Assembly (NCBI GenBank): GCA_020632415.1 | Contig: JACKFO010000002.1 | Span: forward strand, 578,732-642,731 | Direction of reading: 5' to 3' | DNA: 64,000 nt | Source of the DNA: Candidatus Nomurabacteria bacterium | Lineage (GTDB): Bacteria; Patescibacteriota; Patescibacteriia; UBA1558; GWA2-36-10 | Shown here: piece after piece, positions 1-64,000 of the stretch | Numbering within the stretch: the stretch's first letter is position 1 | Layout of the letters: each line of letters begins with the position of its first letter | Position numbers and translations under genes: made by a program | The notes under the pieces: model-generated | Told to the model about the DNA's origin: nothing | Databases searched by the model: none | The model's input: the letters and a program-made list of their open reading frames with translations, nothing else

Positions 1-65
1 AAAGTCGTCAAGGCGATGACAACCATAACCACCTGCAACCAGAAAAGCTTGATCTTCGGATTCAT
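1..65 (-). CDS. Partial CDS running off the window edge: N-terminus MNPKIKLFWLQVVMVVIALTT (hydrophobic, signal/TM-like)
   Basis: ATG at 65..63 on the minus strand preceded by a strong SD (AAGGAGAGG). The frame stays open to the window edge. Confidence 0.35.
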   Translation of the reverse strand, partial: MNPKIKLFWLQVVMVVIALTT

Positions 66-324
66 GATCCTCTCCTTCGGAAATTGTTCGAGAGATTGTC
101 ACAGTGTGCAAACTAACTAACATCTAGTTAATCTAGACACTGTAACTATCCCTATTTTAATGAACATAATTAACATAGAAATATATCATATATTATTAAT
201 TTTGTCAATAGCTTGGCAAAGACCCTCTAAAAATAAGGTCTTTCCTTTACAACAAACAAAAACACCACATCACCCAACGCCCCATATGCGGTTCATAAAA
301 AAATAAAATGAAAGCCGCCTCTGC

Positions 325-723
325 TCAATGAGCTTTGGCGGCTTTGTTGATCAGGGATGCCAATCCAATACCACGAGACCCTTCAGCCTCGTCGATATGT
401 CGGATGATGACCCAACCATGAACATGGGGAACTCGCTGTCCGGCGACGGAACCTTGATTGTAGCTAAGATTAAAGTGCGCTCCTTCCTGAACCTCAGGAA
501 TTAGACGAAGTAGTTCTGCCACAGAGTTTTGCCAATTAACCGGAAGATCGAGTATTGATTCAATGTGCTGTTTGGGAATGATGAGGTAGCGTCCTTGCAT
601 AGGAATTCCATCGCTGTTGATGGCTACTACTAAGTAAGCGTCCTCTGTTTCATTTAAGATTGTTACTTTTCCATTCTTGATACAGAATGGGCATCCCTGG
701 ACTGTCTTTTGTGGCTTTTGCAA
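325..723 (-). CDS. HIT-family (histidine triad) nucleotide hydrolase
   Basis: 132 aa with an N-terminal CPFC motif and a histidine triad (PHVHGWVII). GC is ~47%, higher than the host. A GC-rich hairpin overlaps the stop (311-344) and is followed by a T-run on the minus strand. Confidence 0.7.
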   Translation of the reverse strand: MQKPQKTVQGCPFCIKNGKVTILNETEDAYLVVAINSDGIPMQGRYLIIPKQHIESILDLPVNWQNSVAELLRLIPEVQEGAHFNLSYNQGSVAGQRVPHVHGWVIIRHIDEAEGSRGIGLASLINKAAKAH

Positions 724-956
724 AATCCTGCCCTCCTTAGCCCATGATACGACCCATTCGTATCAGATTAATCAATATAACATAATTATTAAAATTAATC
801 AATACCAGACATAAACACACAGAACCCAAACATCACCCAACAGCGGATGCGAGACTCTTGAGCTTTTCTCTATATTTAAGGTAGAATAATAAATAGTAAA
901 GCTCAATCGTCCAAATCCCTCACTCGTCACGGTGGCTATAAATTAAATATAAAATT

Positions 957-1385
957 ATGCTTACAAAAAAATTTGCTTCATTATTAATCCTAGAAAAAGA
1001 AGGACAAATATTGCTCCTAAGAAGAAAAAATACAGGAGAAGAAGATGGAAATTATACCGTGCCTTCAGGAAAAGTTGAAGAAGGAGAGACTTTTACGGAG
1101 GCAGCTATCAGAGAAACTTTTGAAGAGGTTAATGCAAAAGTTCTTGCCAATGATATAAGTTCGGTTCATATTATTCAACGCAAACAAGGTGACGAATGTA
1201 TAATTGCCAACTTCTTTTTATCCTATAATTGGAACGGGGAAATTAAGAACGCAGAACCTCATAAATGTGATGACGTGCAATGGTTTGATATAAAAAATCT
1301 GCCAGATAACATGGTGCCTTTTGTAAAACATGCTTTAGAACAAATCTACTTTACGAAAAAAACATATTCAGAACTTGGATGGTAA
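957..1385 (+). CDS. NUDIX hydrolase
   Basis: Nudix box GKVEEGETFTEAAIRETFEEV (GX5EX7REUXEEXGU). Confidence 0.75.
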   Translation: MLTKKFASLLILEKEGQILLLRRKNTGEEDGNYTVPSGKVEEGETFTEAAIRETFEEVNAKVLANDISSVHIIQRKQGDECIIANFFLSYNWNGEIKNAEPHKCDDVQWFDIKNLPDNMVPFVKHALEQIYFTKKTYSELGW

Positions 1386-1516
1386 AAAAACCACAAACTA
1401 AGGTCGCGCTTATAAATATGTCATTTTAATTACTATAAAAATAATCACTTCCAATTGCTGATTTATTATTGAAATGCTATAATTTTCTCATAATTAAACA
1501 AACAAACAGCGTCTAC

Positions 1517-2083
1517 ATGAAAATATTATTTTTCAACAAAGCTTTAAGGATATTACTCTCTACCAATGCCCTGGCCTTAATGGCCGGAGCAATGCTCGGA
1601 CCAATCTATGCTCTGTTCGTCGAAAAAGTTGGTGGCGATTTAATGGACGCTAGTATTGCCGGCGGAATTTTTGCTTTTGTCGCAGGATTAACAACCCTAA
1701 TCTCTGGAAAATACAGCGATCGAATCAAACAAAATGAGCTCATCGTAGTCTTAGGATATTCGATTATGGGGCTTGGTTTCTTTTTATATTTTTGGGTTGA
1801 TTCTATTATTTTTTTATTTATTGTCCAGGCAATAATCGGACTTGGTGAAGCAATTTATTCCCCGGCTTTTGATGCTGTCTATTCCAAACACCTTGATGGC
1901 CATAAATCCGGCACTCAATGGGGCGCTTGGGAATCAATGAATTATTTTACCACAGCCATCGGTGCTGTAGTTGGTGGAGCAATCGTTACTTTCCTTGGTT
2001 TTCAAACATTATTTATTATCATGAGTTTATTTTGTTTCTCGGCCGCTTTTTATATTTACCATTTAAAAAGAAATGTGTTATAA
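1517..2083 (+). CDS. MFS-transporter N-terminal half only (6 TM, ~190 aa), possibly a truncated or split gene
   Basis: MFS motif A-like GKYSDRIKQNELIVV between TM2 and TM3, with six predicted helices. It ends at 2083 and no C-terminal half follows in any frame. Start moved to the internal ATG at 1517 (MKILFF). Confidence 0.5.
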   Translation: MKILFFNKALRILLSTNALALMAGAMLGPIYALFVEKVGGDLMDASIAGGIFAFVAGLTTLISGKYSDRIKQNELIVVLGYSIMGLGFFLYFWVDSIIFLFIVQAIIGLGEAIYSPAFDAVYSKHLDGHKSGTQWGAWESMNYFTTAIGAVVGGAIVTFLGFQTLFIIMSLFCFSAAFYIYHLKRNVL

Positions 2084-2100
2084 ATAATAAAATATTTACT

Positions 2101-2712
2101 ATGCTTCAAAAAATTAAAAAAAACCTTGATGTAATAGTCTACGTCATTTTACCTCTAATCCTGCTGACAATAACCATCTTTTTTCCTGAATACAGCCTAT
2201 TCAAACAATATGGGGAACTAGCCTGGCAACTATTAATTTTGGTTTTATTTATTAAGCCAATTATTTTGATCCTCGGCGTAAAACAACTCATGCCCCTCCT
2301 GACTTTTCGTCGAGAAATCGGCATTGCCACTTTTTGGTTTGCTATTTTTCATGCTGGCAACATGATTTATAATTTAAAAATGTACCAACTAAAAGATTAT
2401 TTGGGCTGGAACAATTTTGTTTTTTGGGGAGCACTTGCAATCATTGCTTACCTGATAGTTTCTGCTACCTCTAACAATCTAGCGATGCGTAAACTAAAAA
2501 GAAACTGGAAAAAAATCCAATCTCTTTCTTATTTTATTTTTAGTGCTGTCCTAATCCACATTGCTTTGATCGAAAAAGAAGAGGCTTGGGGATTCATTGC
2601 CTTATTTTTAGCTTATTGGATCCTAAAAATATTAGAATGGAAAAAATTTAAACTAAGTAATTTTGTTTTACAATTTATTAACAAAGATGAAAAAACCAAT
2701 CAAAATAGTTAA
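2101..2712 (+). CDS. Ferric-reductase-like transmembrane domain protein (MsrQ/YedZ-like heme-binding membrane protein)
   Basis: About 200 aa polytopic protein. His-containing helices (FWFAIFHAGNMIY, LIHIALI) resemble the MsrQ/YedZ family. The 5' extension in the ORF track (1918-2100) is out-of-frame overlap with the upstream gene. Confidence 0.4.
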   Translation: MLQKIKKNLDVIVYVILPLILLTITIFFPEYSLFKQYGELAWQLLILVLFIKPIILILGVKQLMPLLTFRREIGIATFWFAIFHAGNMIYNLKMYQLKDYLGWNNFVFWGALAIIAYLIVSATSNNLAMRKLKRNWKKIQSLSYFIFSAVLIHIALIEKEEAWGFIALFLAYWILKILEWKKFKLSNFVLQFINKDEKTNQNS

Positions 2713-2992
2713 CGAATTTCAAGAATTTTTAAAAGAATACAAGGTCCTTTCAGTGGCAATCGCCTTCGTCATGGGGCAAGCAGTCAATGATTTGATCAAA
2801 TCTTTTGTTAATCAAATTTTTATGCCTCTCTTATCACCGCTGCTACCAGCTGGTGGTTGGCAAAATGCTACTTGGACCTGGGGTAAGATAAATTTGGCTT
2901 GGGGATCATTTTTGGCAGCAGCAATAAACTTTGTTATCTTGGCTTTTATTATTTTTATTGTTGTCAAAAAATTACTCGCCAAAAAAGAATAG
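2687..2992 (+). CDS. mscL: Large-conductance mechanosensitive channel MscL
   Basis: Conserved MscL N-terminal signature and architecture: EFKEFLKEYKVLSVAIAFVMGQAVNDLIKSFVNQIFMPLL, a second TM helix, then a charged C-terminal tail. Confidence 0.8.
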   Translation: MKKPIKIVNEFQEFLKEYKVLSVAIAFVMGQAVNDLIKSFVNQIFMPLLSPLLPAGGWQNATWTWGKINLAWGSFLAAAINFVILAFIIFIVVKKLLAKKE

Positions 2993-3403
2993 CTATTTTT
3001 TCTTCAACTCAAAAATAATCAAACAAAACACGCCGATTGTAATGTAAGAATCGCTTAAATTAAAAATTGGCCAATAAGGCAGATTAATAAAATCTATCAC
3101 TCCGCCATAAATTAAACGATCCAAAATATTAGAAAAAGCTCCGATAATAATCAGGGCCAAAGGCCAGCTAACAATCTCCTGCTTCTGATAAGTTTTCTGC
3201 CACCAAAAGATTAAAAAAACTAAAATTAGAATCAACAAAGGCCAAAGAATGAAATTTAAAACCGGAATTGAGAAAGCAATGTCTCGATTTAAATAAAACT
3301 GCAAAAAATCACCCTCAAGTAAGGATGATTTTTTTAAAATATAAAGTTTTGTTAAACGATCAACAACAAATAAAGAAAAAAATGTTAAAAAATATTTAAA
3401 CAT
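2993..3403 (-). CDS. lspA: Lipoprotein signal peptidase (signal peptidase II)
   Basis: Four TM helices with LspA motifs (NRDIAFSIP, NILDRLIYGGVIDFINL, FNLSDSYI). Confidence 0.8.
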   Translation of the reverse strand: MFKYFLTFFSLFVVDRLTKLYILKKSSLLEGDFLQFYLNRDIAFSIPVLNFILWPLLILILVFLIFWWQKTYQKQEIVSWPLALIIIGAFSNILDRLIYGGVIDFINLPYWPIFNLSDSYITIGVFCLIIFELKKK

Positions 3404-3765
3404 TATAAAGATTTTTTCTTACACTCCATACAGGTCGAAGCAGAAGGAAAGGCCTCTAATCTTTTGGGATTTATCGGGGCACCACATTTATCACAAACAC
3501 CATAATCACCTTCTTCGATTTTCTTCAAACTTCGATTAACGTTAAACAAAGAAACTTCCAAGGCTTTTTCCATGGAAAGATTTTTTTCAAATACCGCTAC
3601 TTCGGCAGCATTTTCATCATCTTTATCGCCAAAATCTGGAAATTTTGCATCATAATCATCGTCAGTCACCTGCACAGCGTCAATGTTTAAGTCTTTTAAC
3701 AACTCCAACTTTCTTTTTTCCAAATCCTCTTTTCTGGCAGCAATAAAAGCAGCATCTAATTTCAT
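3403..3765 (-). CDS. DksA/TraR-family C4-type zinc-finger protein
   Basis: C-terminal CDKCGAPINPKRLEAFPSASTCMECKK four-Cys finger after a coiled-coil N-terminus. Its stop overlaps the lspA start. Confidence 0.7.
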   Translation of the reverse strand: MKLDAAFIAARKEDLEKRKLELLKDLNIDAVQVTDDDYDAKFPDFGDKDDENAAEVAVFEKNLSMEKALEVSLFNVNRSLKKIEEGDYGVCDKCGAPINPKRLEAFPSASTCMECKKKSL

Positions 3766-4401
3766 ATGTTTAACCTTTCTTAGGCTTAAAAACAACAATT
3801 TTTATTTTTAAGACTCTTTATTTAATATACTCTATATTAGCAGAAAAATCAGCAAAAATCAATGTCTGATTTACTAATTTTGACAATCATAAAAGGCGCA
3901 TCCCGCGCCCCATTATATATAAAATATTATTTATTGGGTGAGATGCGCCTATGTCTCTATCAACCACTTGTTTCCGATCCCAAAAGATCAGAATTGTTGG
4001 CAAGATTTTGGTTTGCAGAGACTAAACGCTTTGTCCTGACTCTAAAGCTGCCACTTTACCATATTGCTGGTTTTGATCTCCGCTATTTCTTTTTGATGCG
4101 AGGATAAACCTTTTTATATTTTTATTTTTATTTTATAGGTGAGAAGGGTCAGGGCCTTCTCTAATATTGAACATACAGTAAAATGGAAAGAACTATTCAC
4201 TAAATTTCTTTAACGAACAAGTCTTTAGGTTTTTCAAAGAGCTAATCACTTATCAACATAATAAGTATATCATATATTTTGACTTTCGTCAACGCTAAAG
4301 CTTGGCTAATTTTAGCAAAAATAATTTCTTATTAAAATATGTTTTGACAAGCTTGTAAAATTATATCAAAAATTATACACAAGTTATCCACAAATCAAAT
4401 T

Positions 4402-5736
4402 TTACCAACAAAATTGCCAGCCTTGCGAAGAATGATCATGATAAGCCATAAATTGCCAAAAATGATCAAACTCAACAAAGGTTTCTGGTAATTTTAAGCT
4501 TTCTAAAACACTTTGATCTAAAAATATCCACTGAGCAAGCTCTTTTTGTCCTTCTAGACAAGGAGCTATTTCGTCAGAAACAGCATTTTTACCCAAAGAA
4601 CCCAAAAGCTCAACTGAATTACTCAAATAATACAAACCGTCCTGCTCTAACAAGACCAAATTAGCTAATTGCCAAGCGTCTTGCTCAGGCCAAGCTAATT
4701 TTTGCCACTCTAGGTCAGCCAAAACCAACTCTTGATATAAAGTTCCGTCTGCTAAAGTACGACTCTCCTCTTTCAAAGGCAGGCTCTCTAAAAATAAAAC
4801 CACACTTGGACGCAAATCCTGGGGGCTGACTACTAAATATTGGCCCGCTTCATTTTCCCAAAGCAAAACTTGTTGATTTAAAAACTCATCTCGCTGTAAA
4901 TTTTGCACCGGCAAGCTCTGGAAAATTTCACTGGTCAAAAATGCTTGCCAAGAACTAGGTTCTAGGTCCTGAAAATCATCAAAGGCTAAAATTGCCCGTC
5001 CTTTTTTAGGGATCAAAGCCTGCTCCCAAGAAAAATTCTCCTCTGTTTTAGTTGCTTGATAAAAATTTATTTTATTTTGATCCAAATGAACAAAAAGACT
5101 TTCTTGATCAGACCAAGGAAAGCTTAGTTCAGCGCTCTTTTTGATCAAGACCTGAGACATTTCTGGAGACAAATACAAATTTACTCCGCTTTGGCCTTTG
5201 GCTAATAAAAATTTTTCCAAAACTAAAGCTTGAAATTTATCTTTTTGCTCAGACTCTGAACTCACCAAAAAAATCTGCTTAGTTAAAGCCGTTAATTTAA
5301 CGGTTGTTGTTCTTTGATTTAAAAAATTCAGCTCCTCTTTACTTAAAGCGCCTTTGATTTTTAACAAAAAATAATCTTGCTCGGTATCTTTCTTAAACCA
5401 AATCACCTCTTCTAGTAAAGCAGAATTTTCTTGCAGTAAATCTTGAATCTGCACTAATTTTTCTTGAGCAATTTGATAATTTAAACCTGGAAAATCAGCC
5501 TCTGAAAGCTTAAGTGCTCCTGGGTCAGCCCATTGCCAATAAAAACTAGTCTCTTCTGGCAAAAAATCAAAAGCTTGCAAGCTTGGTTTCAAAGAAAACC
5601 AAAAAGCCAACGACAAAACAACCAAAATTAAAGCCACTAAGTAGACCAGTGGCTGAAATTTTTTCTTTTCTTTCCCCGGCGTCAAGCTCTGCTCAACGCC
5701 GGCGGAATTATCTTTAACTAGCTCTAAAAAATCCAC
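4402..5736 (-). CDS. Hypothetical membrane-anchored protein (N-terminal TM, large extracytoplasmic domain)
   Basis: 444 aa with a single N-terminal TM (LVYLVALILVVLSLAFWF). No recognisable motifs. Lies upstream of pnp. Confidence 0.6.
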   Translation of the reverse strand: MDFLELVKDNSAGVEQSLTPGKEKKKFQPLVYLVALILVVLSLAFWFSLKPSLQAFDFLPEETSFYWQWADPGALKLSEADFPGLNYQIAQEKLVQIQDLLQENSALLEEVIWFKKDTEQDYFLLKIKGALSKEELNFLNQRTTTVKLTALTKQIFLVSSESEQKDKFQALVLEKFLLAKGQSGVNLYLSPEMSQVLIKKSAELSFPWSDQESLFVHLDQNKINFYQATKTEENFSWEQALIPKKGRAILAFDDFQDLEPSSWQAFLTSEIFQSLPVQNLQRDEFLNQQVLLWENEAGQYLVVSPQDLRPSVVLFLESLPLKEESRTLADGTLYQELVLADLEWQKLAWPEQDAWQLANLVLLEQDGLYYLSNSVELLGSLGKNAVSDEIAPCLEGQKELAQWIFLDQSVLESLKLPETFVEFDHFWQFMAYHDHSSQGWQFCW

Positions 5737-5739
5737 TGC

Positions 5740-7962
5740 TTATTTTTTAAACTTTTTAAAAAATGGTTTTTTATCTCCTGGACGAGAGAAATCATTCTTT
5801 GGTCTTTCTTCAAAAGCTCCCTCTGGACGAGGCAATAAAGCTTTGATTGACAAAGAGGTTCTATTTTTTTCTTTATCGATATCAACAACTTTAACTTTGA
5901 CCATGTCGCCGACGTTAATTTTGTCAGTGACCTTGTTAATTCTAGTATGATCAACTTCTGAAATGTGAACCATGCCATCTTTGCCAGGTAAAATTTCAAC
6001 AATTGCTCCAATCTCAGTGCCACGATTTTTATCTTTGACAATTTGAATCACCTTGCCATCGTAAATTTCACCAACCAAAACTTCTTTGACGATGTTCTCC
6101 ACCCAAGCCTTAGCTTTGGCAGCGCCTTCTTCGTCATGTGAAGTAATCATCACTGTACCATCTTGCTCAATGTCAATCGCCACGTTACATTTGTCAATAA
6201 TTTCATTGATCACCTTACCGCCAGTACCGATCACGTCTCTAATTTTATCTGGATCAATGTGCAAAGTATCAATGCGTGGAGCGTATTGAGATAATTCTTT
6301 GCGTGGCTCAGCAATAGCTTTAGCCATTACCTCCAAAATTTGCAAACGAGCAACTTTGGCTGCCTCTAAGGTTTCCTTGACCACCTGATAAGAAATACCA
6401 CCGAGCTTAATGTCTAACTGAATTGCTGTAATGCCATCTTTAGTACCAGCAACTTTGAAATCCATATGCCCAGAATGGTCTTCAATACCCTGAATATCAG
6501 TCAACAATTGATAATGATTAGGGTCTTGATCATCCAAAACCAAACCCATGGCGATTCCAGCAACTGGAGCCTTAATTGGCACGCCAGCATCCATCAAAGA
6601 TAGAGTCGAACCACAAATCGAAGCCTGTGAAGAAGAACCGTTGGAGCCCAAAACCTCAGAAACCACTCGGATCGTATAAGGAAAATCTCCATTTTCTGGT
6701 AAAACTGCTAACAAGGCTTTTTCGGCGAGTGCTCCATGACCAATTTCTCTTCGGCCTGGTCCACGAAGTGGTTTGACTTCACCAACTGAAAAACCTGGGA
6801 AGTTATAATGATGCATGTATTTTTTGGAACCAGACTCTTCCATGCCATCTAAGGTCTGTTCGTCTCCAGGCGAGCCTAAAGTAACGATTGATAAAACTTG
6901 AGTTTCACCACGAGTGAATAAACCACTGCCGTGAGTGCGCTTCAACAAAGCAACCTCAGCTGACAAAGGCCTGATTTCTTCAAAGCCACGACCATCAGGA
7001 CGTTGTTTTTTTTCTAAAACTAATTTTTTGAAAGCAAGCTCCAAAGCAGCATCAATCATGCTCAAGCCCATTGCTCGCATATCTTTAGAAACTTCACTAT
7101 CTTCTTTTAAAATTTCATTTAGCTCATCTTCGATAGCAACAATTGCCGCTTTCATCTTTGATTTATCAGGATCAAAACAAGCGCTTAAATCTTTTGTTTC
7201 TAAAAATTGATTTACTTTGTTTTTGACTAGCTCTTTTTCTTTATTTTGTTCAGGATCAATCACTGTTTCGCGCTTAGCTTGGCCAGCTTCTTTGATCACA
7301 CTTTCAACAAAACCAACTAATTTGGCAATATGTTTTCCAGCAAACTCAATTGCTTCAAACATGGTCTTTTCTGGAACTTGTTTAGCGCCGGCCTCAATCA
7401 TAATCACCTCTTTGGCAGAGCCAGCTACGAATAATTCTAAATCACTCTTAGCTTTTGCTTCAACGCTAGGATTAATCACCCATTCTTCGCCAATGTGACC
7501 AATGGAAACACCAGCCAAAGGACCGCCCCAAACAATCGGGGAAATACCCAAGGCAATTGAAGCTGCAATCACACTTGGAAAGTCCGGATCATTAATACCG
7601 TCATAAGACAAAACCGTAATTACTACCTGCACATCGTTTCGTTCTGATTCATTGAACAAAGGACGAATCGAACGATCAATCAAACGAGCAGTTAAAACTG
7701 CTTCATCAGTTGCTCGTCCTTCACGCTTGATAAAACGAGAACCTTTGATCTTACCAGCGGCATACAAACGCTCTTCGTAATCAACCATCAAAGGAAAATA
7801 ATCAATTCCTTCTCTTGGTTTGCTAGCTGAAACTGCGGTAGCCAAAACTACTGTCTCACCATAAGACACGGTACATGAACCGTGAGCCTGTTTGGCTAAC
7901 TTGCCAATCTCCACTTCTAAGTGTTGCCCACCAATTTCTGTACTAAATTTTTGAATAGACAT
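5740..7962 (-). CDS. pnp: Polynucleotide phosphorylase (PNPase)
   Basis: Full-length PNPase: two RNase PH domains, then KH and S1 domains (…VGDMVKVKVVDIDKEKNRTSLSIK). Classic rpsO-pnp arrangement. Confidence 0.95.
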   Translation of the reverse strand: MSIQKFSTEIGGQHLEVEIGKLAKQAHGSCTVSYGETVVLATAVSASKPREGIDYFPLMVDYEERLYAAGKIKGSRFIKREGRATDEAVLTARLIDRSIRPLFNESERNDVQVVITVLSYDGINDPDFPSVIAASIALGISPIVWGGPLAGVSIGHIGEEWVINPSVEAKAKSDLELFVAGSAKEVIMIEAGAKQVPEKTMFEAIEFAGKHIAKLVGFVESVIKEAGQAKRETVIDPEQNKEKELVKNKVNQFLETKDLSACFDPDKSKMKAAIVAIEDELNEILKEDSEVSKDMRAMGLSMIDAALELAFKKLVLEKKQRPDGRGFEEIRPLSAEVALLKRTHGSGLFTRGETQVLSIVTLGSPGDEQTLDGMEESGSKKYMHHYNFPGFSVGEVKPLRGPGRREIGHGALAEKALLAVLPENGDFPYTIRVVSEVLGSNGSSSQASICGSTLSLMDAGVPIKAPVAGIAMGLVLDDQDPNHYQLLTDIQGIEDHSGHMDFKVAGTKDGITAIQLDIKLGGISYQVVKETLEAAKVARLQILEVMAKAIAEPRKELSQYAPRIDTLHIDPDKIRDVIGTGGKVINEIIDKCNVAIDIEQDGTVMITSHDEEGAAKAKAWVENIVKEVLVGEIYDGKVIQIVKDKNRGTEIGAIVEILPGKDGMVHISEVDHTRINKVTDKINVGDMVKVKVVDIDKEKNRTSLSIKALLPRPEGAFEERPKNDFSRPGDKKPFFKKFKK

Positions 7963-8095
7963 AATGTCAATTTCCTTCAAGCAGAAAGATCTATGACAAC
8001 AAGCCTTAGACCCTTAATTAAGACATCTACTTAACTAATAGCCTATTGTCTGTTGTCAAAAACTTTTGCTTTGTTAATAATAATTTATTTTAAAT

Positions 8096-8126
8096 AGTCC
8101 TGCAGCCAGAAAATGACCGCAGGACT
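8096..8126 (-). promoter_or_regulatory. rpsO-pnp intercistronic hairpin (rpsO terminator / pnp leader processing site)
   Basis: AGTCCTGCAGCCAGAAAATGACCGCAGGACT has an 8-bp GC-rich stem. It sits right after the rpsO stop and ~115 nt upstream of the pnp start. In other bacteria this position carries an RNase III/autoregulatory hairpin. Confidence 0.5.
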
Positions 8127-8131
8127 AATTT

Positions 8132-8479
8132 TTATTCTTCAATTTCCTCTTCTTCCTCTTCAGTGACTTCTTCTTTTTCTAAATACTCTGCCATATTAAC
8201 CTGTTGACGTTTTGGCATCTTTAGTTTCAAAGCTTTAACTAATTTTGTAAAACGTTTTTCATCTTCTCTTTCTAAATAACGCATTAATTTATGTCTTAAA
8301 GCGACTTTAGCAAGCAAACCACGGCGAGAAGAAAAGTCTTTCTTGTGAGTTTTTAAGTGGTTGGTCAACTCTTTGATCTCTTCAGTCAAAATAGCAACCT
8401 GCACCTCTGTAGATCCAGTATCATTTTTGTGAGTACGATACTTTTCTACCAATTTTAACTTCTTTTTCTTGTCTAACAT
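8132..8479 (-). CDS. rpsO: 30S ribosomal protein S15 with an acidic C-terminal tail
   Basis: S15 signature (TGSTEVQVAILTEEIKELTNHLKTHKKDFSSRRGLL…) plus an unusual EEEEEEIEE tail. Confidence 0.9.
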   Translation of the reverse strand: MLDKKKKLKLVEKYRTHKNDTGSTEVQVAILTEEIKELTNHLKTHKKDFSSRRGLLAKVALRHKLMRYLEREDEKRFTKLVKALKLKMPKRQQVNMAEYLEKEEVTEEEEEEIEE

Positions 8480-8644
8480 ATTTTTTCTTTCACCTTAATC
8501 CGAGTAAGTAAGCTAATTTTAGACAGAATACAGCTTAAACCAAGACTAAGGACTTAATAATAATGTAAGGATATACTAACATTTTTAAAACAAAAAGTCA
8601 ATCCCGCATTTAACAAAAACTTTGAGCGTGCTAAAATATATTAT

Positions 8645-9442
8645 ATGACACAAAAAGAAAAAACAGCTTTAAAAAAATACGAGAAATACTTAAACAACAA
8701 AAAACTCCAAGCCTCTACCATCACTACTTATCTCTGGCACTTAGAAAAATTTTTTGCTTGGCTTAAGAATCAAAAATTAAGCACGGCTAAACTAAAAAAA
8801 TACCAAGAAGAACTACTAAAAAATCATTCTCATATAGCTAGCATCAATTTAAGATTGGTGATTCTTAATGATTTTTTAAAACTAGAAAAAAATTCCTGGC
8901 AATTTCCCCTCTTGAGCGCTGAAAAACAAAAAATTGAAATCCTAGATAAAAAACAATTAGATCAATTTTTAAATTCTCCAAAAAATCTGGAAAATATTTT
9001 AAATTTGCGAAATAAAGTTTTGTTGGAAATTTTATATTTTAGTGCTTTGAAAGTCAAAGAAATAGTACTTTTGAAAAAAGAAGATTTTGATCTAAAAAAT
9101 AATTTTTTATTATGGCAAAAGAAAAAAATAAAATTGCCCCAAGAGACAAAAAATTATTTACTCAAATATTTAAACAAAAGAATCGACGATTCTCCTTATT
9201 TATTTTTAAATTTTGACCGTGCCAAAAAAGATGAGCAACAACAACTCTCAATTCGTTCGGTTGAAAGAATTTTGGAAAAATACGCTCGTCAAATGCAGCC
9301 GATTTTGCGCATCACTCCACAAACTCTAAGGCACACCTTGGCTTATCATCTCAAACAAAATGGTGCGCAAGTCAAAGAAATCCAAAACGCCTTACATTTT
9401 CAAAGCTCAGTTGCTGCTCAAGAATATTTTAAAAAATTATAA
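8645..9442 (+). CDS. Tyrosine site-specific recombinase (Xer/phage-integrase family)
   Basis: C-terminal catalytic region LRHTLAYHLKQNGAQVKEIQNALHFQSSVAAQEY (R…HxxR…Y). AT-rich host-like codon usage. Lies immediately upstream of the GC-rich island. Confidence 0.7.
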   Translation: MTQKEKTALKKYEKYLNNKKLQASTITTYLWHLEKFFAWLKNQKLSTAKLKKYQEELLKNHSHIASINLRLVILNDFLKLEKNSWQFPLLSAEKQKIEILDKKQLDQFLNSPKNLENILNLRNKVLLEILYFSALKVKEIVLLKKEDFDLKNNFLLWQKKKIKLPQETKNYLLKYLNKRIDDSPYLFLNFDRAKKDEQQQLSIRSVERILEKYARQMQPILRITPQTLRHTLAYHLKQNGAQVKEIQNALHFQSSVAAQEYFKKL

Positions 9443-9738
9443 TGGCCAATAAATATCAAAATTTAAACCAAAGCCAAGCCGAATTAGATTTTCATGATTT
9501 TAGTGTCTTGACTAAAGAAGAGATTATTAAAATTACTGACGATTTTATCAATGACGCTCAAGAAAAAAGCTATCAGCGAATTAGCTTCATTGTTGGTCAA
9601 GGAAAACACTCTAAAAATGGCGCCGTGATCAAGCCATTATTGGAAAAATATCTTACTACTCATCCCGAAGTAAGTCGTGTCCAAAAAGGCAAATTTAATC
9701 AAGGAGGCGAAGGGGTTTTAGTGGTAGATTTAAGCTAA
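9442..9738 (+). CDS. Smr-domain protein
   Basis: ELDFHDFSVLTKEEII…RISFIVGQGKHSKNGAVIKP matches the Smr (MutS2 C-terminal-like) fold. Its start overlaps the recombinase stop. Confidence 0.6.
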   Translation: MANKYQNLNQSQAELDFHDFSVLTKEEIIKITDDFINDAQEKSYQRISFIVGQGKHSKNGAVIKPLLEKYLTTHPEVSRVQKGKFNQGGEGVLVVDLS

Positions 9739-9740
9739 AT

Positions 9741-9810
9741 AAAAACAGAGCTAAAAATTTTATTAAACGCCGTTCCAGCTAAAAACATAAAATTTTTAGT
9801 TCTGTTTTTT
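9741..9810 (+). terminator. Long imperfect inverted repeat (20-bp stem, 29-nt loop) downstream of the Smr gene
   Basis: AAAAACAGAGCTAAAAATTT … AAATTTTTAGTTCTGTTTTT, followed by a T-rich tract. It could be the Smr terminator or a recombination site at the island boundary. Confidence 0.45.
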
Positions 9811-9831
9811 AAATTTGTTAAAAAAATAAGA

Positions 9832-9860
9832 GGCCCGGTTCTCGCGTGAGAACCGGGCCT
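9832..9860 (-). terminator. GC-rich rho-independent terminator of the foreign two-gene operon
   Basis: On the minus strand: GGCCCGGTTCTC-ACGC-GAGAACCGGGCC followed by CTTATTTTTTT. Sits 27 nt after the stop of the 1162-aa gene. Confidence 0.7.
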
Positions 9861-9886
9861 GATTGTTGCATATCGATTCAACGAAT

Positions 9887-12800
9887 TCAGCGGATCGAAC
9901 TGCCGTCCGGACCGTCGAAGATGACCTCCACAGTCGCTCGGTAGAAGGTGTTGGGCAGCCCAGTAAGCGTGTTGTCCTGCCACTGAAAACCACCTGTACC
10001 GTCCCAAGGAACCGTAGCGATCAGCTCGTAAACGCCGTAGACCTCCGCACTACGGTAGATCTTGAGTTGACTACAAGCCGCATGCTGCTCGAAAGTCAGC
10101 ACCGGCCGACCAGCGACGAGACGCAGATCGAAATGCGGAGCAAGCAAGTTGCCCGCGTACAGATGCTTGACCTGGCCACTGTGTCCAGGCCCCAAGGGAT
10201 GCGGCCAACTCGACCAGTTGGTCGACAGCGAATTGCTGAAGTGCAAGACACCGTCTTCCCATTGACCGAAATGGGTTTGACCGTTGATCACCAAAGGCAG
10301 CGGGAAATGATCCGAAGTGCTCAGGTGCACCAGGGCTTCATCCGACCAGCGATCCAAGCTGGTACCGTGCCAAAATTCCAGACCTACGCCTCGCTTTTGC
10401 GCGACCAGATCCTCGATGCCATCGTTATCCAGATCGTTGGGCAACATGTAACGATGTGCCAACTCTGGATCAACGATCGTCTCCACCTGCGACATCCAGT
10501 CTTCCTGGGAAAAGTCACAGATGAAGATACGAGAACTGTCGGGCGAAGGATTGATGTGCGGAATCCACATGTTGAAAGCGACACGAGGAGCTTCCAGGGG
10601 TGAATCGCTGACCAACGGAACCATCGACTCCGGCCCATAGCCAGTGTAGTTCTGGTAGGACAGATAGTCGATGTTGTAGACCCACTGTTGCTCTGCTTCT
10701 GACCAGGAGGCCATCAACAGAGCACGATAGGCATAGGGATCACCATTGCCTGGGCCGACGTTGATGATCGCCATAAGATCATAGAAGCCGTTATTCAGGA
10801 AATCACCGGAAAGCAGCTGCAAGACTTCGATTGATCGATTGTCGAAGAGCTCCCGAGTCGCTCGGAAACCTTCGTGGCCATCGAGATCAAAAGTCAACAA
10901 CAACGGCTCATCCAGACTACCGCCTGACAAAGCGAAATGAGGCCCCAAAGCATCGGTCCCCATGTAAGCCATGTGTCGCACTGGCAAGACAGTTGTCGGC
11001 AAGCTGATACTGGTTCGACTGGGTAGAATCAAGCCACCATCGCGCCGACGCAACACCAAGTACTGACCGTCGACGTAGGCGATGACTTTGCCTGTGACTA
11101 ACAGCTCCGGATCTTCCAGTACCATCAGCTGATGAGCATTGTCTCCACTCACTGGCCAACCGGGAACCGCCTGAGGAGTCGAGATACCGTTCAGGGACCA
11201 GACCCGTATCTGATTGTCAGTAGCCACGATCAGCTCCGGAACTTCATCTCCGGAAAAGTTGAACAACAGCAGATCCCGAACCTCCGAGAAGGTCCAAGAG
11301 TTGACCAGGCTCGACTCGTAGTAGACTCGCACCTGGTTGTTGTCAGCGATCGCCAAATACCCGTGATTCGATGACCACTTGAAATCGCTGTTGCAAGCGA
11401 TCTCAAAATTGCTCATCGGCGTACCGATGAGCGGCGCCCTAGTCGCGAGAGTTTGCAGAGGTCCTGCGGGCTGGAGGCTCTGGACCGCAAAGTCCAAATG
11501 CCAACGCCGTCCCAAGAACGACTGCTCACTCGGAAGAGAAAGCTGTTGCCAAGGCACAAAGAAGGGAACTACTTCGTTCTGCTCCCAGTTGCCCGAAAGC
11601 TGCGAAGAGCAGTTGATCCATCCTTCTTGATCCTGACCGTTGAACTGGATTTGTTGCACGTCCACACCGGCGTTGTACATCGGCGCATACAAGCTGTTGT
11701 TGTAAGCGAGGGGCACCTCGGTCTGATACATGCCATCCTGCGGGAGCAAGATGACTTGATCAGTTTCGGTGTTGCTCAGATGCAAAACAGTCTGCAAGTT
11801 GCCGTCGACACTGAAGCTTAGATCCCAGGAAAACACCGTAGGCGTTGTGTCCCAAGAGTCTCTGCTCATGACAGAATTGCCAGCAGTCGGAAAAGGAGCG
11901 AGTCGATCATCATGTGGCCAGTAACCATCGCCGTCGAGTGAAACTCGCTCGGCATAGATCAGCTTTGCCACTGTCTCCAGGCCCTCCCACCAGGTATGCA
12001 AACCACCGTGGGAAGCAGTTACCAGGCCCATGCCGAAGGCTTCCTCGCTAGCGGGATACCAGCGCATCTGACTACCTGGGCCATTCGACCAAGTAGAGAC
12101 GTAAAGTTTCTCTTCTTGATTGACTGGGTTCTCCAAATAGTACACATGGTCGACGCTAAGCACAAAATCCCCTGCCTGAGTAATGGGGGTGGCATTCTGC
12201 AACCAGCCCGCCTTGTAACGATCGGCTGGATTCCAGAGAGCCGGCGAGTAGATGTGTCGTTCCGGCGAATCCATCGGCACCCGCCAATTGCTAGCAAAGC
12301 CACAATAGCCCAGGCCCATCGCGTCCCAACAACCAGAATCGCTGTCATCAACCCACATGTCGATGAAAGTTTCCTTGTAGCCCTGAAGCTGCAAGATGGC
12401 TCGCATGTACCAACCCGGACCGAGCTGATCGACTGGAGTGAAATCCATAAAGCTATTGGTTCCGCACCAGGCACTCACGAAGGCAAAGCCCCTTTGGGGG
12501 TAAGCCATGACCTCTTGCATGAAGTGAGTGCCTGAGAAAACGAAGAGCACAGGGTGAAGTGGATCCATATTCTGCAAATTGACCCCTCTCTGCTCCAGAT
12601 AAACAGGAAGTTGATTGACGTCAAATGCGAGGGTCGTTGCAACGTTCACCTTGAAAGGCTGACCAGTCTCCGGATCCAAGATCAGACCAGGATGATCACC
12701 GTACCAGGAGCAACGCTCGGTGTCCGGCACGATATGTGACACCACGACATCCTGATTGTTTTCCCAGAGTTGAGCCACGGAATGAGGAAACTCTCGACCA

Positions 12801-13375
12801 TAAGCCGACTGCGCCCCATCTGGCATTTGCGAAGCGAAGAAACTCTGATACCAGAGTTCCGGATTGATCGACTCTCCCGGACGATCAGGATGTGTGTAGA
12901 AGTCTCCGTCATCAAAGTAGAGTGAATCCTGATACTCAGCGCAGAGTATGATCGGAATCACCGTCAGCTGCCGATCTTGCACAATCGGCAGCTCAGCGCC
13001 GCTGTTGTTGTTGAAGCTCTGACGCTGGGCGTCATTGACTTCTCGTACCAGTTCTTCGGTCGCAGGCGGAGTGTTACTGGGAAACACAACTCCTGAAGGC
13101 ACGAAGCCATCGGGAGTCGGCACCAGGTACCGCAGTTCATCACCATCGACCACTGGCACAAAGCCGGTCGGTCCGGCTTGCCAGTGTCGAAAGTCAGTGG
13201 AGGTCTCGCCGACGGGCGTCAGTGGACGCCCGTCCGTATCGCACACCGTCACGCCCCAGGGATTGGTCTGACTCAGGATCTCCTGACCGTTCCAAATCCG
13301 AGTCCCCGGGACTGCCATTGCCAACTGTGCCATCAGGCACAAGAGCAACAGCGCGAAGAAATTCTTGCGTGTCAT
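9887..13375 (-). CDS. Large secreted protein (1162 aa) of foreign GC-rich origin. Carries FG-GAP-like repeats and a possible His/Cys caspase-like peptidase core (speculative).
   Basis: Signal peptide MTRKNFFALLLLCLMAQLAMA. GC ~55% with GC3-rich codons, against a ~32% host. FG-GAP-like segments (FSGDEVPELIVATDNQ; NDLDNDGIEDLV). A His…Cys pair (SGTHF…AWCGTNSF) is only weakly reminiscent of clan CD peptidases. SD AAGGAAG. Confidence 0.7.
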   Translation of the reverse strand: MTRKNFFALLLLCLMAQLAMAVPGTRIWNGQEILSQTNPWGVTVCDTDGRPLTPVGETSTDFRHWQAGPTGFVPVVDGDELRYLVPTPDGFVPSGVVFPSNTPPATEELVREVNDAQRQSFNNNSGAELPIVQDRQLTVIPIILCAEYQDSLYFDDGDFYTHPDRPGESINPELWYQSFFASQMPDGAQSAYGREFPHSVAQLWENNQDVVVSHIVPDTERCSWYGDHPGLILDPETGQPFKVNVATTLAFDVNQLPVYLEQRGVNLQNMDPLHPVLFVFSGTHFMQEVMAYPQRGFAFVSAWCGTNSFMDFTPVDQLGPGWYMRAILQLQGYKETFIDMWVDDSDSGCWDAMGLGYCGFASNWRVPMDSPERHIYSPALWNPADRYKAGWLQNATPITQAGDFVLSVDHVYYLENPVNQEEKLYVSTWSNGPGSQMRWYPASEEAFGMGLVTASHGGLHTWWEGLETVAKLIYAERVSLDGDGYWPHDDRLAPFPTAGNSVMSRDSWDTTPTVFSWDLSFSVDGNLQTVLHLSNTETDQVILLPQDGMYQTEVPLAYNNSLYAPMYNAGVDVQQIQFNGQDQEGWINCSSQLSGNWEQNEVVPFFVPWQQLSLPSEQSFLGRRWHLDFAVQSLQPAGPLQTLATRAPLIGTPMSNFEIACNSDFKWSSNHGYLAIADNNQVRVYYESSLVNSWTFSEVRDLLLFNFSGDEVPELIVATDNQIRVWSLNGISTPQAVPGWPVSGDNAHQLMVLEDPELLVTGKVIAYVDGQYLVLRRRDGGLILPSRTSISLPTTVLPVRHMAYMGTDALGPHFALSGGSLDEPLLLTFDLDGHEGFRATRELFDNRSIEVLQLLSGDFLNNGFYDLMAIINVGPGNGDPYAYRALLMASWSEAEQQWVYNIDYLSYQNYTGYGPESMVPLVSDSPLEAPRVAFNMWIPHINPSPDSSRIFICDFSQEDWMSQVETIVDPELAHRYMLPNDLDNDGIEDLVAQKRGVGLEFWHGTSLDRWSDEALVHLSTSDHFPLPLVINGQTHFGQWEDGVLHFSNSLSTNWSSWPHPLGPGHSGQVKHLYAGNLLAPHFDLRLVAGRPVLTFEQHAACSQLKIYRSAEVYGVYELIATVPWDGTGGFQWQDNTLTGLPNTFYRATVEVIFDGPDGSSIR

Positions 13376-13396
13376 GTCGTCTTCCTTTCAATTCGG

Positions 13397-14995
13397 TTAC
13401 TTAAGCAGAGTCAACTTTTGTGCAAGGAAGCAGTTCTTGGATCGCAGTGCTACTATGTACACACCACTAGCTTCCTCAGCAAAATCAAACACCTGTCGAT
13501 GCTCGCCTGCTGAGAAAAATTGCGGTGATTGTGATTTCACTTGCCGTCCCAACAAGTCGTACACGCTGAATGTCAGCCACTGTGCCTCAGGCACCATGAA
13601 GCTGATATTGGTCTGCACGTTGAACGGATTGGGATAGCAATCCAAACTGAACTCTTGCGGCCTAGCGATCGGCTGCTCAACGGATACTTGATCCAAGAGC
13701 AAACCCCAAGCAGTAGTGACCCACTGATTGTTGAGATAATCACAAGTTGCTCCGCAATAAGTTCCAGAATTTGTAACAATCGCCTTAGTCTGAGAATAGG
13801 GTCTAGCTGCGTCATTGGCTGCCATGTAGCCCGGCAGAGAGAACTGATGACTCTCCACGAATGAAAAGCCGTCGAATTCAAACCACAGAGCTTTTTGAGT
13901 AGCCAAGCTCGACTGATACCACAGTAAGTGGTTGTCGAGCAGGTCAACAGCCATGACCAAATCGTCGATCACCAAAGAATCCAAGATCTGACCAGTTTCA
14001 GTCAGAGCAAAAAGCAAACCATGACTAGGCGTAGCACCGGAAGTAGTAGCGACCAACAAGACATCGTCCTGCCAAACCGGTACACCATACCAATGAACAC
14101 CATGATACAAAGTATCTGCAACTACTTGCTGACCATCATAGAGATCGGTCACTGTCAGCTGCAGATAATCATTCCAGTATGGATCCGAGCCCACGATACC
14201 GACGGAGTAAAGATTCCCTCCTCTAATGCTCAAACGCGAGCGGGCTTGAGGAAAATCATTTGCCGTCGTCCAGACAAACTCTCCATCGGCTGACAAGAAA
14301 GCTGTATGCTCCGAGTTCTGCAGAACAAAACCATCGGCATAAGCAATCATTGCCAGCTCTGAACTGTAGCTGTCCCCAAGATAAGTCACGGGATCATCCC
14401 GCAACAAAATGCCTGTGTTTAGATCAAGCACCTGTACGTAGTAGCTCGGTGCTTGCTGTCCACTGTGACCATCAGAAATTCCTTTGACGATCAGAAGTCG
14501 ATCGCCGTTGATCAGGGGCTGGAAACCAGCGCCCAAAGAAATTTCCAGACTGTCCAAAGGACCATCGCTCAGCGACCAATCCTCCACGAACTGCCCAGTC
14601 TGATAGTCAGGATGCAAACGATGATAGTGCATGGTGGTCGTGTTTACCTCAGTAAGAGTAAACTCGGTCTCCACCAGAACAAAACCATTGTTCTGATCAG
14701 TTACTACTTCGCCACCCGTTGCCGGATGATTGAGCAGCAACTGATCGCTGATCAGAATCGTACCTTGCGGACTGTGCACGCTGGCGTAAGCGTCACCGTA
14801 GTAAGGCGGCGCATATCCGGCATACCACAAATCCAAAATATTGTTGTCAGCCAAATTCTCAGCAAACAACGACGTTGCCGTCGGTGTCTGCGGATTGACT
14901 CGCTCCACCCAAAAGTAAGTGGAGTCGATGCCGTCTTCTTGAGCATAAACCGTGTTGCAGAACAACACGATCAAGCCCCAAAGCAGAGTCTTCAT
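13397..14995 (-). CDS. Secreted protein with a type IX secretion system (Por) C-terminal sorting domain; foreign GC-rich origin
   Basis: Signal peptide MKTLLWGLIVLFCNTVYA. The C-terminal ~80 aa (CYPNPFNVQTNISF…LTFSVYDLLGRQVK…ASGVYIVALRS…KLTLLK) match the T9SS CTD consensus. SD AAGAGGTGTGAG. GC ~53%. Confidence 0.75.
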   Translation of the reverse strand: MKTLLWGLIVLFCNTVYAQEDGIDSTYFWVERVNPQTPTATSLFAENLADNNILDLWYAGYAPPYYGDAYASVHSPQGTILISDQLLLNHPATGGEVVTDQNNGFVLVETEFTLTEVNTTTMHYHRLHPDYQTGQFVEDWSLSDGPLDSLEISLGAGFQPLINGDRLLIVKGISDGHSGQQAPSYYVQVLDLNTGILLRDDPVTYLGDSYSSELAMIAYADGFVLQNSEHTAFLSADGEFVWTTANDFPQARSRLSIRGGNLYSVGIVGSDPYWNDYLQLTVTDLYDGQQVVADTLYHGVHWYGVPVWQDDVLLVATTSGATPSHGLLFALTETGQILDSLVIDDLVMAVDLLDNHLLWYQSSLATQKALWFEFDGFSFVESHQFSLPGYMAANDAARPYSQTKAIVTNSGTYCGATCDYLNNQWVTTAWGLLLDQVSVEQPIARPQEFSLDCYPNPFNVQTNISFMVPEAQWLTFSVYDLLGRQVKSQSPQFFSAGEHRQVFDFAEEASGVYIVALRSKNCFLAQKLTLLK

Positions 14996-15178
14996 CTCAC
15001 ACCTCTTATTTTCATTGTTTTTCGTTGAAATCGATATGTAAACCAATTGGTTGATTAACCAAATGGTTATTTTGTAAAAGGACAGATCTAACTAGATACC
15101 ATAGTAAAAATAGCACATTTTGTCAATAAACAAAAAACGCCCTTCTCAAATCCGAGAAAGACGTCTCAAAAATCAATG

Positions 15179-16102
15179 TTACAACTTTTTACGAAAACTA
15201 ATAAAAATAAAGGCTGCAATAAAAACTAAGGCTAAGGCTAGGCCCGAAATTGCCAAAAAAGCATGTGGCCAATCAGCAAAAGGTAGAGAAATGTTCATAC
15301 CATAGATGCTAGAAATTAACATCGGGATAGTAAACAAGGCAGTGATATAAGTCAATAACTTCATGGTCTGATTTAACTGAATCGACATCACGGTAGTATA
15401 AGCATCTCGAACATTTTTAACTGTTTTCAGATTAGTAATCGCCAACTCCAAAACCTGCTGACCATCAACCAAAACATCATCGATCAAATCTTTGTCTTCT
15501 TGATAAAGATGAATATAATTATATTGCAGTAATTTCTTAATCGTATGAATCGTCGGCGTCAAAGAAGCAATAATGTTGTTCAAAATTTCTTCTGTCTCAA
15601 CTAAACTATAAACATCTGACTTATCAATGTCTTCAATTTGCGCTTTTTCTTTTTGAACTTTACGATTCAAAACAACGATGTGTTTTTGATAATAATGAAT
15701 CAAGCGCAAACAAAGGTTAATTAAAAAATTTGATTGTTGAGTAGTATAAAAATTTATTTTTTGATTAGCAAAGTCATCAATTAAAGTATTTTTTACTGGA
15801 CTAACGGTAGTTAATAATTTTTTATTTAAAATAATGGTAAAAGGATAAGTTTTATAAGTTCCTTTTTCTTCAACGATAGATCTCAAAATTACTACAATAT
15901 TTTCACCTTCAACTTCAATGCGAGGCAATTCAAAACGATCTAAACTATCCTGCAAAATGTCAATCGGTAAATTTAATTGCTTACTGATTTTTTCTATTTC
16001 TTTTTCTGTTGGCTCAACTACAGACAACCAAGAACGATCCGAAAACTCTGTTGCATTTTTTAATTTTTTTTGTTGAATTGTATTTTTGTAACTTTTAATC
16101 AT
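15179..16102 (-). CDS. corA: CorA-family Mg2+/Co2+ transporter
   Basis: C-terminal two-TM region with the YGMN signature (SSIYGMNISLPF). Confidence 0.8.
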   Translation of the reverse strand: MIKSYKNTIQQKKLKNATEFSDRSWLSVVEPTEKEIEKISKQLNLPIDILQDSLDRFELPRIEVEGENIVVILRSIVEEKGTYKTYPFTIILNKKLLTTVSPVKNTLIDDFANQKINFYTTQQSNFLINLCLRLIHYYQKHIVVLNRKVQKEKAQIEDIDKSDVYSLVETEEILNNIIASLTPTIHTIKKLLQYNYIHLYQEDKDLIDDVLVDGQQVLELAITNLKTVKNVRDAYTTVMSIQLNQTMKLLTYITALFTIPMLISSIYGMNISLPFADWPHAFLAISGLALALVFIAAFIFISFRKKL

Positions 16103-16114
16103 AACTCTAAAAAA

Positions 16115-16831
16115 TTAAAATAATAAATCAGCAACTCGACCAACTAAATAGCCAATCAAAGTTGCCAGTCCACCCAGAGCAACCATTTGCAAAGATGACT
16201 TGAGCCAATTAATTTTCGTAAATTTAGTAGCAAAAGCTCCGAGTAAGAATAAACCAATTAAAGTCAAAATTATTGCGGCATAAGTTGCCTGTGGAATTTC
16301 TAAAAATAAATACATTGAAATTGGAAAAGCACCACCAATGATATAAGAAAAAAACATCACTATTGCTCCCTGACCTAAACGATGCTCTTTTGCTGGATCA
16401 ATGTTTAATTCACGATAGGCCATTTCTTTTAACATTAGATCATGGTTTTTAGAGGCTACTTCTGCCATTTTTTGAGCCAAATTTTTTGGCCAGCCATCTT
16501 CAATATACATTTCTATTAATTCTTCTTTTTCAGCTTCTGGATAGTCTTTGACCTCTGTTCCTTCTTCGTATAATTTACGAGCTTCAACTTGTTTGACTGA
16601 TTGATTAGAAATGTAAGAACCGATTGCCATCGAGATCGACTCTACCGTCACAACAACTAAACCTGAAAGGATTACTATTTTTGCATCTCCAGTTCCAGCG
16701 GCAATTCCAGTTACCGCGCCCAAAGTGGAAACCATACCATCTTCCATGCCAAAAACAAGCTCTCGAATATTATCACTGAGCTTAGAATTTTGATGATGAA
16801 TAAAATCTTTACGATGAGGGATTGTTTCCAT
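16115..16831 (-). CDS. VIT1/CCC1-family iron/manganese transporter
   Basis: FGMEDGMVSTLGAVTGIAAG…SMAIGSYISNQS motifs typical of VIT-family (DUF125) proteins. Confidence 0.65.
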   Translation of the reverse strand: METIPHRKDFIHHQNSKLSDNIRELVFGMEDGMVSTLGAVTGIAAGTGDAKIVILSGLVVVTVESISMAIGSYISNQSVKQVEARKLYEEGTEVKDYPEAEKEELIEMYIEDGWPKNLAQKMAEVASKNHDLMLKEMAYRELNIDPAKEHRLGQGAIVMFFSYIIGGAFPISMYLFLEIPQATYAAIILTLIGLFLLGAFATKFTKINWLKSSLQMVALGGLATLIGYLVGRVADLLF

Positions 16832-16918
16832 ATTGATAAGTATAACAAAATTTAAACAAAGAAAAAAGCTCACTTCCCAAGGGCAAAAGTGAGCTCAAAC
16901 ACTTGTCTGTGCTCAGGC

Positions 16919-17152
16919 CTATTCTGTCTTGTTGCTCTGAGATCGATGAAGGCGCTCCTCCTCTTCGGTCATCAAGAACTTGTGAGTAGTAGGCTGACAG
17001 TCACACGCAAGATACAGGTTCATTGCGCCCTGAGAAGCCTCCAAATTCCCATAGCAATGTGGACATTGCATACCAACTCGACGAACGTGCCCTGGCAAAG
17101 GAATCGGAAAAGCTTTGGACATCAAACTCCTCTCCCCGATTTTTTCTACCAC
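16919..17152 (-). CDS. Small zinc-ribbon-like protein (CPHC…CDC), GC-rich orphan
   Basis: 77 aa carrying MQCPHCYGNLE…LACDCQ. Local GC ~50%. A GC-rich terminator hairpin (AGCTCACTT…AAGTGAGCT plus T6) sits at 16869-16897 on the minus strand. Which strand is coding is uncertain. Confidence 0.35.
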   Translation of the reverse strand: MVEKIGERSLMSKAFPIPLPGHVRRVGMQCPHCYGNLEASQGAMNLYLACDCQPTTHKFLMTEEEERLHRSQSNKTE

Positions 17153-17228
17153 AAGGAACTTTCTTTATTTCAATCTATCTTAGGTAAGCTATATTGTCAA
17201 AAAAAATAATTTTCTATTACTATTAATT

Positions 17229-18443
17229 TTAACCAAACATCAACCAAGCAGGCTTAAAAATTAACAATAAGCCAATTAATACCATCAAGATGCCACCAAG
17301 CAATCTAGAAAATCTACTATACTTAGTTGTAAAACCAGATGCCTGTAAGGTAAGCATTGCTAGAAAAAAAATAATCAAATCATCCAACATGAAAATAAAA
17401 ATATACAACAAAATATACATATAGTAATGCCAGGTGGGCAAATCATTCATGGTTAGCACTTGAGTATACACGGCTGGAATGCCAGCAGAACAAATCAGCT
17501 CAATCATATTAACTGCTGCAGCTAATATGATAATGCCTCCTAGGGCTAACCAGAAATTATTATTTTTTACTACGTTACGAAGTCTGGAAAAAGTTTCTTG
17601 TTTTTTCTGCATATCACCAACATTACAAACCGCATCTTTATTGGTAAAAAAATCTTTCAGACTATATATTCCACCACCCAAAGCTACAAGCGCAATTAAT
17701 AATCTTACCCAAAAAATAAGGCCAATAAATAATAAGACATTAAGCCAAGCAACTAAAAATAAATAATATACTAAAGCTGAAGTGACAATAAAAGCGCCAC
17801 CTAAAATCCACATCTTCTTCCGATCCTTCATGCCTAATAATAAGCCAATTAAAAATATCAAGGCCCACATTGCGCAAGGATTAAAACCATCCAAAGCTCC
17901 TAAAATAATCGTCAATAATGGCAAAGAAAAAGACTTAAGATTCACTGTGCCAAAAAATGGTATTTTAAAATTTTCCAAAGTAGCATCACTACTGACTTGT
18001 TCAATATCTAGAGCATCACGCGAATCTACGTTAGCCATAGCAAACATGATATCAGGACAGTAATTTTCTAAACAAAAAAGAGCTGCTTGCTCAATAGCGG
18101 CTCCGTGCGTTTGATCATCTCCATAGCCAGAAAAAGCTTGATTGCCAACAACGGTAAAAGGGACACCTGAAATGTCTGCGTCTAAAAATTGACCGAGGCT
18201 CCTAAAAATCTCTTGATTTTCTACATTTTTTGAAACCTCAAAATTTACCACTTCAATCGCTGAATATCTTTCTGCTAAATCAGCCAAAAAAAGCTCTTCT
18301 TTAGCACAATGTGGACAACCATCAGCATTAAAAAAATATATTTTTACCACAGAATCTTCCGCCTGAACTGACAAAATGTTAAATAACGGCAAAAATACAA
18401 TAGCCAAACCAAAAAATATTTTTTTCATCATATCCATCATCAT
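17229..18443 (-). CDS. Thioredoxin-like domain fused to a CcdA/DsbD-type thiol:disulfide transporter
   Basis: N-terminal periplasmic Trx fold with CPHC, followed by a polytopic region containing the DsbD-family motif (DGFNPCAMWALIFL). Confidence 0.7.
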   Translation of the reverse strand: MMMDMMKKIFFGLAIVFLPLFNILSVQAEDSVVKIYFFNADGCPHCAKEELFLADLAERYSAIEVVNFEVSKNVENQEIFRSLGQFLDADISGVPFTVVGNQAFSGYGDDQTHGAAIEQAALFCLENYCPDIMFAMANVDSRDALDIEQVSSDATLENFKIPFFGTVNLKSFSLPLLTIILGALDGFNPCAMWALIFLIGLLLGMKDRKKMWILGGAFIVTSALVYYLFLVAWLNVLLFIGLIFWVRLLIALVALGGGIYSLKDFFTNKDAVCNVGDMQKKQETFSRLRNVVKNNNFWLALGGIIILAAAVNMIELICSAGIPAVYTQVLTMNDLPTWHYYMYILLYIFIFMLDDLIIFFLAMLTLQASGFTTKYSRFSRLLGGILMVLIGLLLIFKPAWLMFG

Positions 18444-18473
18444 AACACATCTACAACAAAAAAATAAAGATGT

Positions 18474-18788
18474 CTACTGATCGATTCTAATCGCCTTTCC
18501 TTCCACTAAAGCTTGAGAGATTTTCTGATAAGCCCCACTTAAGACCCTTTGAAAAGTGCTTTGTGAGGTATTCATTTTTTGCGCACAAACTACTTGATCA
18601 TAATTTTCGATATTCTTTAAACGCAAAGCTTCCACCTCTTCTAAAGACAAAAAAATCTCTTCTAAATCTCTCAAGGGAATGCCTTGTGGTTTAAAATAAC
18701 GAACCAAAGGCTTAAATCGAACACGCCTCATTAAACGCGGTCGACCTAAGCCCCAATTACCATTTTGATTTCCTCTATTTGGCATCAT
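18474..18788 (-). CDS. DUF134 (UPF0251) predicted DNA-binding protein
   Basis: YFKPQGIPLRDLEEIFLSLEEVEALRLKNIENYDQ…MNTSQSTFQRVL is the DUF134 signature. Confidence 0.7.
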   Translation of the reverse strand: MMPNRGNQNGNWGLGRPRLMRRVRFKPLVRYFKPQGIPLRDLEEIFLSLEEVEALRLKNIENYDQVVCAQKMNTSQSTFQRVLSGAYQKISQALVEGKAIRIDQ

Positions 18789-18951
18789 TAATTCTTTGGT
18801 TCTTTCCTCTCAATCCCAAGCCACGTCCTCTGCCTCGACCTAAACCGCGGCCAGATTCTAATGTTTGATCTTGATTTTTATTGCATGAGCCTAAGCCCAA
18901 GCCTGTTTTAGGGCCCTTACCTTGAGGTCCTGTACCATCTCTATTTGGCAT
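18775..18951 (-). CDS. Small Gly/Arg-rich protein (58 aa), DUF5320-like partner of DUF134; not in the ORF track because it is under 60 aa
   Basis: Hand translation gives MPNRDGTGPQGKGPKTGLGLGSCNKNQDQTLESGRGLGRGRGRGLGIERKNQRINDAK. The MPxxDGTGPxGxGPxTG N-terminus is typical of the small proteins that pair with DUF134. It overlaps the DUF134 start by 14 nt. Confidence 0.55.
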   Translation of the reverse strand: MPNRDGTGPQGKGPKTGLGLGSCNKNQDQTLESGRGLGRGRGRGLGLRGKNQRINDAK

Positions 18952-19057
18952 AATATTATTGATTAATAATTAAGCTATTATGAATATATACCCAAAAAGA
19001 TAAAATGTCAAATAAAAAATAAAAGCCCACCCTGCACGCAAGGTGAGCTAGAACGAA

Positions 19058-20095
19058 TCACAGTTTTGCTAAGACCAAATACAAACCCTCAGCAATCACC
19101 GAAGAGACATCAACAGTGGTAATGAGTCCACCTGTCTTGTATTTATAGGGACGATGTCTAGTGTTACCAATAAAGATACGACTAAACTGATTGACACTAG
19201 GATCTAAAAAGGTACGACGCCAACCGGAGATGAGCACTGGATGAGTAGCGCAAAACAACACTTCTTTGACGCCAACTTCTTGCAAAAGATAACGAGCTCT
19301 CTTTTGAGAAGTTCCGCCAGAAGCCACTTCGTCATCCAGAGAAATTACTAAAGCGTCACGTAAATCAACATCACTTAAGAATTCACAGTCTGGATATTGC
19401 TGACGCAAGTTATTCAAAATATCCTCACTGCTCCTAGTTTCAGTCTGGCCAGTCACCAAACGATTTTTCAAACCCAGGCCAACTGGCGCTTGTAATAGTT
19501 TAGCCACTGACATGGCTCTCAACAATGAACCAAGATCAGGAGAGTCAACGACCACCAATCTACCTTGCTGACGATTAATCGTCACTATGGGTAACAATGT
19601 GTCAACAAAGATTGGAGCAGCCGTCACATTGACCACTTCGATTTGATGAGCCTGGAAATTATCAATCACTCGCTGAGAGTGAATATCACAAAAGATGACT
19701 CTACTGACACCTGCGGCTGCTAATTGATTCGCCAAATAACGACTACGCTCAATTTCCTGCGGCTTGTCCGGATGATCTTGCCGACGATAAGCACAAAAAG
19801 GTAAAACACAAGTCACTGACTGAGCGCCATACTGATATTTGGCTGCCCAAACCAAAGTTAAAAGTTCATCGATCAATTCGAGAGTGGTCATGCTCTGGAA
19901 AATGATCACATGTTTTCCATTCAACTTCGGATATTGAGGAATTCTTAAGTCAGATTCACCATCTGGAAAAGCGTCAAAATCCAGATGAAGAAATTGTAAA
20001 TCCCAAGCGGTTAATTCATGCAAACGAGCGAGAATAGCGTTATTCAGTGGATAATTGCCATTACCACTAATGAAGGCAAAATTATCGGCGTTCAT
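19058..20095 (-). CDS. prs: Ribose-phosphate pyrophosphokinase (PRPP synthetase) family protein, GC-richer than the host
   Basis: N-terminal domain matches (HVIIFQS…VLPFCAYRRQDHP; DIHSQRVIDNF). C-terminal PRTase motif VISLDDEVASGGT. A GC-rich hairpin terminator (GCCCACCCTGCACGCAAGGTGAGC plus T-run) lies at 19026-19049 on the minus strand. Confidence 0.65.
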   Translation of the reverse strand: MNADNFAFISGNGNYPLNNAILARLHELTAWDLQFLHLDFDAFPDGESDLRIPQYPKLNGKHVIIFQSMTTLELIDELLTLVWAAKYQYGAQSVTCVLPFCAYRRQDHPDKPQEIERSRYLANQLAAAGVSRVIFCDIHSQRVIDNFQAHQIEVVNVTAAPIFVDTLLPIVTINRQQGRLVVVDSPDLGSLLRAMSVAKLLQAPVGLGLKNRLVTGQTETRSSEDILNNLRQQYPDCEFLSDVDLRDALVISLDDEVASGGTSQKRARYLLQEVGVKEVLFCATHPVLISGWRRTFLDPSVNQFSRIFIGNTRHRPYKYKTGGLITTVDVSSVIAEGLYLVLAKL

Positions 20096-20252
20096 CTTCG
20101 TGTCTCCTTGGCTGTGTGTGATTCAACTATCAAAGATCTTCTTATTGACTTCAATCTATCTTAATCAACTAAAATTGTCAAAACAAAAAACCAAACATAA
20201 AATACGTAGTTTAAAAATCTACGTATTTCAGTAAAAAATTAATTAAGAAATC

Positions 20253-20711
20253 CTATCGCGCAAGATCTCCTAAATAAAAATTGTCTAAATTTTCATGAGC
20301 TCGATCTGAATGTGGCGTGCCGTTAGATGGCCTTTCTTCAAATAACTGAGTAGCGTTAATTCCACAACCCATCAAGATCGCTTCTCCACCAGGATGATTA
20401 GAAATGGCTGGTGTAATATCAAAAACCTGATCATGAATAATTGTCCAACAATCATCAACTGTATTGTGCTTGGCCACTTCCGATTCAGCAATCCAATTAG
20501 AGCCTTCTGCTTCCAACTTGGCATCTTCTATTGCTTGACGTTCCAAAGCATCGTCATCTTCCTCAAGAGCCTGACCTAAAGTTTCGCCAGTTTGTTGAGA
20601 GCCATCTACTTGTTGGTCAAAATTTTCCTGCCCAGGCTCTAAAGCTTTTTGACCACAAGCAGTTAAAAAAAATAAAGCCACAAAAAGCATTGCAAATATT
20701 TTTTTACTCAT
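20253..20711 (-). CDS. Lipoprotein with a cytochrome b5-like heme-binding domain
   Basis: Lipobox (FFLTAC). Cyt-b5 core HNTVDDCWTIIHDQVFDITPAISNHPGG…ATQLF. A terminator hairpin AATACGTAG…CTACGTATT lies at 20198-20226. Confidence 0.65.
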   Translation of the reverse strand: MSKKIFAMLFVALFFLTACGQKALEPGQENFDQQVDGSQQTGETLGQALEEDDDALERQAIEDAKLEAEGSNWIAESEVAKHNTVDDCWTIIHDQVFDITPAISNHPGGEAILMGCGINATQLFEERPSNGTPHSDRAHENLDNFYLGDLAR

Positions 20712-20727
20712 ATAATAAATTAATTAA

Positions 20728-21078
20728 TTATTTTTTAATTTTTAAATCTCTAATATCTCTTCTGATAGTTTCAATGTGCTTCAAAATTTCTTCTGCTAGT
20801 TTAGCAGATCTTAAATCCGCCTGCAAGTCCATCTCGTCTCTTAAATTGTCCCGCATCGATTGTCTATTTTGCGCCATCAATAATAAAATCATCAAAACAA
20901 TTGCCTCTAAAGAAACAATCAAGGTAAGCATATTGACGTCTAACTGATAAGCCAACCAAGTCGTAAACCAAATCATATGAACCACCAAAAAAAACCAGGA
21001 GCCAATCCACGCATTCATAGAGTCTAAAAATTGAAATCCTTCTAATAAGCTAAAATTTATTTTTTTATTTTTTTTCAT
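20728..21078 (-). CDS. Small membrane protein, DUF1003-like (two TM plus coiled-coil tail)
   Basis: 116 aa with two hydrophobic helices followed by a charged coiled coil. The family assignment is tentative. Confidence 0.35.
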   Translation of the reverse strand: MKKNKKINFSLLEGFQFLDSMNAWIGSWFFLVVHMIWFTTWLAYQLDVNMLTLIVSLEAIVLMILLLMAQNRQSMRDNLRDEMDLQADLRSAKLAEEILKHIETIRRDIRDLKIKK

Positions 21079-21188
21079 ATCCTCTTATATTTATCTATAT
21101 CATAGCATATAATAAAATTTTCATAAATTATTTGCCCAAGCAGAGTAAAAAATGATAAAATGAAAGCAGTAAAAATTAAAAATAAAAA

Positions 21189-21878
21189 ATGTTGAAAAAA
21201 ATTACCCAAAAAACAGCCTATGCTCGTTCTCGTCCAAAAAGCCAAGGACCATACACTCAAATTTATTTAATTCGTCACTGTAAACCAGATTACACTCAGC
21301 AAAAAGAACTTGGTGATGCTCATATGCCACTTGATCAGACTGGCTTGAAACAAAGAAAATTATTAAACAAAAAATTATTTTCTATCCACATCGATAAAGT
21401 TTATACCAGTGAGTTTTTACGTGCCCAACAAACTGCTGAAATCTATTTGAAAAAAACTAAAAAAAATCCTATTGTAGACAAAAGATTTAATGAAGTTGAT
21501 TGGAGTGAATGGTATAAAATGAAGTACTTTAATATGTCTGAGAAAACTCGCGTCAAACGAGTAAAGGCCTATAAAGAAATGGACAAAAATCTCAGCAAAC
21601 TTCAAACTCGTTTCCGTCGTATCTTAGCTGACATTTATCATCACAACAAAGGAAAAGACGTGGCAATCTTTTGTCATGGCAATGTCATTCGTTCTATTCT
21701 TACCAGTATTTTAAATACCGATGTTGTTGGATTTTTATCAATCGAAGTTTATCAATCCTCTATTTCCAAAATCGTGATCGACAAACACGGCTATGTCAAA
21801 ATAAATTACATGAACAATATTGGACATTTACCGCATAAACCGCACGAAGACTTATTCAAATTTGCCTTGGAGCAATAA
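21189..21878 (+). CDS. Histidine phosphatase (phosphoglycerate-mutase-like) family protein
   Basis: IYLIRHCKP (RHG-type motif) and a second catalytic His in AIFCHGNVIRS. Confidence 0.6.
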   Translation: MLKKITQKTAYARSRPKSQGPYTQIYLIRHCKPDYTQQKELGDAHMPLDQTGLKQRKLLNKKLFSIHIDKVYTSEFLRAQQTAEIYLKKTKKNPIVDKRFNEVDWSEWYKMKYFNMSEKTRVKRVKAYKEMDKNLSKLQTRFRRILADIYHHNKGKDVAIFCHGNVIRSILTSILNTDVVGFLSIEVYQSSISKIVIDKHGYVKINYMNNIGHLPHKPHEDLFKFALEQ

Positions 21879-21928
21879 AAACTAATCAAAAAAACTCTGC
21901 TGATCAGCAGAGTTTTTTATTATAATAA

Positions 21929-24091
21929 TTATAATTTGATATTTTTTATTCGCAAACTATTTGATACCACAGAAACACTACTTAAGCTCATCGCCAACGC
22001 GGCAATCATCGGACTCAAATAACCCAAAGCCGCTAACGGAATAGCAACTACATTATAAATAAAAGCAAAAAATAAATTTTGTTTAATAATTTTAAAAGTT
22101 TTTTTGGATAATTTAATAGCACTCAAAACTGCGCGTGGATCGTTTTGCATCAAAACAATATTACCACTTTCCATCGCTACATCAGTACCCGCCCCCAAAG
22201 CAATGCCCAAATCTGCTTGAACTAAAGCCGGAGCATCGTTAATCCCATCGCCAACAAAAGCAACCACTTTACCAGCACTCTGGAGTTTCTGAATTTCTGC
22301 TACTTTTTGATCTGGCAAAACTTCGGCAATTACATTTTTTACTCCTAATTGCTGTGCGATATTTTCGGCACTGAGCTGATGATCACCAGTCAACATATAA
22401 ACTTCTAATTCTTTTGACAAAGCCTCAACAGCTGCTTTGGAGCTGGCCCTTAATTGATCAGCCACTGCTACCAAGCCTAATATTTCGCGATCTTGAATAA
22501 AATACATTACTGTCTTGCCACTAGAAGCGTATTGAATAAATTTATCTTGAAAATTTTGCTTCAAATTTAAATTTAATTCTTTGATTAATTCTAAATTACC
22601 CAAATGTATTTCACTCTTCTCCACTATGCCTCGTAAACCTTTGCCACGAATAGCCTGCACTTCTGTAGCTGCTAATAAACTTAAGTGTTTTTCTTTGCTG
22701 TAGCTGACAAAAGCTGTTGCTAAAGCATGCTCACTATTTTTTTCTACAGAACAAGCCAAAATCATCAGACGTTCTTTGGATAAACTTTCAGAAAAAGTCT
22801 CGATATCCGTCACTTGCAAACGGCCCTCAGTCAAAGTGCCGGTTTTATCAAAAACTACGGCTTGCACTTTGTGCGCTATTTCCAAACTCTGTGAATCTTT
22901 GATCAAAATACCGTTGGCCGCTCCCTTGCCACTGCCCACCATCACCGCTGTTGGCGTCGCCAAACCTAAAGCACATGGACAAGCAATGACCAAAACCGCT
23001 ACGGCATTAATCAAGCTCGCTACAAAACTGACGTCCAGCACAAAAAACCACAGCACAAAAGTAAGCGCCGCAATCACCAATACTACTGGCACAAAAATGC
23101 CAGAAACCAAATCGGCAAGTTTTTGAATCGGCGCTTTTGTATTTTGAGCATTTTCTACTAGTTTGATAATTTGAGCCAAAACTGTATCATTGCCAATTTT
23201 ATTCACCTTGACTTTGATCACGCCAAAGCTATTAATCGTCGCTCCATAAACCAAATCGCCAACTTTTTTATCAACCGGCACACTCTCTCCAGTGAGCATT
23301 GATTCGTCGATCGAAGTTTCTCCTTCAATAATTTCTCCATCCGAGGGAATTTTTTCTCCTGCCTTAACTAATAAAACATCATCTAATTTAATTTCGGCAA
23401 TATCTTTTTTAAGCTCTTCTCCGGCCACTAAAATCGTAGCTTGCTTGACGCTCAATGAAAATAACTTCTTGATCGCTGTCGAAGCTCGACCCTTGCTTTT
23501 TTCTTCCAGATATTTGCCCAACAAAATCAAAGTAATAATAATCGCTGCTGTTTCAAAATATAAATGCTGACCTGCAAACATCGCGTAAAGACTATAAAAA
23601 TAAGCAGCCAAAGTTCCCAAAGAAATCAAAGTGTCCATATTGGCCTTGAATTTTTTGAGTTGCAAAAACATTCCTCGATGGAACTGCCAACCCAGCACAA
23701 AAACAACTATTAGTGCCAAAAATTGCAGCAACCAAATATCCAAACTAATACTCAAAAAACTAGCTGACAAGTTCAGCTGATAAAACATAGAGGCCAACAA
23801 AGGTAAGCTCAAAACCAAGGCCCAAAGAAATTTATGCCAAGCCTGAGTTGTTGCTTGATCTTCTGATTTTTGATCTAAATTTTCAATCACTTTATAATCT
23901 CCCGCCCCACGCACCGCCTGATGAATATCGTCTAAAGTTGTTTTTTGATCATCAAAAACCACCGCTGCTTTACCAGTCGCATAATTGACATGTGATTTTT
24001 CCACTCCTGACAATTTACCAATACTCTTTTCTAAGCTCACCGCGCAGCTAGCGCAATGCATGCCAGCAATTTGAATATTTATTTCTTTCAT
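21929..24091 (-). CDS. copA: Copper-translocating P1B-type ATPase
   Basis: N-terminal HMA ([10 protein letters not shown]), CPC motif ([11 protein letters not shown]), [17 protein letters not shown]. Confidence 0.95.
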
Positions 24092-24099
24092 ATCTTTAT

Positions 24100-25437
24100 T
24101 TATTCAATAATAAACTGCCCTCTAACCATGCCCATCCAACAAGAAAAGTTTATTTTTCCTGTTTTTTTTGGCGTAAACTCAATAATATTATCTCCTTTAG
24201 TCAGAGATTTTTGAATGCCTAAATCTGGCACGATAATTTGATTGGTACAGCCCGAAGCTTGCGTGCCATCAATAATCCATTTGACTGGTACGTCTTTTTT
24301 TAGATAAAAAACACTAGGATTATAACCGCTGTAATCAATCCCCATTTTGATCACTTGCTGATCATCTTGGTTTAAAACAGCAGTCCCTTTTTCTTGAAAC
24401 AAGCTACCAAAATAAATGCCCCTCACTGCTAAACCAGACGATAAAGTATAAAGAGCGAAAACTAAAAGCAACAAACCAATCGCTTTTTCAAAAACTATAC
24501 TTTTCAAATGCTGAAAACGAGAAGTTGTCGAACCGACTAAAAATAAAACTGGCGCCGTACCTAAAGCAAATAAAAACAAAGTAAAGGCACCAAGCCAAAA
24601 ATTACCAGAGCTAATCGCGAATAACTGCATACTTTGCGTAAATCCACAGGGCAAGAAAAAAGTAAAAGCTCCCAAAAGCAATGGTGCTGCTTTGTGTTCT
24701 GAGTTTTTTAATTTTTGCCAAATTTTAAAACTGCTTTTTGGCATACTTAAACCAAATTTTGTTAGACTTGGTAATAAGCCTAAAATATTTAAAGCCAGCC
24801 ATAGCAAAACTAAAGCTACTAAAATTGTCAGCCAAGAAAAAAAGGAAGTCGACAAACTAATCTTACTTCCCAACCAACCCAAAGCTCCTCCCAAAATAAA
24901 AAATGAACTTAAACGTCCCACGTGAAATAACAAATGTGGCTCGACATTACGTTGCCAAGCAGTGCCGCGACTTTGATATTTAGCGGCAAAAGAAATCACC
25001 ACTCCACCAACTACTGCCAAACAACTAGACAAAGAAGCGACAATGCCAATCATAAAAGCGGCGCCAAAATTGATATCACTAGGATTGAAATCTAGCCAAC
25101 TCAACACTCCAATCCACTGAAAATATAAATAAATCAAGTACAAAGCAAGAACAATCAAAACTGAATAAAACCACTGTTCTAAAGTAGCTGACTTTTTCTT
25201 GATAGCTTGCAGCTGACTTTGCTCAAGAGCGCAACCGTAACCCATTTTTTCAATTTTTTGTTTTAATTCCGGCCAAGGCAGATCACCAAGATATTCAATT
25301 TCTGCACTTTGAGTTTTAACCGAAGCTTTGACTCGGACGATACCCGAAATGCTCTGCGCCTCTTCTTTGATAATATTTTCACAAGAAACACAAGTCAAGC
25401 CTGCTAAATATATTTTTTTATTTTTGACTGCGGGCAT
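24100..25437 (-). CDS. Membrane protein with an N-terminal HMA domain, a DsbD_2-like polytopic core with intramembrane Cys, and a C-terminal cupredoxin-like domain (putative copper handling)
   Basis: HMA box [10 protein letters not shown]. Eight TM helices with SSCLAV and LPCGFTQ motifs. C-terminal beta-domain ending [12 protein letters not shown] resembles pseudoazurin Cys/Met ligands. Sits between csoR and copA with 2-9 nt gaps. Confidence 0.6.
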
Positions 25438-25438
25438 A

Positions 25439-25720
25439 TTATTTTAAAGATAATTTATTTAATTGCAAAATTTCCTCAATCATCGTCTTTTGCTTAGAGG
25501 CGTTATTGGAATTCATCACCGCCTTAAAACAACTGTTTAGATGATCGGCTAATAGTTCTTGATTAGCTGATTTTAATAAGCCAATCACTGCCAGATTTTG
25601 TTGCATGATATCCACGCAATAGCGACCATCCTCTTTCATCTCAATAATCTTGGCTAATAAACTATGGGCTTTTTTCAAAGCACTTAAGCTTTTCTTTGAA
25701 TTTTTTTCTAACATTACCAT
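25439..25720 (-). CDS. csoR: CsoR/RcnR-family metal-sensing transcriptional repressor
   Basis: GRYCVDIMQQ … ADHLNSC gives the C-H-C ligand pattern of CsoR. First gene of the copper operon. Confidence 0.7.
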   Translation of the reverse strand: MVMLEKNSKKSLSALKKAHSLLAKIIEMKEDGRYCVDIMQQNLAVIGLLKSANQELLADHLNSCFKAVMNSNNASKQKTMIEEILQLNKLSLK

Positions 25721-25833
25721 AAAAATAAATTAATATTTATATACCTACCCCCCAGGTATGGATGTATCATAACACTAAGTAAAATTTTAAGCAAATAAAA
25801 AACCGGCTAAGTAAGTGCCGATTTTAATTTTGT

Positions 25834-26169
25834 TTATTTTTTAATTTTTTTTATTTTCCCTAAAGCAATTTCTTTGTGCAGAGAATAGCCGAGTAAAATT
25901 CTGACCAAAACTATTCCTCCCAACTGCAAAATCTCATTGATATCCCCGGCCACAGTCACCAAAAGAATATCCGCAGCAATCACAAACTCCAAAGCCAAAA
26001 TAATATTTTTAGCTAAATCTGCCCTGATTTCGTTTTGTTCAAATTTATCCTGAAACAAATGCCACAATGCTCTCAAGACAGCCATGATGACCAAGAAAAC
26101 TCCAACGTACTCAATCATCAAGCCAAAAGAATGAATTACGGCATTAATTATCAATTGTAAATCCCCCAT
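25834..26169 (-). CDS. Small integral membrane protein (DUF1622-like)
   Basis: 111 aa, three to four TM helices. Family assignment tentative. Confidence 0.4.
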   Translation of the reverse strand: MGDLQLIINAVIHSFGLMIEYVGVFLVIMAVLRALWHLFQDKFEQNEIRADLAKNIILALEFVIAADILLVTVAGDINEILQLGGIVLVRILLGYSLHKEIALGKIKKIKK

Positions 26170-26193
26170 ATTTTTATATTTATTTTAATAACT

Positions 26194-26691
26194 CTAATTT
26201 AACTGCCAAATTGCAAAGTTTAAAATTGCCGCAAAACTCACCCACAGAATATAAGGCAGTAGTAAATACGCTGCCGTTTTTTTTACTTGATAAAAATAAT
26301 AAATATTAGTAAGTATCGCTAGCCACAAAATAATAATCTCTACAAAAGCCGCGCCTGGATTGTGTAAGCCAAAAAATAAAACCGACCAAAAAACATTTAG
26401 CACCAGTTGACCAATAAAAATTGCCCAGGCAAGCTGTACTTTTTTCTTTTTAAAATCTTCCTGCCAAATCAAATACAAAGCAAAGCCCATCAATAAAAAC
26501 AACAAGGTCCAAACCGGACCAAAAATCCAATTTGGTGGATTAAAACTTGGTTTTATAATTCCTCGATACCAGGCATTAATTTCTGAAGTAGTAAAGACCG
26601 AACCAAGTAACCCTGCGCCTTGGCAAATAATAATGCTTAATAATAATTTAGGCCATGATTTTATTTTTATTTTCATATTTTTAAATCGCAA
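26194..26691 (-). CDS. tspO: TspO/MBR (tryptophan-rich sensory protein) family
   Basis: WYRGIIKPSFNPPNWIFGPVWTLLFLLMGFALY is the TspO signature. Five TM helices. Confidence 0.75.
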   Translation of the reverse strand: MRFKNMKIKIKSWPKLLLSIIICQGAGLLGSVFTTSEINAWYRGIIKPSFNPPNWIFGPVWTLLFLLMGFALYLIWQEDFKKKKVQLAWAIFIGQLVLNVFWSVLFFGLHNPGAAFVEIIILWLAILTNIYYFYQVKKTAAYLLLPYILWVSFAAILNFAIWQLN

Positions 26692-26992
26692 TCATTAAAA
26701 AAGTCAAAACAATCAGCAAAAGCAAAAACAAAAAAGTATAGCCCAGTAAAATCAAAGCTGATTTAACTTCTTTGTTGAACAACAAATAAATCGGATAGCC
26801 AAAAATTAAAGATCCACAAACTGAAGCTGACAAAACCAACAAAGACAAAATTACGACTATCCCCAAAACATTTGGCCCAATATTCCACTTTTCAACTGTC
26901 TGCATAAAAGTACCAACCAATAAGACATAAACACTGGTAAAAAATGCTTGGCCAAAAGCCACTAGTGGCAAAGGTAAATGTTTAAATTTCAT
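26681..26992 (-). CDS. Small hypothetical membrane protein (three TM)
   Basis: ORF only; hydrophobic. Confidence 0.35.
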   Translation of the reverse strand: MKFKHLPLPLVAFGQAFFTSVYVLLVGTFMQTVEKWNIGPNVLGIVVILSLLVLSASVCGSLIFGYPIYLLFNKEVKSALILLGYTFLFLLLLIVLTFLMIAI

Positions 26993-27063
26993 AATTTTTA
27001 ATTAAATGATTATATTTACATTATAACAAAATATCGCCTGAGTGGCGATATTTAAAAAATATT

Positions 27064-27837
27064 TTAGTGACTATGTGGCAAAATCGAAACCAGAAGATAA
27101 ATAACTAAAACGCCAAGTAGCAACCACAGGGATTGTTGAATTATTTTTTTCGGATTTTTTTCATGATGTAACTCTGGCATCAAATCAGCAGTTGCTAAAT
27201 AAATAAAATTACCAGCCGCAAAAGCTCCCATTAGAGGAATAAGATTGGAAAAGCTTTGACCAAAAAAATAAAAAATAATTGCCCCAAAAACAGCAATGCT
27301 AGCGACCACCAAATTATAAAACAAGGCTTTGGTCTTACTTAAGCCCGCATACAGCAGAACCCCAAAATCAGAAATCTCTTGCGGAATTTCATGCAAAATC
27401 ACCGCCAAAGTCACGATCATCCCCGCGTGTATATCAAGCATAAAAGAAGCCGCGATCAAAAAACCATCTACTAAATTATGAATCGCGTCGCCAATCAGAT
27501 TAATATAAACCAAATGCTTTTTATTTTCTGAATGTGGATGCTCGTGTTCTTGATGTCGATCACACTGACAGTGATGCCAGTGCAAAATTCTTTCAAACAA
27601 AAAGAAGAAAACAATACTAGCCAAAACTACCGCAAAAATTAAATGTGGCTCAAAACTTCCTTCTTCAATCGCTTCTGGTAAAAGATCTAAAAAAACTACG
27701 CTTAACAAGCTACCAGCTGATAAACTGATTAAGGCCCTTAAAAAATTTGCTTTAATTTCTCGATTAAAGATCAATAATATTCCGATTAAAGAAATTAAGC
27801 TCACTAAAATTGTCGCTAAAATAATGTATCCTAACAT
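27064..27837 (-). CDS. zupT: ZIP-family zinc transporter
   Basis: His-rich loop HEHEHPH; HNLVDGFLIAASF and HEIPQEISDFGVLL ZIP signatures. Confidence 0.8.
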   Translation of the reverse strand: MLGYIILATILVSLISLIGILLIFNREIKANFLRALISLSAGSLLSVVFLDLLPEAIEEGSFEPHLIFAVVLASIVFFFLFERILHWHHCQCDRHQEHEHPHSENKKHLVYINLIGDAIHNLVDGFLIAASFMLDIHAGMIVTLAVILHEIPQEISDFGVLLYAGLSKTKALFYNLVVASIAVFGAIIFYFFGQSFSNLIPLMGAFAAGNFIYLATADLMPELHHEKNPKKIIQQSLWLLLGVLVIYLLVSILPHSH

Positions 27838-27839
27838 AT

Positions 27840-28214
27840 TTATTTATTACATTTATTACATAAACCTGATAAAAATAATTGATGTTTAACTTGACTAAAA
27901 TTTTTGATTTTTTTAAAAAAATGATCACAAGGCAAACATTGGGTAAAACCACATTTTTGACAAGTGATATGATGATGTTGTTTATCGGCTAAATAATATA
28001 AAGCTTCTTTTTCTGATAACTCTCTAAAAACTAACCCTGCTTTTTCTAATATTTCTAGATTACGATAAACTGTCACTCTGTCTAAATGAGCAGACAAAGC
28101 AGAATAAATATCTCCAGCTGATACTAAATTTTGATTTTTTTCTAAAAAATCTAAAATTAGCTGACGAGCTTGAGTTTTACTGAGGCCTGCTTGTTTTAAT
28201 AAATCTTCTTTCAT
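27840..28214 (-). CDS. zur: Fur-family regulator, probably zinc uptake regulator
   Basis: Winged-helix N-terminus plus C-terminal CxxC…CxxC (CQKCGF…CNKCNK). Immediately upstream of zupT with a 2-nt gap. Confidence 0.7.
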   Translation of the reverse strand: MKEDLLKQAGLSKTQARQLILDFLEKNQNLVSAGDIYSALSAHLDRVTVYRNLEILEKAGLVFRELSEKEALYYLADKQHHHITCQKCGFTQCLPCDHFFKKIKNFSQVKHQLFLSGLCNKCNK

Positions 28215-28285
28215 GAAAAACATCCTAGCATAAACAAAAAATAATTGCAAATCAGTTGCAATTATTTAAAGGGTTAAAAAATTAA

Positions 28286-29404
28286 TTAGGCTTTCTTAGC
28301 TGACAAAAACCAGCTTGCTAGCCAATTGCTAATTGGAATCGCCAAAATAATGCCAATGCTTCCTAATAAAGTTCTGATTATTTCCGTAGCCACCATTTCA
28401 TTATTTATTGCTTGGCTCAAATTCAAACCAATCACGTCGCTCTTAGCAAAAAGAATCAACAAAGGCAAGGCTGCGCCCGCATAAGCAAAAAATAAAGTAT
28501 TAATCATTGAAGTAATGTGATCTACTCCCACTTTTGCACTCATTTTATAAACTTCTTTTTTGCTTAAACTAGGATTAGCCTGCTTGATTTGCTCAACAGT
28601 TGAAACTTGGCTAATAATCACATCATCCAAAACCCCTAAGGTTCCGATCAAAATTCCGGCTAAAAGTAAGCCTTGTAGATTTAAAGATCCTTGGGCTAAA
28701 TCAAAAAGGAAGACCGTCTCTTCACCAGCATAGCCACTCAATTGAGCTAAAGCTGTAAACATCGCTGATAAAAAAGCCGTGAATAACAAAGAAATTATCA
28801 AAGATAAATTTGCTAAATGAGCCTTAATATTAAAACCTTGAGTCAAATAAATAGCAAAAAATAAAATAAAAATACCCCCCAACACGCTGACCAAAACTGG
28901 ATTAGTGCCAGCTAAAATTTGTGGAATAATAAACTTCAAAATAACCAAAAAACTAGCTATTAAGGCCAATAGAGAACGAAATCCTTTCCAGCGACCAATA
29001 ACTAAAACACTGAAAATAAAAATGAAACTCAATAAAATAATAGGATTAGTTCGATCATAATCCGAAACAAAAAAATAAGAAGAACCATCATCATTGATGC
29101 TACTTATCACCATCACTCTATCGCCCAAAGCATATTGTCGACTAGATAAAATCTGAAAATCACTAATGCCTTCAAAAACTATTTCTTGATTTTTAAAGTT
29201 TCCAGACAAACCTTTTAATCTTAAATTTTGTTGAATAAAATTTAAGCCAGATTCATCGATGATTTCCTTTTCAGCTAAAATTTCAATAACCTTAGCTTTA
29301 AAAATTTCTTCTTGCTGAGTACTTTGAGCGGAAAGACCAAGAGGTAAAAATAGTAAAAATAGTAAAAATATTTTTTTCATAAAATTATTATATCCTAAAA
29401 ACAC
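28286..29404 (-). CDS. YibE/F-like polytopic membrane protein with an N-terminal extracytoplasmic domain
   Basis: Signal peptide, ~100 aa soluble domain, then ~8 TM. Family call tentative. Confidence 0.45.
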   Translation of the reverse strand: MFLGYNNFMKKIFLLFLLFLPLGLSAQSTQQEEIFKAKVIEILAEKEIIDESGLNFIQQNLRLKGLSGNFKNQEIVFEGISDFQILSSRQYALGDRVMVISSINDDGSSYFFVSDYDRTNPIILLSFIFIFSVLVIGRWKGFRSLLALIASFLVILKFIIPQILAGTNPVLVSVLGGIFILFFAIYLTQGFNIKAHLANLSLIISLLFTAFLSAMFTALAQLSGYAGEETVFLFDLAQGSLNLQGLLLAGILIGTLGVLDDVIISQVSTVEQIKQANPSLSKKEVYKMSAKVGVDHITSMINTLFFAYAGAALPLLILFAKSDVIGLNLSQAINNEMVATEIIRTLLGSIGIILAIPISNWLASWFLSAKKA

Positions 29405-29453
29405 AAAAAACTAAATCTCTTGACAATTATGTTAGAATAATCTAACATTAGAA

Positions 29454-29867
29454 ATGATAGAAATAATTAACATTAAACTTATGACTAAAAAACAATATTT
29501 AATCATGCGTTTCAGTATCGTGGTATTATTAAGCGCTTCTATAGCAATCAGTATTAATTTAAAAAATTATTACTTACCAATTATTTTAATGCTCATTGCT
29601 TTATTGACTATGGTTTATTTTCGTAAACAATTAAAACCAAAGGATGTTTTAGCTGACGAAAGAGACTATCAGGTAGCTGGAATTGCTGCTCGCTATACTT
29701 TATTTATCTACTCTTGGTTTAGTGTTATTGCCATGTTTATCTTCTTGATGCTTTCTGAAAAATATCCTCAAGTCTATCCTTTGAGCCAATTTTTTGCCTT
29801 TACAGTTTGCGGTTTATTACTTTTAAATGCATTTTTATTTAAATGGCTGATTAAACATGGCAAATAA
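29454..29867 (+). CDS. DUF2178-like membrane protein
   Basis: [16 protein letters not shown] motif between TM helices. Its partner is the overlapping downstream XRE regulator. Confidence 0.5.
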
Positions 29868-30060
29868 AATGACCAATATAATCAAAGAGCGTCGCTTAAA
29901 ATTTAAGCTGACGCAAGAACAACTAGCAGAAGCCGTCGGTGTTCGTCGTGAAACAATTGTCTTCTTGGAACAAAATAAATATAACCCCTCTTTGAAATTG
30001 GCTCATGACATTGCCAAAACTTTAAAAATAAAAATTGAAGACTTATTTAAATTTGATTAA
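29857..30060 (+). CDS. XRE-family helix-turn-helix transcriptional regulator
   Basis: [39 protein letters not shown] is a Cro/C1-type HTH. Confidence 0.8.
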
Positions 30061-31826
30061 TCACTTGCTGATTGCTGACGCCACAAAGCAGAATATAATC
30101 CTCCGCTCTTGATCAAGTCTGCGTGTTTTCCAGTTTCGATTATTTGGCCTTTTTCCAAAACATAAATTCGCTGAACATGAGCAACTGTAGATAATCGATG
30201 CGCGACAATAATTTGCATCATCTCTGGATGAGCGATCTCGATTTTTTTGATCGTCTCTGTGATTTCGTGCTCAGTCAAAGAATCCAAAGAAGAAGTTGCT
30301 TCGTCAAAAATCAAAATATCCGGCTGCCGAAGTAGTGCGCGAGCAATTGCTAAACGTTGTCGCTCACCACCAGATAATTTCATCCCACCTTCGCCAATCT
30401 TAGTGTCCAAGCCTTTCTGGCCCTTTTCTGCAATACTAGAAACAGCAGCCGAGCGCAAAGCATCTAAACATTCTTGATCAGTAGCTTGAGGGCGCACAAA
30501 CAATAAATTCTCTCTAATCGTTCCAGAGAATAATTGTGTTTCTTGAGAAACTAAGCCGATTCTTTGTCTGAATAAATGCTGATCAAGATTTTGTAAATCA
30601 ATTTTATTGTTTAATAAAATATTTCCCTTTTGTGGCAAATACAGTCTAACCAAAAGTTTTAATAAAGTAGTCTTACCGCTACCAGAAGGTCCGACAAAAG
30701 CGACGGTCTCCCCGGCTTTGATAGACAGGTTAATTTCTTGCAAGCCTCTTTGATTTTTTTCTTCTTTTTGATAAGCAAAAGAAACTTTATGAAAATCAAC
30801 TGAAGCAATTTTATTTAATACTTCCGGCTTTGCTGGCTTTGGCTCTGAGGGCATCTGCAAAATCTCCTGCAAAGCTTCATCGCTAGCTTTTGCCTGTTGG
30901 TACTGTTCAGCAATATTACCAAGTTCTGACAAAGGATTAAACAAAAAGAAAGAATAAAATAATAAAGTAAAAAACTCTCCCACCGACAAAGCTTGCCTAA
31001 ATACCAAAATCAACATCACCAGCATAATCACCGCTCGTAAACCATTGAGCAAAGTTCCTTGAATAAAGCTTAGTGTCCTGACCATTTTTACTCGCTCTAA
31101 TTCTAAATCTAAAATCTGATCATTCACCTTATTTAATCTTTCTATTTCTTGTTCTTCCAAGCCTAAACTTTTGACTAGTTCCACATTACGCAAAGTTTCG
31201 GTAGTATAGCCGGCCAAAGCTGCTTGTTGAGCTACTACTTTTTTTTGAACTTGACCAATTTTGCGACTAATCAAAAATATTGTAAAAGCTAAACTTGGGA
31301 TAATTAAAAATAGAACCACGCCAATAATCCAAGAAACCCAAAAAGCATAAATAGCAACAAAAGTAATTCCTAACAAATAAACAAACAAAACATTAATCAT
31401 GCTTGTGATCAACTTTTGAATATCTTCTCGAGCTTTTTGCATTTTGCGCAAAACTTCTCCAGAACTTTGGTCTTCAAAAACTTGATAAGGCAAAGACAAA
31501 GCGTGACGAACACTTTTGGCATACAGCTTAGTTCCCAAACGATGAGTAATTACGTTGACATAATAATCTTGAAAATTTTTCGCCAAACGAGAAACCAAAG
31601 CTACACCAACAAAAGCCAAAAGTAACAATCCGACTCCTTGAAAAAAATCTGCTTGGGACATTTCGTTTACTTTGGTTGCATAGTTATCAACTAACAAACG
31701 AAATACTTGGGGATCAAGCAAGGAAAAAATTTGATTAATCGCCGCTAAAACTAAAACTCCAATCAGAAGTTTTTTATATTCTTTAAGATATTTGAAAATA
31801 AACTGCATATTTAAAAAATTAAACAA
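30057..31826 (-). CDS. ABC exporter, fused permease and ATPase (MsbA/multidrug-like)
   Basis: Six-TM N-terminal half. Walker [10 protein letters not shown], signature [15 protein letters not shown], Walker [13 protein letters not shown]. Confidence 0.9.
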
Positions 31827-31878
31827 TTAAGCTAGTAAAAACATTATAACAGAAGCTTAAAAAATTGCCCATTTCACC

Positions 31879-31907
31879 TTGACTTAAATAGACTTTGTTG
31901 TTATACT
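31879..31907 (+). promoter_or_regulatory. Sigma70-type promoter of the tRNA operon
   Basis: TTGACT, a 17-nt spacer, then TATACT, ending 33 nt upstream of the first tRNA. Confidence 0.6.
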
Positions 31908-31940
31908 AGGCCTTGTTTAAAAGTAAACATTTTTGTTCTT

Positions 31941-32015
31941 GCCCCGATAGTTCAACGGATAGAACAGTAGCCTTCTAAGCTATAGATCTAGGTTCGATTC
32001 CTAGTCGGGGTACCA
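31941..32015 (+). tRNA. tRNA-Arg (anticodon TCT), CCA encoded
   Basis: Hand-folded cloverleaf: acceptor GCCCCGA/TCGGGGT, anticodon loop CTTCTAA, T-arm GGTTCGATTCC. Confidence 0.8.
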
Positions 32016-32043
32016 TCACATATTACATATTTATTTTAAACAA

Positions 32044-32119
32044 GCCCTTATAGCTCAGTTGGTAGAGCAGTTGCCTCTTAAGCAAACGGTCCCAGGTTCG
32101 AGTCCTGGTGGGGGCACCA
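32044..32119 (+). tRNA. tRNA-Lys (anticodon CTT), CCA encoded
   Basis: Acceptor GCCCTTA/TGGGGGC with two G-U pairs, D-arm TAGCTCAGTTGGTAGAGC, anticodon loop CTCTTAA, T-arm GGTTCGAGTCC. Confidence 0.8.
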
Positions 32120-32134
32120 CTAATTTATAAACAT

Positions 32135-32210
32135 GGTGGCTATGGTGTAACGGTTAACACAGCGGTTTGTGGTACCGCTAATGAGGGTTCGATTCCCTCT
32201 AGCCACCCCA
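32135..32210 (+). tRNA. tRNA-His (anticodon GTG) with encoded G-1 and CCA
   Basis: Extra 5' G pairs with discriminator C73. Anticodon loop TTGTGGT. T-arm GGTTCGATTCC. Confidence 0.8.
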
Positions 32211-32215
32211 TAAAA

Positions 32216-32241
32216 ACGTCGCTAATCTTAGCGGTGTTTTT
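32216..32241 (+). terminator. Rho-independent terminator of the tRNA operon
   Basis: ACGTCGCTAA-TCT-TTAGCGGTGT followed by TTTTTATTT. Confidence 0.6.
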
Positions 32242-32360
32242 ATTTAATCCCAAATGGGGATAGAAATAATTTAAATTTTTAACAAAAGAAAAACCGGATG
32301 ACAGGGACAAGACTTAACTTGTTTATCATCCGGCAGTGAATCTTTAGGCCTTGAGCTTGT

Positions 32361-34358
32361 TTAGCTCTTGATCTCCTCCAAGAATCGATCAACACCAATA
32401 CGTTGACGCAGACGCTTCATACCACCATCGCCAATACCCGGCGACAGTCGATGTTTGCTGTCCAATTGGAAACAAAGTGCGTTGAGTTGATCACGCGCAA
32501 ATTCCGCCAGAGACATGATCTGCGTACTGAAGATAACGCTGACGCCAGATCTGGCTAGAGTGTTGAGTAGATCGCGACCTAGCTCGAAACCAGCCATCTC
32601 CTGTGTGCCGGTGCCAACTTCATCCAAAACTAGGACGACACGCTTACCATCAATTCCCTGTATCCCCCGTAGGATGTTACGGATCTTGCCCAACAGGATT
32701 TCACAGGTGGATCCTTCACCTCGTTGAGCGATGAAGACCATGCCCAGCACCTTCTTGACGTTGAAACGGAAAAACTGCCCAAAGACCGGCAATCCACTCT
32801 GAGCCAAAAAGATGTTGACGACAATGCCAATCTGCGTCTCACTCTTGCCGCCACCATGTTCGCCGGTCAAGGCAATCATGCGACCATTCAATTCCGGCAA
32901 AGAGTGTACCGGTACTACTTGACCCTTCTTCAGATGACAGAGCAACTGAGTCGGGTAAAGTTGACCAAACTCAACGACATGACCGTCCGTGACGATCTCG
33001 GGCTGACAGATTGGTACGCCGAATTTCAAAGCGGTGTCTTGAATGGATCGCAGGACCGAGATGACAACCTGCAGTTGATTCCAGTACTCAGCGAAAAAAT
33101 TTCGCTGATCTTGCAATGCCTCGTAAAGATCGTGAAATTCCTTGCCACGGTATTCATTGAGGATGGCAAACCAACGGAATTCACGATCCATGTTTAGAGA
33201 GGTGCTAAAGAAAGGCGTGAGAAATGAATGGTTCTGCCTCACAGCCGCAGCAATCAGTGCGTTATTGGCCTGAGCATGAGCTGCCTCGTCCCTTTTTCTC
33301 TGAATCAAGACTTCAGCTTTCATGATCTGTTGGTACTTCAAAGCATCGTAACCAGCAAAACCATCGGACAAGTTAACAGTCTTTCTGTCTTCAGGTTCGG
33401 GAATCTCCAGATGCAAAATCGTAATTTGCAGACCACTCTGATCATAGGAGAATTGTACCGTCGCCTGGCCACCATTAAGACTGGAATTGTCCCAGTGGAT
33501 TTTACGCAGCTTTCCGAGGACTGCTGATCGAATATCTTCGATCATGGAAGTTGAAATGCTATTGATGACCATAGCTTTGTAAGCTGGGCGGCAGCGGAGA
33601 AGATTTTTGAAATCAACCAACTTGCGCCGCAAAAAGCCAAAACCCAGCCAGTTGAAAGGATTCAGTGCATCGTGCGTCCACTTTGGATAAGCGAGTTTGG
33701 TGCTTATCTTCTGGGAATACTTGCGATGACCAAAGACCTCTCCACCTGAATACTCCAAATCAGAAACAAGGAAAAGGGACTGATCAGGATCAACGCCCAT
33801 CTTTTCCTTGACCGATTTCTCGACACCTACTGTTACCACTTCAAAGCTCATCCAGCCGTGCATGACCGTAATCTGTTCCACTCGTTGAGTGATGATGTCG
33901 GCCATTTTACGTTCGGCAGCTTCCAAATCGAGACCAACCAACAACTTATTGGCAATCATTTGCAGATCAGGAGGAGCATCCGGAGAATTCAGAATGAATT
34001 CTATCCACCCATGGACCATTGCCCAGTAGGGATTGTGTTCATTCTGGGGGTTGTAAAACTTAAGGAACTCTTCTTCATCAATCGGAAGACCGGCCGTTAC
34101 GCCAGATTCTTCAACCCAACTCGTAAAAGCAGGGTGACCTGTTAAGAAACGACAAAGATTGTGTCGACGATGTAACTCTTCCTCATTTGTGATTCCGAAG
34201 CTGGAAGCCAAAGACGAATCCTTGATACCAAGAGCTTTAAGAAATTCATCAACTGGCAGGTCCTCTTCGTTGATAACCTGCAAACGATCACGCTTGTGAA
34301 TCTTGGTCTTCCACAGCGGTTGAGCTGATGGATCCGGATACTTGATTGTGGTGGCCAT
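32361..34358 (-). CDS. MutS-domain-V (ABC-type ATPase) protein fused to a ~430 aa N-terminal domain of unknown function; GC-rich orphan
   Basis: The C-terminal ~220 aa carry a Walker A (TGEHGGGKSE), a Walker B (VVLVLDEVGTGTQEMAG) and a STQ motif in the ATH position, plus MutS-like C-terminal RLSPGIGDGGMKRLRQRIG. GC ~48%. A long GC-rich terminator hairpin (CCGGATGACAGGG…TCATCCGG plus T-run) sits at 32294-32332 on the minus strand. Confidence 0.65.
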   Translation of the reverse strand: MATTIKYPDPSAQPLWKTKIHKRDRLQVINEEDLPVDEFLKALGIKDSSLASSFGITNEEELHRRHNLCRFLTGHPAFTSWVEESGVTAGLPIDEEEFLKFYNPQNEHNPYWAMVHGWIEFILNSPDAPPDLQMIANKLLVGLDLEAAERKMADIITQRVEQITVMHGWMSFEVVTVGVEKSVKEKMGVDPDQSLFLVSDLEYSGGEVFGHRKYSQKISTKLAYPKWTHDALNPFNWLGFGFLRRKLVDFKNLLRCRPAYKAMVINSISTSMIEDIRSAVLGKLRKIHWDNSSLNGGQATVQFSYDQSGLQITILHLEIPEPEDRKTVNLSDGFAGYDALKYQQIMKAEVLIQRKRDEAAHAQANNALIAAAVRQNHSFLTPFFSTSLNMDREFRWFAILNEYRGKEFHDLYEALQDQRNFFAEYWNQLQVVISVLRSIQDTALKFGVPICQPEIVTDGHVVEFGQLYPTQLLCHLKKGQVVPVHSLPELNGRMIALTGEHGGGKSETQIGIVVNIFLAQSGLPVFGQFFRFNVKKVLGMVFIAQRGEGSTCEILLGKIRNILRGIQGIDGKRVVLVLDEVGTGTQEMAGFELGRDLLNTLARSGVSVIFSTQIMSLAEFARDQLNALCFQLDSKHRLSPGIGDGGMKRLRQRIGVDRFLEEIKS

Positions 34359-34538
34359 TCTCTGTTCCTCCGACTCTGTTTTTGAGGTTGTTGTTTCTCT
34401 ATAGACAATCTTTCAAAGTGCAAATTAGCGAGTTTATCGCAATGCCTTACTATATGATATTTTACTTATTTTGTCAACCTTATTTCTAACCACCTAAAAA
34501 CAACAAATGCCCCTCTTGAGAGATTACTAGAACTCCAT

Positions 34539-34649
34539 CAATTCTGATGAGTAAAAATAGTCTAAATTGTTATAGATAATTTTTCCGATTGACTTCACTG
34601 TTTTACCCCATCAGCAAACTACTCCCTAAAAGAGTAGTTTTTTGATATA
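34539..34649 (+). repeat. Repeated intergenic module copy 1: X (48 bp, promoter-like), an 18-bp spacer, then Y (45 bp with an AAACTACTC/GAGTAGTTT hairpin and T6)
   Basis: X = CAATTCTGATGAGTAAAAATAGTCTAAATTGTTATAGATAATTTTTCC, recurring at 38757-38804 with 44/48 identity. Y = ACCCCATCAGCAAACTACTCCCTAAAAGAGTAGTTTTTTGATATA, identical at 37489-37533. Confidence 0.7.
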
Positions 34650-34674
34650 CTAAAAACGTTATTAAATTTAAAAT

Positions 34675-35721
34675 ATGAAATTGTTTAAAAATCTGCAAAA
34701 TTTTAGCGACATGGTAATGTTTACCATCATTGGAGGGATAATCGGCTCTATATTGATTTTAGGAGGTTTTATTTGGTTAAAAATGAGCAGTCAACACAAC
34801 GATACATATTCGAGCAATGTGCCTCAAGTAATATCGAAATCAGAACATTTGAAATTAGTTAGTGATTATTGTTATTATGGAGATTGTTTGTTTCAGAACG
34901 AAGAAGAAAACAATAACTATGTTTTTGGTCTTACTACTTTGAAAGGTTGGCATTTTACTCGTGATAGCATAGGCATGGGTGGGGACAATGTGACTTGTGA
35001 TGCTTTTGTGATTGAAGAAGGCCCAAGGCCACTTGTAAATTTTTATAGAGACATAATAGAGAGTGGAAATAATTTTTATAATATTGATGAAAATGGTTAT
35101 TTTACTATAAATATAAATTTAAATAATTTATCAGATGACGAGAGAGCGCTTATTCTTAATTCTGATTCGTATCATCCTATTGAAATGATGATTTTTCAAA
35201 ATCCACCCCTTGGCAAAGGAGAAGCGGCCTGTATGAGCACTGTTCGTATATTAGAAATTGAAAAAGCAACGCCCACTTGGCAAACCTATAGAGATGCAAA
35301 AAATACATATGAGTTTGAATATCCATCGGAGTGGAGAGTGACGGAATATGCTAGTGAAAATATTTCTATAAGTATGGACGTTGTTGGAGATACGGTATTA
35401 TTCATGAAGGGCGTCTCTATTTTTCCATTAAGCCAAAACAGTGTAAATGTTTTGCTCGATGAATGGCAAGTAAAAAAACAGGATTCAAATCAAGGCATGG
35501 TAATTTTTGATTATTTGGAAAATGAAAATATATCAGGTCAAGAGGTTTTGGTTCGTAAATTTAGAAATCAGGACAATCAACACGGAGGAACTGACTATCT
35601 TTTTCCATTTAAAAAATTATTATTGGAAATTCCAGATTTGATAGAAAAAGATGGCGCATCTGAAGAATATACCAACACAGTACACGATAGATTTTGGAAA
35701 ACTTTCAAATTTCTAGATTAA
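34675..35721 (+). CDS. Membrane-anchored hypothetical protein, paralog 1 (MKLFKNL N-terminus, one TM, extracytoplasmic domain)
   Basis: Shares a 27-bp 5' leader and an MKLFKNL-plus-TM start with the next gene. Confidence 0.55.
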   Translation: MKLFKNLQNFSDMVMFTIIGGIIGSILILGGFIWLKMSSQHNDTYSSNVPQVISKSEHLKLVSDYCYYGDCLFQNEEENNNYVFGLTTLKGWHFTRDSIGMGGDNVTCDAFVIEEGPRPLVNFYRDIIESGNNFYNIDENGYFTININLNNLSDDERALILNSDSYHPIEMMIFQNPPLGKGEAACMSTVRILEIEKATPTWQTYRDAKNTYEFEYPSEWRVTEYASENISISMDVVGDTVLFMKGVSIFPLSQNSVNVLLDEWQVKKQDSNQGMVIFDYLENENISGQEVLVRKFRNQDNQHGGTDYLFPFKKLLLEIPDLIEKDGASEEYTNTVHDRFWKTFKFLD

Positions 35722-35765
35722 CTACTAATTTTTTTCTGTACTAAAAACGTTATTAAATCTAAAAT

Positions 35766-36956
35766 ATGAAACTTTTTAAGAATTTAAAAAGACACGAGTG
35801 GATCATAGCAATGGCTATTGTTTTTGGAATTATTGGGGTCATTGCTATAACGGGATTTTTTGTTAAGCGGGAATTTAATAAGCAAAAAAATGTTGTCGAT
35901 GTTCAAAGTGATGATGGTTGGCTGACTTATACAAATGAGAAAACACCTGTCTTGATATATATACAAGAAATAGTTAAAACAGGGAGTGACTCTAGAGCAT
36001 GGCCGACTGTGCAAATAATAGGTAAAGTTGGAGATAGCGATCCTGAGCTTCTTGCTGAAGTTGGCAAGGAGGACGAATATCCTGTTGGTTATAAATTGAG
36101 TCCTGATAACAAATCTCTTTTAATTAACCTAGAAAGTAAGCTCCAAATTTTAAATCTAGTCACCAAAGAACTAAAGGATTTGTTTGTACCTAAGCAACAA
36201 GTTGCCAGCATTTCTTATTCGCCTGATGGAAAACAATTATTTATTTGGGATCAAAAATATGGCCAACAAAACGGTGAATATTACGCTCACATTTTTGATA
36301 TTATCACACATAAAGATCAGATATTAAAACAAGGAAATATTGAGGGTTCATTTTTTAGTGTAGCCTGGCGTGATGATGGTAACGTCACGATGTATAAAGC
36401 TATGGGCGATTTTGCTCGGTCATATTATTTTAATTTAGCTACCAATGAATTACGAGAAACCCCAAATTCTTACACAACCGGCGTTGTAAGCACTAGTGGT
36501 AAATTGATGTCCACGATAAAAAAACACATACCTGATATCTGCAATGACATGAGCGGAAGCGCGCCTAGTTTATATAATATCATTGATCCAGTTTCAGGCA
36601 ATGTTCTAGGGATGGTTGGCAAAGCTAATTACAGCGTAGATATAATCGCTTTTTCTTCTGATGATAAAGAAGTTTTTTATAGAGCTGGAAAACCATGGAC
36701 CAATAGAGAGGATTGTGATAAAAATATAGAAAATAAATATTTTACGACCTTAATTAACACAGGAGAATCGAATGTAGTCATCAATCCTTCAGAGATTATT
36801 AGTTCTTGGGCTGGTAATTATATTGGAGCGTCATCTAAGTATAATTACAAAGAAAACACTTGGTCTATTTTAATTAACGATGAACCATTAATTACATCTG
36901 ACAAGAGATTGCAAATTGCGGGGCAATTCTATCTACAAAATACAGAAGAAAATTAG
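35766..36956 (+). CDS. Membrane-anchored hypothetical protein, paralog 2, with a TolB/PD40-like beta-propeller-type extracytoplasmic domain
   Basis: MKLFKNL plus TM. Repeats such as SPDNKSLLINLES and SPDGKQLFIWDQK are reminiscent of PD40 blades. Confidence 0.55.
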   Translation: MKLFKNLKRHEWIIAMAIVFGIIGVIAITGFFVKREFNKQKNVVDVQSDDGWLTYTNEKTPVLIYIQEIVKTGSDSRAWPTVQIIGKVGDSDPELLAEVGKEDEYPVGYKLSPDNKSLLINLESKLQILNLVTKELKDLFVPKQQVASISYSPDGKQLFIWDQKYGQQNGEYYAHIFDIITHKDQILKQGNIEGSFFSVAWRDDGNVTMYKAMGDFARSYYFNLATNELRETPNSYTTGVVSTSGKLMSTIKKHIPDICNDMSGSAPSLYNIIDPVSGNVLGMVGKANYSVDIIAFSSDDKEVFYRAGKPWTNREDCDKNIENKYFTTLINTGESNVVINPSEIISSWAGNYIGASSKYNYKENTWSILINDEPLITSDKRLQIAGQFYLQNTEEN

Positions 36957-36975
36957 CTAATATGTCAACATAATT

Positions 36976-37371
36976 ATGTCAAATAAAATTCAACAAATTT
37001 CTGTAAAGGCTGTTTTTCAAAAGGACAACAAAGTTCTTCTTGTTAAAGATCTTAAAAATGTTTGGGAGTTGCCAGGCGGACGCATAGAACATGGAGAAAA
37101 TCCAGAAGAAACCTTAAAGAGAGAAATAGAAGAAGAGTTGGGATGGAAAAATATACAAATAGAAAAGATACTAGATAGTTGGAGTTTTACTTCTCAAGTT
37201 CAAAATTCTCAATATCATTTTGTTATTCTAACTTATCTTTGCAGTACGCAAGAAGATGAAGTAAAAGAAAATGAAGAATACACAGAATATAAATGGACTC
37301 CTTTAAGCGAGATGGATTCTTTAGAGATGAAAGATGGATATAAAAAAACAATCAAAGAATTTTTATCTTAA
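36976..37371 (+). CDS. NUDIX hydrolase
   Basis: Nudix box GGRIEHGENPEETLKREIEEELGW. Confidence 0.75.
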   Translation: MSNKIQQISVKAVFQKDNKVLLVKDLKNVWELPGGRIEHGENPEETLKREIEEELGWKNIQIEKILDSWSFTSQVQNSQYHFVILTYLCSTQEDEVKENEEYTEYKWTPLSEMDSLEMKDGYKKTIKEFLS

Positions 37372-37488
37372 GTTAATTTAAATAGATTTTTACTTAATTT
37401 TACAATTTTCTATAGCTGCTAAATTTTCTTTTATATTAGCTATATACTCCTTATCTGAGAGAATGGTTATAATACGTTTCCGAGACTG

Positions 37489-37533
37489 ACCCCATCAGCA
37501 AACTACTCCCTAAAAGAGTAGTTTTTTGATATA
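37489..37533 (+). repeat. Repeated module copy 2 (Y element only)
   Basis: 45/45 identical to 34605-34649. Ends 26 nt before the ATG of the 37560 gene. Confidence 0.7.
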
Positions 37534-37559
37534 ATAAAAATATAATTAAAAATAAAATT

Positions 37560-37958
37560 ATGAAAATTATCTTAGGATATTTCTTGACTTTTTTAAGCTT
37601 TTTTTTGATCGATATGCTTTGGCTTGGTTTTTTAGCTAAAGGTGTTTATAAAAAATATTTAGGATCAATCATTGGCCAAGAAGTAAATTGGCCTCCGGCC
37701 ATGATATTTTATTTGCTTTTTGTTTTAGGAGTTGTTGTATTCGTAATTTGGCCGGCAATTGAAAAAAATTCTTTAACTCATGCAATTTTGTTTGGCTTGT
37801 TTTTTGGTCTAGTGACTTATGCTACTTATGATTTGACTAATTATGCAACTATCAAAAACTGGCCACTGCAAATCGTCTTGATTGATCTTGCTTGGGGCTC
37901 TGTGTTATCAATGATTGTTGCTTTTGTTGGTTTTTATATTTTTAAATACCTAAAATAA
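37560..37958 (+). CDS. Small polytopic membrane protein (DUF2177-like)
   Basis: 132 aa, four TM. Translationally coupled to the next gene through an ATGA overlap. Confidence 0.45.
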   Translation: MKIILGYFLTFLSFFLIDMLWLGFLAKGVYKKYLGSIIGQEVNWPPAMIFYLLFVLGVVVFVIWPAIEKNSLTHAILFGLFFGLVTYATYDLTNYATIKNWPLQIVLIDLAWGSVLSMIVAFVGFYIFKYLK

Positions 37959-38737
37959 TGTTTGAAGCATTTTTTATTAGCGCAATAACAATTTTTATTT
38001 ACGCCTCTCTTTGGTTCATTATTTCTTTGATCATAAAAAGAAATGACATTGCTGATATTGCTTGGGGTTTAGGATATATTTTGTTAGTTTTATTTTTTCT
38101 CTTTCAACAAAATAATACCTACGAAGACTACTTGCTTTATATCTTGATTATTTTATGGGGATTAAGATTATCCATTCATATATTTATCAGGAATCAAGGT
38201 AAAACGGAAGATTATAGATATAATCAGTGGCGTAAAGAGTGGGGAAAATATTTTTATATTCGCTCATATCTACAAATTTATTTACTACAAGGATTTTTAT
38301 TAATTTTGATAGCCTCGCCAATAATCTTAACTTCGGTTAATACAAATAATCATTTAAATTTTTTGAGTTTTTTAGGCCTCATCATTTGGTTTATTGGTTT
38401 TTATTTTAAAAGCGTCGGAGATTACCAATTAGCAAAATTTTTAAAAAACCCAGAGAACAAAGGAAAAATTTTAAAAACCGGTTTATGGCAATACACTAGA
38501 CATCCAAATTATTTTGGAGAAGTGACAATGTGGTGGGGCATATTTTTAATAGTTGTAAATTTAAATAATTTTGTTTATGCCTTAATGAGCCCATTGACTA
38601 TTACAATTTTGATTTTATTCATTTCGGGGGTGCCATTGTTAGAGAAAAAATATCAAGGAGATCCAGAATTTGAAAAATACAAAAAAGAAACTAATAAATT
38701 TTTTCCATCTTTTAGAAAAAATAAAATATCCTCTTAA
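37958..38737 (+). CDS. DUF1295/ICMT-like membrane methyltransferase-fold protein (steroid 5-alpha-reductase-like family)
   Basis: WQYTRHPNYFGEVTMWWGIF carries the RHPNYxGE signature of DUF1295 and isoprenylcysteine carboxyl methyltransferase-like proteins. Confidence 0.65.
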   Translation: MFEAFFISAITIFIYASLWFIISLIIKRNDIADIAWGLGYILLVLFFLFQQNNTYEDYLLYILIILWGLRLSIHIFIRNQGKTEDYRYNQWRKEWGKYFYIRSYLQIYLLQGFLLILIASPIILTSVNTNNHLNFLSFLGLIIWFIGFYFKSVGDYQLAKFLKNPENKGKILKTGLWQYTRHPNYFGEVTMWWGIFLIVVNLNNFVYALMSPLTITILILFISGVPLLEKKYQGDPEFEKYKKETNKFFPSFRKNKISS

Positions 38738-38756
38738 AACTTTACTATAGCTTTAA

Positions 38757-38856
38757 CAATTCTGATTAATAAAAATAGTCTAAATTGTTATAGATAATTT
38801 TTCCCTGCCTACCGGCAGACAGGAGATTGACCTCGCTGTTTTGCCTCATCAAACAA
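38757..38856 (+). repeat. Repeated module copy 3: X, a 19-bp hairpin insert CTGCCTACCGGCAGACAGG, then a diverged Y
   Basis: X is 44/48 identical to copy 1 (all differences fall in TGAG versus TAAT). The Y region has diverged (ATTGACCTCGCTGTTTTGCCTCATCAAACAA). Confidence 0.6.
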
Positions 38857-38952
38857 TCATTCCAAAAGGATATGGCAGCAGAAAAGCTTTAAACCCTTGC
38901 TTTTTCCTTAAAAAAAGACTACACTAGGTCAATAATTATCTAAAATATTCAT

Positions 38953-39075
38953 ATGGCAAAAAGATTACATGCTGTTGGCCGAGTACAAAAATCAAATTCC
39001 AAAAAAACTAAAAAAAGATTGGAAATAAAAAAAGCAATGCTCGAAGCCAAAGCTAACAAAAAAAAGAAGAAATAA
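38953..39075 (+). CDS. Tiny highly basic protein (40 aa, MAKRLHAVGRVQKSNSKKTKKRLEIKKAMLEAKANKKKKK)
   Basis: Hand translated. Lies downstream of repeat copy 3. A bidirectional terminator AATACCACCTTAAGGTGGTATT follows at 39083-39104, shared with greA. Confidence 0.3.
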   Translation: MAKRLHAVGRVQKSNSKKTKKRLEIKKAMLEAKANKKKKK

Positions 39076-39105
39076 TTTTAAAATACCACCTCTTAAGGTG
39101 GTATT

Positions 39106-39603
39106 TTATTCTATTTTTAAAACTTGATACTTGATATTTCTCTCTTCTGTTTTTAATTCAATAATATCGCCGACTTTTTTATCTAACAACAACTGCCCCA
39201 AAGGCGATGAATGAGAAATCACTCCTTTGCTCGGATCGGTTTCGACGGAGCCTAAAATCTGATATTTAATCTCTTGGCCATTAAACCCCAAGCTTACACT
39301 GTGTCCAACTTGAATTGTCTTTTTACTATTAGGATGAATAATCTCTGCTTTACCTAGCAAGTCCTCTAACTCTTTTAATTCCTGATTCGTTCTGCGCAGT
39401 TTACCTTTAGCAATTTGATAAGCAGCGTTTTCTGAAAAATCTCCATCAGCGGCATATTTTTTAACATCACTTGCTTGTCTGGGTCGAATTATTTCTTTTA
39501 TTTTTTGCAAACGTAAACTAAGTTCCTCAAATTTTTTTTTGGTCATTTTGGGATCTGGTCGCAAATCACTAAACTCCCCTCCTTTTCTAATTGGTACACG
39601 CAT
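39106..39603 (-). CDS. greA: Transcription elongation factor GreA
   Basis: N-terminal coiled coil plus C-terminal FKBP-like domain (ISHSSPLGQLLLDKKVGDIIELK). Confidence 0.85.
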   Translation of the reverse strand: MRVPIRKGGEFSDLRPDPKMTKKKFEELSLRLQKIKEIIRPRQASDVKKYAADGDFSENAAYQIAKGKLRRTNQELKELEDLLGKAEIIHPNSKKTIQVGHSVSLGFNGQEIKYQILGSVETDPSKGVISHSSPLGQLLLDKKVGDIIELKTEERNIKYQVLKIE

Positions 39604-39703
39604 ATTTTTCTAAACTATAGAGGCATCATAGATTAATTTGCTAAATTTAGCAACTGACAAAATATCCATTCACTCTTTTTAAAAAATATGGTAAATTATA
39701 TGC

Positions 39704-40102
39704 ATGTTGGGCTTAAAAAAAGAATTAGAATTTTGGAGATTTTTATCTCACTTCTGGGGAATTTTGACCGCTTTATTTTTTTTAGTTAATTTCTTAAAAA
39801 TTTTAGATTTATCTCAGGCGATAAAAACTGTAGCCGTTATCTATATTGGAATTTTATCATTATTTACCACGACCAAAGAATTTGCTCGCTGGAAAAATAA
39901 AAAATTTCTTTCCAACCATAACGGAGAATTATTTATTTTCATCTGGACAATTTTGATTTTAATTTTTATTTTCTTTAATGTCAGTGATCCGATTAAATAC
40001 CAAATCCCTGGAGAATTCACAGCCACTTATTTATCGATCTTGGGCATTTTTGCTATTAGTCGCCAATCTCGTAATTTTAAAAACCACAACATAAATAATT
40101 AA
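39704..40102 (+). CDS. Hypothetical small membrane protein
   Basis: ORF with four hydrophobic helices. Confidence 0.4.
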   Translation: MLGLKKELEFWRFLSHFWGILTALFFLVNFLKILDLSQAIKTVAVIYIGILSLFTTTKEFARWKNKKFLSNHNGELFIFIWTILILIFIFFNVSDPIKYQIPGEFTATYLSILGIFAISRQSRNFKNHNINN

Positions 40103-40111
40103 TAAGAAAAG

Positions 40112-40498
40112 ATGAAGAAGACAATCGTTACTATTTTCAGCGCTGGCCTGTGGATTACATTTTCTGAATTTTTTAGAAATGAAATACTTCTCAAAAATTA
40201 TTGGACGGAACATTTTGAATCACTTGGTTTAACATTTACAACCACAGCAATCAATGGCCTGATCTGGCTTGTATGGAGTTTTTCCTTGGCTTATCTAATT
40301 TATCAATTGCTAAAAAAATTCGACACCAAAAAAACTATTTCTTTGGTGTGGCTCGGCATGTTTTGGATGATGTGGCTAACTATTTACAACTTACAAACAT
40401 TGCCACTAAAAATTTTGATTTTTGCCATTCCTTTAAGTTTATTAGAAATCATGATAGCCGTATTAATTATTCAAAAATTAAAAAAGTCTTTATTGTAA
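40112..40498 (+). CDS. Hypothetical small membrane protein
   Basis: ORF with three to four hydrophobic helices. Confidence 0.4.
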   Translation: MKKTIVTIFSAGLWITFSEFFRNEILLKNYWTEHFESLGLTFTTTAINGLIWLVWSFSLAYLIYQLLKKFDTKKTISLVWLGMFWMMWLTIYNLQTLPLKILIFAIPLSLLEIMIAVLIIQKLKKSLL

Positions 40499-40515
40499 CT
40501 AACATCTAAAAATTT

Positions 40516-40956
40516 ATGACAATATTTATCGGGGCAGATCATAATGGTTGGCAATTAAAAGAAAAAATTAAGCTCGCTCTACAAAAACAAAGGCACAAAG
40601 TTAGTGACCAAGGAAATTTAAGTTTCCAAGCAACAGATGATTATCCTGACTTTGCTAAAAAAGTAGCTTTGATGATCAAAAAAAATAAAAACTCCGTCGG
40701 AATTCTACTTTGTGGTAGCGGCCAGGGCATGTGCATGGCCATTAATCGTTTTGCGCATATTCGCGCGGTCGTGGCTCATTCAAAAAGCGCAATCAAAGCA
40801 GCTCGCCAAGATGAAGATGTTAACGTTATTTGTTTGCCTGCCAAAGAATTAAATCTCAAAAAATCCCAGGAGTTAATCAAAGTTTTTTTTGAAACTCCTT
40901 TCTCAAAATTACCACGTCATCAAAAAAGAATTAAAAAATTAAGTAGCCTCAAATAA
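40516..40956 (+). CDS. rpiB: Ribose-5-phosphate isomerase B
   Basis: IFIGADHNGWQLKEKI … LLCGSGQGMCMAINRFAHIRAV matches RpiB/LacAB. Confidence 0.85.
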   Translation: MTIFIGADHNGWQLKEKIKLALQKQRHKVSDQGNLSFQATDDYPDFAKKVALMIKKNKNSVGILLCGSGQGMCMAINRFAHIRAVVAHSKSAIKAARQDEDVNVICLPAKELNLKKSQELIKVFFETPFSKLPRHQKRIKKLSSLK

Positions 40957-40960
40957 ATCA

Positions 40961-41605
40961 ATGCCTCAAAAAATTCAAATCATCCCCTCGCTTTTGGCCT
41001 TTGACTTAAATGAATTAGAAAAACAATACAAAAAAGTTGCCAAAGAATTTCCTCTCCTCCAACTTGATATTATGGACGGCGAATTTGTAAAAACCAAAAA
41101 TAATTTTAGCCCGCGGAAGATTAAAAAAATTGTTAAGACTACAAATCTTGAACTACATCTGATGGTCAAGGATATCAATAGCTACATTGGACCTTGGGCG
41201 CATTTTAAAAACACCAAAAAAATTATTTGGCACTACGAAGCAAACTCTGACCCAGAGGATATTCAAGCCGCTTTAAAATGGTTGAAAAAAAACAAAATCA
41301 AAGCAGGCCTTGCGATTAATCCAAAAACTAAATTAAAAAATATTTTGTCTCTCATAAAAAAATTCGATACTATTCTGATTATGAGTGTTACTCCTGGTAA
41401 GCAAGGCCAAAAATTTGATAAAAAATCTTTGAGTAAAATAAAAAAATTAAGAAAAAAATTTCCCCAACTAAATATCGAAATTGACGGGGGCGTCAACGAA
41501 AAAAATTACAAAAAAATTAGCAAAGCTGGTGCAAACTTAATCGTCATCGGTAGCTATTTACAAGAAGCTGAAAACTTAAAAACAGCGATTGCAAACTTAA
41601 AATAA
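40961..41605 (+). CDS. rpe: Ribulose-phosphate 3-epimerase
   Basis: PSLLAFD…LDIMDGEFV…HLMV…IDGGVN pattern. Confidence 0.85.
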   Translation: MPQKIQIIPSLLAFDLNELEKQYKKVAKEFPLLQLDIMDGEFVKTKNNFSPRKIKKIVKTTNLELHLMVKDINSYIGPWAHFKNTKKIIWHYEANSDPEDIQAALKWLKKNKIKAGLAINPKTKLKNILSLIKKFDTILIMSVTPGKQGQKFDKKSLSKIKKLRKKFPQLNIEIDGGVNEKNYKKISKAGANLIVIGSYLQEAENLKTAIANLK

Positions 41606-41669
41606 ATTGAGCTAAAAAACAACCAGAAAAATTACTGGTTGTTTTTATTTTCTTTAAACTAAAATGTTT

Positions 41670-44585
41670 CTACCAATCCTTCAACTTAAAGCTTAAGTTA
41701 TCTAGGATTCTAGTATACCAGTATCTGACTGGGATGGTAATAATATCTTGCCATTTAAAGCCTAGAGATAAGAAAGTGTTTTGGTCTTTGATCCAGTATT
41801 CTATACCGTCTTGAACATAGAAGACTTGAGGATAAGAACCATGTTTTAATAATTGTCCACTAGGATGAATGTCTGAGCTAGTAATGTTTTCTCCTATTGT
41901 GTAGTAACTAAAGTCTTCTGCTGGTAAGTTAACTATTTTATTGAAGTCATAACCAAAGTCAGAGAAGATATTAGCACTTGTAATCCATCTTAGGGTTTTA
42001 TTAGGCTCTACAGCATAGACTTTGTTAGAATCTTGGAATTTAACTAGATTACCTGGTTTAACAGTAAGTCTTCCAAGGTAAGGATAGCTATTATTTAAAG
42101 TAACTTGGTCTAAGGTTTGAAGAGAGTTGAAGTTATTAAACCAAGTGTAGAAAGTAGCTAGGTTAGGGATATAGTATCTTTTACTTTCTTGGTTAATGTA
42201 ATAGACTCTAGGATCTTGGGAAGCTTTGGCTAGAAATCCTTGAGGATAAAGGATGTTAAGAGAGTTTGGAGTTGTAGTGGCTGGAGTATCTTCTTCTATT
42301 TGGCAGAGGTAGGAACAACCATCACCATTGTTAAGGTTTCCATCGTCACACGTTTCTCCTGTTTCTATGATGGAGTTACCACATACTATTGGAGGGTTCT
42401 CTGGTGGTGGAGGTGGGTTTATCTCTTCATTACCTCCTCCATTGTCACAAGCAGAGCAAGAGCCTCCACAGTCTATTCCTGTTTCATTGCCATTTTGGAT
42501 ATTGTCTGTACATGAAGCTGGTGGTGGGGTTTCTTGTTCTATTTGGCAACTTGAGGAACAACCATCGCCATTGTTAAGGTTTCCATCATCACAGGTTTCT
42601 CCACTTTCTAGGATGGAGTTGGAACATTGAGGGACGATCATGGCAATATTGTAAACGCCCATATCAGGCTGCGCTCCTGAAAAATAATTTGTTGCAAAAC
42701 CAGGCAAAGGATCATAAGCTTGGTCGTCAATATTAAAACTCTGAGAAATATCAATACCAGACTCTCTAGCTAGGCTGTCTTCAGGCAAAAGAAAATTCGG
42801 AATAATTGAAGCATCCCACATGTATGATCCATCTTCCAAAAAATTATGCTCCCCAAACCAAGGAGGCAAAGGGTCATAATAATAATGCTCTCCACCATCC
42901 CAATTATAATCAAAGCCACCAAATAAATTTGTTTGTTGAATTAATTCCCTATTTAAATAAACTGTTCTAAAAGCAGAAAAAATATTGTTTACAAATAAGA
43001 CATTAGGATACCCCTCTTGCTCAATATTACTTAGACCAGAAAACATTTTATAAGCACCAGTAAAACTATTGTGATAAATATAAAAATGTGGGTGTGTCGT
43101 TCCTGCTGGCCAATCATCTAGATTAATCCTATGAGCAAAAATATGAGAACTTACTCCTTGAGGATTATAAAATTTATTTCTATAAATATAAGCACTTCTT
43201 TCATTGTCGCCGACTTCATCGGTATGATGCAATCTTAAATTAATATTAGCGTCTTTTAAGAAATTATCATGAATTTCTGTATTTTTACAATAAGAAATTT
43301 GTAGAATATTTATACTAGAACCACCCTCGATGTCATTAGTATAAATTTTGATTCCATCCATAGTATGTGTTGCATCACCCCAGATAGAAATGCCAATCAA
43401 ATTATTTCTTAACTGATTACTATATACTTCATTATAATCCCCTGCTGACTGCATAGCTATGCCATAATCAAAAGTACCGCCTGGACCAAACCAATATTTA
43501 TACATAATATAAAAAGCCTCTTTGACTAGAAAATCATACCTCTGCTCTTCGTTCCAGCCATCACTATGACGATCATCCCAAGCACCTGGCTGATAATTAG
43601 ATAAAAATTTTGGATTTAAATAATTGTCGTAAATATAATTATAAGAAGTTTGATGTCCAGTAAGATAAATTCTTCTAGACCCACCATAAATAGAATTATT
43701 TCTAATATGATTAAATTGCGCACCATTATTCAGGCTCACTCCATTTTCTCCGCCATAAATTTTAAAACCCTGAATAACGACATTGTATGCTCCATTGATA
43801 TTAATCGTTGAATCACCTTGATAATTAAATTTTAAATTCTCATTGTTTGGGTTTCTATTATCCCTAAAATGAAGATATAAATAATCTCCCTCATTACCAA
43901 ACAAAGCTTCCGTTGGATCCCAATAATCAATTAAATCATCGGGGTCAGCATGATAATGCAAATGTGTCTGTTGACCATCTTGGTAAGCTATCATTTCAAA
44001 ACCAGTATGTTCAGATAAATCATCTGCTTGAGCATTAACCAGATGAGAATCATCCATTATTGAACTTAAATCCTGATAAAAACCGGGAATTTTTTTATAG
44101 CTTGCTCCCTCTCCAATTGACATCACTCTCACTGGAACATCATTCTCTTTCATAATTTTCCAAACACCTATCCCGACTTCTGGTGCTTGCACCCAAGCAT
44201 GTTCTGAAAATCTTCCGCCATCAATAATTACTTCACCATCTGATTGAAAAATAATTGGCTCTTCTACTGTTCCCGACATAGTTATCTCAATCCTCTCATT
44301 ATATGTTCCTTGATGAACAATAACCGTGTCTCCAGCCGTAACGGTATCAGCAGCTTTTTGAATACTTCTCCATGGATTATCAGATGTCCCTAATCCTGAC
44401 ACATCACTACCAGAAACAGAAACATGGTAAGTATTAGCACTATCCGCCTTAGCAAAAAATGATGTATCTGAATTTTTAATGGAATAGCTAAACCAAATAT
44501 TAAACAAAGACAAAACAAAGATCGCCAGAACACTGACAATCATCCTATTTTTTAAAGTATCTTCAATTAGCTTAAAATGTTTCAT
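41670..44585 (-). CDS. Giant surface protein (971 aa): right-handed parallel beta-helix repeats, two Cys-rich CxxxxGExCDDGNxxxGDGC repeats, and a shared ~250 aa C-terminal domain
   Basis: N-terminal TM/signal anchor. PbH1-like repeats (NNSIYGG, HDNFL, NNIF). Myxococcus-type cysteine-rich repeats. A poly-Pro linker. The C-terminal 330 aa are near-identical to those of the next gene. Confidence 0.8.
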   Translation of the reverse strand: MKHFKLIEDTLKNRMIVSVLAIFVLSLFNIWFSYSIKNSDTSFFAKADSANTYHVSVSGSDVSGLGTSDNPWRSIQKAADTVTAGDTVIVHQGTYNERIEITMSGTVEEPIIFQSDGEVIIDGGRFSEHAWVQAPEVGIGVWKIMKENDVPVRVMSIGEGASYKKIPGFYQDLSSIMDDSHLVNAQADDLSEHTGFEMIAYQDGQQTHLHYHADPDDLIDYWDPTEALFGNEGDYLYLHFRDNRNPNNENLKFNYQGDSTININGAYNVVIQGFKIYGGENGVSLNNGAQFNHIRNNSIYGGSRRIYLTGHQTSYNYIYDNYLNPKFLSNYQPGAWDDRHSDGWNEEQRYDFLVKEAFYIMYKYWFGPGGTFDYGIAMQSAGDYNEVYSNQLRNNLIGISIWGDATHTMDGIKIYTNDIEGGSSINILQISYCKNTEIHDNFLKDANINLRLHHTDEVGDNERSAYIYRNKFYNPQGVSSHIFAHRINLDDWPAGTTHPHFYIYHNSFTGAYKMFSGLSNIEQEGYPNVLFVNNIFSAFRTVYLNRELIQQTNLFGGFDYNWDGGEHYYYDPLPPWFGEHNFLEDGSYMWDASIIPNFLLPEDSLARESGIDISQSFNIDDQAYDPLPGFATNYFSGAQPDMGVYNIAMIVPQCSNSILESGETCDDGNLNNGDGCSSSCQIEQETPPPASCTDNIQNGNETGIDCGGSCSACDNGGGNEEINPPPPPENPPIVCGNSIIETGETCDDGNLNNGDGCSYLCQIEEDTPATTTPNSLNILYPQGFLAKASQDPRVYYINQESKRYYIPNLATFYTWFNNFNSLQTLDQVTLNNSYPYLGRLTVKPGNLVKFQDSNKVYAVEPNKTLRWITSANIFSDFGYDFNKIVNLPAEDFSYYTIGENITSSDIHPSGQLLKHGSYPQVFYVQDGIEYWIKDQNTFLSLGFKWQDIITIPVRYWYTRILDNLSFKLKDW

Positions 44586-44675
44586 TTTACTTCTTTATTT
44601 TAACATTTTATAACATTTTAAAAAAGAGTCCCGTCTGACGGAGACTCTTTTTATTTTCTTTAAACTAAAATGTTT

Positions 44676-47600
44676 CTACCAATCCTTCAACTTAAAGCTT
44701 AAGTTATCTAGGATTCTAGTATACCAGTATCTGACTGGGATGGTAATAATATCTTGCCATTTAAAGCCTAGAGATAAAAAAGTGTTTTGGTCTTTGATCC
44801 AGTATTCTATACCGTCTTGAACATAGAAGACTTGAGGGTAAGAACCATGCTTTAATAATTGTCCACTAGGGTGAATATCTGAAGTAGTAATGTTTTCTCC
44901 TATTGTGTAGTAACTAAAGTCTTCTTGAGGAAGATGGATGATTTTATTAAAGTCATAACCAAAGTCAGAGAAGATATTGCCACTTGTAATCCATCTTAGG
45001 GTTTTTTCTGGTTCTATTGCATAGACTTTGTTAGAGTCTTGGAATTTAACTAGATTACCTGGTTTAACAGTAAGTCTTCCTTCGTATGGATAGCTATTAT
45101 TTAAAGTAACTTGGTCAATGACTTGAAGAGAGTTAAAGTTGTTAAACCAAGTGTAGAAAGTAGTAAGGTTAGGGATGTAATATCTTTTACTTTCTTGGTT
45201 AATGTAATATACCCTAGGGTCGTTAGGCGCTTTGGCTAGAAAGCCTTGAGCTTTTAAAACATTAATTGAGTTAGTGGTTGATGTCGCTTGATTGTCTTCT
45301 TCTATTTGACAGAGGTAGGAACATCCATCTCCATTGTTAAGGTTTCCATCGTCACACGTTTCTCCACTCTCTTGGATAGAGTTGCCACAAGCTATTGGAG
45401 GGTTCTCTGGTGGAGGTGGTGGTTGGTTTCCTCCTCCGTTGTCACAAGCAGGGCAAGAACCTCCACAGTCTATTCCTGTTTCATTACCATTTTGGATATT
45501 GTCTGTACATGAAGCTGGTGGTGGGGTTTCTTGTTCTATCTGGCAAGTTGAGGAACAACCATCACCATTGTTAAGGTTTCCATCGTCACAGGTTTCTCCA
45601 CTTTCTAGGATGGAGTTGGAACAAGTTGGGCCTGAGGCATATTCTAAAAGTCCAATGTCTGGAGCAAAGCCTTGGAAGTTGTTGGTGTTTACTCCACTGA
45701 TTAACATTCCTTGATCAATGGCTGGAGAATTAGATTGAAGAGTAAAGTTTTCTTGAGAGAAATTAGTAAACAATGGGTTAGTTTGGAGAGAAAGTGATTC
45801 TTGAGAAGAATGTGTTTTATAATCTGCAAAAACATATTCTGCGGTACTAGAATCCCCCAAATCCTGATAAACAAATTTTACCTCACTAGCATTTGGCGCA
45901 TAATACAAATTATTGTTGTAAGTATTAAGAGAATGATCAACATCGTAAGCTAAGCTTGCTGGAATTACTTTGTAAGGACTTGTCGAATAAAAAATATTAT
46001 TAGCAATCGTGTTGTCACGAACGTTATCGCCATCCGGAGCATCCATGTCGGCATAGACTTTAAGACCGTATTTAAAATCTCCGACAAAAATGTTATGAGC
46101 AATCGTGTTATTAATGCTGTAGGCCCAAGTCAAATCTGGATCAGTACCATCTGAATTTTCTAAAATAACCGCTGGGTAAGTAGAATTATCTTTTTCAGTT
46201 AAAATATCCAGAAATTTATTATAAATAGCAACGTTATTTTGACCAGCGTCAATATGCAAGCCAATTCCATATGGTGTATAAAATGTATTATTTTGCACCA
46301 AACTATCATCAGTGTCCGAAAGCCAAATTCCCGTTACCCAGCCTGGCGCAAAATAAGCTGGGTCTTCAACGATGTTATTATGAATATTAATTCGAGCTAC
46401 ACGATAATCAGCGGTGCCCTCTAGCAACATTCCATTTCCTCCTGCTCTAACAATGTGATTATTATAAACTTCAATATCTGAAGCATTGTGAATTGATAAT
46501 GAGGAGGCTAAATTAAACAAACCATTACCCTCGTGATAATTATCATGAATTGAAAGATCTTTGGTGTAGTAAGTCAAAGTGCCGCAGCTACCATTATTAA
46601 TAAATTGATTATTATAAATCTCCGAATTTACTGAATGATATTGACTACCATTAACACCAAAATTTGGACCATAATAATACAAACCAATTCCCCCGTTATT
46701 CTCTGCCAAAGAATTTTTAAAAATAATATTTTCATTATAATGTTCCGTGGTATAGTTTGGATTATAATAGGCATAAAAATAAGCTCCCGTCGAACCATTG
46801 TTATAAATATGTAAATCATCAAAAACTAGATCATGATTTCCTTCAATATCACGACTAGTTGTTTTTGTATAGACATATAACCCAATACTACCAGCGTAAC
46901 GAATATCAAAATTTCTAAATTCGATGTGATAAGATTCGTATTCTCCATTGGTTCCAAAATAAACAGCCGTTGAACGAGATGGTATTTCTACAATATGTGC
47001 CGAAGGATGACCTCCTGAAATGGTTCTAACATAGACATAGTCCGGATCCTCTGATTGTTCGCCCAATTGATACAAATATTCTCCCGCTGAATCTAAAAGA
47101 TTAAGATTATCAATCAAATGATAGGGACTCGTATCAGTCGGATCTCCATATTTAAAACTTTCATCCGGATTAGTCAATAAAAAATCATTTTCATTAGGAT
47201 CAGTAGAAAAAGTAGCAGTGCTAGTTTCTCGATCATAAGCAACGATCTTAGCTTTTTTATGCCAAAGATACTCGGTCATTATTTCTGCCCAAGAACCAAT
47301 GATTTTTTCATCAGGCAAAACATTCAGATCTGAATCGATCAAATATTCCCTAGTAAACATTGAGCTCTCTAATCTGTCTAAGTTATCTTCTGGATAACGA
47401 GCTGAATACAAAACCTGACCATCTTCAAAAACACCGCGATAGGCATCCTCGCTGTTGACCAAAGTTGTTCGATAAAGGCCATTGCCCATGTCTTCCCAAG
47501 CAGTTTTTAAAACTCCAGCCGAAAAGATAACCTCTTCATCTTGATACCCTTCGATCTTATTAGGTCTGCCAGCAACCCCATTTGGCCAATAATAAGAAGT

Positions 47601-47921
47601 CAAATAATCACGATAAATGCCCTCCCGAAAATAAATGGTATTACCACCGGTTTGAATTTCTCCGCTAGATTGCTTGGTTTGTATCGCCTTTAATCCGACA
47701 GTCGATCTCGACCAAGCAGAATAGCCAGTGTTGATTTGAGTACAACTACGAGTACTTGGGCTATAATTATCTTGCAAACAATCCTCAGTTAAATTTTGAT
47801 CAATAAAAAAAGTTTTACTGACCAGCGCTGCTTTCAATAAAACCAGAGAACTAACAGCCGCACCAAAAAATAGGGCGACTACCGATAATAATATAATTTT
47901 TCTGAGATTAAGCCTCTTCAT
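44676..47921 (-). CDS. Giant surface protein (1081 aa), a paralog of the previous gene with a divergent beta-helix N-terminal part and a near-identical C-terminal module
   Basis: Signal anchor and many beta-helix repeats (NNQFINNG, HDNYHEGNG, NNHIV…). The same CDDGN repeats and C-terminal domain ending ILDNLSFKLKDW. Confidence 0.8.
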   Translation of the reverse strand: MKRLNLRKIILLSVVALFFGAAVSSLVLLKAALVSKTFFIDQNLTEDCLQDNYSPSTRSCTQINTGYSAWSRSTVGLKAIQTKQSSGEIQTGGNTIYFREGIYRDYLTSYYWPNGVAGRPNKIEGYQDEEVIFSAGVLKTAWEDMGNGLYRTTLVNSEDAYRGVFEDGQVLYSARYPEDNLDRLESSMFTREYLIDSDLNVLPDEKIIGSWAEIMTEYLWHKKAKIVAYDRETSTATFSTDPNENDFLLTNPDESFKYGDPTDTSPYHLIDNLNLLDSAGEYLYQLGEQSEDPDYVYVRTISGGHPSAHIVEIPSRSTAVYFGTNGEYESYHIEFRNFDIRYAGSIGLYVYTKTTSRDIEGNHDLVFDDLHIYNNGSTGAYFYAYYNPNYTTEHYNENIIFKNSLAENNGGIGLYYYGPNFGVNGSQYHSVNSEIYNNQFINNGSCGTLTYYTKDLSIHDNYHEGNGLFNLASSLSIHNASDIEVYNNHIVRAGGNGMLLEGTADYRVARINIHNNIVEDPAYFAPGWVTGIWLSDTDDSLVQNNTFYTPYGIGLHIDAGQNNVAIYNKFLDILTEKDNSTYPAVILENSDGTDPDLTWAYSINNTIAHNIFVGDFKYGLKVYADMDAPDGDNVRDNTIANNIFYSTSPYKVIPASLAYDVDHSLNTYNNNLYYAPNASEVKFVYQDLGDSSTAEYVFADYKTHSSQESLSLQTNPLFTNFSQENFTLQSNSPAIDQGMLISGVNTNNFQGFAPDIGLLEYASGPTCSNSILESGETCDDGNLNNGDGCSSTCQIEQETPPPASCTDNIQNGNETGIDCGGSCPACDNGGGNQPPPPPENPPIACGNSIQESGETCDDGNLNNGDGCSYLCQIEEDNQATSTTNSINVLKAQGFLAKAPNDPRVYYINQESKRYYIPNLTTFYTWFNNFNSLQVIDQVTLNNSYPYEGRLTVKPGNLVKFQDSNKVYAIEPEKTLRWITSGNIFSDFGYDFNKIIHLPQEDFSYYTIGENITTSDIHPSGQLLKHGSYPQVFYVQDGIEYWIKDQNTFLSLGFKWQDIITIPVRYWYTRILDNLSFKLKDW

Positions 47922-47940
47922 TAATTTAACTGGGAAATTA

Positions 47941-50547
47941 TTATTCTCCTGCTCGATGACGTTTAATAAAAAAAATCAGTCCTGAACTCACAAGAACCGC
48001 CAAGAAGGCTCCTAGGATATAATAAAATAAATTACCATTGCCCTGATCAGTTTTTGGCAAAAGCTGTTTTAAATAATTATTAGAATCCGTCTTCATAGAC
48101 TCCTTAACTAATAAAGAGCGTGGATTTGACTGTTTCAAAATTTTACCATCTTGATCATTGACGGCCAAATAGATTTCATGCTCCCCTTCAGCTAAAGCTG
48201 AATTCAAAGAATAGGACCAAGCTCCAGACTGATCGCTCTTGGTGCTCAAAACCAAAGGTAAATCACTATAAATATAAATAGTTAGCCAAACATCAGGGTC
48301 AACTGTTCCGGATAACTCTAGACTTTGATCATCTTTAAACTCTGTTTTTATTTGCCAAGCACTTTCAATTGCTGCTCTTTTAATTTTTGCTTGTTCCAAA
48401 GAAGCCCCGGCTAAAACGAGTTCCGCGAAATTGCTAAATTTCTCTTCTAATTGACCACTGCCATTAGGATTGTAAGAATTTTTTATTTCTACCAAATCTG
48501 AATAACCATCAGCGTCAGAATCCTGATTTAATGGATCAGTAGCAAAATATTTTTCCAAGTCATCAGGCAAACCGTCCTGATCAGAATCAAGCATCAGCAC
48601 TGCTGCTGGCACATCCTCCAAAACGCTCTCTTTACTTAAAACCGTAGCTTTCTGAGAATTAAAAACCAAAACTGACTGTTCTTTAGCTAAAACTGGATCT
48701 AAAGATAAATTTTTAGCACCAAATAAAGCCTCATTTAATTCCCCTATCTTTGTTGTTTTTCCTAAAAATGGGACTAAATCTTGATTTAATTTTTCTTGTT
48801 CTAGTTTTCTAACCACCAAACGATTCAAGTATTCTTCGGCCAAAATTTTCTGACATGAATTTGTATCACCAGAAGCACAAGTAACATCTGAAGCATAAGT
48901 TTCTAAAAGATAATTATGGCAAGCTTGCCGATCAAAGAGTTGCTGTTCTTGGCATTTCAAATCAACGACCGTCCGATTTAAATAATCTTCACAGGAATTA
49001 ACCTCATCTATTCCTTCATCTAAACAAATTTGGTCAAGATCAGCTCCTCCTAAATTTTCTTCTTTTTTAATTTGCTCAAGGCCCTCTTCTTGTTTCTGAC
49101 ATTTACCGACAACGCAAGAGCAGCTTCCTCTCGGAATTGCCGCACAGTCAACTACTGGTAGTTCACTTTGAGCATAGCAACCGCTACACAAATTTACACA
49201 ATCAGCATCTACTTGGCAGAGAGCAGGCTTTTCTTCCTGATCGTCTTTTTCGTCAACTACAGCAGCTTGACTTTGCTCTGATTCATTGTCCTGATCATCT
49301 TCGCTTTCAATAGCTGGTGAGGCCAGAGACAAATTTTCTTCAGACTGTAAAGCTAAATTTAAAACAAAATCTTCTTCATAAACTACTCCGCTAGAATCAG
49401 TAGCAATCGCCGCCAAAATATAAACCCCATCAATAAAATCTTGATCCAAAACAACGCTCTTGTTCCAATGAAGGCCATCAAATTTACTAATCGAATATTC
49501 ATCACCGATCGAAGCATCATCTTCTTTAACTAACAAAAAACCAAAATCATTAGCAATAAAATTACTTCTAAACTCAAAACTTAATTCCGGATGACTTACA
49601 AAACTATTATCCTGAGGACTAAGTAAGCTGATCTGATAATTTTCTGGGTTGCTTTCTAAATTTAAAATTTCCTCTTCACTCAAATGTTGATTTTCGTCTA
49701 TCTTGTTTTCTGTAATTTCAAAAATTAGCGGTTGATTTAAATAATTTAAATTTTGATTTAACCAAACAACCAGATAGTATTCTCCAAGTGGATAGTTTTT
49801 TATCTCGCCAAAATTAGCGCCATACAAAACTGGATCATTATTAATCATTGTTAACTCAAAATTTGTAAACAAATCTCCCTCAATGTTATACAAACTTGCT
49901 CCCAAAATTTCATCTGCATTTAAAGCTCGATTTAAGCTTAATTCTATGGGAAAATTATCTTGATTAATATTTTCTTGAACGCTTGGAGAGCTTAAGTTGA
50001 TTAATAATTCTGTTGCTAAGTCAGCAAGCTTATTCGAATCGTCTGACTCCTCTGTTTTTGTTTCTTCTGAGATATTTTGATCAGTCGTAGCATCTTTTGA
50101 CTCAGCGGCAATAACGATTTCACCAGATAAGCTTATCTTCACTTCTGGCGAAACTTTAAATATTACTAAATTTCCTGCTGAGTCATAGCTACTGGCTTGG
50201 GCTGACAAAAAATAATCGCCAGCCAGAAAAGAGCTGGTATCCCAAAAGCTATCAGCAGACCAAAAACCATCCTCGTCTAAAAAAGCTTGCCATTGCAACT
50301 CAAAAGATTTATTCTGATCTTTGACTACAAAATTAAAAGTATCAAAATCTTCTACGTCAAAATTTCTTCCCTGCAATTTTACTAATTCTCCGACTTGAAA
50401 ATGATCAGCGCTTAAAACAAATTGAAAATTCAACTGTTGAGTATTGTCATAAGCAGCCCGAGTAGTCACAAAAACAATACCTTGAGTAAAAACTAGTAAA
50501 AAAATAAATATTTTAAATAAAAAGTGATTGATTTTTTCCGTAATCAT
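47941..50547 (-). CDS. Large surface protein (868 aa) with an N-terminal signal, thrombospondin-type-3-like DxDxDG calcium-binding motifs, a Cys-rich segment and a C-terminal TM anchor
   Basis: DSDQDGLPDD…DSDADGYSD; CQVDADCVNLCSGC…; C-terminal LFYYILGAFLAVLVSSGLIFFIKRHR. Confidence 0.7.
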   Translation of the reverse strand: MITEKINHFLFKIFIFLLVFTQGIVFVTTRAAYDNTQQLNFQFVLSADHFQVGELVKLQGRNFDVEDFDTFNFVVKDQNKSFELQWQAFLDEDGFWSADSFWDTSSFLAGDYFLSAQASSYDSAGNLVIFKVSPEVKISLSGEIVIAAESKDATTDQNISEETKTEESDDSNKLADLATELLINLSSPSVQENINQDNFPIELSLNRALNADEILGASLYNIEGDLFTNFELTMINNDPVLYGANFGEIKNYPLGEYYLVVWLNQNLNYLNQPLIFEITENKIDENQHLSEEEILNLESNPENYQISLLSPQDNSFVSHPELSFEFRSNFIANDFGFLLVKEDDASIGDEYSISKFDGLHWNKSVVLDQDFIDGVYILAAIATDSSGVVYEEDFVLNLALQSEENLSLASPAIESEDDQDNESEQSQAAVVDEKDDQEEKPALCQVDADCVNLCSGCYAQSELPVVDCAAIPRGSCSCVVGKCQKQEEGLEQIKKEENLGGADLDQICLDEGIDEVNSCEDYLNRTVVDLKCQEQQLFDRQACHNYLLETYASDVTCASGDTNSCQKILAEEYLNRLVVRKLEQEKLNQDLVPFLGKTTKIGELNEALFGAKNLSLDPVLAKEQSVLVFNSQKATVLSKESVLEDVPAAVLMLDSDQDGLPDDLEKYFATDPLNQDSDADGYSDLVEIKNSYNPNGSGQLEEKFSNFAELVLAGASLEQAKIKRAAIESAWQIKTEFKDDQSLELSGTVDPDVWLTIYIYSDLPLVLSTKSDQSGAWSYSLNSALAEGEHEIYLAVNDQDGKILKQSNPRSLLVKESMKTDSNNYLKQLLPKTDQGNGNLFYYILGAFLAVLVSSGLIFFIKRHRAGE

Positions 50548-50652
50548 CGATTATTTTTTCAAAAATTATGTCTATATTATAACACAAATGAATCTAAATA
50601 AAAAATCAGCCGTAAAAGAACTTAAAGCTGATTCAACTTGCAAAAATAAGCT

Positions 50653-51495
50653 CTACTCACAAGCACATAAACGATAAAAATACAGGTAGACCTCTGAGCA
50701 AGTATACGCTGGGTTGGCTGCATCAGAAAAACAATAGTGCCCACCTCCAGCAAAATCTGGATCGAGTTTTGCTGGTGCATAAGGCTGACCATCTGCAACG
50801 GTACACCCACCCGTGCAATCTAAGCCCGCTGCAGCGTGTAAACTACAATCACCCGATGCCTCCACTACATCCGCTACGCAGGTCAAAGCATTCTCAGAAC
50901 AAACCTCTGTACAAGTCATGCCAGTAGCGCTGGCTACATACCAACAATAGCCACCAAAATCAGTTCCACCGCAAGAAGGAGCAGTCGCAATTGCTACTTT
51001 AATTTGCGTATTAAAAACCACTTCTGAATCTGCATAATCACAAGAGCCAATCAATAAATTACCAGCAGCATCGCCTGTTAAATAATAGCCAGTATCTGCA
51101 GAATTTATTTTTTCTGGATCAACCGGCAAAGTAGCTAAATAAGAATCCAAAAAATCAGTCGAACTATCAACGACCAAACACTCTAGCTCATCACCGGCAC
51201 AAGTTAGAGTAGTCGCTGTGTCACACAAGACTTTCTTAGTGGTCGTAATCTCTCCAGTAATTGGTAATTGTCCTTGGTTATTTCGAACATAGTCTTTCAA
51301 GGCTTGCGCAACGACCAAAATATCCTGATTTCTTCTAGAGTCTTTAGCGGCATTCAGACGGGTAGCTGGATCAACAGCAACCCAAAGGCCAGCGGCCAAG
51401 ATAACAAACACCGCAAGCGAGACAATTAAACCTGGCAAACTAAATCCTTTGTTATTTACCACTTTATTCTCCCCTAAATTTTCTGAAAAACTCAT
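50653..51495 (-). CDS. Type IV pilin-like or pseudopilin-like protein with a non-canonical N-terminus (no Glu5) and a Cys-rich C-terminal domain
   Basis: Leader …NNKG then FSLPGLIVSLAVFVILAAG, where KGF-S-L-P-G replaces the canonical KGFTLIE. The C-terminal 110 aa contain about 16 Cys. GC is somewhat elevated (~45%). Confidence 0.55.
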   Translation of the reverse strand: MSFSENLGENKVVNNKGFSLPGLIVSLAVFVILAAGLWVAVDPATRLNAAKDSRRNQDILVVAQALKDYVRNNQGQLPITGEITTTKKVLCDTATTLTCAGDELECLVVDSSTDFLDSYLATLPVDPEKINSADTGYYLTGDAAGNLLIGSCDYADSEVVFNTQIKVAIATAPSCGGTDFGGYCWYVASATGMTCTEVCSENALTCVADVVEASGDCSLHAAAGLDCTGGCTVADGQPYAPAKLDPDFAGGGHYCFSDAANPAYTCSEVYLYFYRLCACE

Positions 51496-52659
51496 AAAAT
51501 AATTATAACATTTCAAAAATCAAAAAAACAGCCCTCATGCTTTGTGCTGAAGACTGTTTTTTTGCGCGATTATGGATTTAAGGCGATGACTTATTTTGTT
51601 GTTGGTCTTTTTCAAGGACTAACAAGTCGTCTTCTGGTCTAATACTTAAATCATCTTCTGTTTTCTTCATCAGAGCATTATTGGTCTTTTCAGACTCCTC
51701 GCTCTGATCTCTTGATTGATTTGAAAAGGGCATGAGCAAATTTTGTTTTAATTTTTTAAGCATACAAAGTATACGGTGCCCAACTAAATAATAGTAAGAT
51801 TAAAACGGGCGTCCACGTATTTTGTATTATTTTGATTTGCATATTTTTAAAATTAAGCAGTAAAAATTGCCGTTTCTAAAATAAATAGAGCGAGCAATAA
51901 CCAGCTTTCATGGGTCTCCCAATTAGGAGAGGCTTTGCGACTTGATAAGCGAAATGATTTTTGACACTGACAATTTTCGCTTCCACATTTTTGACATTCC
52001 ATATTTTTGTTTTTATTTTTATTAATTTTTTTATTAAATAGTTGGAGCCATTGAAACCATGAGCATAAAAGACAAGACTGCGCATAGGGTCACAATCGCC
52101 CAGTACTCTCCGCTTCTCAATTTTTCATTTTTGTGACTTGAAACAAGTCGAAACGATAATACTTTGGACATAGTTTTAATTTTTAAATATTTTAAATAAA
52201 TTCGTGGATTTTAAAATAAATTATTTTTGCCCACCGCCCAGATCAGCAAAAATGCCCCGGCTGAACAAAAACTTATTAATAACCAATAATCACTATTTTG
52301 AAGATGCCGATCCTTCCAGCTTAAAACCAAACGAAAAGAATGAACTTCCTCATACGTAGGGCTTAAGGCCCAAGGATCATTGGCTCTAACTAAACGAAAT
52401 GATTGATTTTCTTGATTATTCATAAAGCTTAATAAAAAATAAAAGCTGGCTATTTAACGAAAAGAAAAGACTTTCCGAAAAATCTTGCCAACTTTTATTA
52501 TTGATAAATACATCATAGCAGAAAAATTTGCTTTTGTCAATCTGATTAATCTCATTTTTATACTAATATTAGCCAAAATAAATAAAATCTAAGGCTGATT
52601 TTGACAAGAAAAATACTCTTTGCTATACTTTAGTAAACTAAAGTAAGCTAAAAAAACCA

Positions 52660-52977
52660 ATGAAATCAAGCTTAAACTACAATCAACAATTATTCCAAGC
52701 CTTTTTACAATTAAAAAACTCTGAAGAATTGGGACGTTTTTGCCATGATTTATTAAGTCCTAGTGAAATCAGGGAAGTTTCTGCTCGTTTTCAAGCCGCC
52801 AAAATGCTCAAAAACAAAATCTCCTACCAAGTGATTATTGCGGAGACTGGACTTTCTTCAGCCACGATTGCCAAAATTTCCCGCAATCTCAAAAATAGCC
52901 GCGGTGGCTATAAATTAGCTTTCAAAAGACTTAGTGATCGTAAATTGCATCTTGAAAAGAAAACTAATAACTGTTAA
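52660..52977 (+). CDS. TrpR-like (YerC/YecD family) DNA-binding protein
   Basis: GLSSATIAKISRNLKNS helix-turn-helix signature of the Trp-repressor family. Confidence 0.65.
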   Translation: MKSSLNYNQQLFQAFLQLKNSEELGRFCHDLLSPSEIREVSARFQAAKMLKNKISYQVIIAETGLSSATIAKISRNLKNSRGGYKLAFKRLSDRKLHLEKKTNNC

Positions 52978-53000
52978 CATAAATCAAATAATAAAAAAAT

Positions 53001-53213
53001 ATGAAAATTGAAGTAGAACGAGAACTATGTATCAGTGTTGCTGCTTGTTTGCAAGCTGCGCCAAATACTTTTGAGCTAGATGACGAAGGAATTGCAATTG
53101 TCAAAAATCCAAGTGGTGATGACAAAGAAGCAATTTTAAAAGCAGCGATGAGCTGCCCAGTCAACGCTATCATTGTCCATGATGATGACGGCACACAACT
53201 TTGGCCAAAATAA
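53001..53213 (+). CDS. Single-cluster ferredoxin (Pyrococcus-type [3Fe-4S]/[4Fe-4S])
   Basis: C-x5-C … CP ligand pattern (ELCISVAAC … SCPVNAI), 70 aa. Confidence 0.6.
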   Translation: MKIEVERELCISVAACLQAAPNTFELDDEGIAIVKNPSGDDKEAILKAAMSCPVNAIIVHDDDGTQLWPK

Positions 53214-53284
53214 TTTGGCTGATCACTAGTAGCTTATCAAATTTAAACTACTAGCGATTAGCTAAAAAATTATCATTTATATAT

Positions 53285-53752
53285 ATGAAAGATTATAAAG
53301 ACATTGCCCCGATCAAAGTCGGTGACAAAGCTCCTCTATTTACTTTAAAAAATCAACGAGGAGAAAAAATATCTTTAAAAAACTTTTTGGGCAAACAAAA
53401 TGTTTTATTAATCTTTTATCCAGGAGACAATACCCCCGGCTGCACCAAACAACTTTGCGCAATCAGAGATGATTTTTCTCAATTTCAAAGCAAAGATACT
53501 GTTGTTTTTGGCATAAATCAAGCTGACCCTGATTCTCACCAAAAATTTATCGATAACTATCAATTTCCTTTTGATTTATTGATCGACACAGATCGTCAAA
53601 TTTCAGCCAAATATAAAGCAATGAAATTTATGTTTGGTCACCCAAGCATTTTACGCTCTGTAGTCTTAATCAATCCAGAAGGAAAAATAATCTTTTTAAA
53701 ACGTGGTCTGCCAGAAAACAAAGAAATTTTGGCAGCATTAAATAATCATTAA
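53285..53752 (+). CDS. bcp: Peroxiredoxin, Bcp type (thiol peroxidase)
   Basis: FYPGDNTPGCTKQLCAIRD, with the peroxidatic Cys in a PGCT context. Confidence 0.8.
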   Translation: MKDYKDIAPIKVGDKAPLFTLKNQRGEKISLKNFLGKQNVLLIFYPGDNTPGCTKQLCAIRDDFSQFQSKDTVVFGINQADPDSHQKFIDNYQFPFDLLIDTDRQISAKYKAMKFMFGHPSILRSVVLINPEGKIIFLKRGLPENKEILAALNNH

Positions 53753-53763
53753 TTTGTAATTAT

Positions 53764-54387
53764 ATGAAATATACAACGCCCCTATTGCCTTATGCTTATA
53801 ATGCCTTAGAGCCTTATATCGACCAGGCAACTATGGAAATTCACCATGATAAACATCATGTTGCTTATACAAGCAAGCTCAACGCTGCCTTAGAAGCGCA
53901 TCCAGACTTATTTAACAAAAGCGCTGAAGAATTATTAGCTGGCCTAGAAACATTGCCAGCCGAAATCAAACTAGCTGTCCAAAACAATGGTGGCGGACAT
54001 GTTCATCATAGTTTTTTCTGGGAAATTTTACGTCCTGGCACAGAAAATAATTTACCCGCCGGAGAAATAGCCAAGGCTATCAACGATACTTTTGGTTCTT
54101 TTGAAAAATTTCAAGAAGAATTTGCAAATGCCGCCTCTACTGTTTTTGGTTCTGGCTGGGCTTGGCTGGTTATAGATCCTTCGACAGACTCAGGAGAATT
54201 AAAAATTACCAAAACATCAAATCAAGACAGTCCCTATTCACTTGGACAAATTCCTCTTTTGGGACTCGACGTTTGGGAACACGCTTATTATCTAAAATAC
54301 CAAAATCGTCGTCCAGAATATATAGAAAATTTTTGGCCAATTGTGAACTGGGACAAAATAAACGAATTATATTTAAAAAATAAATAA
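53764..54387 (+). CDS. sodA: Fe/Mn superoxide dismutase
   Basis: EIHHDKHH … DVWEHAYYL metal-ligand motifs. Confidence 0.9.
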   Translation: MKYTTPLLPYAYNALEPYIDQATMEIHHDKHHVAYTSKLNAALEAHPDLFNKSAEELLAGLETLPAEIKLAVQNNGGGHVHHSFFWEILRPGTENNLPAGEIAKAINDTFGSFEKFQEEFANAASTVFGSGWAWLVIDPSTDSGELKITKTSNQDSPYSLGQIPLLGLDVWEHAYYLKYQNRRPEYIENFWPIVNWDKINELYLKNK

Positions 54388-54416
54388 ATTAAATAACTAA
54401 ACATTAAATCAAAATT

Positions 54417-55070
54417 ATGAATACAGAAAATATGAACGAATGTTGTGGTGGCAATTGTGGCTGCAGTGACACAGAAGAAATGTCTTCTTGTTGTTGCGGA
54501 ACTTGCTCACCAAAAATAGGTCAAGCTGCGCCAAAATTTCAAACCGAAGCTTACCACGAAGAACAAGTCAAAAAAATTTCTTTAAATGATTATAAAGGAA
54601 AATGGCTAATCTTATTTTTCTACCCAGCCGACTTTACTTTTGTTTGTCCAACTGAGCTTGGAGATTTAGCCGATCACTACGAAGAGATCCAAAAACTTAA
54701 TACCGAAATTTTATCAGTCAGCACTGACACAGTTTTTGTTCACAAAGCTTGGCATGAAGATTCAGAGACAATCAAGAAAATCAAATTTCCAATGGTCGCT
54801 GATCCAACTGGTAAAATCACTCGTTCTTACGGCGTGATGATTGAAGAAGAAGGTCTTGCCTTACGCGGAACTTTTATCATTGATCCTGAAGGAAAATTAA
54901 GAACAATCGAAATCCACGGTGATGGCATCGGACGTTCTAGTAAAGAACTATTACGCCGATTACAAGCTGCACAATTTGTCCATAAATACGGTGACCAAGT
55001 TTGTCCAGCAAACTGGGAGCCAGGCGCTGACACTTTGAAACCAGGTTTGGACTTAGTCGGTAAAATCTAA
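54417..55070 (+). CDS. Typical 2-Cys peroxiredoxin (AhpC/Prx1) with a 35-aa Cys-rich N-terminal extension
   Basis: Peroxidatic FTFVCPTEL and resolving VCPANW. The N-terminus MNTENMNECCGGNCGCSDTEEMSSCCCGTCSP has 9 Cys. Confidence 0.8.
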   Translation: MNTENMNECCGGNCGCSDTEEMSSCCCGTCSPKIGQAAPKFQTEAYHEEQVKKISLNDYKGKWLILFFYPADFTFVCPTELGDLADHYEEIQKLNTEILSVSTDTVFVHKAWHEDSETIKKIKFPMVADPTGKITRSYGVMIEEEGLALRGTFIIDPEGKLRTIEIHGDGIGRSSKELLRRLQAAQFVHKYGDQVCPANWEPGADTLKPGLDLVGKI

Positions 55071-55092
55071 GATACTTACAAAACAAAAAAAT

Positions 55093-55125
55093 AAGCCCCT
55101 AAGACATTTGGGGTTTATTTTTTTA
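55093..55125 (+). terminator. Rho-independent terminator of the redox operon
   Basis: AAGCCCCTAAGACATTTGGGGTTT followed by ATTTTTTT. Confidence 0.65.
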
Positions 55126-55173
55126 CAAAAATTTTGGCAGAAAATTAGAATTTAAGTTATACTTAATTCAGAT

Positions 55174-55238
55174 GGCGCAAAGCTACCTTAAAAATCTCTG
55201 AACAGAGACGGTAGGAACTAAATTTAGTTTCTATCGCC
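55174..55238 (+). promoter_or_regulatory. Structured 5' leader (candidate three-way-junction RNA) upstream of the beta-CASP RNase gene
   Basis: P1 GGCG/CGCC. P2 AGCTACC…GGTAGG encloses the hairpin TCTCTGAACAGAGAC. P3 is a perfect hairpin GAACTAAA-TTTAGTTC. A candidate promoter TTGGCA-N17-TTATAC sits at 55131-55160. Confidence 0.35.
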
Positions 55239-55264
55239 TCTCTTTAGAATAAATTAATACAAAA

Positions 55265-56623
55265 ATGCCCAAAATAAAATTAACCAGCTTTGGAGCTGAT
55301 CAAGAAGTTACTGGCTCTTGTCACTTACTGGAAATAGACAACTATCGATTGCTCATTGACTGCGGTTTATTTCAAGGCGATCGAGAAAACTATCTCAAAA
55401 ATTGGGAAACTTTAGGTTTTGATCCAAAAAATATCGATGCCGTGATTTTAACCCACGCTCACTTAGACCATTGTGGTCGCTTACCGCTACTTTTCCAACA
55501 AGGTTATCAAGGAAAAGTCTATGCTACCAAAGCCACCTCTCAAATTGCTGAATTAATTTTAGCTGACAACCAAAGAATTTTGACCGAAAAAGCTAGTGAA
55601 AGAAATTTGCCAGTTTTATACAGCAAAGAAGATGTCGCAAAAATTAACCAAGCTTGGAAAACCATTCCTTATCATCAAGAAGAAAAATTAACCAATGATA
55701 TTAGCTTCCAATTTTATCATGCTGGACATATTTTGGGCGCAACAATTGTAGAAATAAAAATCCAAGATAAAATAATCATTTTTTCTGGCGACTTAGGCGG
55801 CGAGGACATGCCTTTGGTCCAAAACGTTGAATACCCTCAGTATGCAGATTTTGTAATCATGGAAAGTACCTACGGCAATCGCCAACATGAAAATAAGGCT
55901 AGCCGGGAAACAAAACTCTTAAAAGCTGTCCAAGAGATAACTCTAAAAAATTCTGTTTTAATTATCTCTGTTTTTGCTGTTGAACGCACGCAAGATATTT
56001 TAAAAGTTTTAAATGACTACTACGAAACTCATTTAGACTTCCGCGTACCAGTTTATCTAGACAGTCCTCTAGCAACCGCTGCTACCAAAATTTATCGTGA
56101 GCATAGTGAATTATTAAAGCCAGAAGTACAAGATATTTTAAAATATGACCCAGATGTTTTTTCTTTTCCTCATCTAAACATCACTAGAACTTCTCGTGAG
56201 TCAAAAACAATCAATAGCAAAGCAAGTCCAAAAATTATTTTAGCTGGCTCCGGCATGGCTGAAGGCGGACGTTTGATCCATCACTTAGCTCGCTATATTG
56301 ACCAAGCAAATAATCATATTTTATTTATGGGCTTTCAAGTTCCAGGAACTTTGGGACACAAGCTTACTCACGGTGCTTTTGATTTTGATTACTACGGGAA
56401 AACAATCAAGATCAAAGCTGTAGTTGATCAAATTGATGGCTTTTCTGCTCATGCTGATAAAACACAGCTTTTAAAATGGCTCAAGGCTTTCAAAAATAAA
56501 CCTCAAATTTATTTGACTCACGGTGATCAAAAAATCATGGAAGAGTTTATTCCTGTGATCAAAGCCGAACTTGACTTAAACGCTCAAATGCTTAAAAATA
56601 AAGAATCGGTACATTTCAACTAA
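55265..56623 (+). CDS. Metallo-beta-lactamase / beta-CASP family ribonuclease (RNase J / CPSF-like)
   Basis: HAHLDHCGRLP zinc motif, beta-CASP region, and C-terminal His (DGFSAHAD…THGD). Confidence 0.8.
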   Translation: MPKIKLTSFGADQEVTGSCHLLEIDNYRLLIDCGLFQGDRENYLKNWETLGFDPKNIDAVILTHAHLDHCGRLPLLFQQGYQGKVYATKATSQIAELILADNQRILTEKASERNLPVLYSKEDVAKINQAWKTIPYHQEEKLTNDISFQFYHAGHILGATIVEIKIQDKIIIFSGDLGGEDMPLVQNVEYPQYADFVIMESTYGNRQHENKASRETKLLKAVQEITLKNSVLIISVFAVERTQDILKVLNDYYETHLDFRVPVYLDSPLATAATKIYREHSELLKPEVQDILKYDPDVFSFPHLNITRTSRESKTINSKASPKIILAGSGMAEGGRLIHHLARYIDQANNHILFMGFQVPGTLGHKLTHGAFDFDYYGKTIKIKAVVDQIDGFSAHADKTQLLKWLKAFKNKPQIYLTHGDQKIMEEFIPVIKAELDLNAQMLKNKESVHFN

Positions 56624-56644
56624 GCAAGCAAGGAGACCTATAAG

Positions 56645-57073
56645 ATGTCTGACAAAGGCCCGATCAATATCCGCTTCGTTCTGGGAAGCCAAGCTTCCGA
56701 TGAGGCCAGAGATTTTGCCCAAGCAATCAAAGCCAAGCTAGAGAAAGAAACTGCCTTCACTTATCGATTCGTCGATGCAGAAGCAAGCGCAGAAATCTTC
56801 ATTATCCTTGGACTTGATCAAGAACACTACGAATGGCTCAGAGCAATGATTGAAAATCTAGAGTTCGGCAGTTACGCCATTTTCTATCATCCAGACTTTG
56901 CCCCTGCTGAGCTCTTTGACCTTTCTGCCCTAGAAGCTGATCACAAAGGAAGAAATCTAATTCATGCTTTCTATAGCGCTAAGTGGCTGCGGCAAGTTTT
57001 GCCTGGCGTTTGTCGCTATCTCGAAAGATACGAAGCCAATGATTTGCCAGAAGCAGAATCCCCACCGGTTTAA
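56645..57073 (+). CDS. GC-rich orphan hypothetical protein (142 aa)
   Basis: GC ~48% against the host ~32%. Strong SD AAGGAGACC. Its own GC-rich terminator (AATCCCCACCGG…CCGCTGGGGATT plus T-run) overlaps the stop. Confidence 0.55.
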   Translation: MSDKGPINIRFVLGSQASDEARDFAQAIKAKLEKETAFTYRFVDAEASAEIFIILGLDQEHYEWLRAMIENLEFGSYAIFYHPDFAPAELFDLSALEADHKGRNLIHAFYSAKWLRQVLPGVCRYLERYEANDLPEAESPPV

Positions 57074-57651
57074 ACACCGCTGGGGATTCTTTTAATTTAA
57101 CTAGCTTATTAAATTATCTCCTCTGATTAAGAGGATTTTCTACTTCTTGAGTATTGCGATCATCTTGTTTTTGCTCGAGTCGTGGATATTTTTCACTATC
57201 CAGATCACCGACAAATAAAACTGGATCAACCAAGTCTTTGGCTGAGGTTTTTGGTGGACCATTTTTTACAAATGGTTTTTTGAATCTTTTTTTGTTGTTA
57301 GTCTTATTTTTCTTAAAATTAAAAGCCATATTTTTCTTAAAATTATACCTGCAATATAGCAAAGAAAGCAGCCAAAGGCAATCAGAGCCGTCAATGTTAG
57401 ACTTTTTTTAACAATCGCTTTATAATAAAGACCCTTCAGCTTAAACAAAATACTCACAAAAATACCCGATTTAAGCTGAAAAAAATAAAATTTGGTCTGA
57501 TGCTATATTGTGTGCTATAATACTTTTGAGCACTAGATATAGTGTCTGCACTAACAAACTAAAGCTAAACAATTTTTATTTTGGCTTATTTTTTTCCAAA
57601 AAAATCATTAAAAAAATTAATTTAAATAAAATCATTAAACAAAAAAACAAT

Positions 57652-60609
57652 ATGCTCCAAGTAATCACTAAGCGTAATGGCCAAAACGAACAATTTGACC
57701 AGAACAAAATTACTTCTTCCTTAAAAGAAAGCATTGTCAGCGTGGGCTTAAAAGACAATCCCCTGGCTCCCAAGCTCAGTGAAGAAGTTATGAGCTACCT
57801 GAGTGAAAATCATGAGCTTAGTGCAATTACTACTGACGATATCCGCAGTGCAGTCAATATTGTTTTGTTAGAAAATGACTTGCCTCAAGTAGCCAAAGCT
57901 TACTTTAAGCATCGTGATCAAAAAAAATCTCCCAAAACCCAAAGCAGCGAAGTCAAAAAAATCAAAAAGAGAGACGGTAGCATTGTTGACTTTGATCAAA
58001 CCAAAGTAGCTACCGCCATTCAGAAGGCAGGCCTAGCCACTGGTGAATTTGATGCTCCAGAAGCGCAAAAATTAGCTGATATTGTGATCGGCGTTTTGGA
58101 TCATAAATTTGACGGTCATATTATCCCTAGCGTTGAAGAAATCCAAGATGTGATTGAGATCATTTTGATTCAATCCAACTGGGCCAAAACCGCCAAAGCT
58201 TTTATTCTTTATCGTGAGCAGAGAAAAAAAGCTAGACTTGAACACGGCAAAGAAGTGACTTGCCAAGAAGTCAAAGACTTAGAAGAGAAAAATGTCTTTT
58301 TGAGCAAACAGGCCAAACATATTTTAAATCAATCAACCAATTTTGATACTTTGGGTCGAATTATTTTTTTGGATCGTTATTCAATCAAAGAAAAAAGAGA
58401 AGATATTGAACGCGGTGATTTGGTGATTGTGATTACCAAAGAAGACCGCAAATATCCAAAAAAAGATTTGGGTATTATCAAAGAAATGCTAGAAGGTGAC
58501 AGAGTGATTTTAGAAATGTTGACTGGCATTTATGCTGACGCTGAAAACAACTTTGAATTCACTCAAGACTTATACAAATGCGACAAGCCAATCGAATCAA
58601 TCGCCGATTCTCATCGTCGTATTGCCAAAGCTGTTGCTTCTGTCGAAAAATCCGATGAAAAAAAACAACAATCTTTTGAAAGCTTTTTTGAAGAACTACA
58701 CGAAAAACACATTCAGCCAGCTGGTCGAATTATGACCGGTGCCAATGTTGATACCAAAGACCACTATACCGCCAATCTGACTTTATTTAATTGCTACGTC
58801 ATTCCTTCTCCTGCTGACTCTCGTCGCGGCATCATCCAAGACACGCTTTATCAGATGGTAGAGATCATGTCTCGCGGTGGTGGTGTAGGCATGTCCTTGA
58901 GCGCTCTTCGCCCTCGCTATGCTTATGTCAAAGGCGTCCACGGCAAATCATCAGGCTCAGTTTCTTGGGGTGGACTTTTCTCTTATACAACTGGCTTGAT
59001 TGAGCAAGGCGGCTCCCGCCGAGGGGCTTTGATGCTGATGCAATGGGACTGGCATCCAGATGTCATCAATTTTATTGAAAGTAAAACCCAAGCAGGCATG
59101 ATCGAAAATGCCAATATCTCAGTGATGGTTTCCGACAAATTTATGGAAGCAGTCAAAAATGATAGTCCTTGGAATTTGGAATTTCCAGATTACGAAAGTC
59201 CAAACATCAAAGAAATTTATGAAAAAAATTGGACTGGCGATTTACATGCTTGGAAAAAAATGGGCTACCCAACTCGCGTTTACAAAACTATTCCTGCTCG
59301 CGAACTTTGGAACAAGATTATTGGCTCTGCTCATGCTTCTGCTGAACCAGGCATTGTCTTTATGGAACGTTACAATAAGATGTCAAACTCTTATTATTTC
59401 AACAACGTCATTGCCACCAACCCTTGTGGCGAACAAGGACTTCCTGGTTGGGGTGTCTGTAATTTAGGTCATTTATACTTAGCTTCTTTTGCTGAAAATG
59501 TTGGCGAAGATCAAACTGGCCCACTATACAAGATGAACTGGAACGCTTTGAAAAAATCTGCCCGCACTTTGACTCGCTTTTTAGACAATGTGATTGATTT
59601 GACTCCTTACTATTTCAAAGAAAACGAAGACAACCAAAAATCCGAACGCCGAATTGGCGGTGGAACCTTGGGCTTAGGAGAATTGTTGATCAAATTACGC
59701 ATGCGTTATGGCTCTGATGAATCTCTAGAGTTCATCGACAAAATCTACAGCACAATCACTGAAGAAATGTACAAAGCCTCAGCAGAGCTTGCGGAAGAAA
59801 AAGGCGCCTTTCCAAAATTCGAAGCCGACAAATTCTTAGAATCTGGCTTTATGAAAACTATGCCCGAGTCTGTTCGAGAAATCATCCGTGAAAAAGGTAT
59901 TCGTAATGTCACTTTGACCACCCAAGCTCCAACTGGTACCGTCGGCTCAATGCTTGGCACTTCAACTGGCATTGAACCATATTATGCTTTCAAATTCTTT
60001 AGACAAAGCCGTTTAGGATTTCATGAAGTCTTTATTCCTTTGGCTGAAATCTATCAAAATGCCGAAGAAAAATTACCAGACTTTTTTGCTTCAGCGATGG
60101 ACTTAAGTCCGATGGATCACATCCGTGTCCAAGCTGCTGTCCAACGCTGGACTGACTCCTCTATCTCCAAAACTGCCAATGCACCAGCAAACTTCACCGT
60201 CGAAGAAACTGCTGAGCTTTATGAAAAGGCTTATGAACTTGGTTGCAAAGGCGTGACAATTTATCGTGATAATTCTCGTACCGAACAAGTTTTGTCAACT
60301 GACGCTAATACGGAAAAGAAAAATCTTTCTTACAATGGAAAAAATACCGAAACTGGCAAAGGAGCAATCGAAGAAAAAGAACCAGTCGTCGCTTTTGCAG
60401 AAATTGATAAGGTGGAAATGCTAGAAATGCAAAATCCCAAAAAACATTTTGAATTAAAACAAGAAGTAGAAGAAGAAACTGAACTCAAATACAGCTCCAC
60501 AGCCGGAGATATTTGCCCACAATGTAAACAAGGCGTGATGGTTAAGCTCGGAGGCTGTACAGAATGTAGTAAACAGTGTGGTTTCAAAGGAAGTTGTGAT
60601 ATGAAATAG
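57652..60609 (+). CDS. nrdJ: Class II (adenosylcobalamin-dependent) ribonucleotide reductase with two N-terminal ATP-cones and a C-terminal Cys4 zinc ribbon
   Basis: Two ATP-cone signatures (VITKRNGQNEQFDQNKI; VKKIKKRDGSIVDFDQTKV). Catalytic NPCGEQGLP. C-terminal CPQC…CTEC. Start moved to ATG 57652 (MLQVITK). The upstream part of the ORF-track ORF is AT-rich leader. Confidence 0.9.
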   Translation: MLQVITKRNGQNEQFDQNKITSSLKESIVSVGLKDNPLAPKLSEEVMSYLSENHELSAITTDDIRSAVNIVLLENDLPQVAKAYFKHRDQKKSPKTQSSEVKKIKKRDGSIVDFDQTKVATAIQKAGLATGEFDAPEAQKLADIVIGVLDHKFDGHIIPSVEEIQDVIEIILIQSNWAKTAKAFILYREQRKKARLEHGKEVTCQEVKDLEEKNVFLSKQAKHILNQSTNFDTLGRIIFLDRYSIKEKREDIERGDLVIVITKEDRKYPKKDLGIIKEMLEGDRVILEMLTGIYADAENNFEFTQDLYKCDKPIESIADSHRRIAKAVASVEKSDEKKQQSFESFFEELHEKHIQPAGRIMTGANVDTKDHYTANLTLFNCYVIPSPADSRRGIIQDTLYQMVEIMSRGGGVGMSLSALRPRYAYVKGVHGKSSGSVSWGGLFSYTTGLIEQGGSRRGALMLMQWDWHPDVINFIESKTQAGMIENANISVMVSDKFMEAVKNDSPWNLEFPDYESPNIKEIYEKNWTGDLHAWKKMGYPTRVYKTIPARELWNKIIGSAHASAEPGIVFMERYNKMSNSYYFNNVIATNPCGEQGLPGWGVCNLGHLYLASFAENVGEDQTGPLYKMNWNALKKSARTLTRFLDNVIDLTPYYFKENEDNQKSERRIGGGTLGLGELLIKLRMRYGSDESLEFIDKIYSTITEEMYKASAELAEEKGAFPKFEADKFLESGFMKTMPESVREIIREKGIRNVTLTTQAPTGTVGSMLGTSTGIEPYYAFKFFRQSRLGFHEVFIPLAEIYQNAEEKLPDFFASAMDLSPMDHIRVQAAVQRWTDSSISKTANAPANFTVEETAELYEKAYELGCKGVTIYRDNSRTEQVLSTDANTEKKNLSYNGKNTETGKGAIEEKEPVVAFAEIDKVEMLEMQNPKKHFELKQEVEEETELKYSSTAGDICPQCKQGVMVKLGGCTECSKQCGFKGSCDMK

Positions 60610-60614
60610 TTAAT

Positions 60615-60642
60615 GCCCTGCCCTTCACCGGGCAGGGATTTT
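60615..60642 (+). terminator. Rho-independent terminator of nrdJ
   Basis: CCCTGCCC-TTCACC-GGGCAGGG followed by ATTTT, 5 nt after the stop. Confidence 0.7.
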
Positions 60643-60654
60643 AGTAAAAATTAT

Positions 60655-61524
60655 ATGGAAAACCAGATAAAATATAAAAATAAAATATCATTAAACCAAG
60701 CTAAAAAAAAGATAATAGCACACGCTTTTTCTGTAAACTATCCAATATTTGATAAAAATTATAATAGTATAAAATTAAAAAATGTTGAGGATGTTTCTAA
60801 TTATCTAAAACAAAATAACTATGATTTAGAGTCTCTGGCTGAAAAATGCCGCGATTATACAGAAAGAGTGCCTCTATTCGAAAATTTACTTTCTACAACA
60901 TGGCAAGTAATAAGTAGTTTTAAAAACGCAGATGATGCTACTAACAAAAACGGGTCTATTTCTTTAGTTAATGAGTCCACTGGAAAAACAGAGCTTGAAA
61001 TTAAAAGTAATGGAGAATTTGCCTTCTCTCCTTATCAATCAAAATTTGAAAAAGCAGTGAAATATTTAAATATGGCTGTAAATAATGCCTCTTTTGAAGA
61101 TTTTCTAACTGCAATCACGTCTGGTATTTCTAGCATAGAAACCTACCTTAATTACCGTGCAGGTTTATACAACAATTTACACTCAAATGAAAAATTAATA
61201 GATAACCAACTTATCAAAGTACGCTTTGAAGATAAAATAGATTGGTGGATACCAAAAATGACAAACAAAAAAATAGACAAGAGCGCCGACTCTTGGAGAC
61301 ACTTTAAAGAACTAAAAAATAAAAGAGATAAATTGGATCAACATAATCATAATATCCCTATAGGAGGAACCTACGTGGACTTGTGTCAACTAATTAATAA
61401 ATTTCGATCCGGCATAGCTCAATTTATTAACGATCTACATGTTATTTTTAATGAAAAAACACCAACGTGCGTAATTAATGCCATCTATATGCCTGATGTG
61501 GAAATTATAAATAATAATAAATAA
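60655..61524 (+). CDS. Hypothetical protein (290 aa)
   Basis: ORF beginning MENQIKYK. The ORF-track extension from 60613 reads through the nrdJ terminator and is rejected. No recognisable motifs. Confidence 0.5.
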   Translation: MENQIKYKNKISLNQAKKKIIAHAFSVNYPIFDKNYNSIKLKNVEDVSNYLKQNNYDLESLAEKCRDYTERVPLFENLLSTTWQVISSFKNADDATNKNGSISLVNESTGKTELEIKSNGEFAFSPYQSKFEKAVKYLNMAVNNASFEDFLTAITSGISSIETYLNYRAGLYNNLHSNEKLIDNQLIKVRFEDKIDWWIPKMTNKKIDKSADSWRHFKELKNKRDKLDQHNHNIPIGGTYVDLCQLINKFRSGIAQFINDLHVIFNEKTPTCVINAIYMPDVEIINNNK

Positions 61525-61578
61525 GTATAATAAAAAACAATTCCTTAGATAAAATAACTTTATGAAAACAATTTTATT

Positions 61579-62190
61579 ATGAAATATTATTTTTCCTCAT
61601 TTAAAATCGGCGATGAGCCGAAGAAACTAAAATCTTTACTCCCTGATAATCCTCAGGCTGTTTATATATCAAATGGTTTAGACTTTGCTAGTCCAGAGGG
61701 CAAAAAGAAGCATCAAGATTGGGACCTAAGAGAGCTAAAAGAAATCGGCATTGTTGCCGAGCCTTTAGATTTACGAGAATATTTTGGCAAACAAAATGAA
61801 CTAAGGAATAAATTAGAAGACGTAGATCTTATCTATGTAAGTGGCGGTAATGTCTATGACCTTCGGATAGCCATACACCTTAGTGGTTTTGATCAAATTT
61901 TGTGCAATGACCTTGTTAAGACTGACAAAGTCTACGCTGGCTACAGCGCAGCTGTCTGTGTCTTATCGCCAACGTTAAAAGGCTATCACATAGTAGACAA
62001 GCCTGATAACAAGCTCTATGGAGACCATGAGACTCTCTGGGACGGCCTTGGTCTTATTGACTGGCAATTTGCACCTCATTTTAATTCAGATCATTCAGAA
62101 TCAGAAGATATCAATCAAGAAATCGCATACTACGAAGAACATAACATGAAATACCGAAGCCTAAAAGATGGAGATGTAATTATAGAATAA
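61579..62190 (+). CDS. Peptidase S51 / type-1 glutamine-amidotransferase-like (dipeptidase-E-like) protein
   Basis: LIYVSGGNVYDL … VYAGYSAAVCV resembles the S51 nucleophile elbow. Confidence 0.45.
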   Translation: MKYYFSSFKIGDEPKKLKSLLPDNPQAVYISNGLDFASPEGKKKHQDWDLRELKEIGIVAEPLDLREYFGKQNELRNKLEDVDLIYVSGGNVYDLRIAIHLSGFDQILCNDLVKTDKVYAGYSAAVCVLSPTLKGYHIVDKPDNKLYGDHETLWDGLGLIDWQFAPHFNSDHSESEDINQEIAYYEEHNMKYRSLKDGDVIIE

Positions 62191-62225
62191 GGACTAAAAA
62201 GACTTAGTAGCTTTGAAAAATTTTA

Positions 62226-62459
62226 TTGATAATAATTTATAACATGCCTCAAATAACTCCCGGAAAATATCTGCACTACAAAGGCCAAGAATATAAAGTT
62301 TTAGGTGTCGCTAAGCACAGCGAAACTTTAGAAGACCTAGTTGTCTACCAAGCATTGTATGGCGAAAAAGGACTTTGGGTCAGGCCTTTGAAAATGTTTT
62401 TGGAAAATGTAGAAGTTGATGACAAACTTATGCCGAGGTTTAAATTTATCGGAAAATAA
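62226..62459 (+). CDS. DUF1653 family protein
   Basis: GKYLHYKGQEYKVLGVAKHSETLEDLVVYQALYGEKGLWVRP is the DUF1653 signature. Confidence 0.6.
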   Translation: MIIIYNMPQITPGKYLHYKGQEYKVLGVAKHSETLEDLVVYQALYGEKGLWVRPLKMFLENVEVDDKLMPRFKFIGK

Positions 62460-62523
62460 AAAATCGCCTCAATCTTCTTCAGATATATTGGCGAATGAAA
62501 CTTGAGAGCTCGTCGAGAGCTTT

Positions 62524-62805
62524 CTAGGCTTCGACCGGCATCAGAGGCAGATCCAGATCCTTGAACTTCATCCAAGCGCAAAAGCCGTTAGGCCAAGAAA
62601 CCTTGACGCAGACCGTGCTCTTTTCCGGACTGACCAACTCAGCGACCTGACCTGGTTCCTTGGGCGGATAGCGCAAGCGACCATTGGAACGAACCTCCTG
62701 ATGCAACTTCACAAGGCGTGCGCCATCGCTCAAGGCAATGATCTTCTCGTCTTCTCCAAGAGTGACATCGTAGCCACTCACTCGCCTAACCTGCTGCTGA
62801 GACAT
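62524..62805 (-). CDS. GC-rich orphan small protein (93 aa), third gene of a three-gene foreign cassette
   Basis: GC ~55%. A T-run-flanked hairpin lies at 62898-62930, between this gene and the one upstream. Confidence 0.45.
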   Translation of the reverse strand: MSQQQVRRVSGYDVTLGEDEKIIALSDGARLVKLHQEVRSNGRLRYPPKEPGQVAELVSPEKSTVCVKVSWPNGFCAWMKFKDLDLPLMPVEA

Positions 62806-62950
62806 CTGCTGCTCCCAAAAATGAAAATGGACTGTTTAGACCAAGAAGTATACTGCATTTATTACTTTTTGTCAATAGTAAATAAAAAATCGCTCTAAGC
62901 ACTTCACCTTTTTTGCAAAAAAAGTGAAACACCTAGAGCGACCAGATCGC

Positions 62951-63205
62951 TTACTTTTGACTGATTCCGAAATGCCAAAGTAGCACCCAAATAGTGTCTT
63001 CAGAGCCACTGACCAAAAGCTGATCGCAACGACTCAGAGCTTGCTCAACCCTCCCAGAAACAAACCTCAAATCACGGGCTTCGTATTCATCAGCCGTCTG
63101 CTCTGTTCTGAGTCTATAATCGTCCAAAGTAGCTCGCACCAAAGCAATTCCGTGTTCCACGTTCATAGCTTTGGCGTTGATCTGAGGATAACGATTGTCT
63201 GGCAT
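62951..63205 (-). CDS. GC-rich orphan small protein (84 aa), second gene of the cassette
   Basis: GC ~52%. Starts 26 nt after the stop of the upstream gene. Confidence 0.45.
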   Translation of the reverse strand: MPDNRYPQINAKAMNVEHGIALVRATLDDYRLRTEQTADEYEARDLRFVSGRVEQALSRCDQLLVSGSEDTIWVLLWHFGISQK

Positions 63206-63231
63206 CTGAACTCCCTCCTGCTGACCGCTGT

Positions 63232-63540
63232 TTATTTATGACCATTGCCGTTTGGCAACTCGATCCACAAATCTTTCCTAGCCAACAGACGTCTCGCTCC
63301 CTCCAAATTACCACACTCCAAATGTGGCACGCACTCTTGAAATGTAGCAAGACACTGTTTAAGCGACTCTAGGTTCGGCTTCTCCCCTTTTCTGATTTTT
63401 TCTTCCTGACCCCTCAAATCTTCCAACATTTGTTGAGTCAAAACCGCAAAAGCCCGATCAATACTCTCTATTGGTTTAATCCTAGGAGATTTTCTGATGT
63501 GTTCTCTGGTGATAATTGGACGACCGATCTGCTCTGCCAT
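63232..63540 (-). CDS. GC-rich orphan small protein (102 aa), first gene of the cassette
   Basis: GC ~50%. Contains …CVPHLEC…. Diverges from the AT-rich gene at 63669. Confidence 0.45.
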   Translation of the reverse strand: MAEQIGRPIITREHIRKSPRIKPIESIDRAFAVLTQQMLEDLRGQEEKIRKGEKPNLESLKQCLATFQECVPHLECGNLEGARRLLARKDLWIELPNGNGHK

Positions 63541-63668
63541 TGTTCTGCCCTTTCTTATTCCTTAAAGATCAATGATTAACAACATCTTAAAACTCAAAAA
63601 AATATTTGTCAACGTAGCCAAAAACAATAAATTGTGCGAAAATTAAGAAAAGAATTAAAATAAATTTT

Positions 63669-63950
63669 ATGGCCCAAGCAGATGATCGAAAAATAAAAGA
63701 TTTTTTAAACACTCCCGACAAAGACTTGTTGATGTTGATCAACAAACAATACGGCACGCCAAATGCTGATCTAGCTAAATCAATTCTAGACTACCGTCTT
63801 TATGACACCATGATCGAGCTCACTCAGACTTTCAAAGAAACTCAAAAAGAAAGCATTAAACACAGCACCTACATGTTTTGGTTGGCAATTTTTATGGCAA
63901 GCATTGCCTTGTTGCAGTTAATCATCATTATCACACCTTTATTGGTTTAA
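63669..63950 (+). CDS. Small tail-anchored hypothetical protein
   Basis: 93 aa with a single C-terminal TM (FWLAIFMASIALLQLIIIITPLLV). Confidence 0.4.
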   Translation: MAQADDRKIKDFLNTPDKDLLMLINKQYGTPNADLAKSILDYRLYDTMIELTQTFKETQKESIKHSTYMFWLAIFMASIALLQLIIIITPLLV

Positions 63951-64000
63951 GCTAAAAATATGCAAAAACAAAACGGACAAATTCATGTTTATACTGGCGA

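Follow-up and report, generated by a model that had tools for sequence, protein, structure and literature searches.

GC-rich, Shine-Dalgarno-led transcription units in an AT-rich Parcubacteria genome as probable old, incompletely ameliorated xenologues

Where do single GC-rich genes scattered through an AT-rich genome come from, and why do they still stand out? The question is raised by a 64-kb part of an 842-kb "Candidatus Nomurabacteria" MAG contig (hereafter the window, W), in which seven GC-rich units total 10.2 kb, or 16% of the sequence. The bacterium that carries the window has a tiny symbiotic CPR/Parcubacteria genome. A first-pass annotation took these units for repeated, gene-precise insertions from a higher-GC pool, possibly the organism's physical host. 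We compared ten flagged genes, with start codons as called independently by NCBI or Logan, with a backbone set of 58 genes with curated gene calls, and with related loci that are labeled L003, L004, L020, L034 and so on. We consider it probable that the GC-rich genes are old horizontally acquired xenologue transcription units that are incompletely ameliorated. The units and their elements are collected in Table 1.

Table 1. Position, elements and composition of the GC-rich units in the window (SD, Shine-Dalgarno motif; CDS, coding sequence).
Feature	Position	Strand	Elements	GC	GC3
HIT-family unit	311-760	-	terminator 311-345 with T-run; CDS 325-723; SD AAGGAGG at ~732-738	0.459	0.42
Big island, single operon	9831-15126	-	promoter-like TTGACA-17-TATGGT 15098-15126; terminator 9831-9860
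Island gene 1	13397-14995	-	SD; 532-aa secreted protein with T9SS type-A C-terminal sorting domain		0.53
Island gene 2	9887-13375	-	SD; 1162-aa secreted beta-propeller protein		0.63
Zinc-ribbon unit	16866-17200	-	terminator 16866-16896; CDS 16919-17122; SD GGAGAGGAG; promoter-like 17172-17200	0.49	0.50
Divergent PRPP synthetase (PRS) unit	19024-20181	-	terminator 19024-19049; CDS 19058-20095; SD AAGGAG; promoter-like 20153-20181	0.424	0.364
MutS-like ATPase fusion unit	32294-34477	-	terminator 32294-32335; CDS 32361-34358; SD GGAGGA		0.51
MutS-like promoter	34449-34477	-	TTGACA-17-TATAGT
Orphan 142-aa unit	56625-57098	+	SD AAGGAG; CDS 56645-57073; terminator 57056-57098	0.459	0.41
Three-small-gene cassette	62480-63570	-	c102 63232-63540; c84 62951-63205; c93 62524-62805; SD each		c102 0.44; c84 0.45; c93 0.64

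The products of these units are diverse. The HIT gene matches the Pfam HIT family (E=4.5e-7), the PRS gene matches TIGR01251 with 129 bits, and the zinc-ribbon product is a 67-aa protein with a CxxC...CxC pattern, while the MutS-like protein shows a weak match to MutS domain V/MutS2. The MutS-like unit adjoins a tRNA-Arg/Lys/His cluster (31941-32210), and the orphan unit is flanked by a beta-CASP RNase gene and an RNR gene. The cassette, in which c93 has a promoter and a hairpin of its own, lies in a hotspot of conserved order: a 77-aa DUF1653 gene, the cassette, a 93-aa gene and a 183-aa CobA-like gene. Codon positions are conserved in the order second, first, third, so the flagged genes are protein-coding; c93 and c102 are without homologues and their coding status is supported by codon-position GC.

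The compositional contrast is real, as the first-pass annotation had it. GC3 is 0.300 ± 0.050 in the backbone (n=58, curated calls) and 0.41-0.64 in nine of the ten flagged genes, which is 2.3-6.8 standard deviations higher, and the same nine are outlying in a synonymous-codon likelihood-ratio test (z=3.4-7.3). The earlier figure of about 45-55% GC does not extend to PRS (GC 0.424), where GC3 is within the backbone range, the surplus GC is located at codon positions 1 and 2, and codon usage (RSCU) is close to that of the backbone (r=0.79). PRS is therefore a marginal member and by codon usage lies outside the set. At the unit edges GC drops to the backbone level within about 50-150 nt, so the precision of the units is that of a transcription unit. 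The 1162-aa gene correlates in codon usage with the high-GC genomes that carry its homologues (r=0.52) but shows no such correlation with the backbone (r=-0.17), and its synonymous composition falls between the two; the small genes are intermediate (r=0.54 with the backbone). Across units, codon usage spans from FCB-like to nearly backbone-like, and a common donor is not supported.

The flagged genes also differ in their signals. An SD motif lies upstream of all ten flagged genes and of 4 of the 58 backbone genes (Fisher p=3e-9), which bears out the contrast seen at first pass; when the upstream sequences are shuffled, SD appears in 38% of the flagged and 3% of the backbone cases. The 25 nt upstream of backbone genes are 17% GC, and their SD count is at about the chance frequency. 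The association is clade-wide, since in related loci SD is found in 28 of 52 GC3-high ORFs vs. 51 of 513 other ORFs, and the motifs may well be functional in the present organism. A hairpin with a T-run was found wherever one had been reported, as well as at the 3' side of the island, but the one at 32294-32335 is imperfect, contrary to the description of all as perfect. Hairpins of flagged units have dG of -15 to -26.5 with 33-69% G-C pairs (HIT unit, -19.7 and 69%), and backbone terminators mostly -9 to -13.6 with 17-45%. The statement that host terminators are AT-rich accordingly holds for most of them, the exceptions being those of CorA (-18.1) and RNR (-16.8, 88% G-C pairs). Units also have promoter-like sites of their own of the form TTGACA-17-TAnnnT.

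The big island provides the clearest view of a source. In its 532-aa protein, a Sec signal peptide is combined with a C-terminal domain matching PF18962 (Por_Secre_tail; E=1.6e-8, 35.2 bits, cut-off 27) and TIGR04183 (33.2 bits, cut-off 23), and the structure model of the 1162-aa protein consists of tandem beta-propellers. A profile search with the latter among 1.84 billion representatives found 14 proteins in all. The full-length homologues, 26-39% identical, belong to genomes of 62-64% GC where they are native with GC3 of 0.76-0.83; two of these loci (L039 and L040) keep the two-gene module, with the 1162-aa homologue beside the 532-aa homologue, and L035 has a native homologue. These genomes also encode TonB receptors (one in L040) and T9SS-tail proteins, and partial homologues are labeled Cloacimonadota/Calditrichota. 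Judged from such sequence comparison, the island really does appear to be of higher-GC foreign origin, and its donor was probably an FCB-type, outer-membrane-bearing bacterium. CPR cells are generally considered to lack an outer membrane, and none of the T9SS machinery (PorU/V, SprA and others) is encoded within the 64-kb window. In this CPR setting the sorting domain has probably lost its role in secretion. That the modules are tuned for expression or secretion in a T9SS-bearing, SD-using partner cell is very unlikely.

Related CPR genomes show how old the island is likely to be. The related MAG L003 is collinear with the window and has the island at the identical position, with GC3 of 0.53-0.60 vs. 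0.23-0.38 in its own backbone; syntenic GC-rich orthologues are present in both L003 and L004. The terminator and SD are conserved in all three lineages, the hairpin with compensatory changes, and the identity of the island proteins to their relatives (61-72%) is inside the range of backbone proteins (42-94%). Synonymous sites agree with such an age, since the residual match of GC/AT states is alike in island and backbone.

Among the flagged units, a donor-type lineage is identified for the island only. A word-indexed search of 5.8 billion protein clusters with the MutS-like protein retrieved a single homologue, from a Parcubacteria MAG; scanning metagenomes brought in a third lineage. The homologues (63% identity for L034/L041, 45% for L043) all show an SD, a GC hairpin and GC3 near 0.55, and the genomic context differs in each of the three lineages. 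They were found only in contigs of Parcubacteria MAGs or in others of similar AT-richness, hence no donor of the MutS-like gene could be named. The proposal of a higher-GC donor is thus upheld by the native two-gene modules behind the island but not by the MutS-like gene, and nothing links donors to the organism's physical host. The small genes have relatives of their own. The zinc-ribbon homologue in L003 is at the same position (48% identity, SD AAGGAGG), and orphan homologues (32-38% identity) likewise keep their place in L020 and L006, with near-backbone GC3 of 0.31-0.34. The c84 family evolves fast (GC3 0.31-0.57) and occupies the cassette hotspot in L005, L031, L006 and L026 as well. For the HIT, zinc ribbon, orphan, cassette and MutS-like genes a foreign origin is inferred.

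The scenario that we favor runs as follows. Higher-GC, SD-using bacteria would have been the source and an AT-rich, essentially SD-less Parcubacteria genome the recipient, each gene being retained as a self-contained unit of sigma-70-type promoter, SD, ORF and strong intrinsic terminator. For the island, the source would be a two-gene secreted-protein module native to 62-64% GC bacteria with outer-membrane features. The transfers would be old and separate, predating the split from the nearest sequenced relatives, because related genomes share units with their odd features intact; vertical inheritance or movement within the clade may have followed. The present GC3 of 0.4-0.64, below the donor type (about 0.8) but above the backbone (0.30), would then represent incomplete amelioration. 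Both direction and timing of transfer are inferred.

An alternative that agrees with this on origin differs on why the pattern persists: a gene-specific force may maintain the class in its GC-rich, SD-led, hairpin-terminated state, whatever its origin. Such a force could be selection acting on translation or on the stability of the mRNA, or else GC-biased gene conversion where accessory genes recombine often. We regard this as possible, if clearly less probable than transfer with incomplete decay, and several tests speak for it. Residual agreement of the GC/AT state at synonymous sites is similar in island (kappa 0.19-0.27) and backbone (0.09-0.29), so synonymous turnover is equal, yet three lineages have kept nearly identical four-fold compositions in the island. 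For the 1162-aa gene, relaxation to GC3 0.30 is rejected against a free model (star tree p=7e-8; best rooting p=2e-4) and would need a root GC3 at donor level; the free fit places the equilibrium at about 0.78, whereas the RNR control of the same genomes gives 0.21-0.29. Polarized synonymous changes in this gene are balanced (119 GC→AT, 123 AT→GC), where an amelioration simulation expects about 3:1. In the MutS-like gene, synonymous sites are saturated in three lineages, down to 45% protein identity, and GC3 is still 0.51-0.55 with the SD kept; to fit an amelioration model, GC3 at the root would have to be 0.93-1.0. The conserved SD and hairpins and the clade-wide association of SD with high GC3 point the same way. 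Simple neutral amelioration thus fits poorly, and the synonymous-site tests hint that GC is maintained rather than decaying. On the other side, the T9SS (532-aa) gene is consistent with amelioration if its root GC3 was about 0.70, and some orthologues of the zinc ribbon (0.32), orphan and c84 family have near-backbone GC3. Ribosomal and other presumably highly expressed genes are AT-rich, so the pattern does not follow from ordinary translational selection. For each gene the tests drew on three taxa, under a two-state model in which sites are homogeneous. Among-site rate variation or differences among lineages could mimic a stationary composition in such tests. Going further, it is conceivable, though we think it doubtful, that the clade actively keeps a discrete GC-rich, SD-led, strongly terminated minority as a two-regime gene-expression architecture beside AT-rich, SD-less native genes. 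The minority would make up about 16% of the window and, in related loci, about 9% of the ORFs, and would outlast the memory of synonymous sites.

It is unlikely that the genes are simply native, their GC following from amino-acid composition or expression level without any transfer. PRS would suit such an explanation with its excess at positions 1 and 2 and backbone-like GC3 and RSCU, and so would the intermediate codon usage of the small genes and the backbone-like GC3 in some of their orthologues. However, nine of the ten genes are strong synonymous outliers, the SD dichotomy is left unexplained and the island has high-GC relatives. Third positions of S15, PNPase, GreA and RNR are AT-rich.

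Recent, repeated, gene-precise insertion into the present genome from a higher-GC pool such as the physical host, as first proposed, is quite improbable. The sharp boundaries, the changing context of the MutS-like gene beside the tRNA cluster, the hotspot behind the RNR gene, whose GC-rich content varies among relatives, and the absence from L003 of PRS together with three AT-rich neighbors as a four-gene block are all compatible with it. Against it, island and zinc ribbon occupy identical positions in L003 with backbone-like divergence, by which their recent insertion is largely refuted and the notion of events specific to the present genome fails. Cassette and orphan are probably not recent arrivals either, as their homologues occupy the same hotspots in relatives. 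An empty syntenic site was found in relatives for none of island, zinc ribbon, orphan and c84, the PRS block alone being absent (from L003). The nearest non-CPR homologue of an island gene is 39% identical at most, whereas the CPR copies are mutually 61-67% identical, and no close GC-rich homologue of the MutS-like gene appeared among the 5.8 billion protein clusters. No direct repeats flank the tRNA-adjacent MutS-like gene, and no mobility genes of foreign composition are present among the units; the tyrosine recombinase near the island (8645-9442) is backbone-like in GC3 (0.26), conserved in L003 and paired with Smr. Searches with PHROG gave only generic HIT and PRS matches, with no viral-contig links, and PADLOC only weak generic HIT and ATPase matches among defense systems.

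The earlier view that misassembly is not involved is confirmed, since every unit junction is reproduced by short-read assemblies from other runs and another study. The HIT unit is within a Logan contig 100% identical to the window, both junctions of the orphan are spanned by an independent Logan contig, and the stretch 61185-63741, which covers the cassette, is matched at 99.96% identity by an ENA scaffold of another study. Rfam recognizes nothing but tRNAs, both in the window, where there are three, and in eight relatives. An assembly or binning chimera, or GC-rich structured RNAs taken for ORFs, is extremely improbable: the compositional contrast itself and Logan contigs that end 220-300 bp from the MutS-like gene might suggest the former, but these ends fall at tRNA-Lys and an 85-nt repeat, independent assemblies show 100% identity over the junctions and a different MAG (L003) has the same ones, while the Rfam result and codon-type conservation speak against the latter.

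Old transfer with incomplete amelioration, as we read it, would document a concrete and well-verified gene flow to a CPR lineage, probably from FCB-type outer-membrane bacteria; what moved would be a module for two secreted proteins, one of which has kept its T9SS sorting domain. Xenologues can then stay recognizable by GC3, SD and terminator style across speciation events, and the SD contrast makes SD pairing in Parcubacteria and the neutrality of amelioration directly testable. If the GC and SD state is instead selected, composition would be an unreliable guide to the date of horizontal transfer in CPR genomes, and an SD would be the mark of a set of genes under separate regulation, possibly related to host interaction. 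A two-regime architecture, if true, would be especially puzzling in a lineage without the 16S anti-SD motif (PMC9297842).

Several known systems resemble these units in part. The incompletely ameliorated islands of Lawrence and Ochman share with them atypical GC3 and codon usage, a composition intermediate between donor type and recipient, sharp boundaries and patchy distribution among relatives; the present units, however, each consist of one transcription unit, lack integrases, repeats and other mobility genes of foreign composition, and are common to lineages whose synonymous sites have largely turned over, so that the decay model is poor. Horizontal transfer into Patescibacteria has been documented with MetaCHIP and island predictors, from donors including Bacteroidota and Omnitrophota, and most detected transfers are not recent, according to the accessible part of that study (PMC12455944). 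The recipient group is the same, and a Bacteroidota/FCB-related donor is plausible for the island, whereas a per-gene contrast of SD and terminators or T9SS-tail cargo in CPR is not reported in that part (PMC12455944). The 532-aa protein resembles T9SS type-A cargo of Bacteroidota/FCB in its signal peptide, domain and partner gene, but is encoded in a CPR genome with no T9SS component in the window. SD-poor initiation is known from Bacteroidota, and roughly half of Parcubacteria are reported without the 16S anti-SD motif (PMC9297842); the backbone here resembles such genomes with SD at about chance frequency, but some genes of this genome, a minority class, have conserved strong SD motifs. Finally, integron cassettes are likewise gene-sized modules with an inverted repeat at the gene end. 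In contrast to them, the present units are dispersed over 63 kb rather than arrayed by intI, the nearby tyrosine recombinase is a conserved, Smr-paired backbone gene, and the units have their own promoter-like sites and inverted repeats that carry T-runs, as intrinsic terminators do.

The first-pass annotation had described a mosaic of GC-rich genes set into an AT-rich backbone, and GC3 (third-codon-position GC) and codon usage computed gene by gene indicate that this pattern is real and statistically strong. Curated gene calls give a GC3 of 0.300 ± 0.050 for the 58 backbone genes, while the flagged genes other than the PRPP synthetase gene (PRS) reach 0.41–0.64 (z = 2.3–6.8 against the backbone) and also stand out when synonymous codon choice is tested by likelihood (z = 3.4–7.3). 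GC is back to backbone level within 50–150 nt of each unit, and the units total 10.2 kb, or 16% of the window. The place of PRS in this set is not borne out by codon usage: its GC is 0.424 and its GC3 0.364, its codon usage correlates with that of the backbone (r = 0.79), and its surplus GC lies at codon positions 1 and 2. The composition shift is also asymmetric. In the GC-rich genes of the window and of four loci from other genomes or contigs (L003 and L004, which carry island orthologues, and L034 and L043, with homologues of the MutS-like gene), third-position A is strongly depleted (0.10–0.20 vs. 0.30 in the backbone) whereas T lies much nearer to it (0.25–0.34 vs. 0.41); the purine-ending codons of K, E, and Q remain mostly donor-like and the pyrimidine-ending codons are shifted further to the backbone. 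A large secreted protein is not per se tied to high GC here, as three successive beta-helix/DUF4215/Big_13 surface-type proteins of 868–1081 aa have ordinary backbone composition (GC3 0.25–0.28).

Coordinates of the GC-rich units and of other features discussed in the text
Feature	Position	Strand	Remark
Recombinase and Smr genes	8645-9738		abut big island
Big island	9831-15126	-	two genes
Island terminator	9831-9860		hairpin + T-run, additional to the first-pass list
1162-aa beta-propeller gene	9887-13375	-	big island
532-aa T9SS-tail gene	13397-14995	-	big island
PRS block	17229-20095		404-aa protein, DUF134, 58-aa protein, PRS
PRS	19058-20095		
tRNA-Arg, tRNA-Lys, tRNA-His	31941-32210		sole RNA genes found in window
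MutS-like gene	32361-34358		
85-nt direct repeats	34615-34699, 35706-35790, 37499-37583		
Genes preceded by the repeats	34675-35721, 35766-36956, 37560-37958		
Surface-type proteins	41670-50547		three genes
Orphan	56645-57073		
Region upstream of RNR	57114-57411	-	~71-aa gene called at 57143-57358
Cassette	62480-63570		three genes
93-aa ORF	63669-63950	+	adjoins cassette

By exact protein matches, the flagged genes all belong to a single contig (842,326 bp) of a MAG named "Candidatus Nomurabacteria bacterium" (CPR/Patescibacteria, Parcubacteria; NCBI proteins MCB9802947–MCB9803013, locus tags H6761_*), and the genes of the window are cellular and CPR-typical, including PNPase, S15, a P-type ATPase, CorA, RNR, an RNase J-like beta-CASP protein, and large beta-helix surface proteins. 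Misassembly had been dismissed at first reading, rightly so, since the junctions are reproduced independently. Positions 1–32080 are 100% identical to a contig of the short-read collection Logan (SRR12358675) that covers the island with its two junctions as well as HIT, the zinc ribbon, and PRS; 32062–34586 is matched exactly by three Logan contigs from three runs, whose only breakpoints fall within tRNA-Lys and at an 85-nt repeat; one Logan contig runs from the beta-CASP gene through the orphan to the gene that follows; and 61185–63741 is 99.96% identical to an ENA scaffold from a different study. The 85-nt repeat is a family of three direct copies, each consisting of the hairpin AAACTACTCCCTAAAAGAGTAGTTT with a T-run and then a shared leader into ATG, and it is at the first copy that the short-read contigs end. 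No rRNA match was found in the window and its only RNA genes are three tRNAs, therefore rRNA is ruled out as the cause of the big island and the 5-kb GC-rich stretch is protein-coding. The same follows for the GC-rich genes from their conservation by codon position (pos2 > pos1 > pos3).

The sharpest contrast between flagged and backbone genes is in their ribosome-binding sites. With start codons taken from the independent NCBI or Logan calls, a Shine-Dalgarno (SD) motif precedes all ten flagged genes and 4 of the 58 backbone genes (Fisher p = 3e-9), in line with the earlier impression that several GC-rich genes have strong SDs that host genes lack. Backbone genes (starts at, e.g., 8645, 16831, 29380) have 17% GC in the 25 nt before the start codon and carry SD motifs about as often as expected by chance. 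Some –10-like boxes lie only 6–8 nt from the start codon, which suggests that initiation there may be leaderless or use A/U-rich leaders. A promoter-like site of the form TTGACA-17-TAnnnT, lying in AT-rich DNA, accompanies each unit. A hairpin with a T-run, described initially as perfect and GC-rich, was found at every site where it had been reported, although the one at 32294–32335 is imperfect. The flagged-unit hairpins (dG –15 to –26.5) are stronger, and mostly higher in G-C pairs, than most backbone terminators (–9 to –13.6); two backbone genes, CorA and RNR, also have strong hairpins.

The origin of the big island can be traced furthest. Among 5.8 billion protein clusters its 1162-aa protein has two close homologues only (61 and 67% identity), one of them in the Patescibacteria MAG GCA_018062885.1 (L003), and a profile of the three CPR proteins found only 14 proteins among 1.84 billion representatives; its alignment gave no matches in a JGI metagenome scan. 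The next-closest full-length homologues (39, 37, 30, and 26% identity) belong to genomes of 62–64% GC, where they have a native GC3 of 0.76–0.83; one is flanked by PolA and SecDF. At two high-GC loci the homologue adjoins a full-length homologue of the 532-aa T9SS-tail protein, and one of the two also encodes, close by, a TonB-dependent receptor and an ECF sigma factor; those partial matches that bear names are labelled Cloacimonadota and Calditrichota. By these native homologues, the pairing of the genes, and the TonB and taxonomic signals, the island is a two-gene secreted-protein module that came in a single transfer from a high-GC donor with outer-membrane features, most likely a member of the FCB group. 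In synonymous composition the island now falls between this source type and the CPR backbone: G-ending K/E/Q codons, for example, stand at 0.58–0.67 in the island, at 0.69–0.75 in its high-GC homologues, and at 0.22 in backbone genes. A structure model of the 1162-aa protein (pLDDT 71) has tandem beta-propellers in its C-terminal half, with only generic tandem beta-propeller matches and no specific function.

L003 keeps the gene order of the window (ATPase, cytochrome b5, zinc ribbon, VIT1, CorA, T9SS-tail gene, 1162-aa gene, Smr, recombinase, S15, PNPase), and its island genes are likewise GC-rich (GC3 0.53–0.60 vs. 0.23–0.38 in its backbone). Between the two, island proteins are 61–72% and backbone proteins 42–94% identical, and at synonymous sites the residual match in GC/AT state is equal for the two classes (kappa 0.19–0.27 for the island, 0.09–0.29 for the backbone). 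The island therefore predates the split of these lineages and diverged alongside the backbone. In relatives the 1162-aa gene is followed by a further GC-rich gene that has its own promoter and hairpin and encodes a 241-aa Por_Secre_tail protein (L003 13743–14468, L004 4008–4145); this gene is absent from the window. The tyrosine recombinase (Phage_integrase domain) and Smr-domain genes that abut the island have backbone composition and occupy the corresponding position in L003; a housekeeping pair of Xer type is the more probable reading, ahead of an integrase belonging to the island.

Were the GC-rich genes relics relaxing to the backbone equilibrium, GC-to-AT synonymous changes should prevail, and a simulation of amelioration at matched divergence predicts about 3:1. 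Polarised changes in the 1162-aa gene are balanced (119 GC-to-AT, 123 AT-to-GC). A two-state non-stationary likelihood with equilibrium fixed at 0.30 is rejected for this gene (p = 7e-8 on a star tree, p = 2e-4 under the best rooting) and also needs a root GC3 at donor level, while the equilibrium fitted for RNR from these genomes is 0.21–0.29. The MutS-like gene keeps a GC3 of 0.51–0.55 in all three lineages despite saturated synonymous sites; amelioration would require a root GC3 of 0.93–1.0, but the saturation makes this three-taxon fit uninformative. These results lean toward a gene-specific force that keeps GC high, instead of or in addition to decay. However, each gene was represented by three taxa and the model treats sites as homogeneous, the T9SS-tail gene is compatible with ordinary decay, and some orthologues of the small genes in relatives already resemble the backbone; we therefore consider such maintenance a serious but less probable alternative or supplement to decay, and not established.

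The remaining units also recur in relatives. The zinc-ribbon gene is at the same site in L003 (48% identity, with SD). Homologues of the MutS-like gene in Parcubacteria GW2011_GWA2_36_10 (63% identity) and on a JGI contig (L043, 45%) both have a GC3 of ~0.55 against backbones of 0.27–0.39, a strong SD, and a GC-rich hairpin, and the genomic context differs in each. Two more distant relatives have homologues of the orphan (32–38% identity) at the corresponding position. The 84-aa cassette gene is a member of a rapidly evolving family (GC3 0.31–0.57 in relatives) that occupies the same hotspot (77-aa gene, then the cluster, then the 183-aa gene) in four relatives; the 93-aa ORF (GC3 0.46, no SD, AT-rich leader) shares this hotspot, before a conserved 183-aa CobA-like gene found in locus L048. 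The PRS block is missing from the otherwise collinear L003 (site 5793–6201), and PRS is its sole gene with an SD and GC hairpin. Upstream of RNR, a small basic protein of ~71 aa is found by tblastn at the same position in 25 of 29 RNR loci of relatives, a conserved small gene travelling with RNR. Integration of foreign DNA at the tRNAs is rejected as there are no direct repeats, and family searches lent no support to a phage or defence origin; the island and MutS-like alignments had no matches in viral-contig scans.

The pattern recurs in related Parcubacteria. In 32 related loci, outliers with high GC3 make up ~9% of ORFs, and most of them are ORFans that lack a Pfam domain; an any-start scan (longest-ORF starts being too noisy) finds SD motifs in 28/52 of these outliers vs. 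51/513 other ORFs (p = 4e-13), with 3/27 vs. 21/384 at internal control positions. According to published work, roughly half of the 16S genes of Parcubacteria have no detectable anti-SD motif (PMC9297842), and no 16S 3' end was found in the relatives' loci examined. Of the repeated acquisition from higher-GC donors proposed at the outset, a foreign source of higher GC is demonstrated in the case of the island and plausible for the other units, but the events are ancient, shared or paralleled across the clade, as L003 and the MutS-like homologues indicate, and neither the organism's host nor one common donor is supported as the source. The unusually clean contrast in SD, GC, and terminators raises a testable question on translation initiation and amelioration in Parcubacteria. 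The window is a well-documented case of an already known phenomenon, old xenologues in a CPR genome; horizontal transfer into Patescibacteria is reported to be common, with Bacteroidota among the donors, and in most cases not recent (PMC12455944).

Follow-up and report, generated by a model that had tools for sequence, protein, structure and literature searches.

Within a 64,000-nt stretch of a Candidatus Nomurabacteria contig (hereafter the window), two adjacent GC-rich genes form an island that is probably an old, horizontally acquired module from a GC-rich, T9SS-using, FCB-like lineage, lodged in a Parcubacteria-type CPR chromosome at a hypervariable slot that CorA/VIT1 borders on one side and the core Smr-Xer-S15-PNPase block on the other. 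Gene A would encode a T9SS-type cargo protein, and gene B a large partner in which an M6-like pseudoprotease domain is combined with a beta-propeller-like region; the source lineage would have borne an outer membrane. The last ancestor that the window genome shares with GCA_018062885.1, another Patescibacteria genome, would already have carried the island, and this ancestry probably extends to the organism behind a short related contig (L003). Since then, it would have evolved under purifying selection, with a codon composition shifted about half-way to that of its host.

GC content reaches 0.50-0.55 from 9.85 to 15.0 kb, versus about 0.30-0.35 beside it. In successive 1-kb windows over 10001-15000, it amounts to 0.544, 0.541, 0.532, 0.518 and 0.497, with 0.300 and 0.351 directly before the island and 0.303 directly after. 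At 100-nt resolution, the left step leads from 0.30 (9750-9849) to 0.55 (9850-9949), and the right one from 0.49 (14900-14999) to 0.30 (15000-15099). GC3 is 0.630 in gene B and 0.528 in gene A, and 0.13-0.44 (typically 0.25-0.36) in the approximately 54 remaining ORFs. As in other genomic islands, composition and codon usage are unlike those of the host (GC 0.49-0.55 vs about 0.33), and the sharp steps at the gene boundaries, described in an earlier note on this DNA, are borne out by windowed GC and GC3. One more GC3 outlier occurs in the window (ORF 32361-34358, 0.51).

Could a GC-rich fragment of another organism have been joined into a CPR contig during assembly or binning? The sharpness of the steps at gene boundaries would be in line with such a chimera, as would fragmentary assemblies that break off close to the boundaries of the island (L003 at 4.1 kb, L213/L214 at 1.8-2.8 kb). 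However, identical proteins in an identical context are found both in the 842-kb NCBI contig and in a separate Logan assembly of SRR12358675, produced by a different assembler from the same run, and GCA_018062885.1, from a different sample, carries an orthologous island that agrees in position, GC step and GC3. Even the short L003 contig has the same AT-rich bracket elements beside GC-rich genes, and each time, the GC-rich coding sequences are joined to a resident promoter, leader and terminator that are AT-rich. The island is genuine and no artefact of assembly: chimerism, to which we attach a negligible probability, is excluded by a second assembly with the same arrangement and by the orthologous one of another Patescibacteria genome. 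When GC changes sharply within a CPR genome assembled from metagenomes, a chimera or a recent event is not necessarily the cause.

Both genes are on the minus strand. Gene A (13397..14995) encodes a 532-aa putative secreted protein made of a passenger and a T9SS type-A C-terminal domain (CTD); the ORF list extends it to an upstream TTG at 15046, the database protein of 532 aa starting with MKTLL. Its N-terminus looks, by inspection only, like a Sec signal peptide (MKTLLWGLIVLFCNTVYA, followed by QEDG), and a Shine-Dalgarno sequence GAGGTG (15000..15005, minus strand), read from the sequence five nt before the ATG, is conserved in the related locus L002. The CTD (Por_Secre_tail, about aa 454-532; 13400..13636, minus strand) scores 35.2 bits against PF18962 (gathering score 27) and 33.2 bits against TIGR04183 (cut-off 23), and its recognition as a T9SS CTD is therefore upheld by both curated models. 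Full-length relatives of gene A are restricted to P0005 (72% identity, in a Patescibacteria genome) and to a 517-aa protein of the GC-rich locus L088 (full-length identity 25%, E 5e-21). The remaining database matches cover the CTD alone, which about 500 database proteins match, under labels including Calditrichota, KSB1, Ignavibacteria, Kryptonia and Bacteroidota. Por_Secre_tail proteins also occur in at least two further CPR-like loci. No T9SS family was matched among about 26 window ORFs, every large one included (64 kb of the 842-kb contig), in agreement with the earlier statement that no T9SS components are visible here.

Gene B (9887..13375) encodes a 1162-aa putative secreted protein. 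Behind a putative signal peptide, again assigned by inspection only (MTRKNFFALLLLCLMAQLAMA, followed by VPG), lies an M6/InhA-like domain that lacks HExxH (about aa 130-470). A region resembling a beta-propeller follows (about aa 650-1075), and the C-terminal part is a small all-beta domain that, judged by eye, may be FN3-like. Its Shine-Dalgarno sequence AGGAAG (13381..13386, minus strand; GAAAGGAAG) lies within the 21-nt A/B spacer and forms an anti-SD duplex of -8.4 kcal/mol; the corresponding energies are -5.4 for Int, -0.5 for Smr, +0.5 for CorA and +1.0 for VIT1, the immediate neighbours, and near 0 for most other window genes. The picture of a secreted-protein gene pair with putative signal peptides and SD sites is retained, and both genes would be translated from SD sites within one operon.

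The zincin/InhA-like fold of M6 catalytic domains is present in gene B, but HE..H is found nowhere in subfamily 1: the window protein has VDQLGPGWYMR at the position where the sister subfamily has VHELGH. Gene B matches neither TIGR03296 nor the Pfam M6 models, nor any NCBIfam model at E <= 0.1, and its subfamily-2 relatives reach 37.7-41.2 bits against TIGR03296, below the cut-off of 110.8. Because HExxH is replaced by DQxxG...R, we infer that gene B cannot be a canonical zinc protease, and the possible His/Cys active site of the earlier note gives way to an M6-like fold whose HExxH is kept by the sister subfamily only. FG-GAP-like motifs had also been proposed: the modelled beta-propeller-like region agrees with them, but their score of 14.7 bits remains under the gathering score.

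Where could this pair come from? The gene B family is small, with 14 matches among 1.84 billion (1.84e9) representative proteins. In four GC-rich loci (62-68%), the GC of the homologous gene equals that of its flanks, i.e. these copies are compositionally native to another lineage, a further trait of genomic islands, and next to them are TonB-dependent receptors and further Por_Secre_tail proteins; one of the fragments bears the label Cloacimonadota. In L088, A-like and B-like genes are adjacent, forming the same pair as in the island. Native homologues in GC-rich diderm genomes, together with this shared pair, support the FCB-like donor put forward previously. The CPR subfamily-1 sequences of gene B are monophyletic (100% bootstrap). 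The assignment to a donor phylum is weakened by a nearest GC-rich homologue of only 39% identity and by an NJ tree whose deeper nodes lack support (2-45%).

It is very unlikely that the genes are native to CPR, their high GC reflecting selection on them, and that the transfer, if any, went from CPR to GC-rich bacteria. Purifying selection and a seemingly stable GC3 are compatible with that direction, as are Por_Secre_tail proteins encoded at other CPR-like loci, among them L065, where the composition is entirely that of the host (GC3 0.22), and the A-like gene of L088, which is GC-poorer (about 0.5) than its genome. However, gene B homologues are native in four GC-rich contexts and more diverse there (27-39% mutual identity), whereas the CPR copies are compositional outliers with SD sites that most host genes lack, and the known role of the T9SS sorting domain is limited to diderms with a T9SS. 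An FCB-like origin remains the preferred reading.

The transfer had been taken as recent, a dating not supported by comparison with a diverged genome carrying the island at the same locus. Gene A is 72% and gene B 61% identical between the two, and flanking proteins 42-94%; dS ranges from 1.6 to above 2 in the island and from 1.3 to 2.2 in the flanks (synonymous sites near saturation), for a dN of 0.15-0.35. Island and flanks have thus co-diverged, and codons have moved about half-way to the host: 4-fold sites of gene B (A.13, C.28, G.32, T.27) are intermediate between those of the host (A.26, C.18, G.12, T.45) and of the donor type (A about.06, C.40, G.43, T.10). This age fits what has been described for Patescibacteria, in which horizontal transfer and genomic islands are already documented, with Bacteroidota among the recurrent non-CPR donors and most transfers not recent (PMC12455944). 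Nevertheless, GC3 of gene B is still 0.56-0.63 in three lineages despite near-saturated synonymous sites. Neutral decay from a donor-like GC4 of 0.85 towards 0.30 predicts a 4-fold-site identity of at least 0.45 at a GC4 of 0.6, versus 0.36 observed between the window and L002; either amelioration has lagged behind the neutral rate, or part of the divergence between the copies took place outside CPR.

The chromosomal setting is itself informative. The island adjoins a tyrosine recombinase (Int; PF00589, 69.7 bits) and Smr (56 bits), and the former had been read as a mark of insertion. Its best NCBIfam matches are XerA/XerD/XerC, the integron-integrase model giving only 29 bits, and Int-S15-PNPase synteny is kept in dozens of Parcubacteria-like genomes, as befits a core Xer-type gene. 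The nearby inverted repeat with a 20-bp stem, read in the same way, is the terminator hairpin of the Int-Smr operon (9741..9809, plus strand, outside the island; arms 9741-9763 and 9787-9809, 23 nt, 96% complementary), directly 3' of the Smr stop and kept in L002, L006 and L010 with compensatory changes. The island has no mobility genes of its own, Int being core, no tRNA nearby, and flanking repeats that are inverted and not direct; no relatives were found in viral contigs.

In related genomes, the CorA/VIT1-Smr slot holds different GC-elevated secreted-protein cargo with a defined junction, a finding that goes beyond the earlier note. Cargo differs in L006, L009, L010 and L032, the polymorphism of content typical of genomic islands, even between close relatives (L006 and L010, PNPase 93% and Int 94% identical; L009 and L032, PNPase 87%). 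Slot cargo is incongruent with host relatedness, and neither the subfamily-2 copies nor the small-CTD copies from CPR form a clade; therefore, turnover happens at the slot, a point against the reading preferred here.

In four genomes, cargo units lie between a resident promoter-leader and a terminator, with inverted TGCATATCGATTY motifs at their edges. A sigma-70-type promoter, TTGACA-17-TATGGT(A) (15098..15126, minus strand; promoter scan, 10/12 matches), also heads the units of L002 (two units), L003 and L010, and with small variation those of L009, L006 and L032. It is followed by a predicted leader hairpin (15042..15067, minus strand) between a conserved CTTT(G/T)(T/A)CAAA box and the 5' edge motif, predicted at the same place with different sequences in 5/5 related leaders; total folding energies of these five leaders are no better than those of shuffles, and Rfam covariance models gave no leader match, only sub-threshold terminator-like ones. 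The 5' edge motif (TACATATCGATTTCAACGAA, 15021..15040, minus strand) is an inverted copy of the 3' one (GCATATCGATTCAACGAA, 9868..9885, plus strand), located one nt past the gene B stop codon. Exactly two copies of CATATCGATT occur in the 64 kb, inverted, one per island edge; the same pair brackets cargo units in L002 and L010, and its two ends are seen in L003. The duplex between 5'UTR and 3'UTR reaches -22.3 kcal/mol, versus -8.4 +/- 2.2 for shuffles. Downstream, an intrinsic terminator (AGGCCCGGTTCTC-ACGC-GAGAACCGGGCCT, then a T-run; 9831..9860, minus strand; 13-bp stem, 9 G-C pairs) is kept after different cargo in L002 (twice), L003, L006, L009, L010 and L032, and homology between L006 and L010 picks up again at this hairpin. 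The GC-rich terminator that the island seemed to own, CCCGGTT(T)CTC...GAGAACCGGG, is thus a resident slot element, found after different cargo in at least five related genomes. The island would accordingly be driven by the AT-rich TTGACA-17-TATGGTA promoter through a leader of about 100 nt with a hairpin, and end at the conserved terminator.

Does this architecture reflect an active site of capture and exchange, in which cargo between inverted TGCATATCGATTY motifs is replaced repeatedly? In that case, related but unsampled donors of about 50-55% GC would have supplied the window, L002 and L003 genomes each on its own and at a later date, and the copies would owe most of their divergence to time spent outside CPR. 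We consider this possible but rather unlikely. Several observations favor it: in four genomes, the inverted motifs coincide exactly with the cargo edges, and the window has no others, the close relatives L006/L010 and L009/L032 carry different cargo, CPR subfamily-2 and small-CTD copies are 36-44% identical to each other and 37-47% to GC-rich copies, GC3 of gene B has not fallen despite saturated dS, and a tyrosine recombinase adjoins the island. However, no donor above 39% identity appears among 15 billion proteins, the three CPR copies form a 100%-supported clade, the island has diverged to a degree that matches its flanks, and the DNA from the 5' motif to the start codon is AT-rich and host-like. 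The recombinase, a core Xer-type gene, is also present where cargo is absent, inverted or empty-site variants were not seen, and a larger ancestral array that underwent differential loss accounts for the cargo pattern just as well. More specifically, and improbable in our view, a dedicated capture-and-expression slot may swap secreted-protein genes of T9SS-bearing bacteria, possibly the epibiont's own hosts, between the inverted sites, perhaps by Xer-assisted recombination, the resident promoter, leader and terminator then driving the cargo. The CTD would be kept in order to dock the CPR surface protein onto CTD-binding T9SS components of the host outer membrane, which, if true, would amount to molecular mimicry of host cargo.

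Under the preferred reading of an old acquisition, what do these proteins do in their present host? Patescibacteria are thought to be without an outer membrane (PMC12102498), and with putative Sec signal peptides in such a cell, the products of A and B should reach or leave the cell surface. We infer that the CTD cannot serve as a T9SS signal in this host. It is held under constraint (52% identity, dN 0.35 and dS 1.74 between the window and L002), and thus is probably a structural or binding beta-sandwich. Gene B is taken to be a binding scaffold that acts together with gene A and most likely contacts other cells or polymers. Horizontal transfer into CPR was known already, and three points are added here. 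A complete outer-membrane-secretion cargo module has long been kept under purifying selection in a lineage thought to be without an outer membrane, and therefore the type IX sorting domain probably has a second, T9SS-independent use. The donor type suggests that FCB-like bacteria have been partners of this Parcubacteria lineage over a long time, which offers a testable lead to the hosts of these epibionts. Finally, the slot, with its resident promoter, leader, terminator and inverted edge motifs, is a compact candidate for domesticating and turning over foreign surface proteins in a streamlined genome.

How does the island compare with known systems? Like T9SS type-A cargo of Bacteroidota and other FCB bacteria (TIGR04183/PF18962), gene A combines a putative Sec signal peptide, a passenger and a CTD passing both models, but in a Patescibacteria host with no T9SS part among the scanned window ORFs, and its passenger has full-length relatives in just two other places. 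Gene B differs from M6 peptidases (immune inhibitor A, TIGR03296) and from NF052323, the 'T9SS-dependent M6-like inactivated metalloprotease', in that it matches neither model, belongs to a family of 14 detectable members only, and has no CTD of its own, the CTD being on the neighbouring gene A. The island, a block of atypical composition within a streamlined CPR genome, resembles described Patescibacteria genomic islands (PMC12455944), but is devoid of its own mobility genes, a tRNA and direct repeats, occupies a slot variable across relatives, and is wired to a resident promoter, leader and terminator with inverted edge motifs.

With integron arrays and invertible-DNA switches, the slot shares a tyrosine recombinase beside modular units with short conserved edge sites. 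Integrons consist of an IntI-type integrase and promoterless cassettes, each with a terminal attC, whereas slot units have their own promoters, and their sites form an inverted pair around each unit instead of a single attC. Unlike in either system, slot genes and the recombinase operon are convergent, the recombinase, of Xer type, keeps its synteny even without cargo, and no inverted state was seen. Capsule and O-antigen loci, which are hypervariable surface-structure loci between conserved flanking genes, share with the slot its conserved flanks, host-incongruent cargo, atypical composition, and surface or secreted products. In contrast to these loci, the slot carries proteins from another phylum and not polysaccharide pathways, and each of its units comes with its own conserved promoter-leader and terminator.

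Gene B (9887-13375, minus strand, 1162 aa) and gene A (13397-14995, minus strand, 532 aa) form a block whose GC content, by 1-kb window over 10001-15000, is 0.544, 0.541, 0.532, 0.518 and 0.497, after 0.300 and 0.351 in the preceding windows and before 0.303 in the following one. In 100-nt windows, the left border passes from 0.30 (9750-9849) to 0.55 (9850-9949), and the right border from 0.49 (14900-14999) to 0.30 (15000-15099). This step is a codon-level property: GC3 is 0.630 in gene B and 0.528 in gene A, against values of mostly 0.25-0.36 among host genes. The mechanical ORF of gene A extends to a TTG at 15046, and the database protein begins at MKTLL. Both N-termini were judged by eye to be Sec signal peptides, and Shine-Dalgarno sites precede both genes (GAGGTG ahead of A; AGGAAG ahead of B, with a duplex energy of -8.4 kcal/mol); the majority of the window's genes have none, and neither do the four neighbors of the island. 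The sharp GC rise at the gene borders and the strong Shine-Dalgarno sequences described in the earlier note are thus both borne out. Genes lacking such a site are the norm in the window (anti-Shine-Dalgarno duplex energies near 0), the exceptions including both GC-rich imports, S15 and a small number of further genes.

A chimeric assembly would also produce such a step. However, identical proteins in an identical context occur both in an 842-kb NCBI contig (locus tag H6761_02995) and in a separate Logan assembly of run SRR12358675, and GCA_018062885.1 (L002), another Patescibacteria genome from another sample, carries orthologous genes in the order VIT1, CorA / A, B / Smr, Int, S15, PNPase, with the same GC step (GC3 is 0.53 and 0.60 for the island genes, and 0.23-0.38 for those that flank them). 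Since the arrangement and the step recur in a separate genome, the island is not a chimeric join, and an assembly artefact is ruled out. Short metagenome contigs with island genes (L003, L213 and L214) stop near GC transitions; assemblers tend to break at such places, and islands of this type may drop out of binned CPR genomes.

The context of the island was surveyed by a PNPase scan of species-representative genomes (80 loci). Int-S15-PNPase synteny is found in dozens of Parcubacteria/Komeilibacteria-like genomes, and the best family matches of the tyrosine recombinase Int are XerA, XerD and XerC. Int was therefore rejected as an island integrase, being a core Xer-type recombinase, and an analogy with integrons was rejected on the same matches. 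The 23-nt inverted repeat (9741-9763 / 9787-9809) and the GC-rich terminator (9831-9860) lie where the earlier note had placed them, but neither the recombinase nor the repeat can be kept as a mark of insertion: the repeat comes directly after the Smr stop codon and is kept with compensatory changes in L002 and in two related CPR loci (L006 and L010), which identifies it as the Smr terminator and not an att site. Many loci of the scan (including L007, L009, L012 and L013) are titled 'uncultured Gammaproteobacteria bacterium' despite a clear Parcubacteria-type synteny, and L060 is titled 'Pirellulales'; these titles look like placeholder or wrong labels.

What varies is the space between VIT1/CorA and Smr, which is variable and GC-elevated in every examined relative with Smr at that place (L029 left out). 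This slot holds A and B in the window, A, B and a 241-aa protein with a T9SS type-A C-terminal domain (CTD) in L002, a B gene of a second subfamily together with a small CTD protein in L010 (4195-8092) and L009 (3780-7799), 267-aa and 119-aa proteins with a GC of 0.56 in L006 (6737-7960), and four other proteins with a GC of 0.42 in L032 (3062-7626). All these cargo proteins have signal-peptide-like N-termini. What a slot carries does not track how closely the hosts are related: L006 and L010 share 93% identity in PNPase and 94% in Int, and L009 and L032 share 87% in PNPase, yet in both pairs the cargo is wholly different. Nucleotide homology between L006 and L010 ends at the end of VIT1, and restarts exactly at the conserved terminator hairpin. 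This GC-rich hairpin also stands 3' of unrelated cargo in L006, L009 and L032, so that the terminator formerly described as the island's own belongs to the slot.

In four genomes, the cargo unit is flanked by resident AT-rich elements. The upstream bracket comprises a TTGACA-17-TATGGTA promoter, a leader containing the conserved box CTTTGTCAAA, a hairpin whose place is fixed and whose sequence differs between genomes, and then (T/G)GCATATCGATTY. The downstream bracket comprises RAATCGATATGCA, which lies at most a few nt from the stop codon, then the hairpin CCCGGTT(T)CTC...GAGAACCGGG with a T-run after it. ATCGAT-centred motifs form mutually inverted copies, and CATATCGATT is absent elsewhere in the 64 kb. 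Inverted TGCATATCGATTY motifs stand exactly at the edges of the cargo units: at 9868-9885/15021-15040 in the window, 8347/13497 and 13659/14471 in L002 (which has two complete bracketed units), 4064/8095 in L010, and 3806/3967 in L003, a short contig with a related copy. They may act in RNA end pairing, as an operator pair or as recombination sites. The 5'UTR/3'UTR duplexes are predicted at -19 to -24 kcal/mol, where shuffled partners give -8 to -12. No flipped or empty state was seen. Rfam holds no family matching the leader or the 3' element, and a metagenome scan for the 3' motif TCGATATGCA-N8-12-CCCGGTT returned at least 120 matches; none of those listed has a terminator hairpin or an AT-rich context, and these are thus chance matches.

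As regards the cargo itself, the T9SS C-terminal sorting domain reported for the upstream gene is upheld by profile searches, the CTD of A clearing both curated thresholds (PF18962, 35.2 bits against 27; TIGR04183, 33.2 against 23). Full-length relatives of its passenger were found in two places only: the L002 orthologue (72% identity) and a 517-aa Por_Secre_tail protein of L088, a GC-rich locus (25% identical from end to end, E 5e-21). The remaining ~500 database matches cover the CTD alone, and those with labels bear FCB-group names. PDB sequence profiles gave no match for the A family, nor did hhalign against a BamB-like propeller of L032, and a match to a protein of L039 was confined to the CTD. 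That protein (20346-21998, minus strand, 550 aa) is a Por_Secre_tail protein encoded away from the slot in a Parcubacteria relative, with a GC3 of 0.47 in a host at 0.30. Another off-slot case, in L065, whose taxonomy is uncertain, is a 1482-aa M23 + FG-GAP_2 + CTD protein (1654-6102, plus strand) with a host-like GC3 of 0.22. Between the window and L002, the CTD retains 52% identity, with a dN/dS of about 0.2. None of about 26 window ORFs that were scanned, every large one included, matches a T9SS family. Judged from sequence, the CTD would be unable to serve as a T9SS signal in this host, and its retention, together with the Por_Secre_tail domains of other CPR-like proteins, favours a second, structural or binding role. 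No publication dealing with T9SS sorting domains of CPR bacteria turned up in a literature search.

The B family is very small, with 14 matches in an exhaustive HMMER profile search of 1.84 billion representative proteins, in which its GC-rich relatives surfaced; a 10-sequence family alignment, used in a word-indexed homologue search, brought back the same three proteins only. It divides into two subfamilies with 100% bootstrap. Subfamily 2 bears HELGH...D(L/T)Y and matches TIGR03296 (M6 metalloprotease domain) at E 1e-9 to 1e-10, under the curated cut-off. Subfamily 1, which includes gene B of the window, has VDQLG-PGWYM-R at this position and lacks HExxH throughout, so that the His/Cys active site once suspected in B is not there; its FG-GAP-like motifs come down to a sub-threshold match of 14.7 bits. 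B therefore joins an M6-like pseudoprotease to a propeller-like module. The family gave no match to PDB sequence profiles. Viral contigs contained neither a relative of B nor the leader motif, and a phage origin of the island was dropped. In L010 (GW2011_GWA2_36_10), the subfamily-2 gene is split into two overlapping ORFs (4195-5982 and 5930-7366), through a frameshift, pseudogenization or sequencing error.

Outside CPR, members of the B family occur in loci of 62-68% GC and match their surroundings (gene/flank GC of 0.651/0.620, 0.632/0.628, 0.643/0.684 and 0.656/0.665; GC3 0.76-0.83). Their neighbors are TonB-dependent receptors, SecDF, PolA and further Por_Secre_tail proteins, typical of free-living diderms. 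Since L088 has an A-like gene immediately upstream of its B-like gene, the two-gene module exists outside CPR as well. In L091, another locus of this kind, the gene that comes after the subfamily-2 gene encodes a 231-aa CTD protein, which shares 38% identity with the small CTD proteins beside B-type genes in CPR loci. Because the CPR copies are compositional outliers with Shine-Dalgarno sites, while the GC-rich copies are native and more diverse, a transfer from a GC-rich T9SS diderm to CPR is the reasonable reading. The FCB-like donor formerly proposed holds in kind, through these native homologues and the paired genes of L088, though not by name: the sole label among family members is that of one partial sequence (Cloacimonadota), and the deep nodes of the B-family tree are without support. 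Within L088, the A-like gene and its spacers (7001-10000) have a GC of 0.47-0.55 and a GC4 of 0.61, in a genome at 0.63 and 0.81; the A-like gene is atypical for its genome there too.

The transfer had been described as recent, which the divergence from L002 does not support. Protein identity is 72% for A and 61% for B, and 42-94% in the flanks (CorA 77, Smr 64, Int 62, PNPase 86); NG86 dS is near saturation in both island (1.6 to >2) and flanks (1.3-2.2), and identity at 4-fold sites ranges over 0.36-0.46 for the island and 0.29-0.56 for the flanks. The dN values of 0.15 (A passenger), 0.35 (CTD) and 0.30 (B) indicate purifying selection on all parts of A and B. Moreover, the 4-fold composition of gene B (A.13, C.28, G.32, T.27) is about half-way between donor type (A about.06, C.40, G.43, T.10) and host (A.26, C.18, G.12, T.45), and the GC4 of cargo in related genomes ranges from 0.64 down to 0.35. 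The CPR copies of B, three in number (window, L002 and L003), group together with 100% support, and the GC-rich relative nearest to this clade is 39% identical. The simplest reading is a single acquisition before these genomes split, followed by partial amelioration. There is nevertheless a tension between low 4-fold identity at high GC4 and plain neutral amelioration, as neutral decay of GC4 from 0.85 towards 0.30 predicts an identity of at least 0.45 at a GC4 of 0.6, against 0.36 observed between the window and L002. Three-taxon parsimony polarity at 4-fold sites of B gave 59 W>S against 48 S>W changes and showed no GC-to-AT excess; this is a weak test, as the outgroup polarises poorly under saturation and the expected ratio then drifts to about 1.4 whatever the process.

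Elsewhere in the window, a second compositional outlier (32361-34358, minus strand, 665 aa, GC 0.48, GC3 0.51) has a strong Shine-Dalgarno site (-9.5 kcal/mol), no signal peptide and no Pfam match, only its C-terminal ATPase part being MutS2-like (a sub-threshold 23 bits to TIGR01069). It adjoins a tRNA-Arg/Lys/His cluster (31941-32210), has its own TTGACA...TATAGT promoter (34448-34477), and is probably of foreign origin too, with no relation to the slot elements. Two adjacent plus-strand genes without Pfam match (34675-35721, 348 aa; 35766-36956, 396 aa) share a near-identical 25-nt upstream sequence, ctaaaaacgttattaaat[t/c]taaaatATG, which suggests a tandem duplication. Three large minus-strand proteins in a row (41670-51516, 868-1081 aa; DUF4215, Beta_helix/NosD, Big_13) have host-like GC, and a gene at the high-coordinate, upstream end of the run matches the pilin N-terminal methylation motif weakly, below the threshold; in contrast to the island, they may represent the native surface-protein repertoire of the genome.

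Taken together, transcription of the island would start at the resident promoter (15126-15098) and end at the resident terminator (9860-9831), A and B probably forming one operon, given their 21-nt spacing and a Shine-Dalgarno site for each. From their N-termini, both products are predicted to be exported by Sec, and as Patescibacteria are thought to lack an outer membrane (PMC12102498), they should end up at the cell surface or in the medium. B, which combines a protease fold minus its catalytic motif with a propeller, would most plausibly act as a binding protein, and A would be its conserved partner, the pairing going back to the donor type. Genomic islands and horizontally transferred genes of Patescibacteria have already been described, most of the transfers being old and Bacteroidota being one of the donor groups (PMC12455944), and the present case is of this known type, an anciently acquired island in a variable locus. 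What sets it apart is the retention, by a presumably monoderm lineage, of cargo of an outer-membrane secretion system, the supply of resident expression signals by the slot, and the inverted motifs at its edges.

Follow-up and report, generated by a model that had tools for sequence, protein, structure and literature searches.

The window, a stretch of 64,000 nucleotides taken as a whole, contains three open reading frames in series on the minus strand. By their coordinates and Pfam matches these are csoR, a gene for a 445-aa membrane protein and copA, in the order that the sequence-only reading had proposed. The genes and the elements around them are given below, from the promoter to the terminator.

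25789..25794, minus strand: -35-like hexamer TTGCTT of the putative operon promoter, 17 nt upstream of TATGAT; consensus resemblance only.
25766..25771, minus strand: -10-like hexamer TATGAT of the putative operon promoter; consensus resemblance only.
25741..25759, minus strand: putative CsoR operator ATACCTGGGGGGTAGGTAT, with 6-bp inverted arms ATACCT/AGGTAT flanking a G-tract.
25439..25720, minus strand: csoR, predicted copper-sensing repressor of 93 aa with C35/H60/C64; Pfam Trns_repr_metal, 2e-15.
24100..25437, minus strand: middle gene, 445 aa, encoding in order an HMA domain, the helix TM0, a 6-TM DsbD_2 core and a CupA-like domain.
21929..24091, minus strand: copA, predicted P1B-1 Cu(I)-exporting ATPase of 720 aa with one N-terminal HMA domain; TIGR01511.
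21889..21918, minus strand: intrinsic-terminator-like hairpin with a 13-bp stem and a T run, beginning 11 nt past the copA stop codon.

The gaps within the series are short, as had been claimed, although the values differ: 1 nt between csoR and the 445-aa gene and 8 nt between the latter and copA, rather than 2-9 nt. We found that the 93-aa ORF matches PF02583 (Trns_repr_metal) at 57.3 bits, with a cut-off of 22.8, and CsoR of Mtb (2HH7) at 8e-9 in phmmer, and that its Cu(I) triad C35/H60/C64 aligns to C36/H61/C65 of Mtb CsoR. By fold, sequence and ligand triad the 93-aa protein is thus a Cu(I)-type CsoR, its release from DNA being a prediction only. The 720-aa ORF has Pfam matches to E1-E2_ATPase, Hydrolase and HMA, the last as its N-terminal metal-binding domain, and scores 595 bits with NCBIfam TIGR01511 (copper P-type ATPase; cut-off 397); its translation reads ACPCALG (CPC), DKTGT, IYN (YN) and MSLSS (MxxSS). 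A passage in the literature describes CsoR operators as G-tract pseudopalindromes (PMC3902906). The putative operator here lies 6 nt past the -10 hexamer and 20 nt ahead of the csoR ATG, and it occurs a single time in the window at three or fewer mismatches (chance expectation 0). Sites of the form TACC-G-tract-GGTA that resemble it lie upstream of csoR in six or more related loci, namely L008, L010, L024, L036, L058 and L080 at least. Because the Cu(I) triad of CsoR, a G-tract palindromic operator at the promoter and the CopA motifs CPC, YN, MxxSS and DKTGT are all present, we read the three genes, as had been proposed, as a copper operon with CsoR at its head.

The 445-aa protein is made up of four parts.

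25222..25416, minus strand: HMA (CopZ-like) domain, residues 8-72, with the CxxC cysteines C16/C19; Pfam HMA; predicted cytoplasmic.
25111..25182, minus strand: extra helix TM0, residues 86-109, from hydropathy, an AF2 helix at 86-109 and charge bias.
24424..25068, minus strand: DsbD_2 / CcdA-like 6-TM core, residues 124-338, from Pfam DsbD_2, AF2 and hhalign.
24103..24375, minus strand: CupA-type cupredoxin domain, residues 355-445, with predicted ligands C397, C433, M435 and M437; predicted extracytoplasmic.

Each of the three domain families that had been suggested for this protein was matched in Pfam: HMA (PF00403) at residues 10-67 (5e-9; 36.9 bits, cut-off 24.8), DsbD_2 (PF13386) at residues 126-330 (4e-32; 112 bits, cut-off 24.9; profile positions 1-199 of 199) and Cupredoxin_1 at residues 353-444 (3.5e-8; 33.8 bits, cut-off 27). 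The HMA domain belongs to the ferredoxin-like family with a GxxCxxC loop. The intramembrane motifs SSCLAV and LPCGF and the Cys/Met ligands of the C-terminal domain are read in the translation as described earlier, and no His occurs in that domain. The earlier count of eight TM helices fell, since hydropathy, the AF2 model and charge bias give seven, namely TM0 and the 6-TM core. Eight helices would make it impossible to have the HMA domain inside and the cupredoxin outside, while seven are consistent with this arrangement. TM0 is predicted to cross the membrane between the HMA domain in the cytoplasm and the N-terminus of the core, which faces outward, and two-domain relatives that lack the HMA domain also lack TM0. 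A signal peptide is absent, and the segment ahead of TM0 is rich in K/R. Among 37 homologues, the mean K+R content of the four predicted inner segments is 3.8, 3.5, 4.9 and 3.0, compared to 0.3, 0.1, 0 and 1.1 in the predicted outer segments. This positive-inside bias supports a topology with the HMA domain inside and the CupA-like domain outside, as the earlier reading had placed them. In the AF2 model, TM1 of the core is kinked at C139 (SLSSC) and TM4 at C264 (LPCGF), with helix breaks at 135-138 and 261-265.

Three thiol sites therefore stand in series: the HMA CxxC, the membrane pair C139/C264 and the outer CupA-type C397/C433/M435/M437. Across 37 homologues (49-76% identity), residues C16, C19, C139, C264, C397, C433, M435 and M437 do not vary, and the HMA, membrane and C-terminal motifs are nearly unchanged across approximately 200 sequences. 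Given this constancy, the conserved motifs, as read from aligned sequences, are not due to chance.

We assign the core to the DsbD superfamily at the level of the superfamily and of DsbD_2, and not to CcdA proper, because the match to DsbD_TM (PF02683; 1e-5) reaches 25.2 bits, just under the cut-off of 27.1. With hhalign, C139 and C264 align to the TM1 and TM4 redox cysteines of a Streptomyces CcdA, in a weak match (E 0.014). CcdA has an N-out, C-out topology, and the predicted N-out/C-out core of the 445-aa protein is like it in this respect. Our searches turned up no relative of the core that has a solved structure or has been characterised. PGAP labels the 445-aa protein 'sulfite exporter TauE/SafE'. 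That it exports sulfite or organosulfonates as a member of the TauE/SafE (TSUP) family, as publicly annotated, is very improbable. In its favour are PGAP and JGI names on identical or related proteins only; Pfam gives no TauE match to the 445-aa protein even at E<=1, compared to 4e-32 over the full length for DsbD_2, as the sequence-only reading had anticipated. The 6-TM fold with two kinked Cys-bearing helices in the AF2 model, the flanking domains of copper-binding type and the copper operon context likewise argue against it. TauE/SafE identity was rejected on the lack of a PF01925 match, the full-length DsbD_2 match and the Cys-bearing 6-TM core.

The C-terminal domain matches CupA (4F2E/2MRY) at 1e-14 and 32% identity in phmmer, and at 9e-19 with the family profile. 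In Foldseek it superposes on 4F2E with a TM-score of 0.88 and an rmsd of 1.7 Å, so that the cupredoxin fold on which the earlier reading depended is present. The ligands of the binuclear site of CupA, C74/C111/M113/M115, correspond to C397/C433/M435/M437 (C...CxMxM), and these are present in 79 of 80 related loci. The domain is, on this evidence, clearly homologous to CupA, the Cu(I) chaperone of S. pneumoniae, and would be expected to bind copper. The protein had been described as distinct from CopZ/CusF systems; this holds against CopZ and CusF but not against known chaperones overall. In every case examined, CupA-like domains with a predicted outside location form one protein with a DsbD_2 core, while cytoplasm-facing CupA, such as that on a Listeria plasmid, lacks the core; the stand-alone Listeria CupA-like protein has a charge pattern opposite to that of the 445-aa protein. 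The cysteines of CupA can reduce Cu(II) in vitro (PMC5646241, PMC7558416) and therefore can become oxidised.

We found the architecture of HMA, DsbD_2 and cupredoxin in approximately 1000 clusters at 50% identity and in at least 583 species genomes, most of them from Patescibacteria. The middle gene is thus unusual, as it had been called, relative to textbook operons only, and as an architecture it is very common in Patescibacteria. A copA gene of the same orientation lies downstream, at most 2.5 kb away, at 61 of the 69 related loci with enough flank, and csoR lies upstream of relatives of the 445-aa gene in 22 of 79 loci. This tight copA synteny would suit a two-faced tethered chaperone, in which the HMA domain, as a tethered CopZ, supplies CopA, the outer domain receives Cu(I) where it leaves CopA and acts like CusF or CueP, and the 6-TM core only anchors and positions them, with nothing crossing. 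It is also in keeping with such a chaperone that the window has no separate copZ and that CupA requires membrane anchoring for its function in S. pneumoniae (PMC7558416). We nevertheless consider this unlikely, since invariant membrane cysteines and flanking motifs across approximately 200 sequences are unexpected in a mere anchor, many loci also have a separate CopZ-like gene (18 HMA proteins among the same-strand neighbours; also L063) and two-domain relatives occur with no adjacent ATPase.

Of 149 neighbours encoded on the same strand as genes of the 445-aa type, 17 are DSBA/Thioredoxin_4 proteins, a number second only to that of HMA; neither DsbB nor VKOR is among the recurrent neighbour families. 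One family member, P0163, unites HMA, DsbD_2, cupredoxin, ScsC_N and DSBA. In Peribacteria, two extracytoplasmic DsbA-like genes, one encoding a TM-anchored protein with CPFC and the other a lipoprotein with CEAC, lie between the gene of the 445-aa type and csoR-copA. The copper-induced proteins ScsB (DsbD family) and ScsC bind Cu(I) and shield the envelope; they work together with CueP, a Cys-based periplasmic chaperone that can take Cu(I) from CopA (PMC10907172). Taken together, the DsbA/ScsC-like fusion and neighbours and the CcdA-homologous cysteines make a disulfide-reductant conduit at least as likely as a Cu(I) relay.

We therefore favour, with a probability of roughly 40%, a CsoR-repressed detoxification operon in which the 445-aa protein is a fused Scs-like reductant module, and we rank this reading slightly higher than Cu(I) transfer across the membrane. 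At high cytoplasmic Cu(I), CsoR would bind copper through C35/H60/C64 and leave the operator at 25741-25759, and csoR, the 445-aa gene and copA would be co-transcribed. CopA would export Cu(I) at the cost of ATP, and alongside it the 445-aa protein would serve the outer face as a minimal Scs-like module. Its CupA-like domain may capture Cu(I) at the cell surface while the CcdA-like Cys pair brings reducing equivalents from the cytoplasm, which would keep the outer ligand cysteines reduced and copper-competent despite copper-driven thiol oxidation; in some lineages DsbA/ScsC-like proteins, co-encoded or fused, may draw on the pair as well. The HMA domain would bind Cu(I) inside and either serve CopA as a tethered CopZ or form a copper-dependent gate. 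For the 445-aa protein we infer copper binding, the membrane cargo, the electron donor and contact with CopA. By our own reasoning, outward electron flow is downhill, whereas passive export of Cu(I) under external copper stress is not.

Several observations count against a reductant conduit. The DsbA-like association is concentrated in Peribacteria and a few other lineages, there is no Pfam DsbA or thioredoxin match in the 23 window ORFs scanned (approximately 5.7-34.4 kb), and the DsbD_TM score below its cut-off and the weak CcdA alignment weaken the homology argument. The HMA domain is fused to the core in CPR and Clostridia, and it is encoded by an adjacent, partly overlapping gene directly behind the core in all four two-domain relatives (Deinococcus, Streptomyces, Tsukamurella and Chlorohelix). 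DsbD-type conduits usually draw on general thioredoxin and need no dedicated partner. To our knowledge, HMA domains carry metal and have no electron-donor role. An HMA domain that is always fused or adjacent favours Cu(I) as cargo. In Deinococcus and Chlorohelix no P-type ATPase lies by the core/HMA pair in the stretch examined, so the pair may work alone, which again counts against a conduit. Some members have extra soft-ligand residues by the TM cysteines (STCM, CGFTQSM and, in Acetoanaerobium, SLHCLTMCGG) that look like metal ligation. Many Patescibacteria inhabit anoxic groundwater, where external thiols would need less protection.

Much of this would fit a Cu(I) thiolate relay, a rival that we hold only tentatively, in which copper passes by ligand exchange, in either direction, between the HMA CxxC, C139/C264 and the outer CupA-like site. 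A DsbD-type alternating-access Cys pair would here have been repurposed for a soft metal, in the manner of MerP/MerT/NmerA for Hg(II). The HMA-core link across phyla, the three invariant soft-ligand pairs in series and the extra Met, His and Cys residues by the TM cysteines support it, as do the Cys/Gly-rich tails or second cupredoxin domain that some homologues carry outside, which resemble a metal sink. Hobbs et al. (2016, PMC4938975) predicted that HMA + DsbD_2 proteins (COG2836) are under CsoR control in gut Clostridiales, and Cu(I) is bound and handed on by ScsB and ScsC as well (PMC10907172). We reasoned that the gradient of free Cu(I) points inward under copper stress and that a passive relay would import copper, an outcome at odds with detoxification by a CsoR/CopA operon unless transfer is coupled to protons or thiol oxidation. 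Nor does a relay predict the recurrent DsbA/ScsC-like fusion and neighbours, and it lacks a solved or characterised core relative to lean on. We know of no DsbD-superfamily member that carries metal on its Cys pair. The relay across the membrane that the sequence-only reading proposed stays conjectural as a mechanism, a reductant conduit being at least as likely. Stated as a transport hypothesis, of which we are doubtful, the DsbD_2 core would be a copper transporter of a new type that moves Cu(I) between the cytoplasmic HMA domain and the outer CupA-type site through an alternating-access Cys pair; copper might leave on the outside when the thiolates are protonated or oxidised, and these would then be re-reduced from the cytoplasm. 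If true, copper would here follow a thiol-relay route that depends on neither P-type ATPases nor RND pumps, a route widespread in Patescibacteria and found also in Clostridia, Actinomycetota, Deinococcota and Chloroflexota.

Relatives next to mercury genes raise the question of import. The Tsukamurella gene order core-HMA-merA resembles merT-merP-merA, which also speaks for a relay, and the Deinococcus relative adjoins merB and a MerR-family gene. A MerT/MerP-like soft-metal importer, whose outer domain picks up Hg(II), Ag(I) or Cu(I) and hands it inward to the HMA domain for cytoplasmic handling, would moreover run downhill as a passive thiol relay. Such a role is improbable for the 445-aa protein: its partners here and at most related loci are a Cu(I)-triad CsoR and a Cu(I)-exporting ATPase, the window contains no mer genes and copper uptake would be harmful under copper stress.

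Copper handling in Patescibacteria is an unstudied field, and our literature searches found no paper describing a protein of the 445-aa type and no experimental study of one. Our data indicate that this protein is among the most conserved companions of the Patescibacteria copper pump, and that its public sulfite-exporter label is a misannotation whose correction would improve the annotation of approximately 1000 protein clusters. CupA has been described in reviews as limited to a few streptococci (PMC7558416, PMC5646241), whereas the 445-aa family is widespread in Patescibacteria; the CupA fold is thus no streptococcal peculiarity and is apparently also employed at the outer face of the cell's membrane. 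With an HMA domain, a membrane Cys pair and a CupA-like site on a single polypeptide, the protein offers a compact system for asking whether electrons, Cu(I) or both cross the membrane, a question equally posed for ScsB and ScsC (PMC10907172).

A close counterpart is CupA of Streptococcus pneumoniae, whose gene occupies the same slot between a copper repressor and copA. There the repressor is CopY and here it is CsoR; CopA of S. pneumoniae has a cupredoxin-type N-terminal domain (4F2F), whereas the CopA of the present operon carries an ordinary HMA domain there. CupA is taken as cytoplasm-facing and possesses a single N-terminal helix, while the CupA-like domain here comes after seven TM helices and has a predicted outward orientation. 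The COG2836 proteins share the pair of HMA and DsbD_2 and the predicted CsoR control beside copA, and differ in a C-terminal DUF2318, where present, in place of the CupA-like cupredoxin. That study was computational and suggested them as possible chaperones, proposing neither topology nor mechanism (PMC4938975).

CcdA, DsbD and ScsB share with the 445-aa protein the superfamily and a 6-TM core with cysteines in kinked TM1 and kinked TM4, although DsbD_2 is a Pfam family separate from the proven electron carriers. DsbD and ScsB have Ig-like alpha and thioredoxin-like gamma domains and eight TM helices, whereas the 445-aa protein has neither domain (Pfam and model) and seven helices. Its cytoplasmic HMA domain has no equivalent in characterised DsbD-family proteins, and the outer client of its core is, unlike those of CcdA, DsbD and ScsB, a fused cupredoxin. 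ScsBC(D)/CueP has in common with the 445-aa family the link to copper stress and the DsbA/ScsC-like proteins, including one direct fusion. MerP-MerT-NmerA follows a shared logic, with paired thiols on both faces and in the membrane and HMA at one end of the chain, but its membrane part has no sequence homology to the 445-aa protein. In the Mer relay, which imports metal to feed a reductase, the HMA protein MerP lies outside, whereas the HMA domain here is predicted inside. This HMA domain is CopZ-like, as in CopZ-CopA, and the outer Cys/Met Cu(I) site beside a Cu(I) pump is reminiscent of CusF and CueP; unlike those pairs, the 445-aa protein would unite both chaperone-like domains on one polypeptide, joined through a Cys-bearing membrane core.

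We found that csoR, the gene for a 445-aa membrane protein (the middle protein) and copA lie in series on the minus strand, where the sequence-only reading had placed them, and that the unit is a well-delimited operon. Its features are as follows.

25439-25720, minus strand: csoR, 93 aa, metal-sensing repressor (PF02583, 2e-15)
24100-25437, minus strand: middle-protein gene, 445 aa, with Pfam HMA, DsbD_2 and Cupredoxin_1
21929-24091, minus strand: copA, 720 aa, copper P1B ATPase (TIGR01511, 595 bits against a cut-off of 397)
25741-25759: putative CsoR operator ATACCTGGGGGGTAGGTAT, a G-tract pseudopalindrome 6 nt past TATGAT

The intergenic gaps measure 1 nt (csoR/middle gene) and 8 nt (middle gene/copA). 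Promoter-like elements (TTGCTT, a 17-nt spacer and TATGAT) lie 5' of csoR, and a 13-bp hairpin with a T run lies 3' of copA. CsoR operators are described as G-tract pseudopalindromes in PMC3902906. ATACCTGGGGGGTAGGTAT occurs once in the window at three or fewer mismatches, with a chance expectation of none, and six or more related loci have TACC-G-tract-GGTA sites resembling it 5' of csoR. Residues C35, H60 and C64 of CsoR align with the Cu(I) ligands C36, H61 and C65 of M. tuberculosis CsoR, while CPC, DKTGT, YN and MxxSS motifs are readable in the CopA translation, which has a single N-terminal HMA domain. A mercury function in the window was rejected on account of the CsoR triad, the copper-type CopA and the lack of mer genes.

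The operon is set within a run of metal-ion and membrane genes (15182-29404).

15182-16102: CorA
16118-16873: VIT1
20253-20711: lipoprotein with a cytochrome b5 domain
25834-26169: DUF1622
26194-26691: TspO
27064-27837: ZIP transporter
27840-28250: Fur-family regulator
28286-29404: YibE/F

A 404-aa ORF at 17232-18443 (minus strand) carries CPHC, a DsbA-type active-site sequence, and has no Pfam match. A 665-aa ORF at 32361-34358 (minus strand) has no Pfam match either; the stretch around it has 47% G+C, and three tRNA genes (31941-32207) adjoin the ORF. In the region 8645-15046 we suspect either integrated foreign DNA or a chimeric assembly.

8645-9439: tyrosine integrase
9887-13375, minus strand: secreted ORF, 1162 aa, no Pfam match, approximately 54% G+C against approximately 35% for the genome
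13397-15046: the ORF next after it, with a terminal Por_Secre_tail (type IX secretion sorting)

The middle protein had been read as a combination of HMA, DsbD_2 and cupredoxin domains, with a TauE/SafE exporter named as the alternative for its core. A Pfam scan found all three domains, each exceeding its Pfam cut-off: HMA at residues 10-67, DsbD_2 at 126-330 (4e-32, whole profile) and Cupredoxin_1 at 353-444 (3.5e-8). The same scan gave no TauE/SafE match down to E ≤ 1, and on this ground we reject the public annotation of the protein, an identical database entry, from a Candidatus Nomurabacteria (Patescibacteria) genome, being named 'sulfite exporter TauE/SafE family protein' by PGAP. The N-terminal HMA domain is CopZ-like and contains GLTCVSC. 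When the core was aligned by hhalign to one Streptomyces CcdA, both of its cysteines fell on redox cysteines in a weak match (E 0.014); a family profile searched against all PDB sequences gave only HMA and CupA relatives, with none for the membrane core even at E ≤ 10.

More than merely cupredoxin-like, the C-terminal domain is homologous to the S. pneumoniae Cu(I) chaperone CupA (4F2E/2MRY). It matched CupA at 1e-14 by phmmer, and the family profile matched CupA at 9e-19 and the cupredoxin-type domain of pneumococcal CopA at 2e-13. An AlphaFold model of the middle protein (mean pLDDT 81) bore out the cupredoxin fold, with the C-terminal domain superposing on 4F2E at a TM-score of 0.88 and an rmsd of 1.7 Å. 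Ligands C74, C111, M113 and M115 of the binuclear S1/S2 site of CupA (PMC7558416; numbering from the PDB alignment and reviews) align with C397, C433, M435 and M437 of the middle protein. These four residues, together with C16, C19, C139 and C264, are invariant across 37 homologues of 49-76% identity, and the motifs xS(T/S)C(L/M), FLPCGFTQ(S/A)M and F(S/T)CxMGM are near-constant in approximately 200 family sequences.

We found seven hydrophobic helices by hydropathy, the AlphaFold model and charge bias, one fewer than the eight first counted. TM0 (residues 86-109) is followed by a six-TM core in which TM1 is broken at C139 (SLSSC) and TM4 at C264 (LPCGF). Among the 37 homologues, mean K+R is 3.8, 3.5, 4.9 and 3.0 in the segment before TM0 and in loops 1-2, 3-4 and 5-6, and 0.3, 0.1, 0 and 1.1 in the alternate segments. 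This distribution places the HMA domain in the predicted cytoplasmic position and the CupA-like domain in the predicted outer one, in agreement with the orientation first proposed, so that the core is predicted to be N-out and C-out. CcdA and DsbD-beta have this same orientation. In two-domain relatives (DsbD_2 and CupA-like, without HMA) TM0 is missing too and TM1 comes first. A DsbA/ScsC-like domain fused at the C-terminus of one relative is an independent argument for an extracytoplasmic C-terminal end. In a stand-alone CupA-like protein, encoded by the copY-cupA-copA operon of a Listeria plasmid, no positive charge precedes the single helix, a pattern compatible with the cytoplasmic orientation that CupA is assumed to have. 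Taken with the predicted outward domain of the middle protein, this suggests that the CupA-type fold serves on either side of the membrane.

We found the three-domain feature to be real and well conserved, and its earlier description to be right save for the helix count. A word-indexed search with the middle protein returned 3194 proteins at E ≤ 1e-5, the best 120 of which are nearly all approximately 445 aa long and nearly all carry the same Pfam domains. When 1.84 billion cluster representatives were searched exhaustively, 1021 clusters matched at E ≤ 1e-30 (the best 150 nearly all full-length), and among GTDB species, each represented by one genome, at least 583 loci were detected. Among the loci listed are Parcubacteria, Microgenomates, WWE3, Peribacteria, Gracilibacteria and Saccharibacteria, with a few MAGs labelled otherwise. 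In the best 80 of these at least 583 loci, with neighbouring ORFs called mechanically, copA is found downstream, on the same strand and no more than 2.5 kb away, in 61 of the 69 with enough flank; csoR is found upstream in 22 of 79. Close homologues at L073, L077 and L059 come from MAG contigs with the labels Nanoarchaeia and Methanosarcinales, which could reflect either a real cross-domain distribution or an error of binning or labelling.

Homologues vary in carrying two HMA domains, a tail rich in Gly and Cys (CGGxCGxxxCGCGG) or a further cupredoxin-like domain (GC...CAMGVPRG). Homologues of approximately 600 aa (L039, L046, L047, L050, L057, L068, L070, L076 and L078) have the CupA-like domain, a Gly/Cys-rich linker (e.g., SCGGGGGSCGCG) and this second domain, whose motif lacks the second Met. 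At least three cysteines follow the last CxMxM motif in 17 of the best 80 loci. Many loci also have a separate CopZ-like gene, and the idea that the middle gene merely stands in for a missing CopZ was therefore rejected as a full explanation. The WWE3 RAAC2 locus L063 contains such a gene, a CopA with two HMA domains and, divergent from the three-domain gene, a P1B ATPase (3572-5800, minus strand) whose N-terminus is rich in His and whose TM motif is CPD, not CPC or CPH.

Outside Patescibacteria, Acetoanaerobium has a three-domain gene followed by copA, while Deinococcus, Streptomyces, Tsukamurella and Chlorohelix have two-domain genes that keep the Cys and Met motifs. Each of the latter four has a small HMA gene directly 3' of the two-domain gene, overlapping in Streptomyces, so that the association of HMA with the core is conserved either way, by fusion or by adjacency. 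The two-domain gene and its HMA partner adjoin merA and a multicopper oxidase on a Tsukamurella plasmid (L084), and merB and a MerR-family gene on a Deinococcus plasmid (L082). This suggests that the family may serve soft metals other than copper.

The anatomy of the middle protein fits two readings of what crosses the membrane. We rank first, by a small margin and at a probability of roughly 40%, a conduit for reductant working in partnership with CopA. The core belongs to the DsbD superfamily, and one homologue from the cluster-representative search (P0163, 720 aa) joins HMA, DsbD_2 and cupredoxin domains to ScsC_N and to a DSBA-like domain with a CSYC active site; we count both for the conduit, along with the weak CcdA alignment of the core cysteines and the points that follow. 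Among 149 same-strand neighbours within 1.5 kb, csoR and copA excluded, HMA (18) and DSBA/Thioredoxin_4 (17) are the top families, and neither DsbB nor VKOR is recurrent. Peribacteria-type loci (L019, 7378-8784; L029, L035, L042, L031, L021 and L037) carry two DsbA-like genes between the three-domain gene and csoR-copA; the products are thioredoxin-fold proteins predicted to be extracytoplasmic, one TM-anchored with CPFC and the other a lipoprotein with CEAC. Precedent comes from the Scs system, which copper induces: the envelope is protected by ScsB (DsbD family) and ScsC, both of which bind Cu(I) and work together with CueP, a Cys-based chaperone that can accept copper from CopA, and copper transfer by ScsB and ScsC may or may not be tied to their redox activity (PMC10907172). 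The cysteines of CupA reduce Cu(II) in vitro (PMC7558416, PMC5646241) and can thereby become oxidised.

The main argument against this ranking is that a reductant conduit leaves the dedicated HMA partner unexplained. In the other reading, the one first proposed, Cu(I) itself is passed through the HMA domain, the membrane Cys pair and the CupA-like site. Such a relay, which we rank a little lower, draws on the obligatory HMA partner, three soft-ligand sites in series, additional Met, His and Cys close to the membrane cysteines in some members, tails resembling metal sinks, and a Tsukamurella gene order that recalls merT-merP-merA. However, we reason that, with the Cu(I) gradient directed inward under copper stress, a passive relay would bring copper into the cell. 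For a CsoR/CopA operon that would be senseless, unless the relay were coupled to protons or thiol oxidation.

The component families are all known, while their combination, the predicted outward CupA-type site and the mechanism appear to be without prior study. The nearest prior notice, a computational one, is that of Hobbs et al. 2016 (PMC4938975), in which COG2836 proteins (HMA, DsbD_2 and DUF2318) were placed in the predicted CsoR regulon of gut Clostridiales and regarded as chaperone-like; our searches turned up no other literature on the HMA-DsbD_2-CupA architecture and none on how Patescibacteria handle copper. Reviews describe CupA as confined to a few streptococci (PMC7558416, PMC5646241). 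The middle protein shares the CupA-type domain with CupA but is set apart from it by its anchor, orientation and partner domain, and it does not belong to the TauE/SafE exporters. With CcdA, DsbD and ScsB it has a DsbD-superfamily core in common, although it belongs to a different Pfam family, and it lacks the alpha and gamma domains of DsbD and ScsB while containing an HMA domain.
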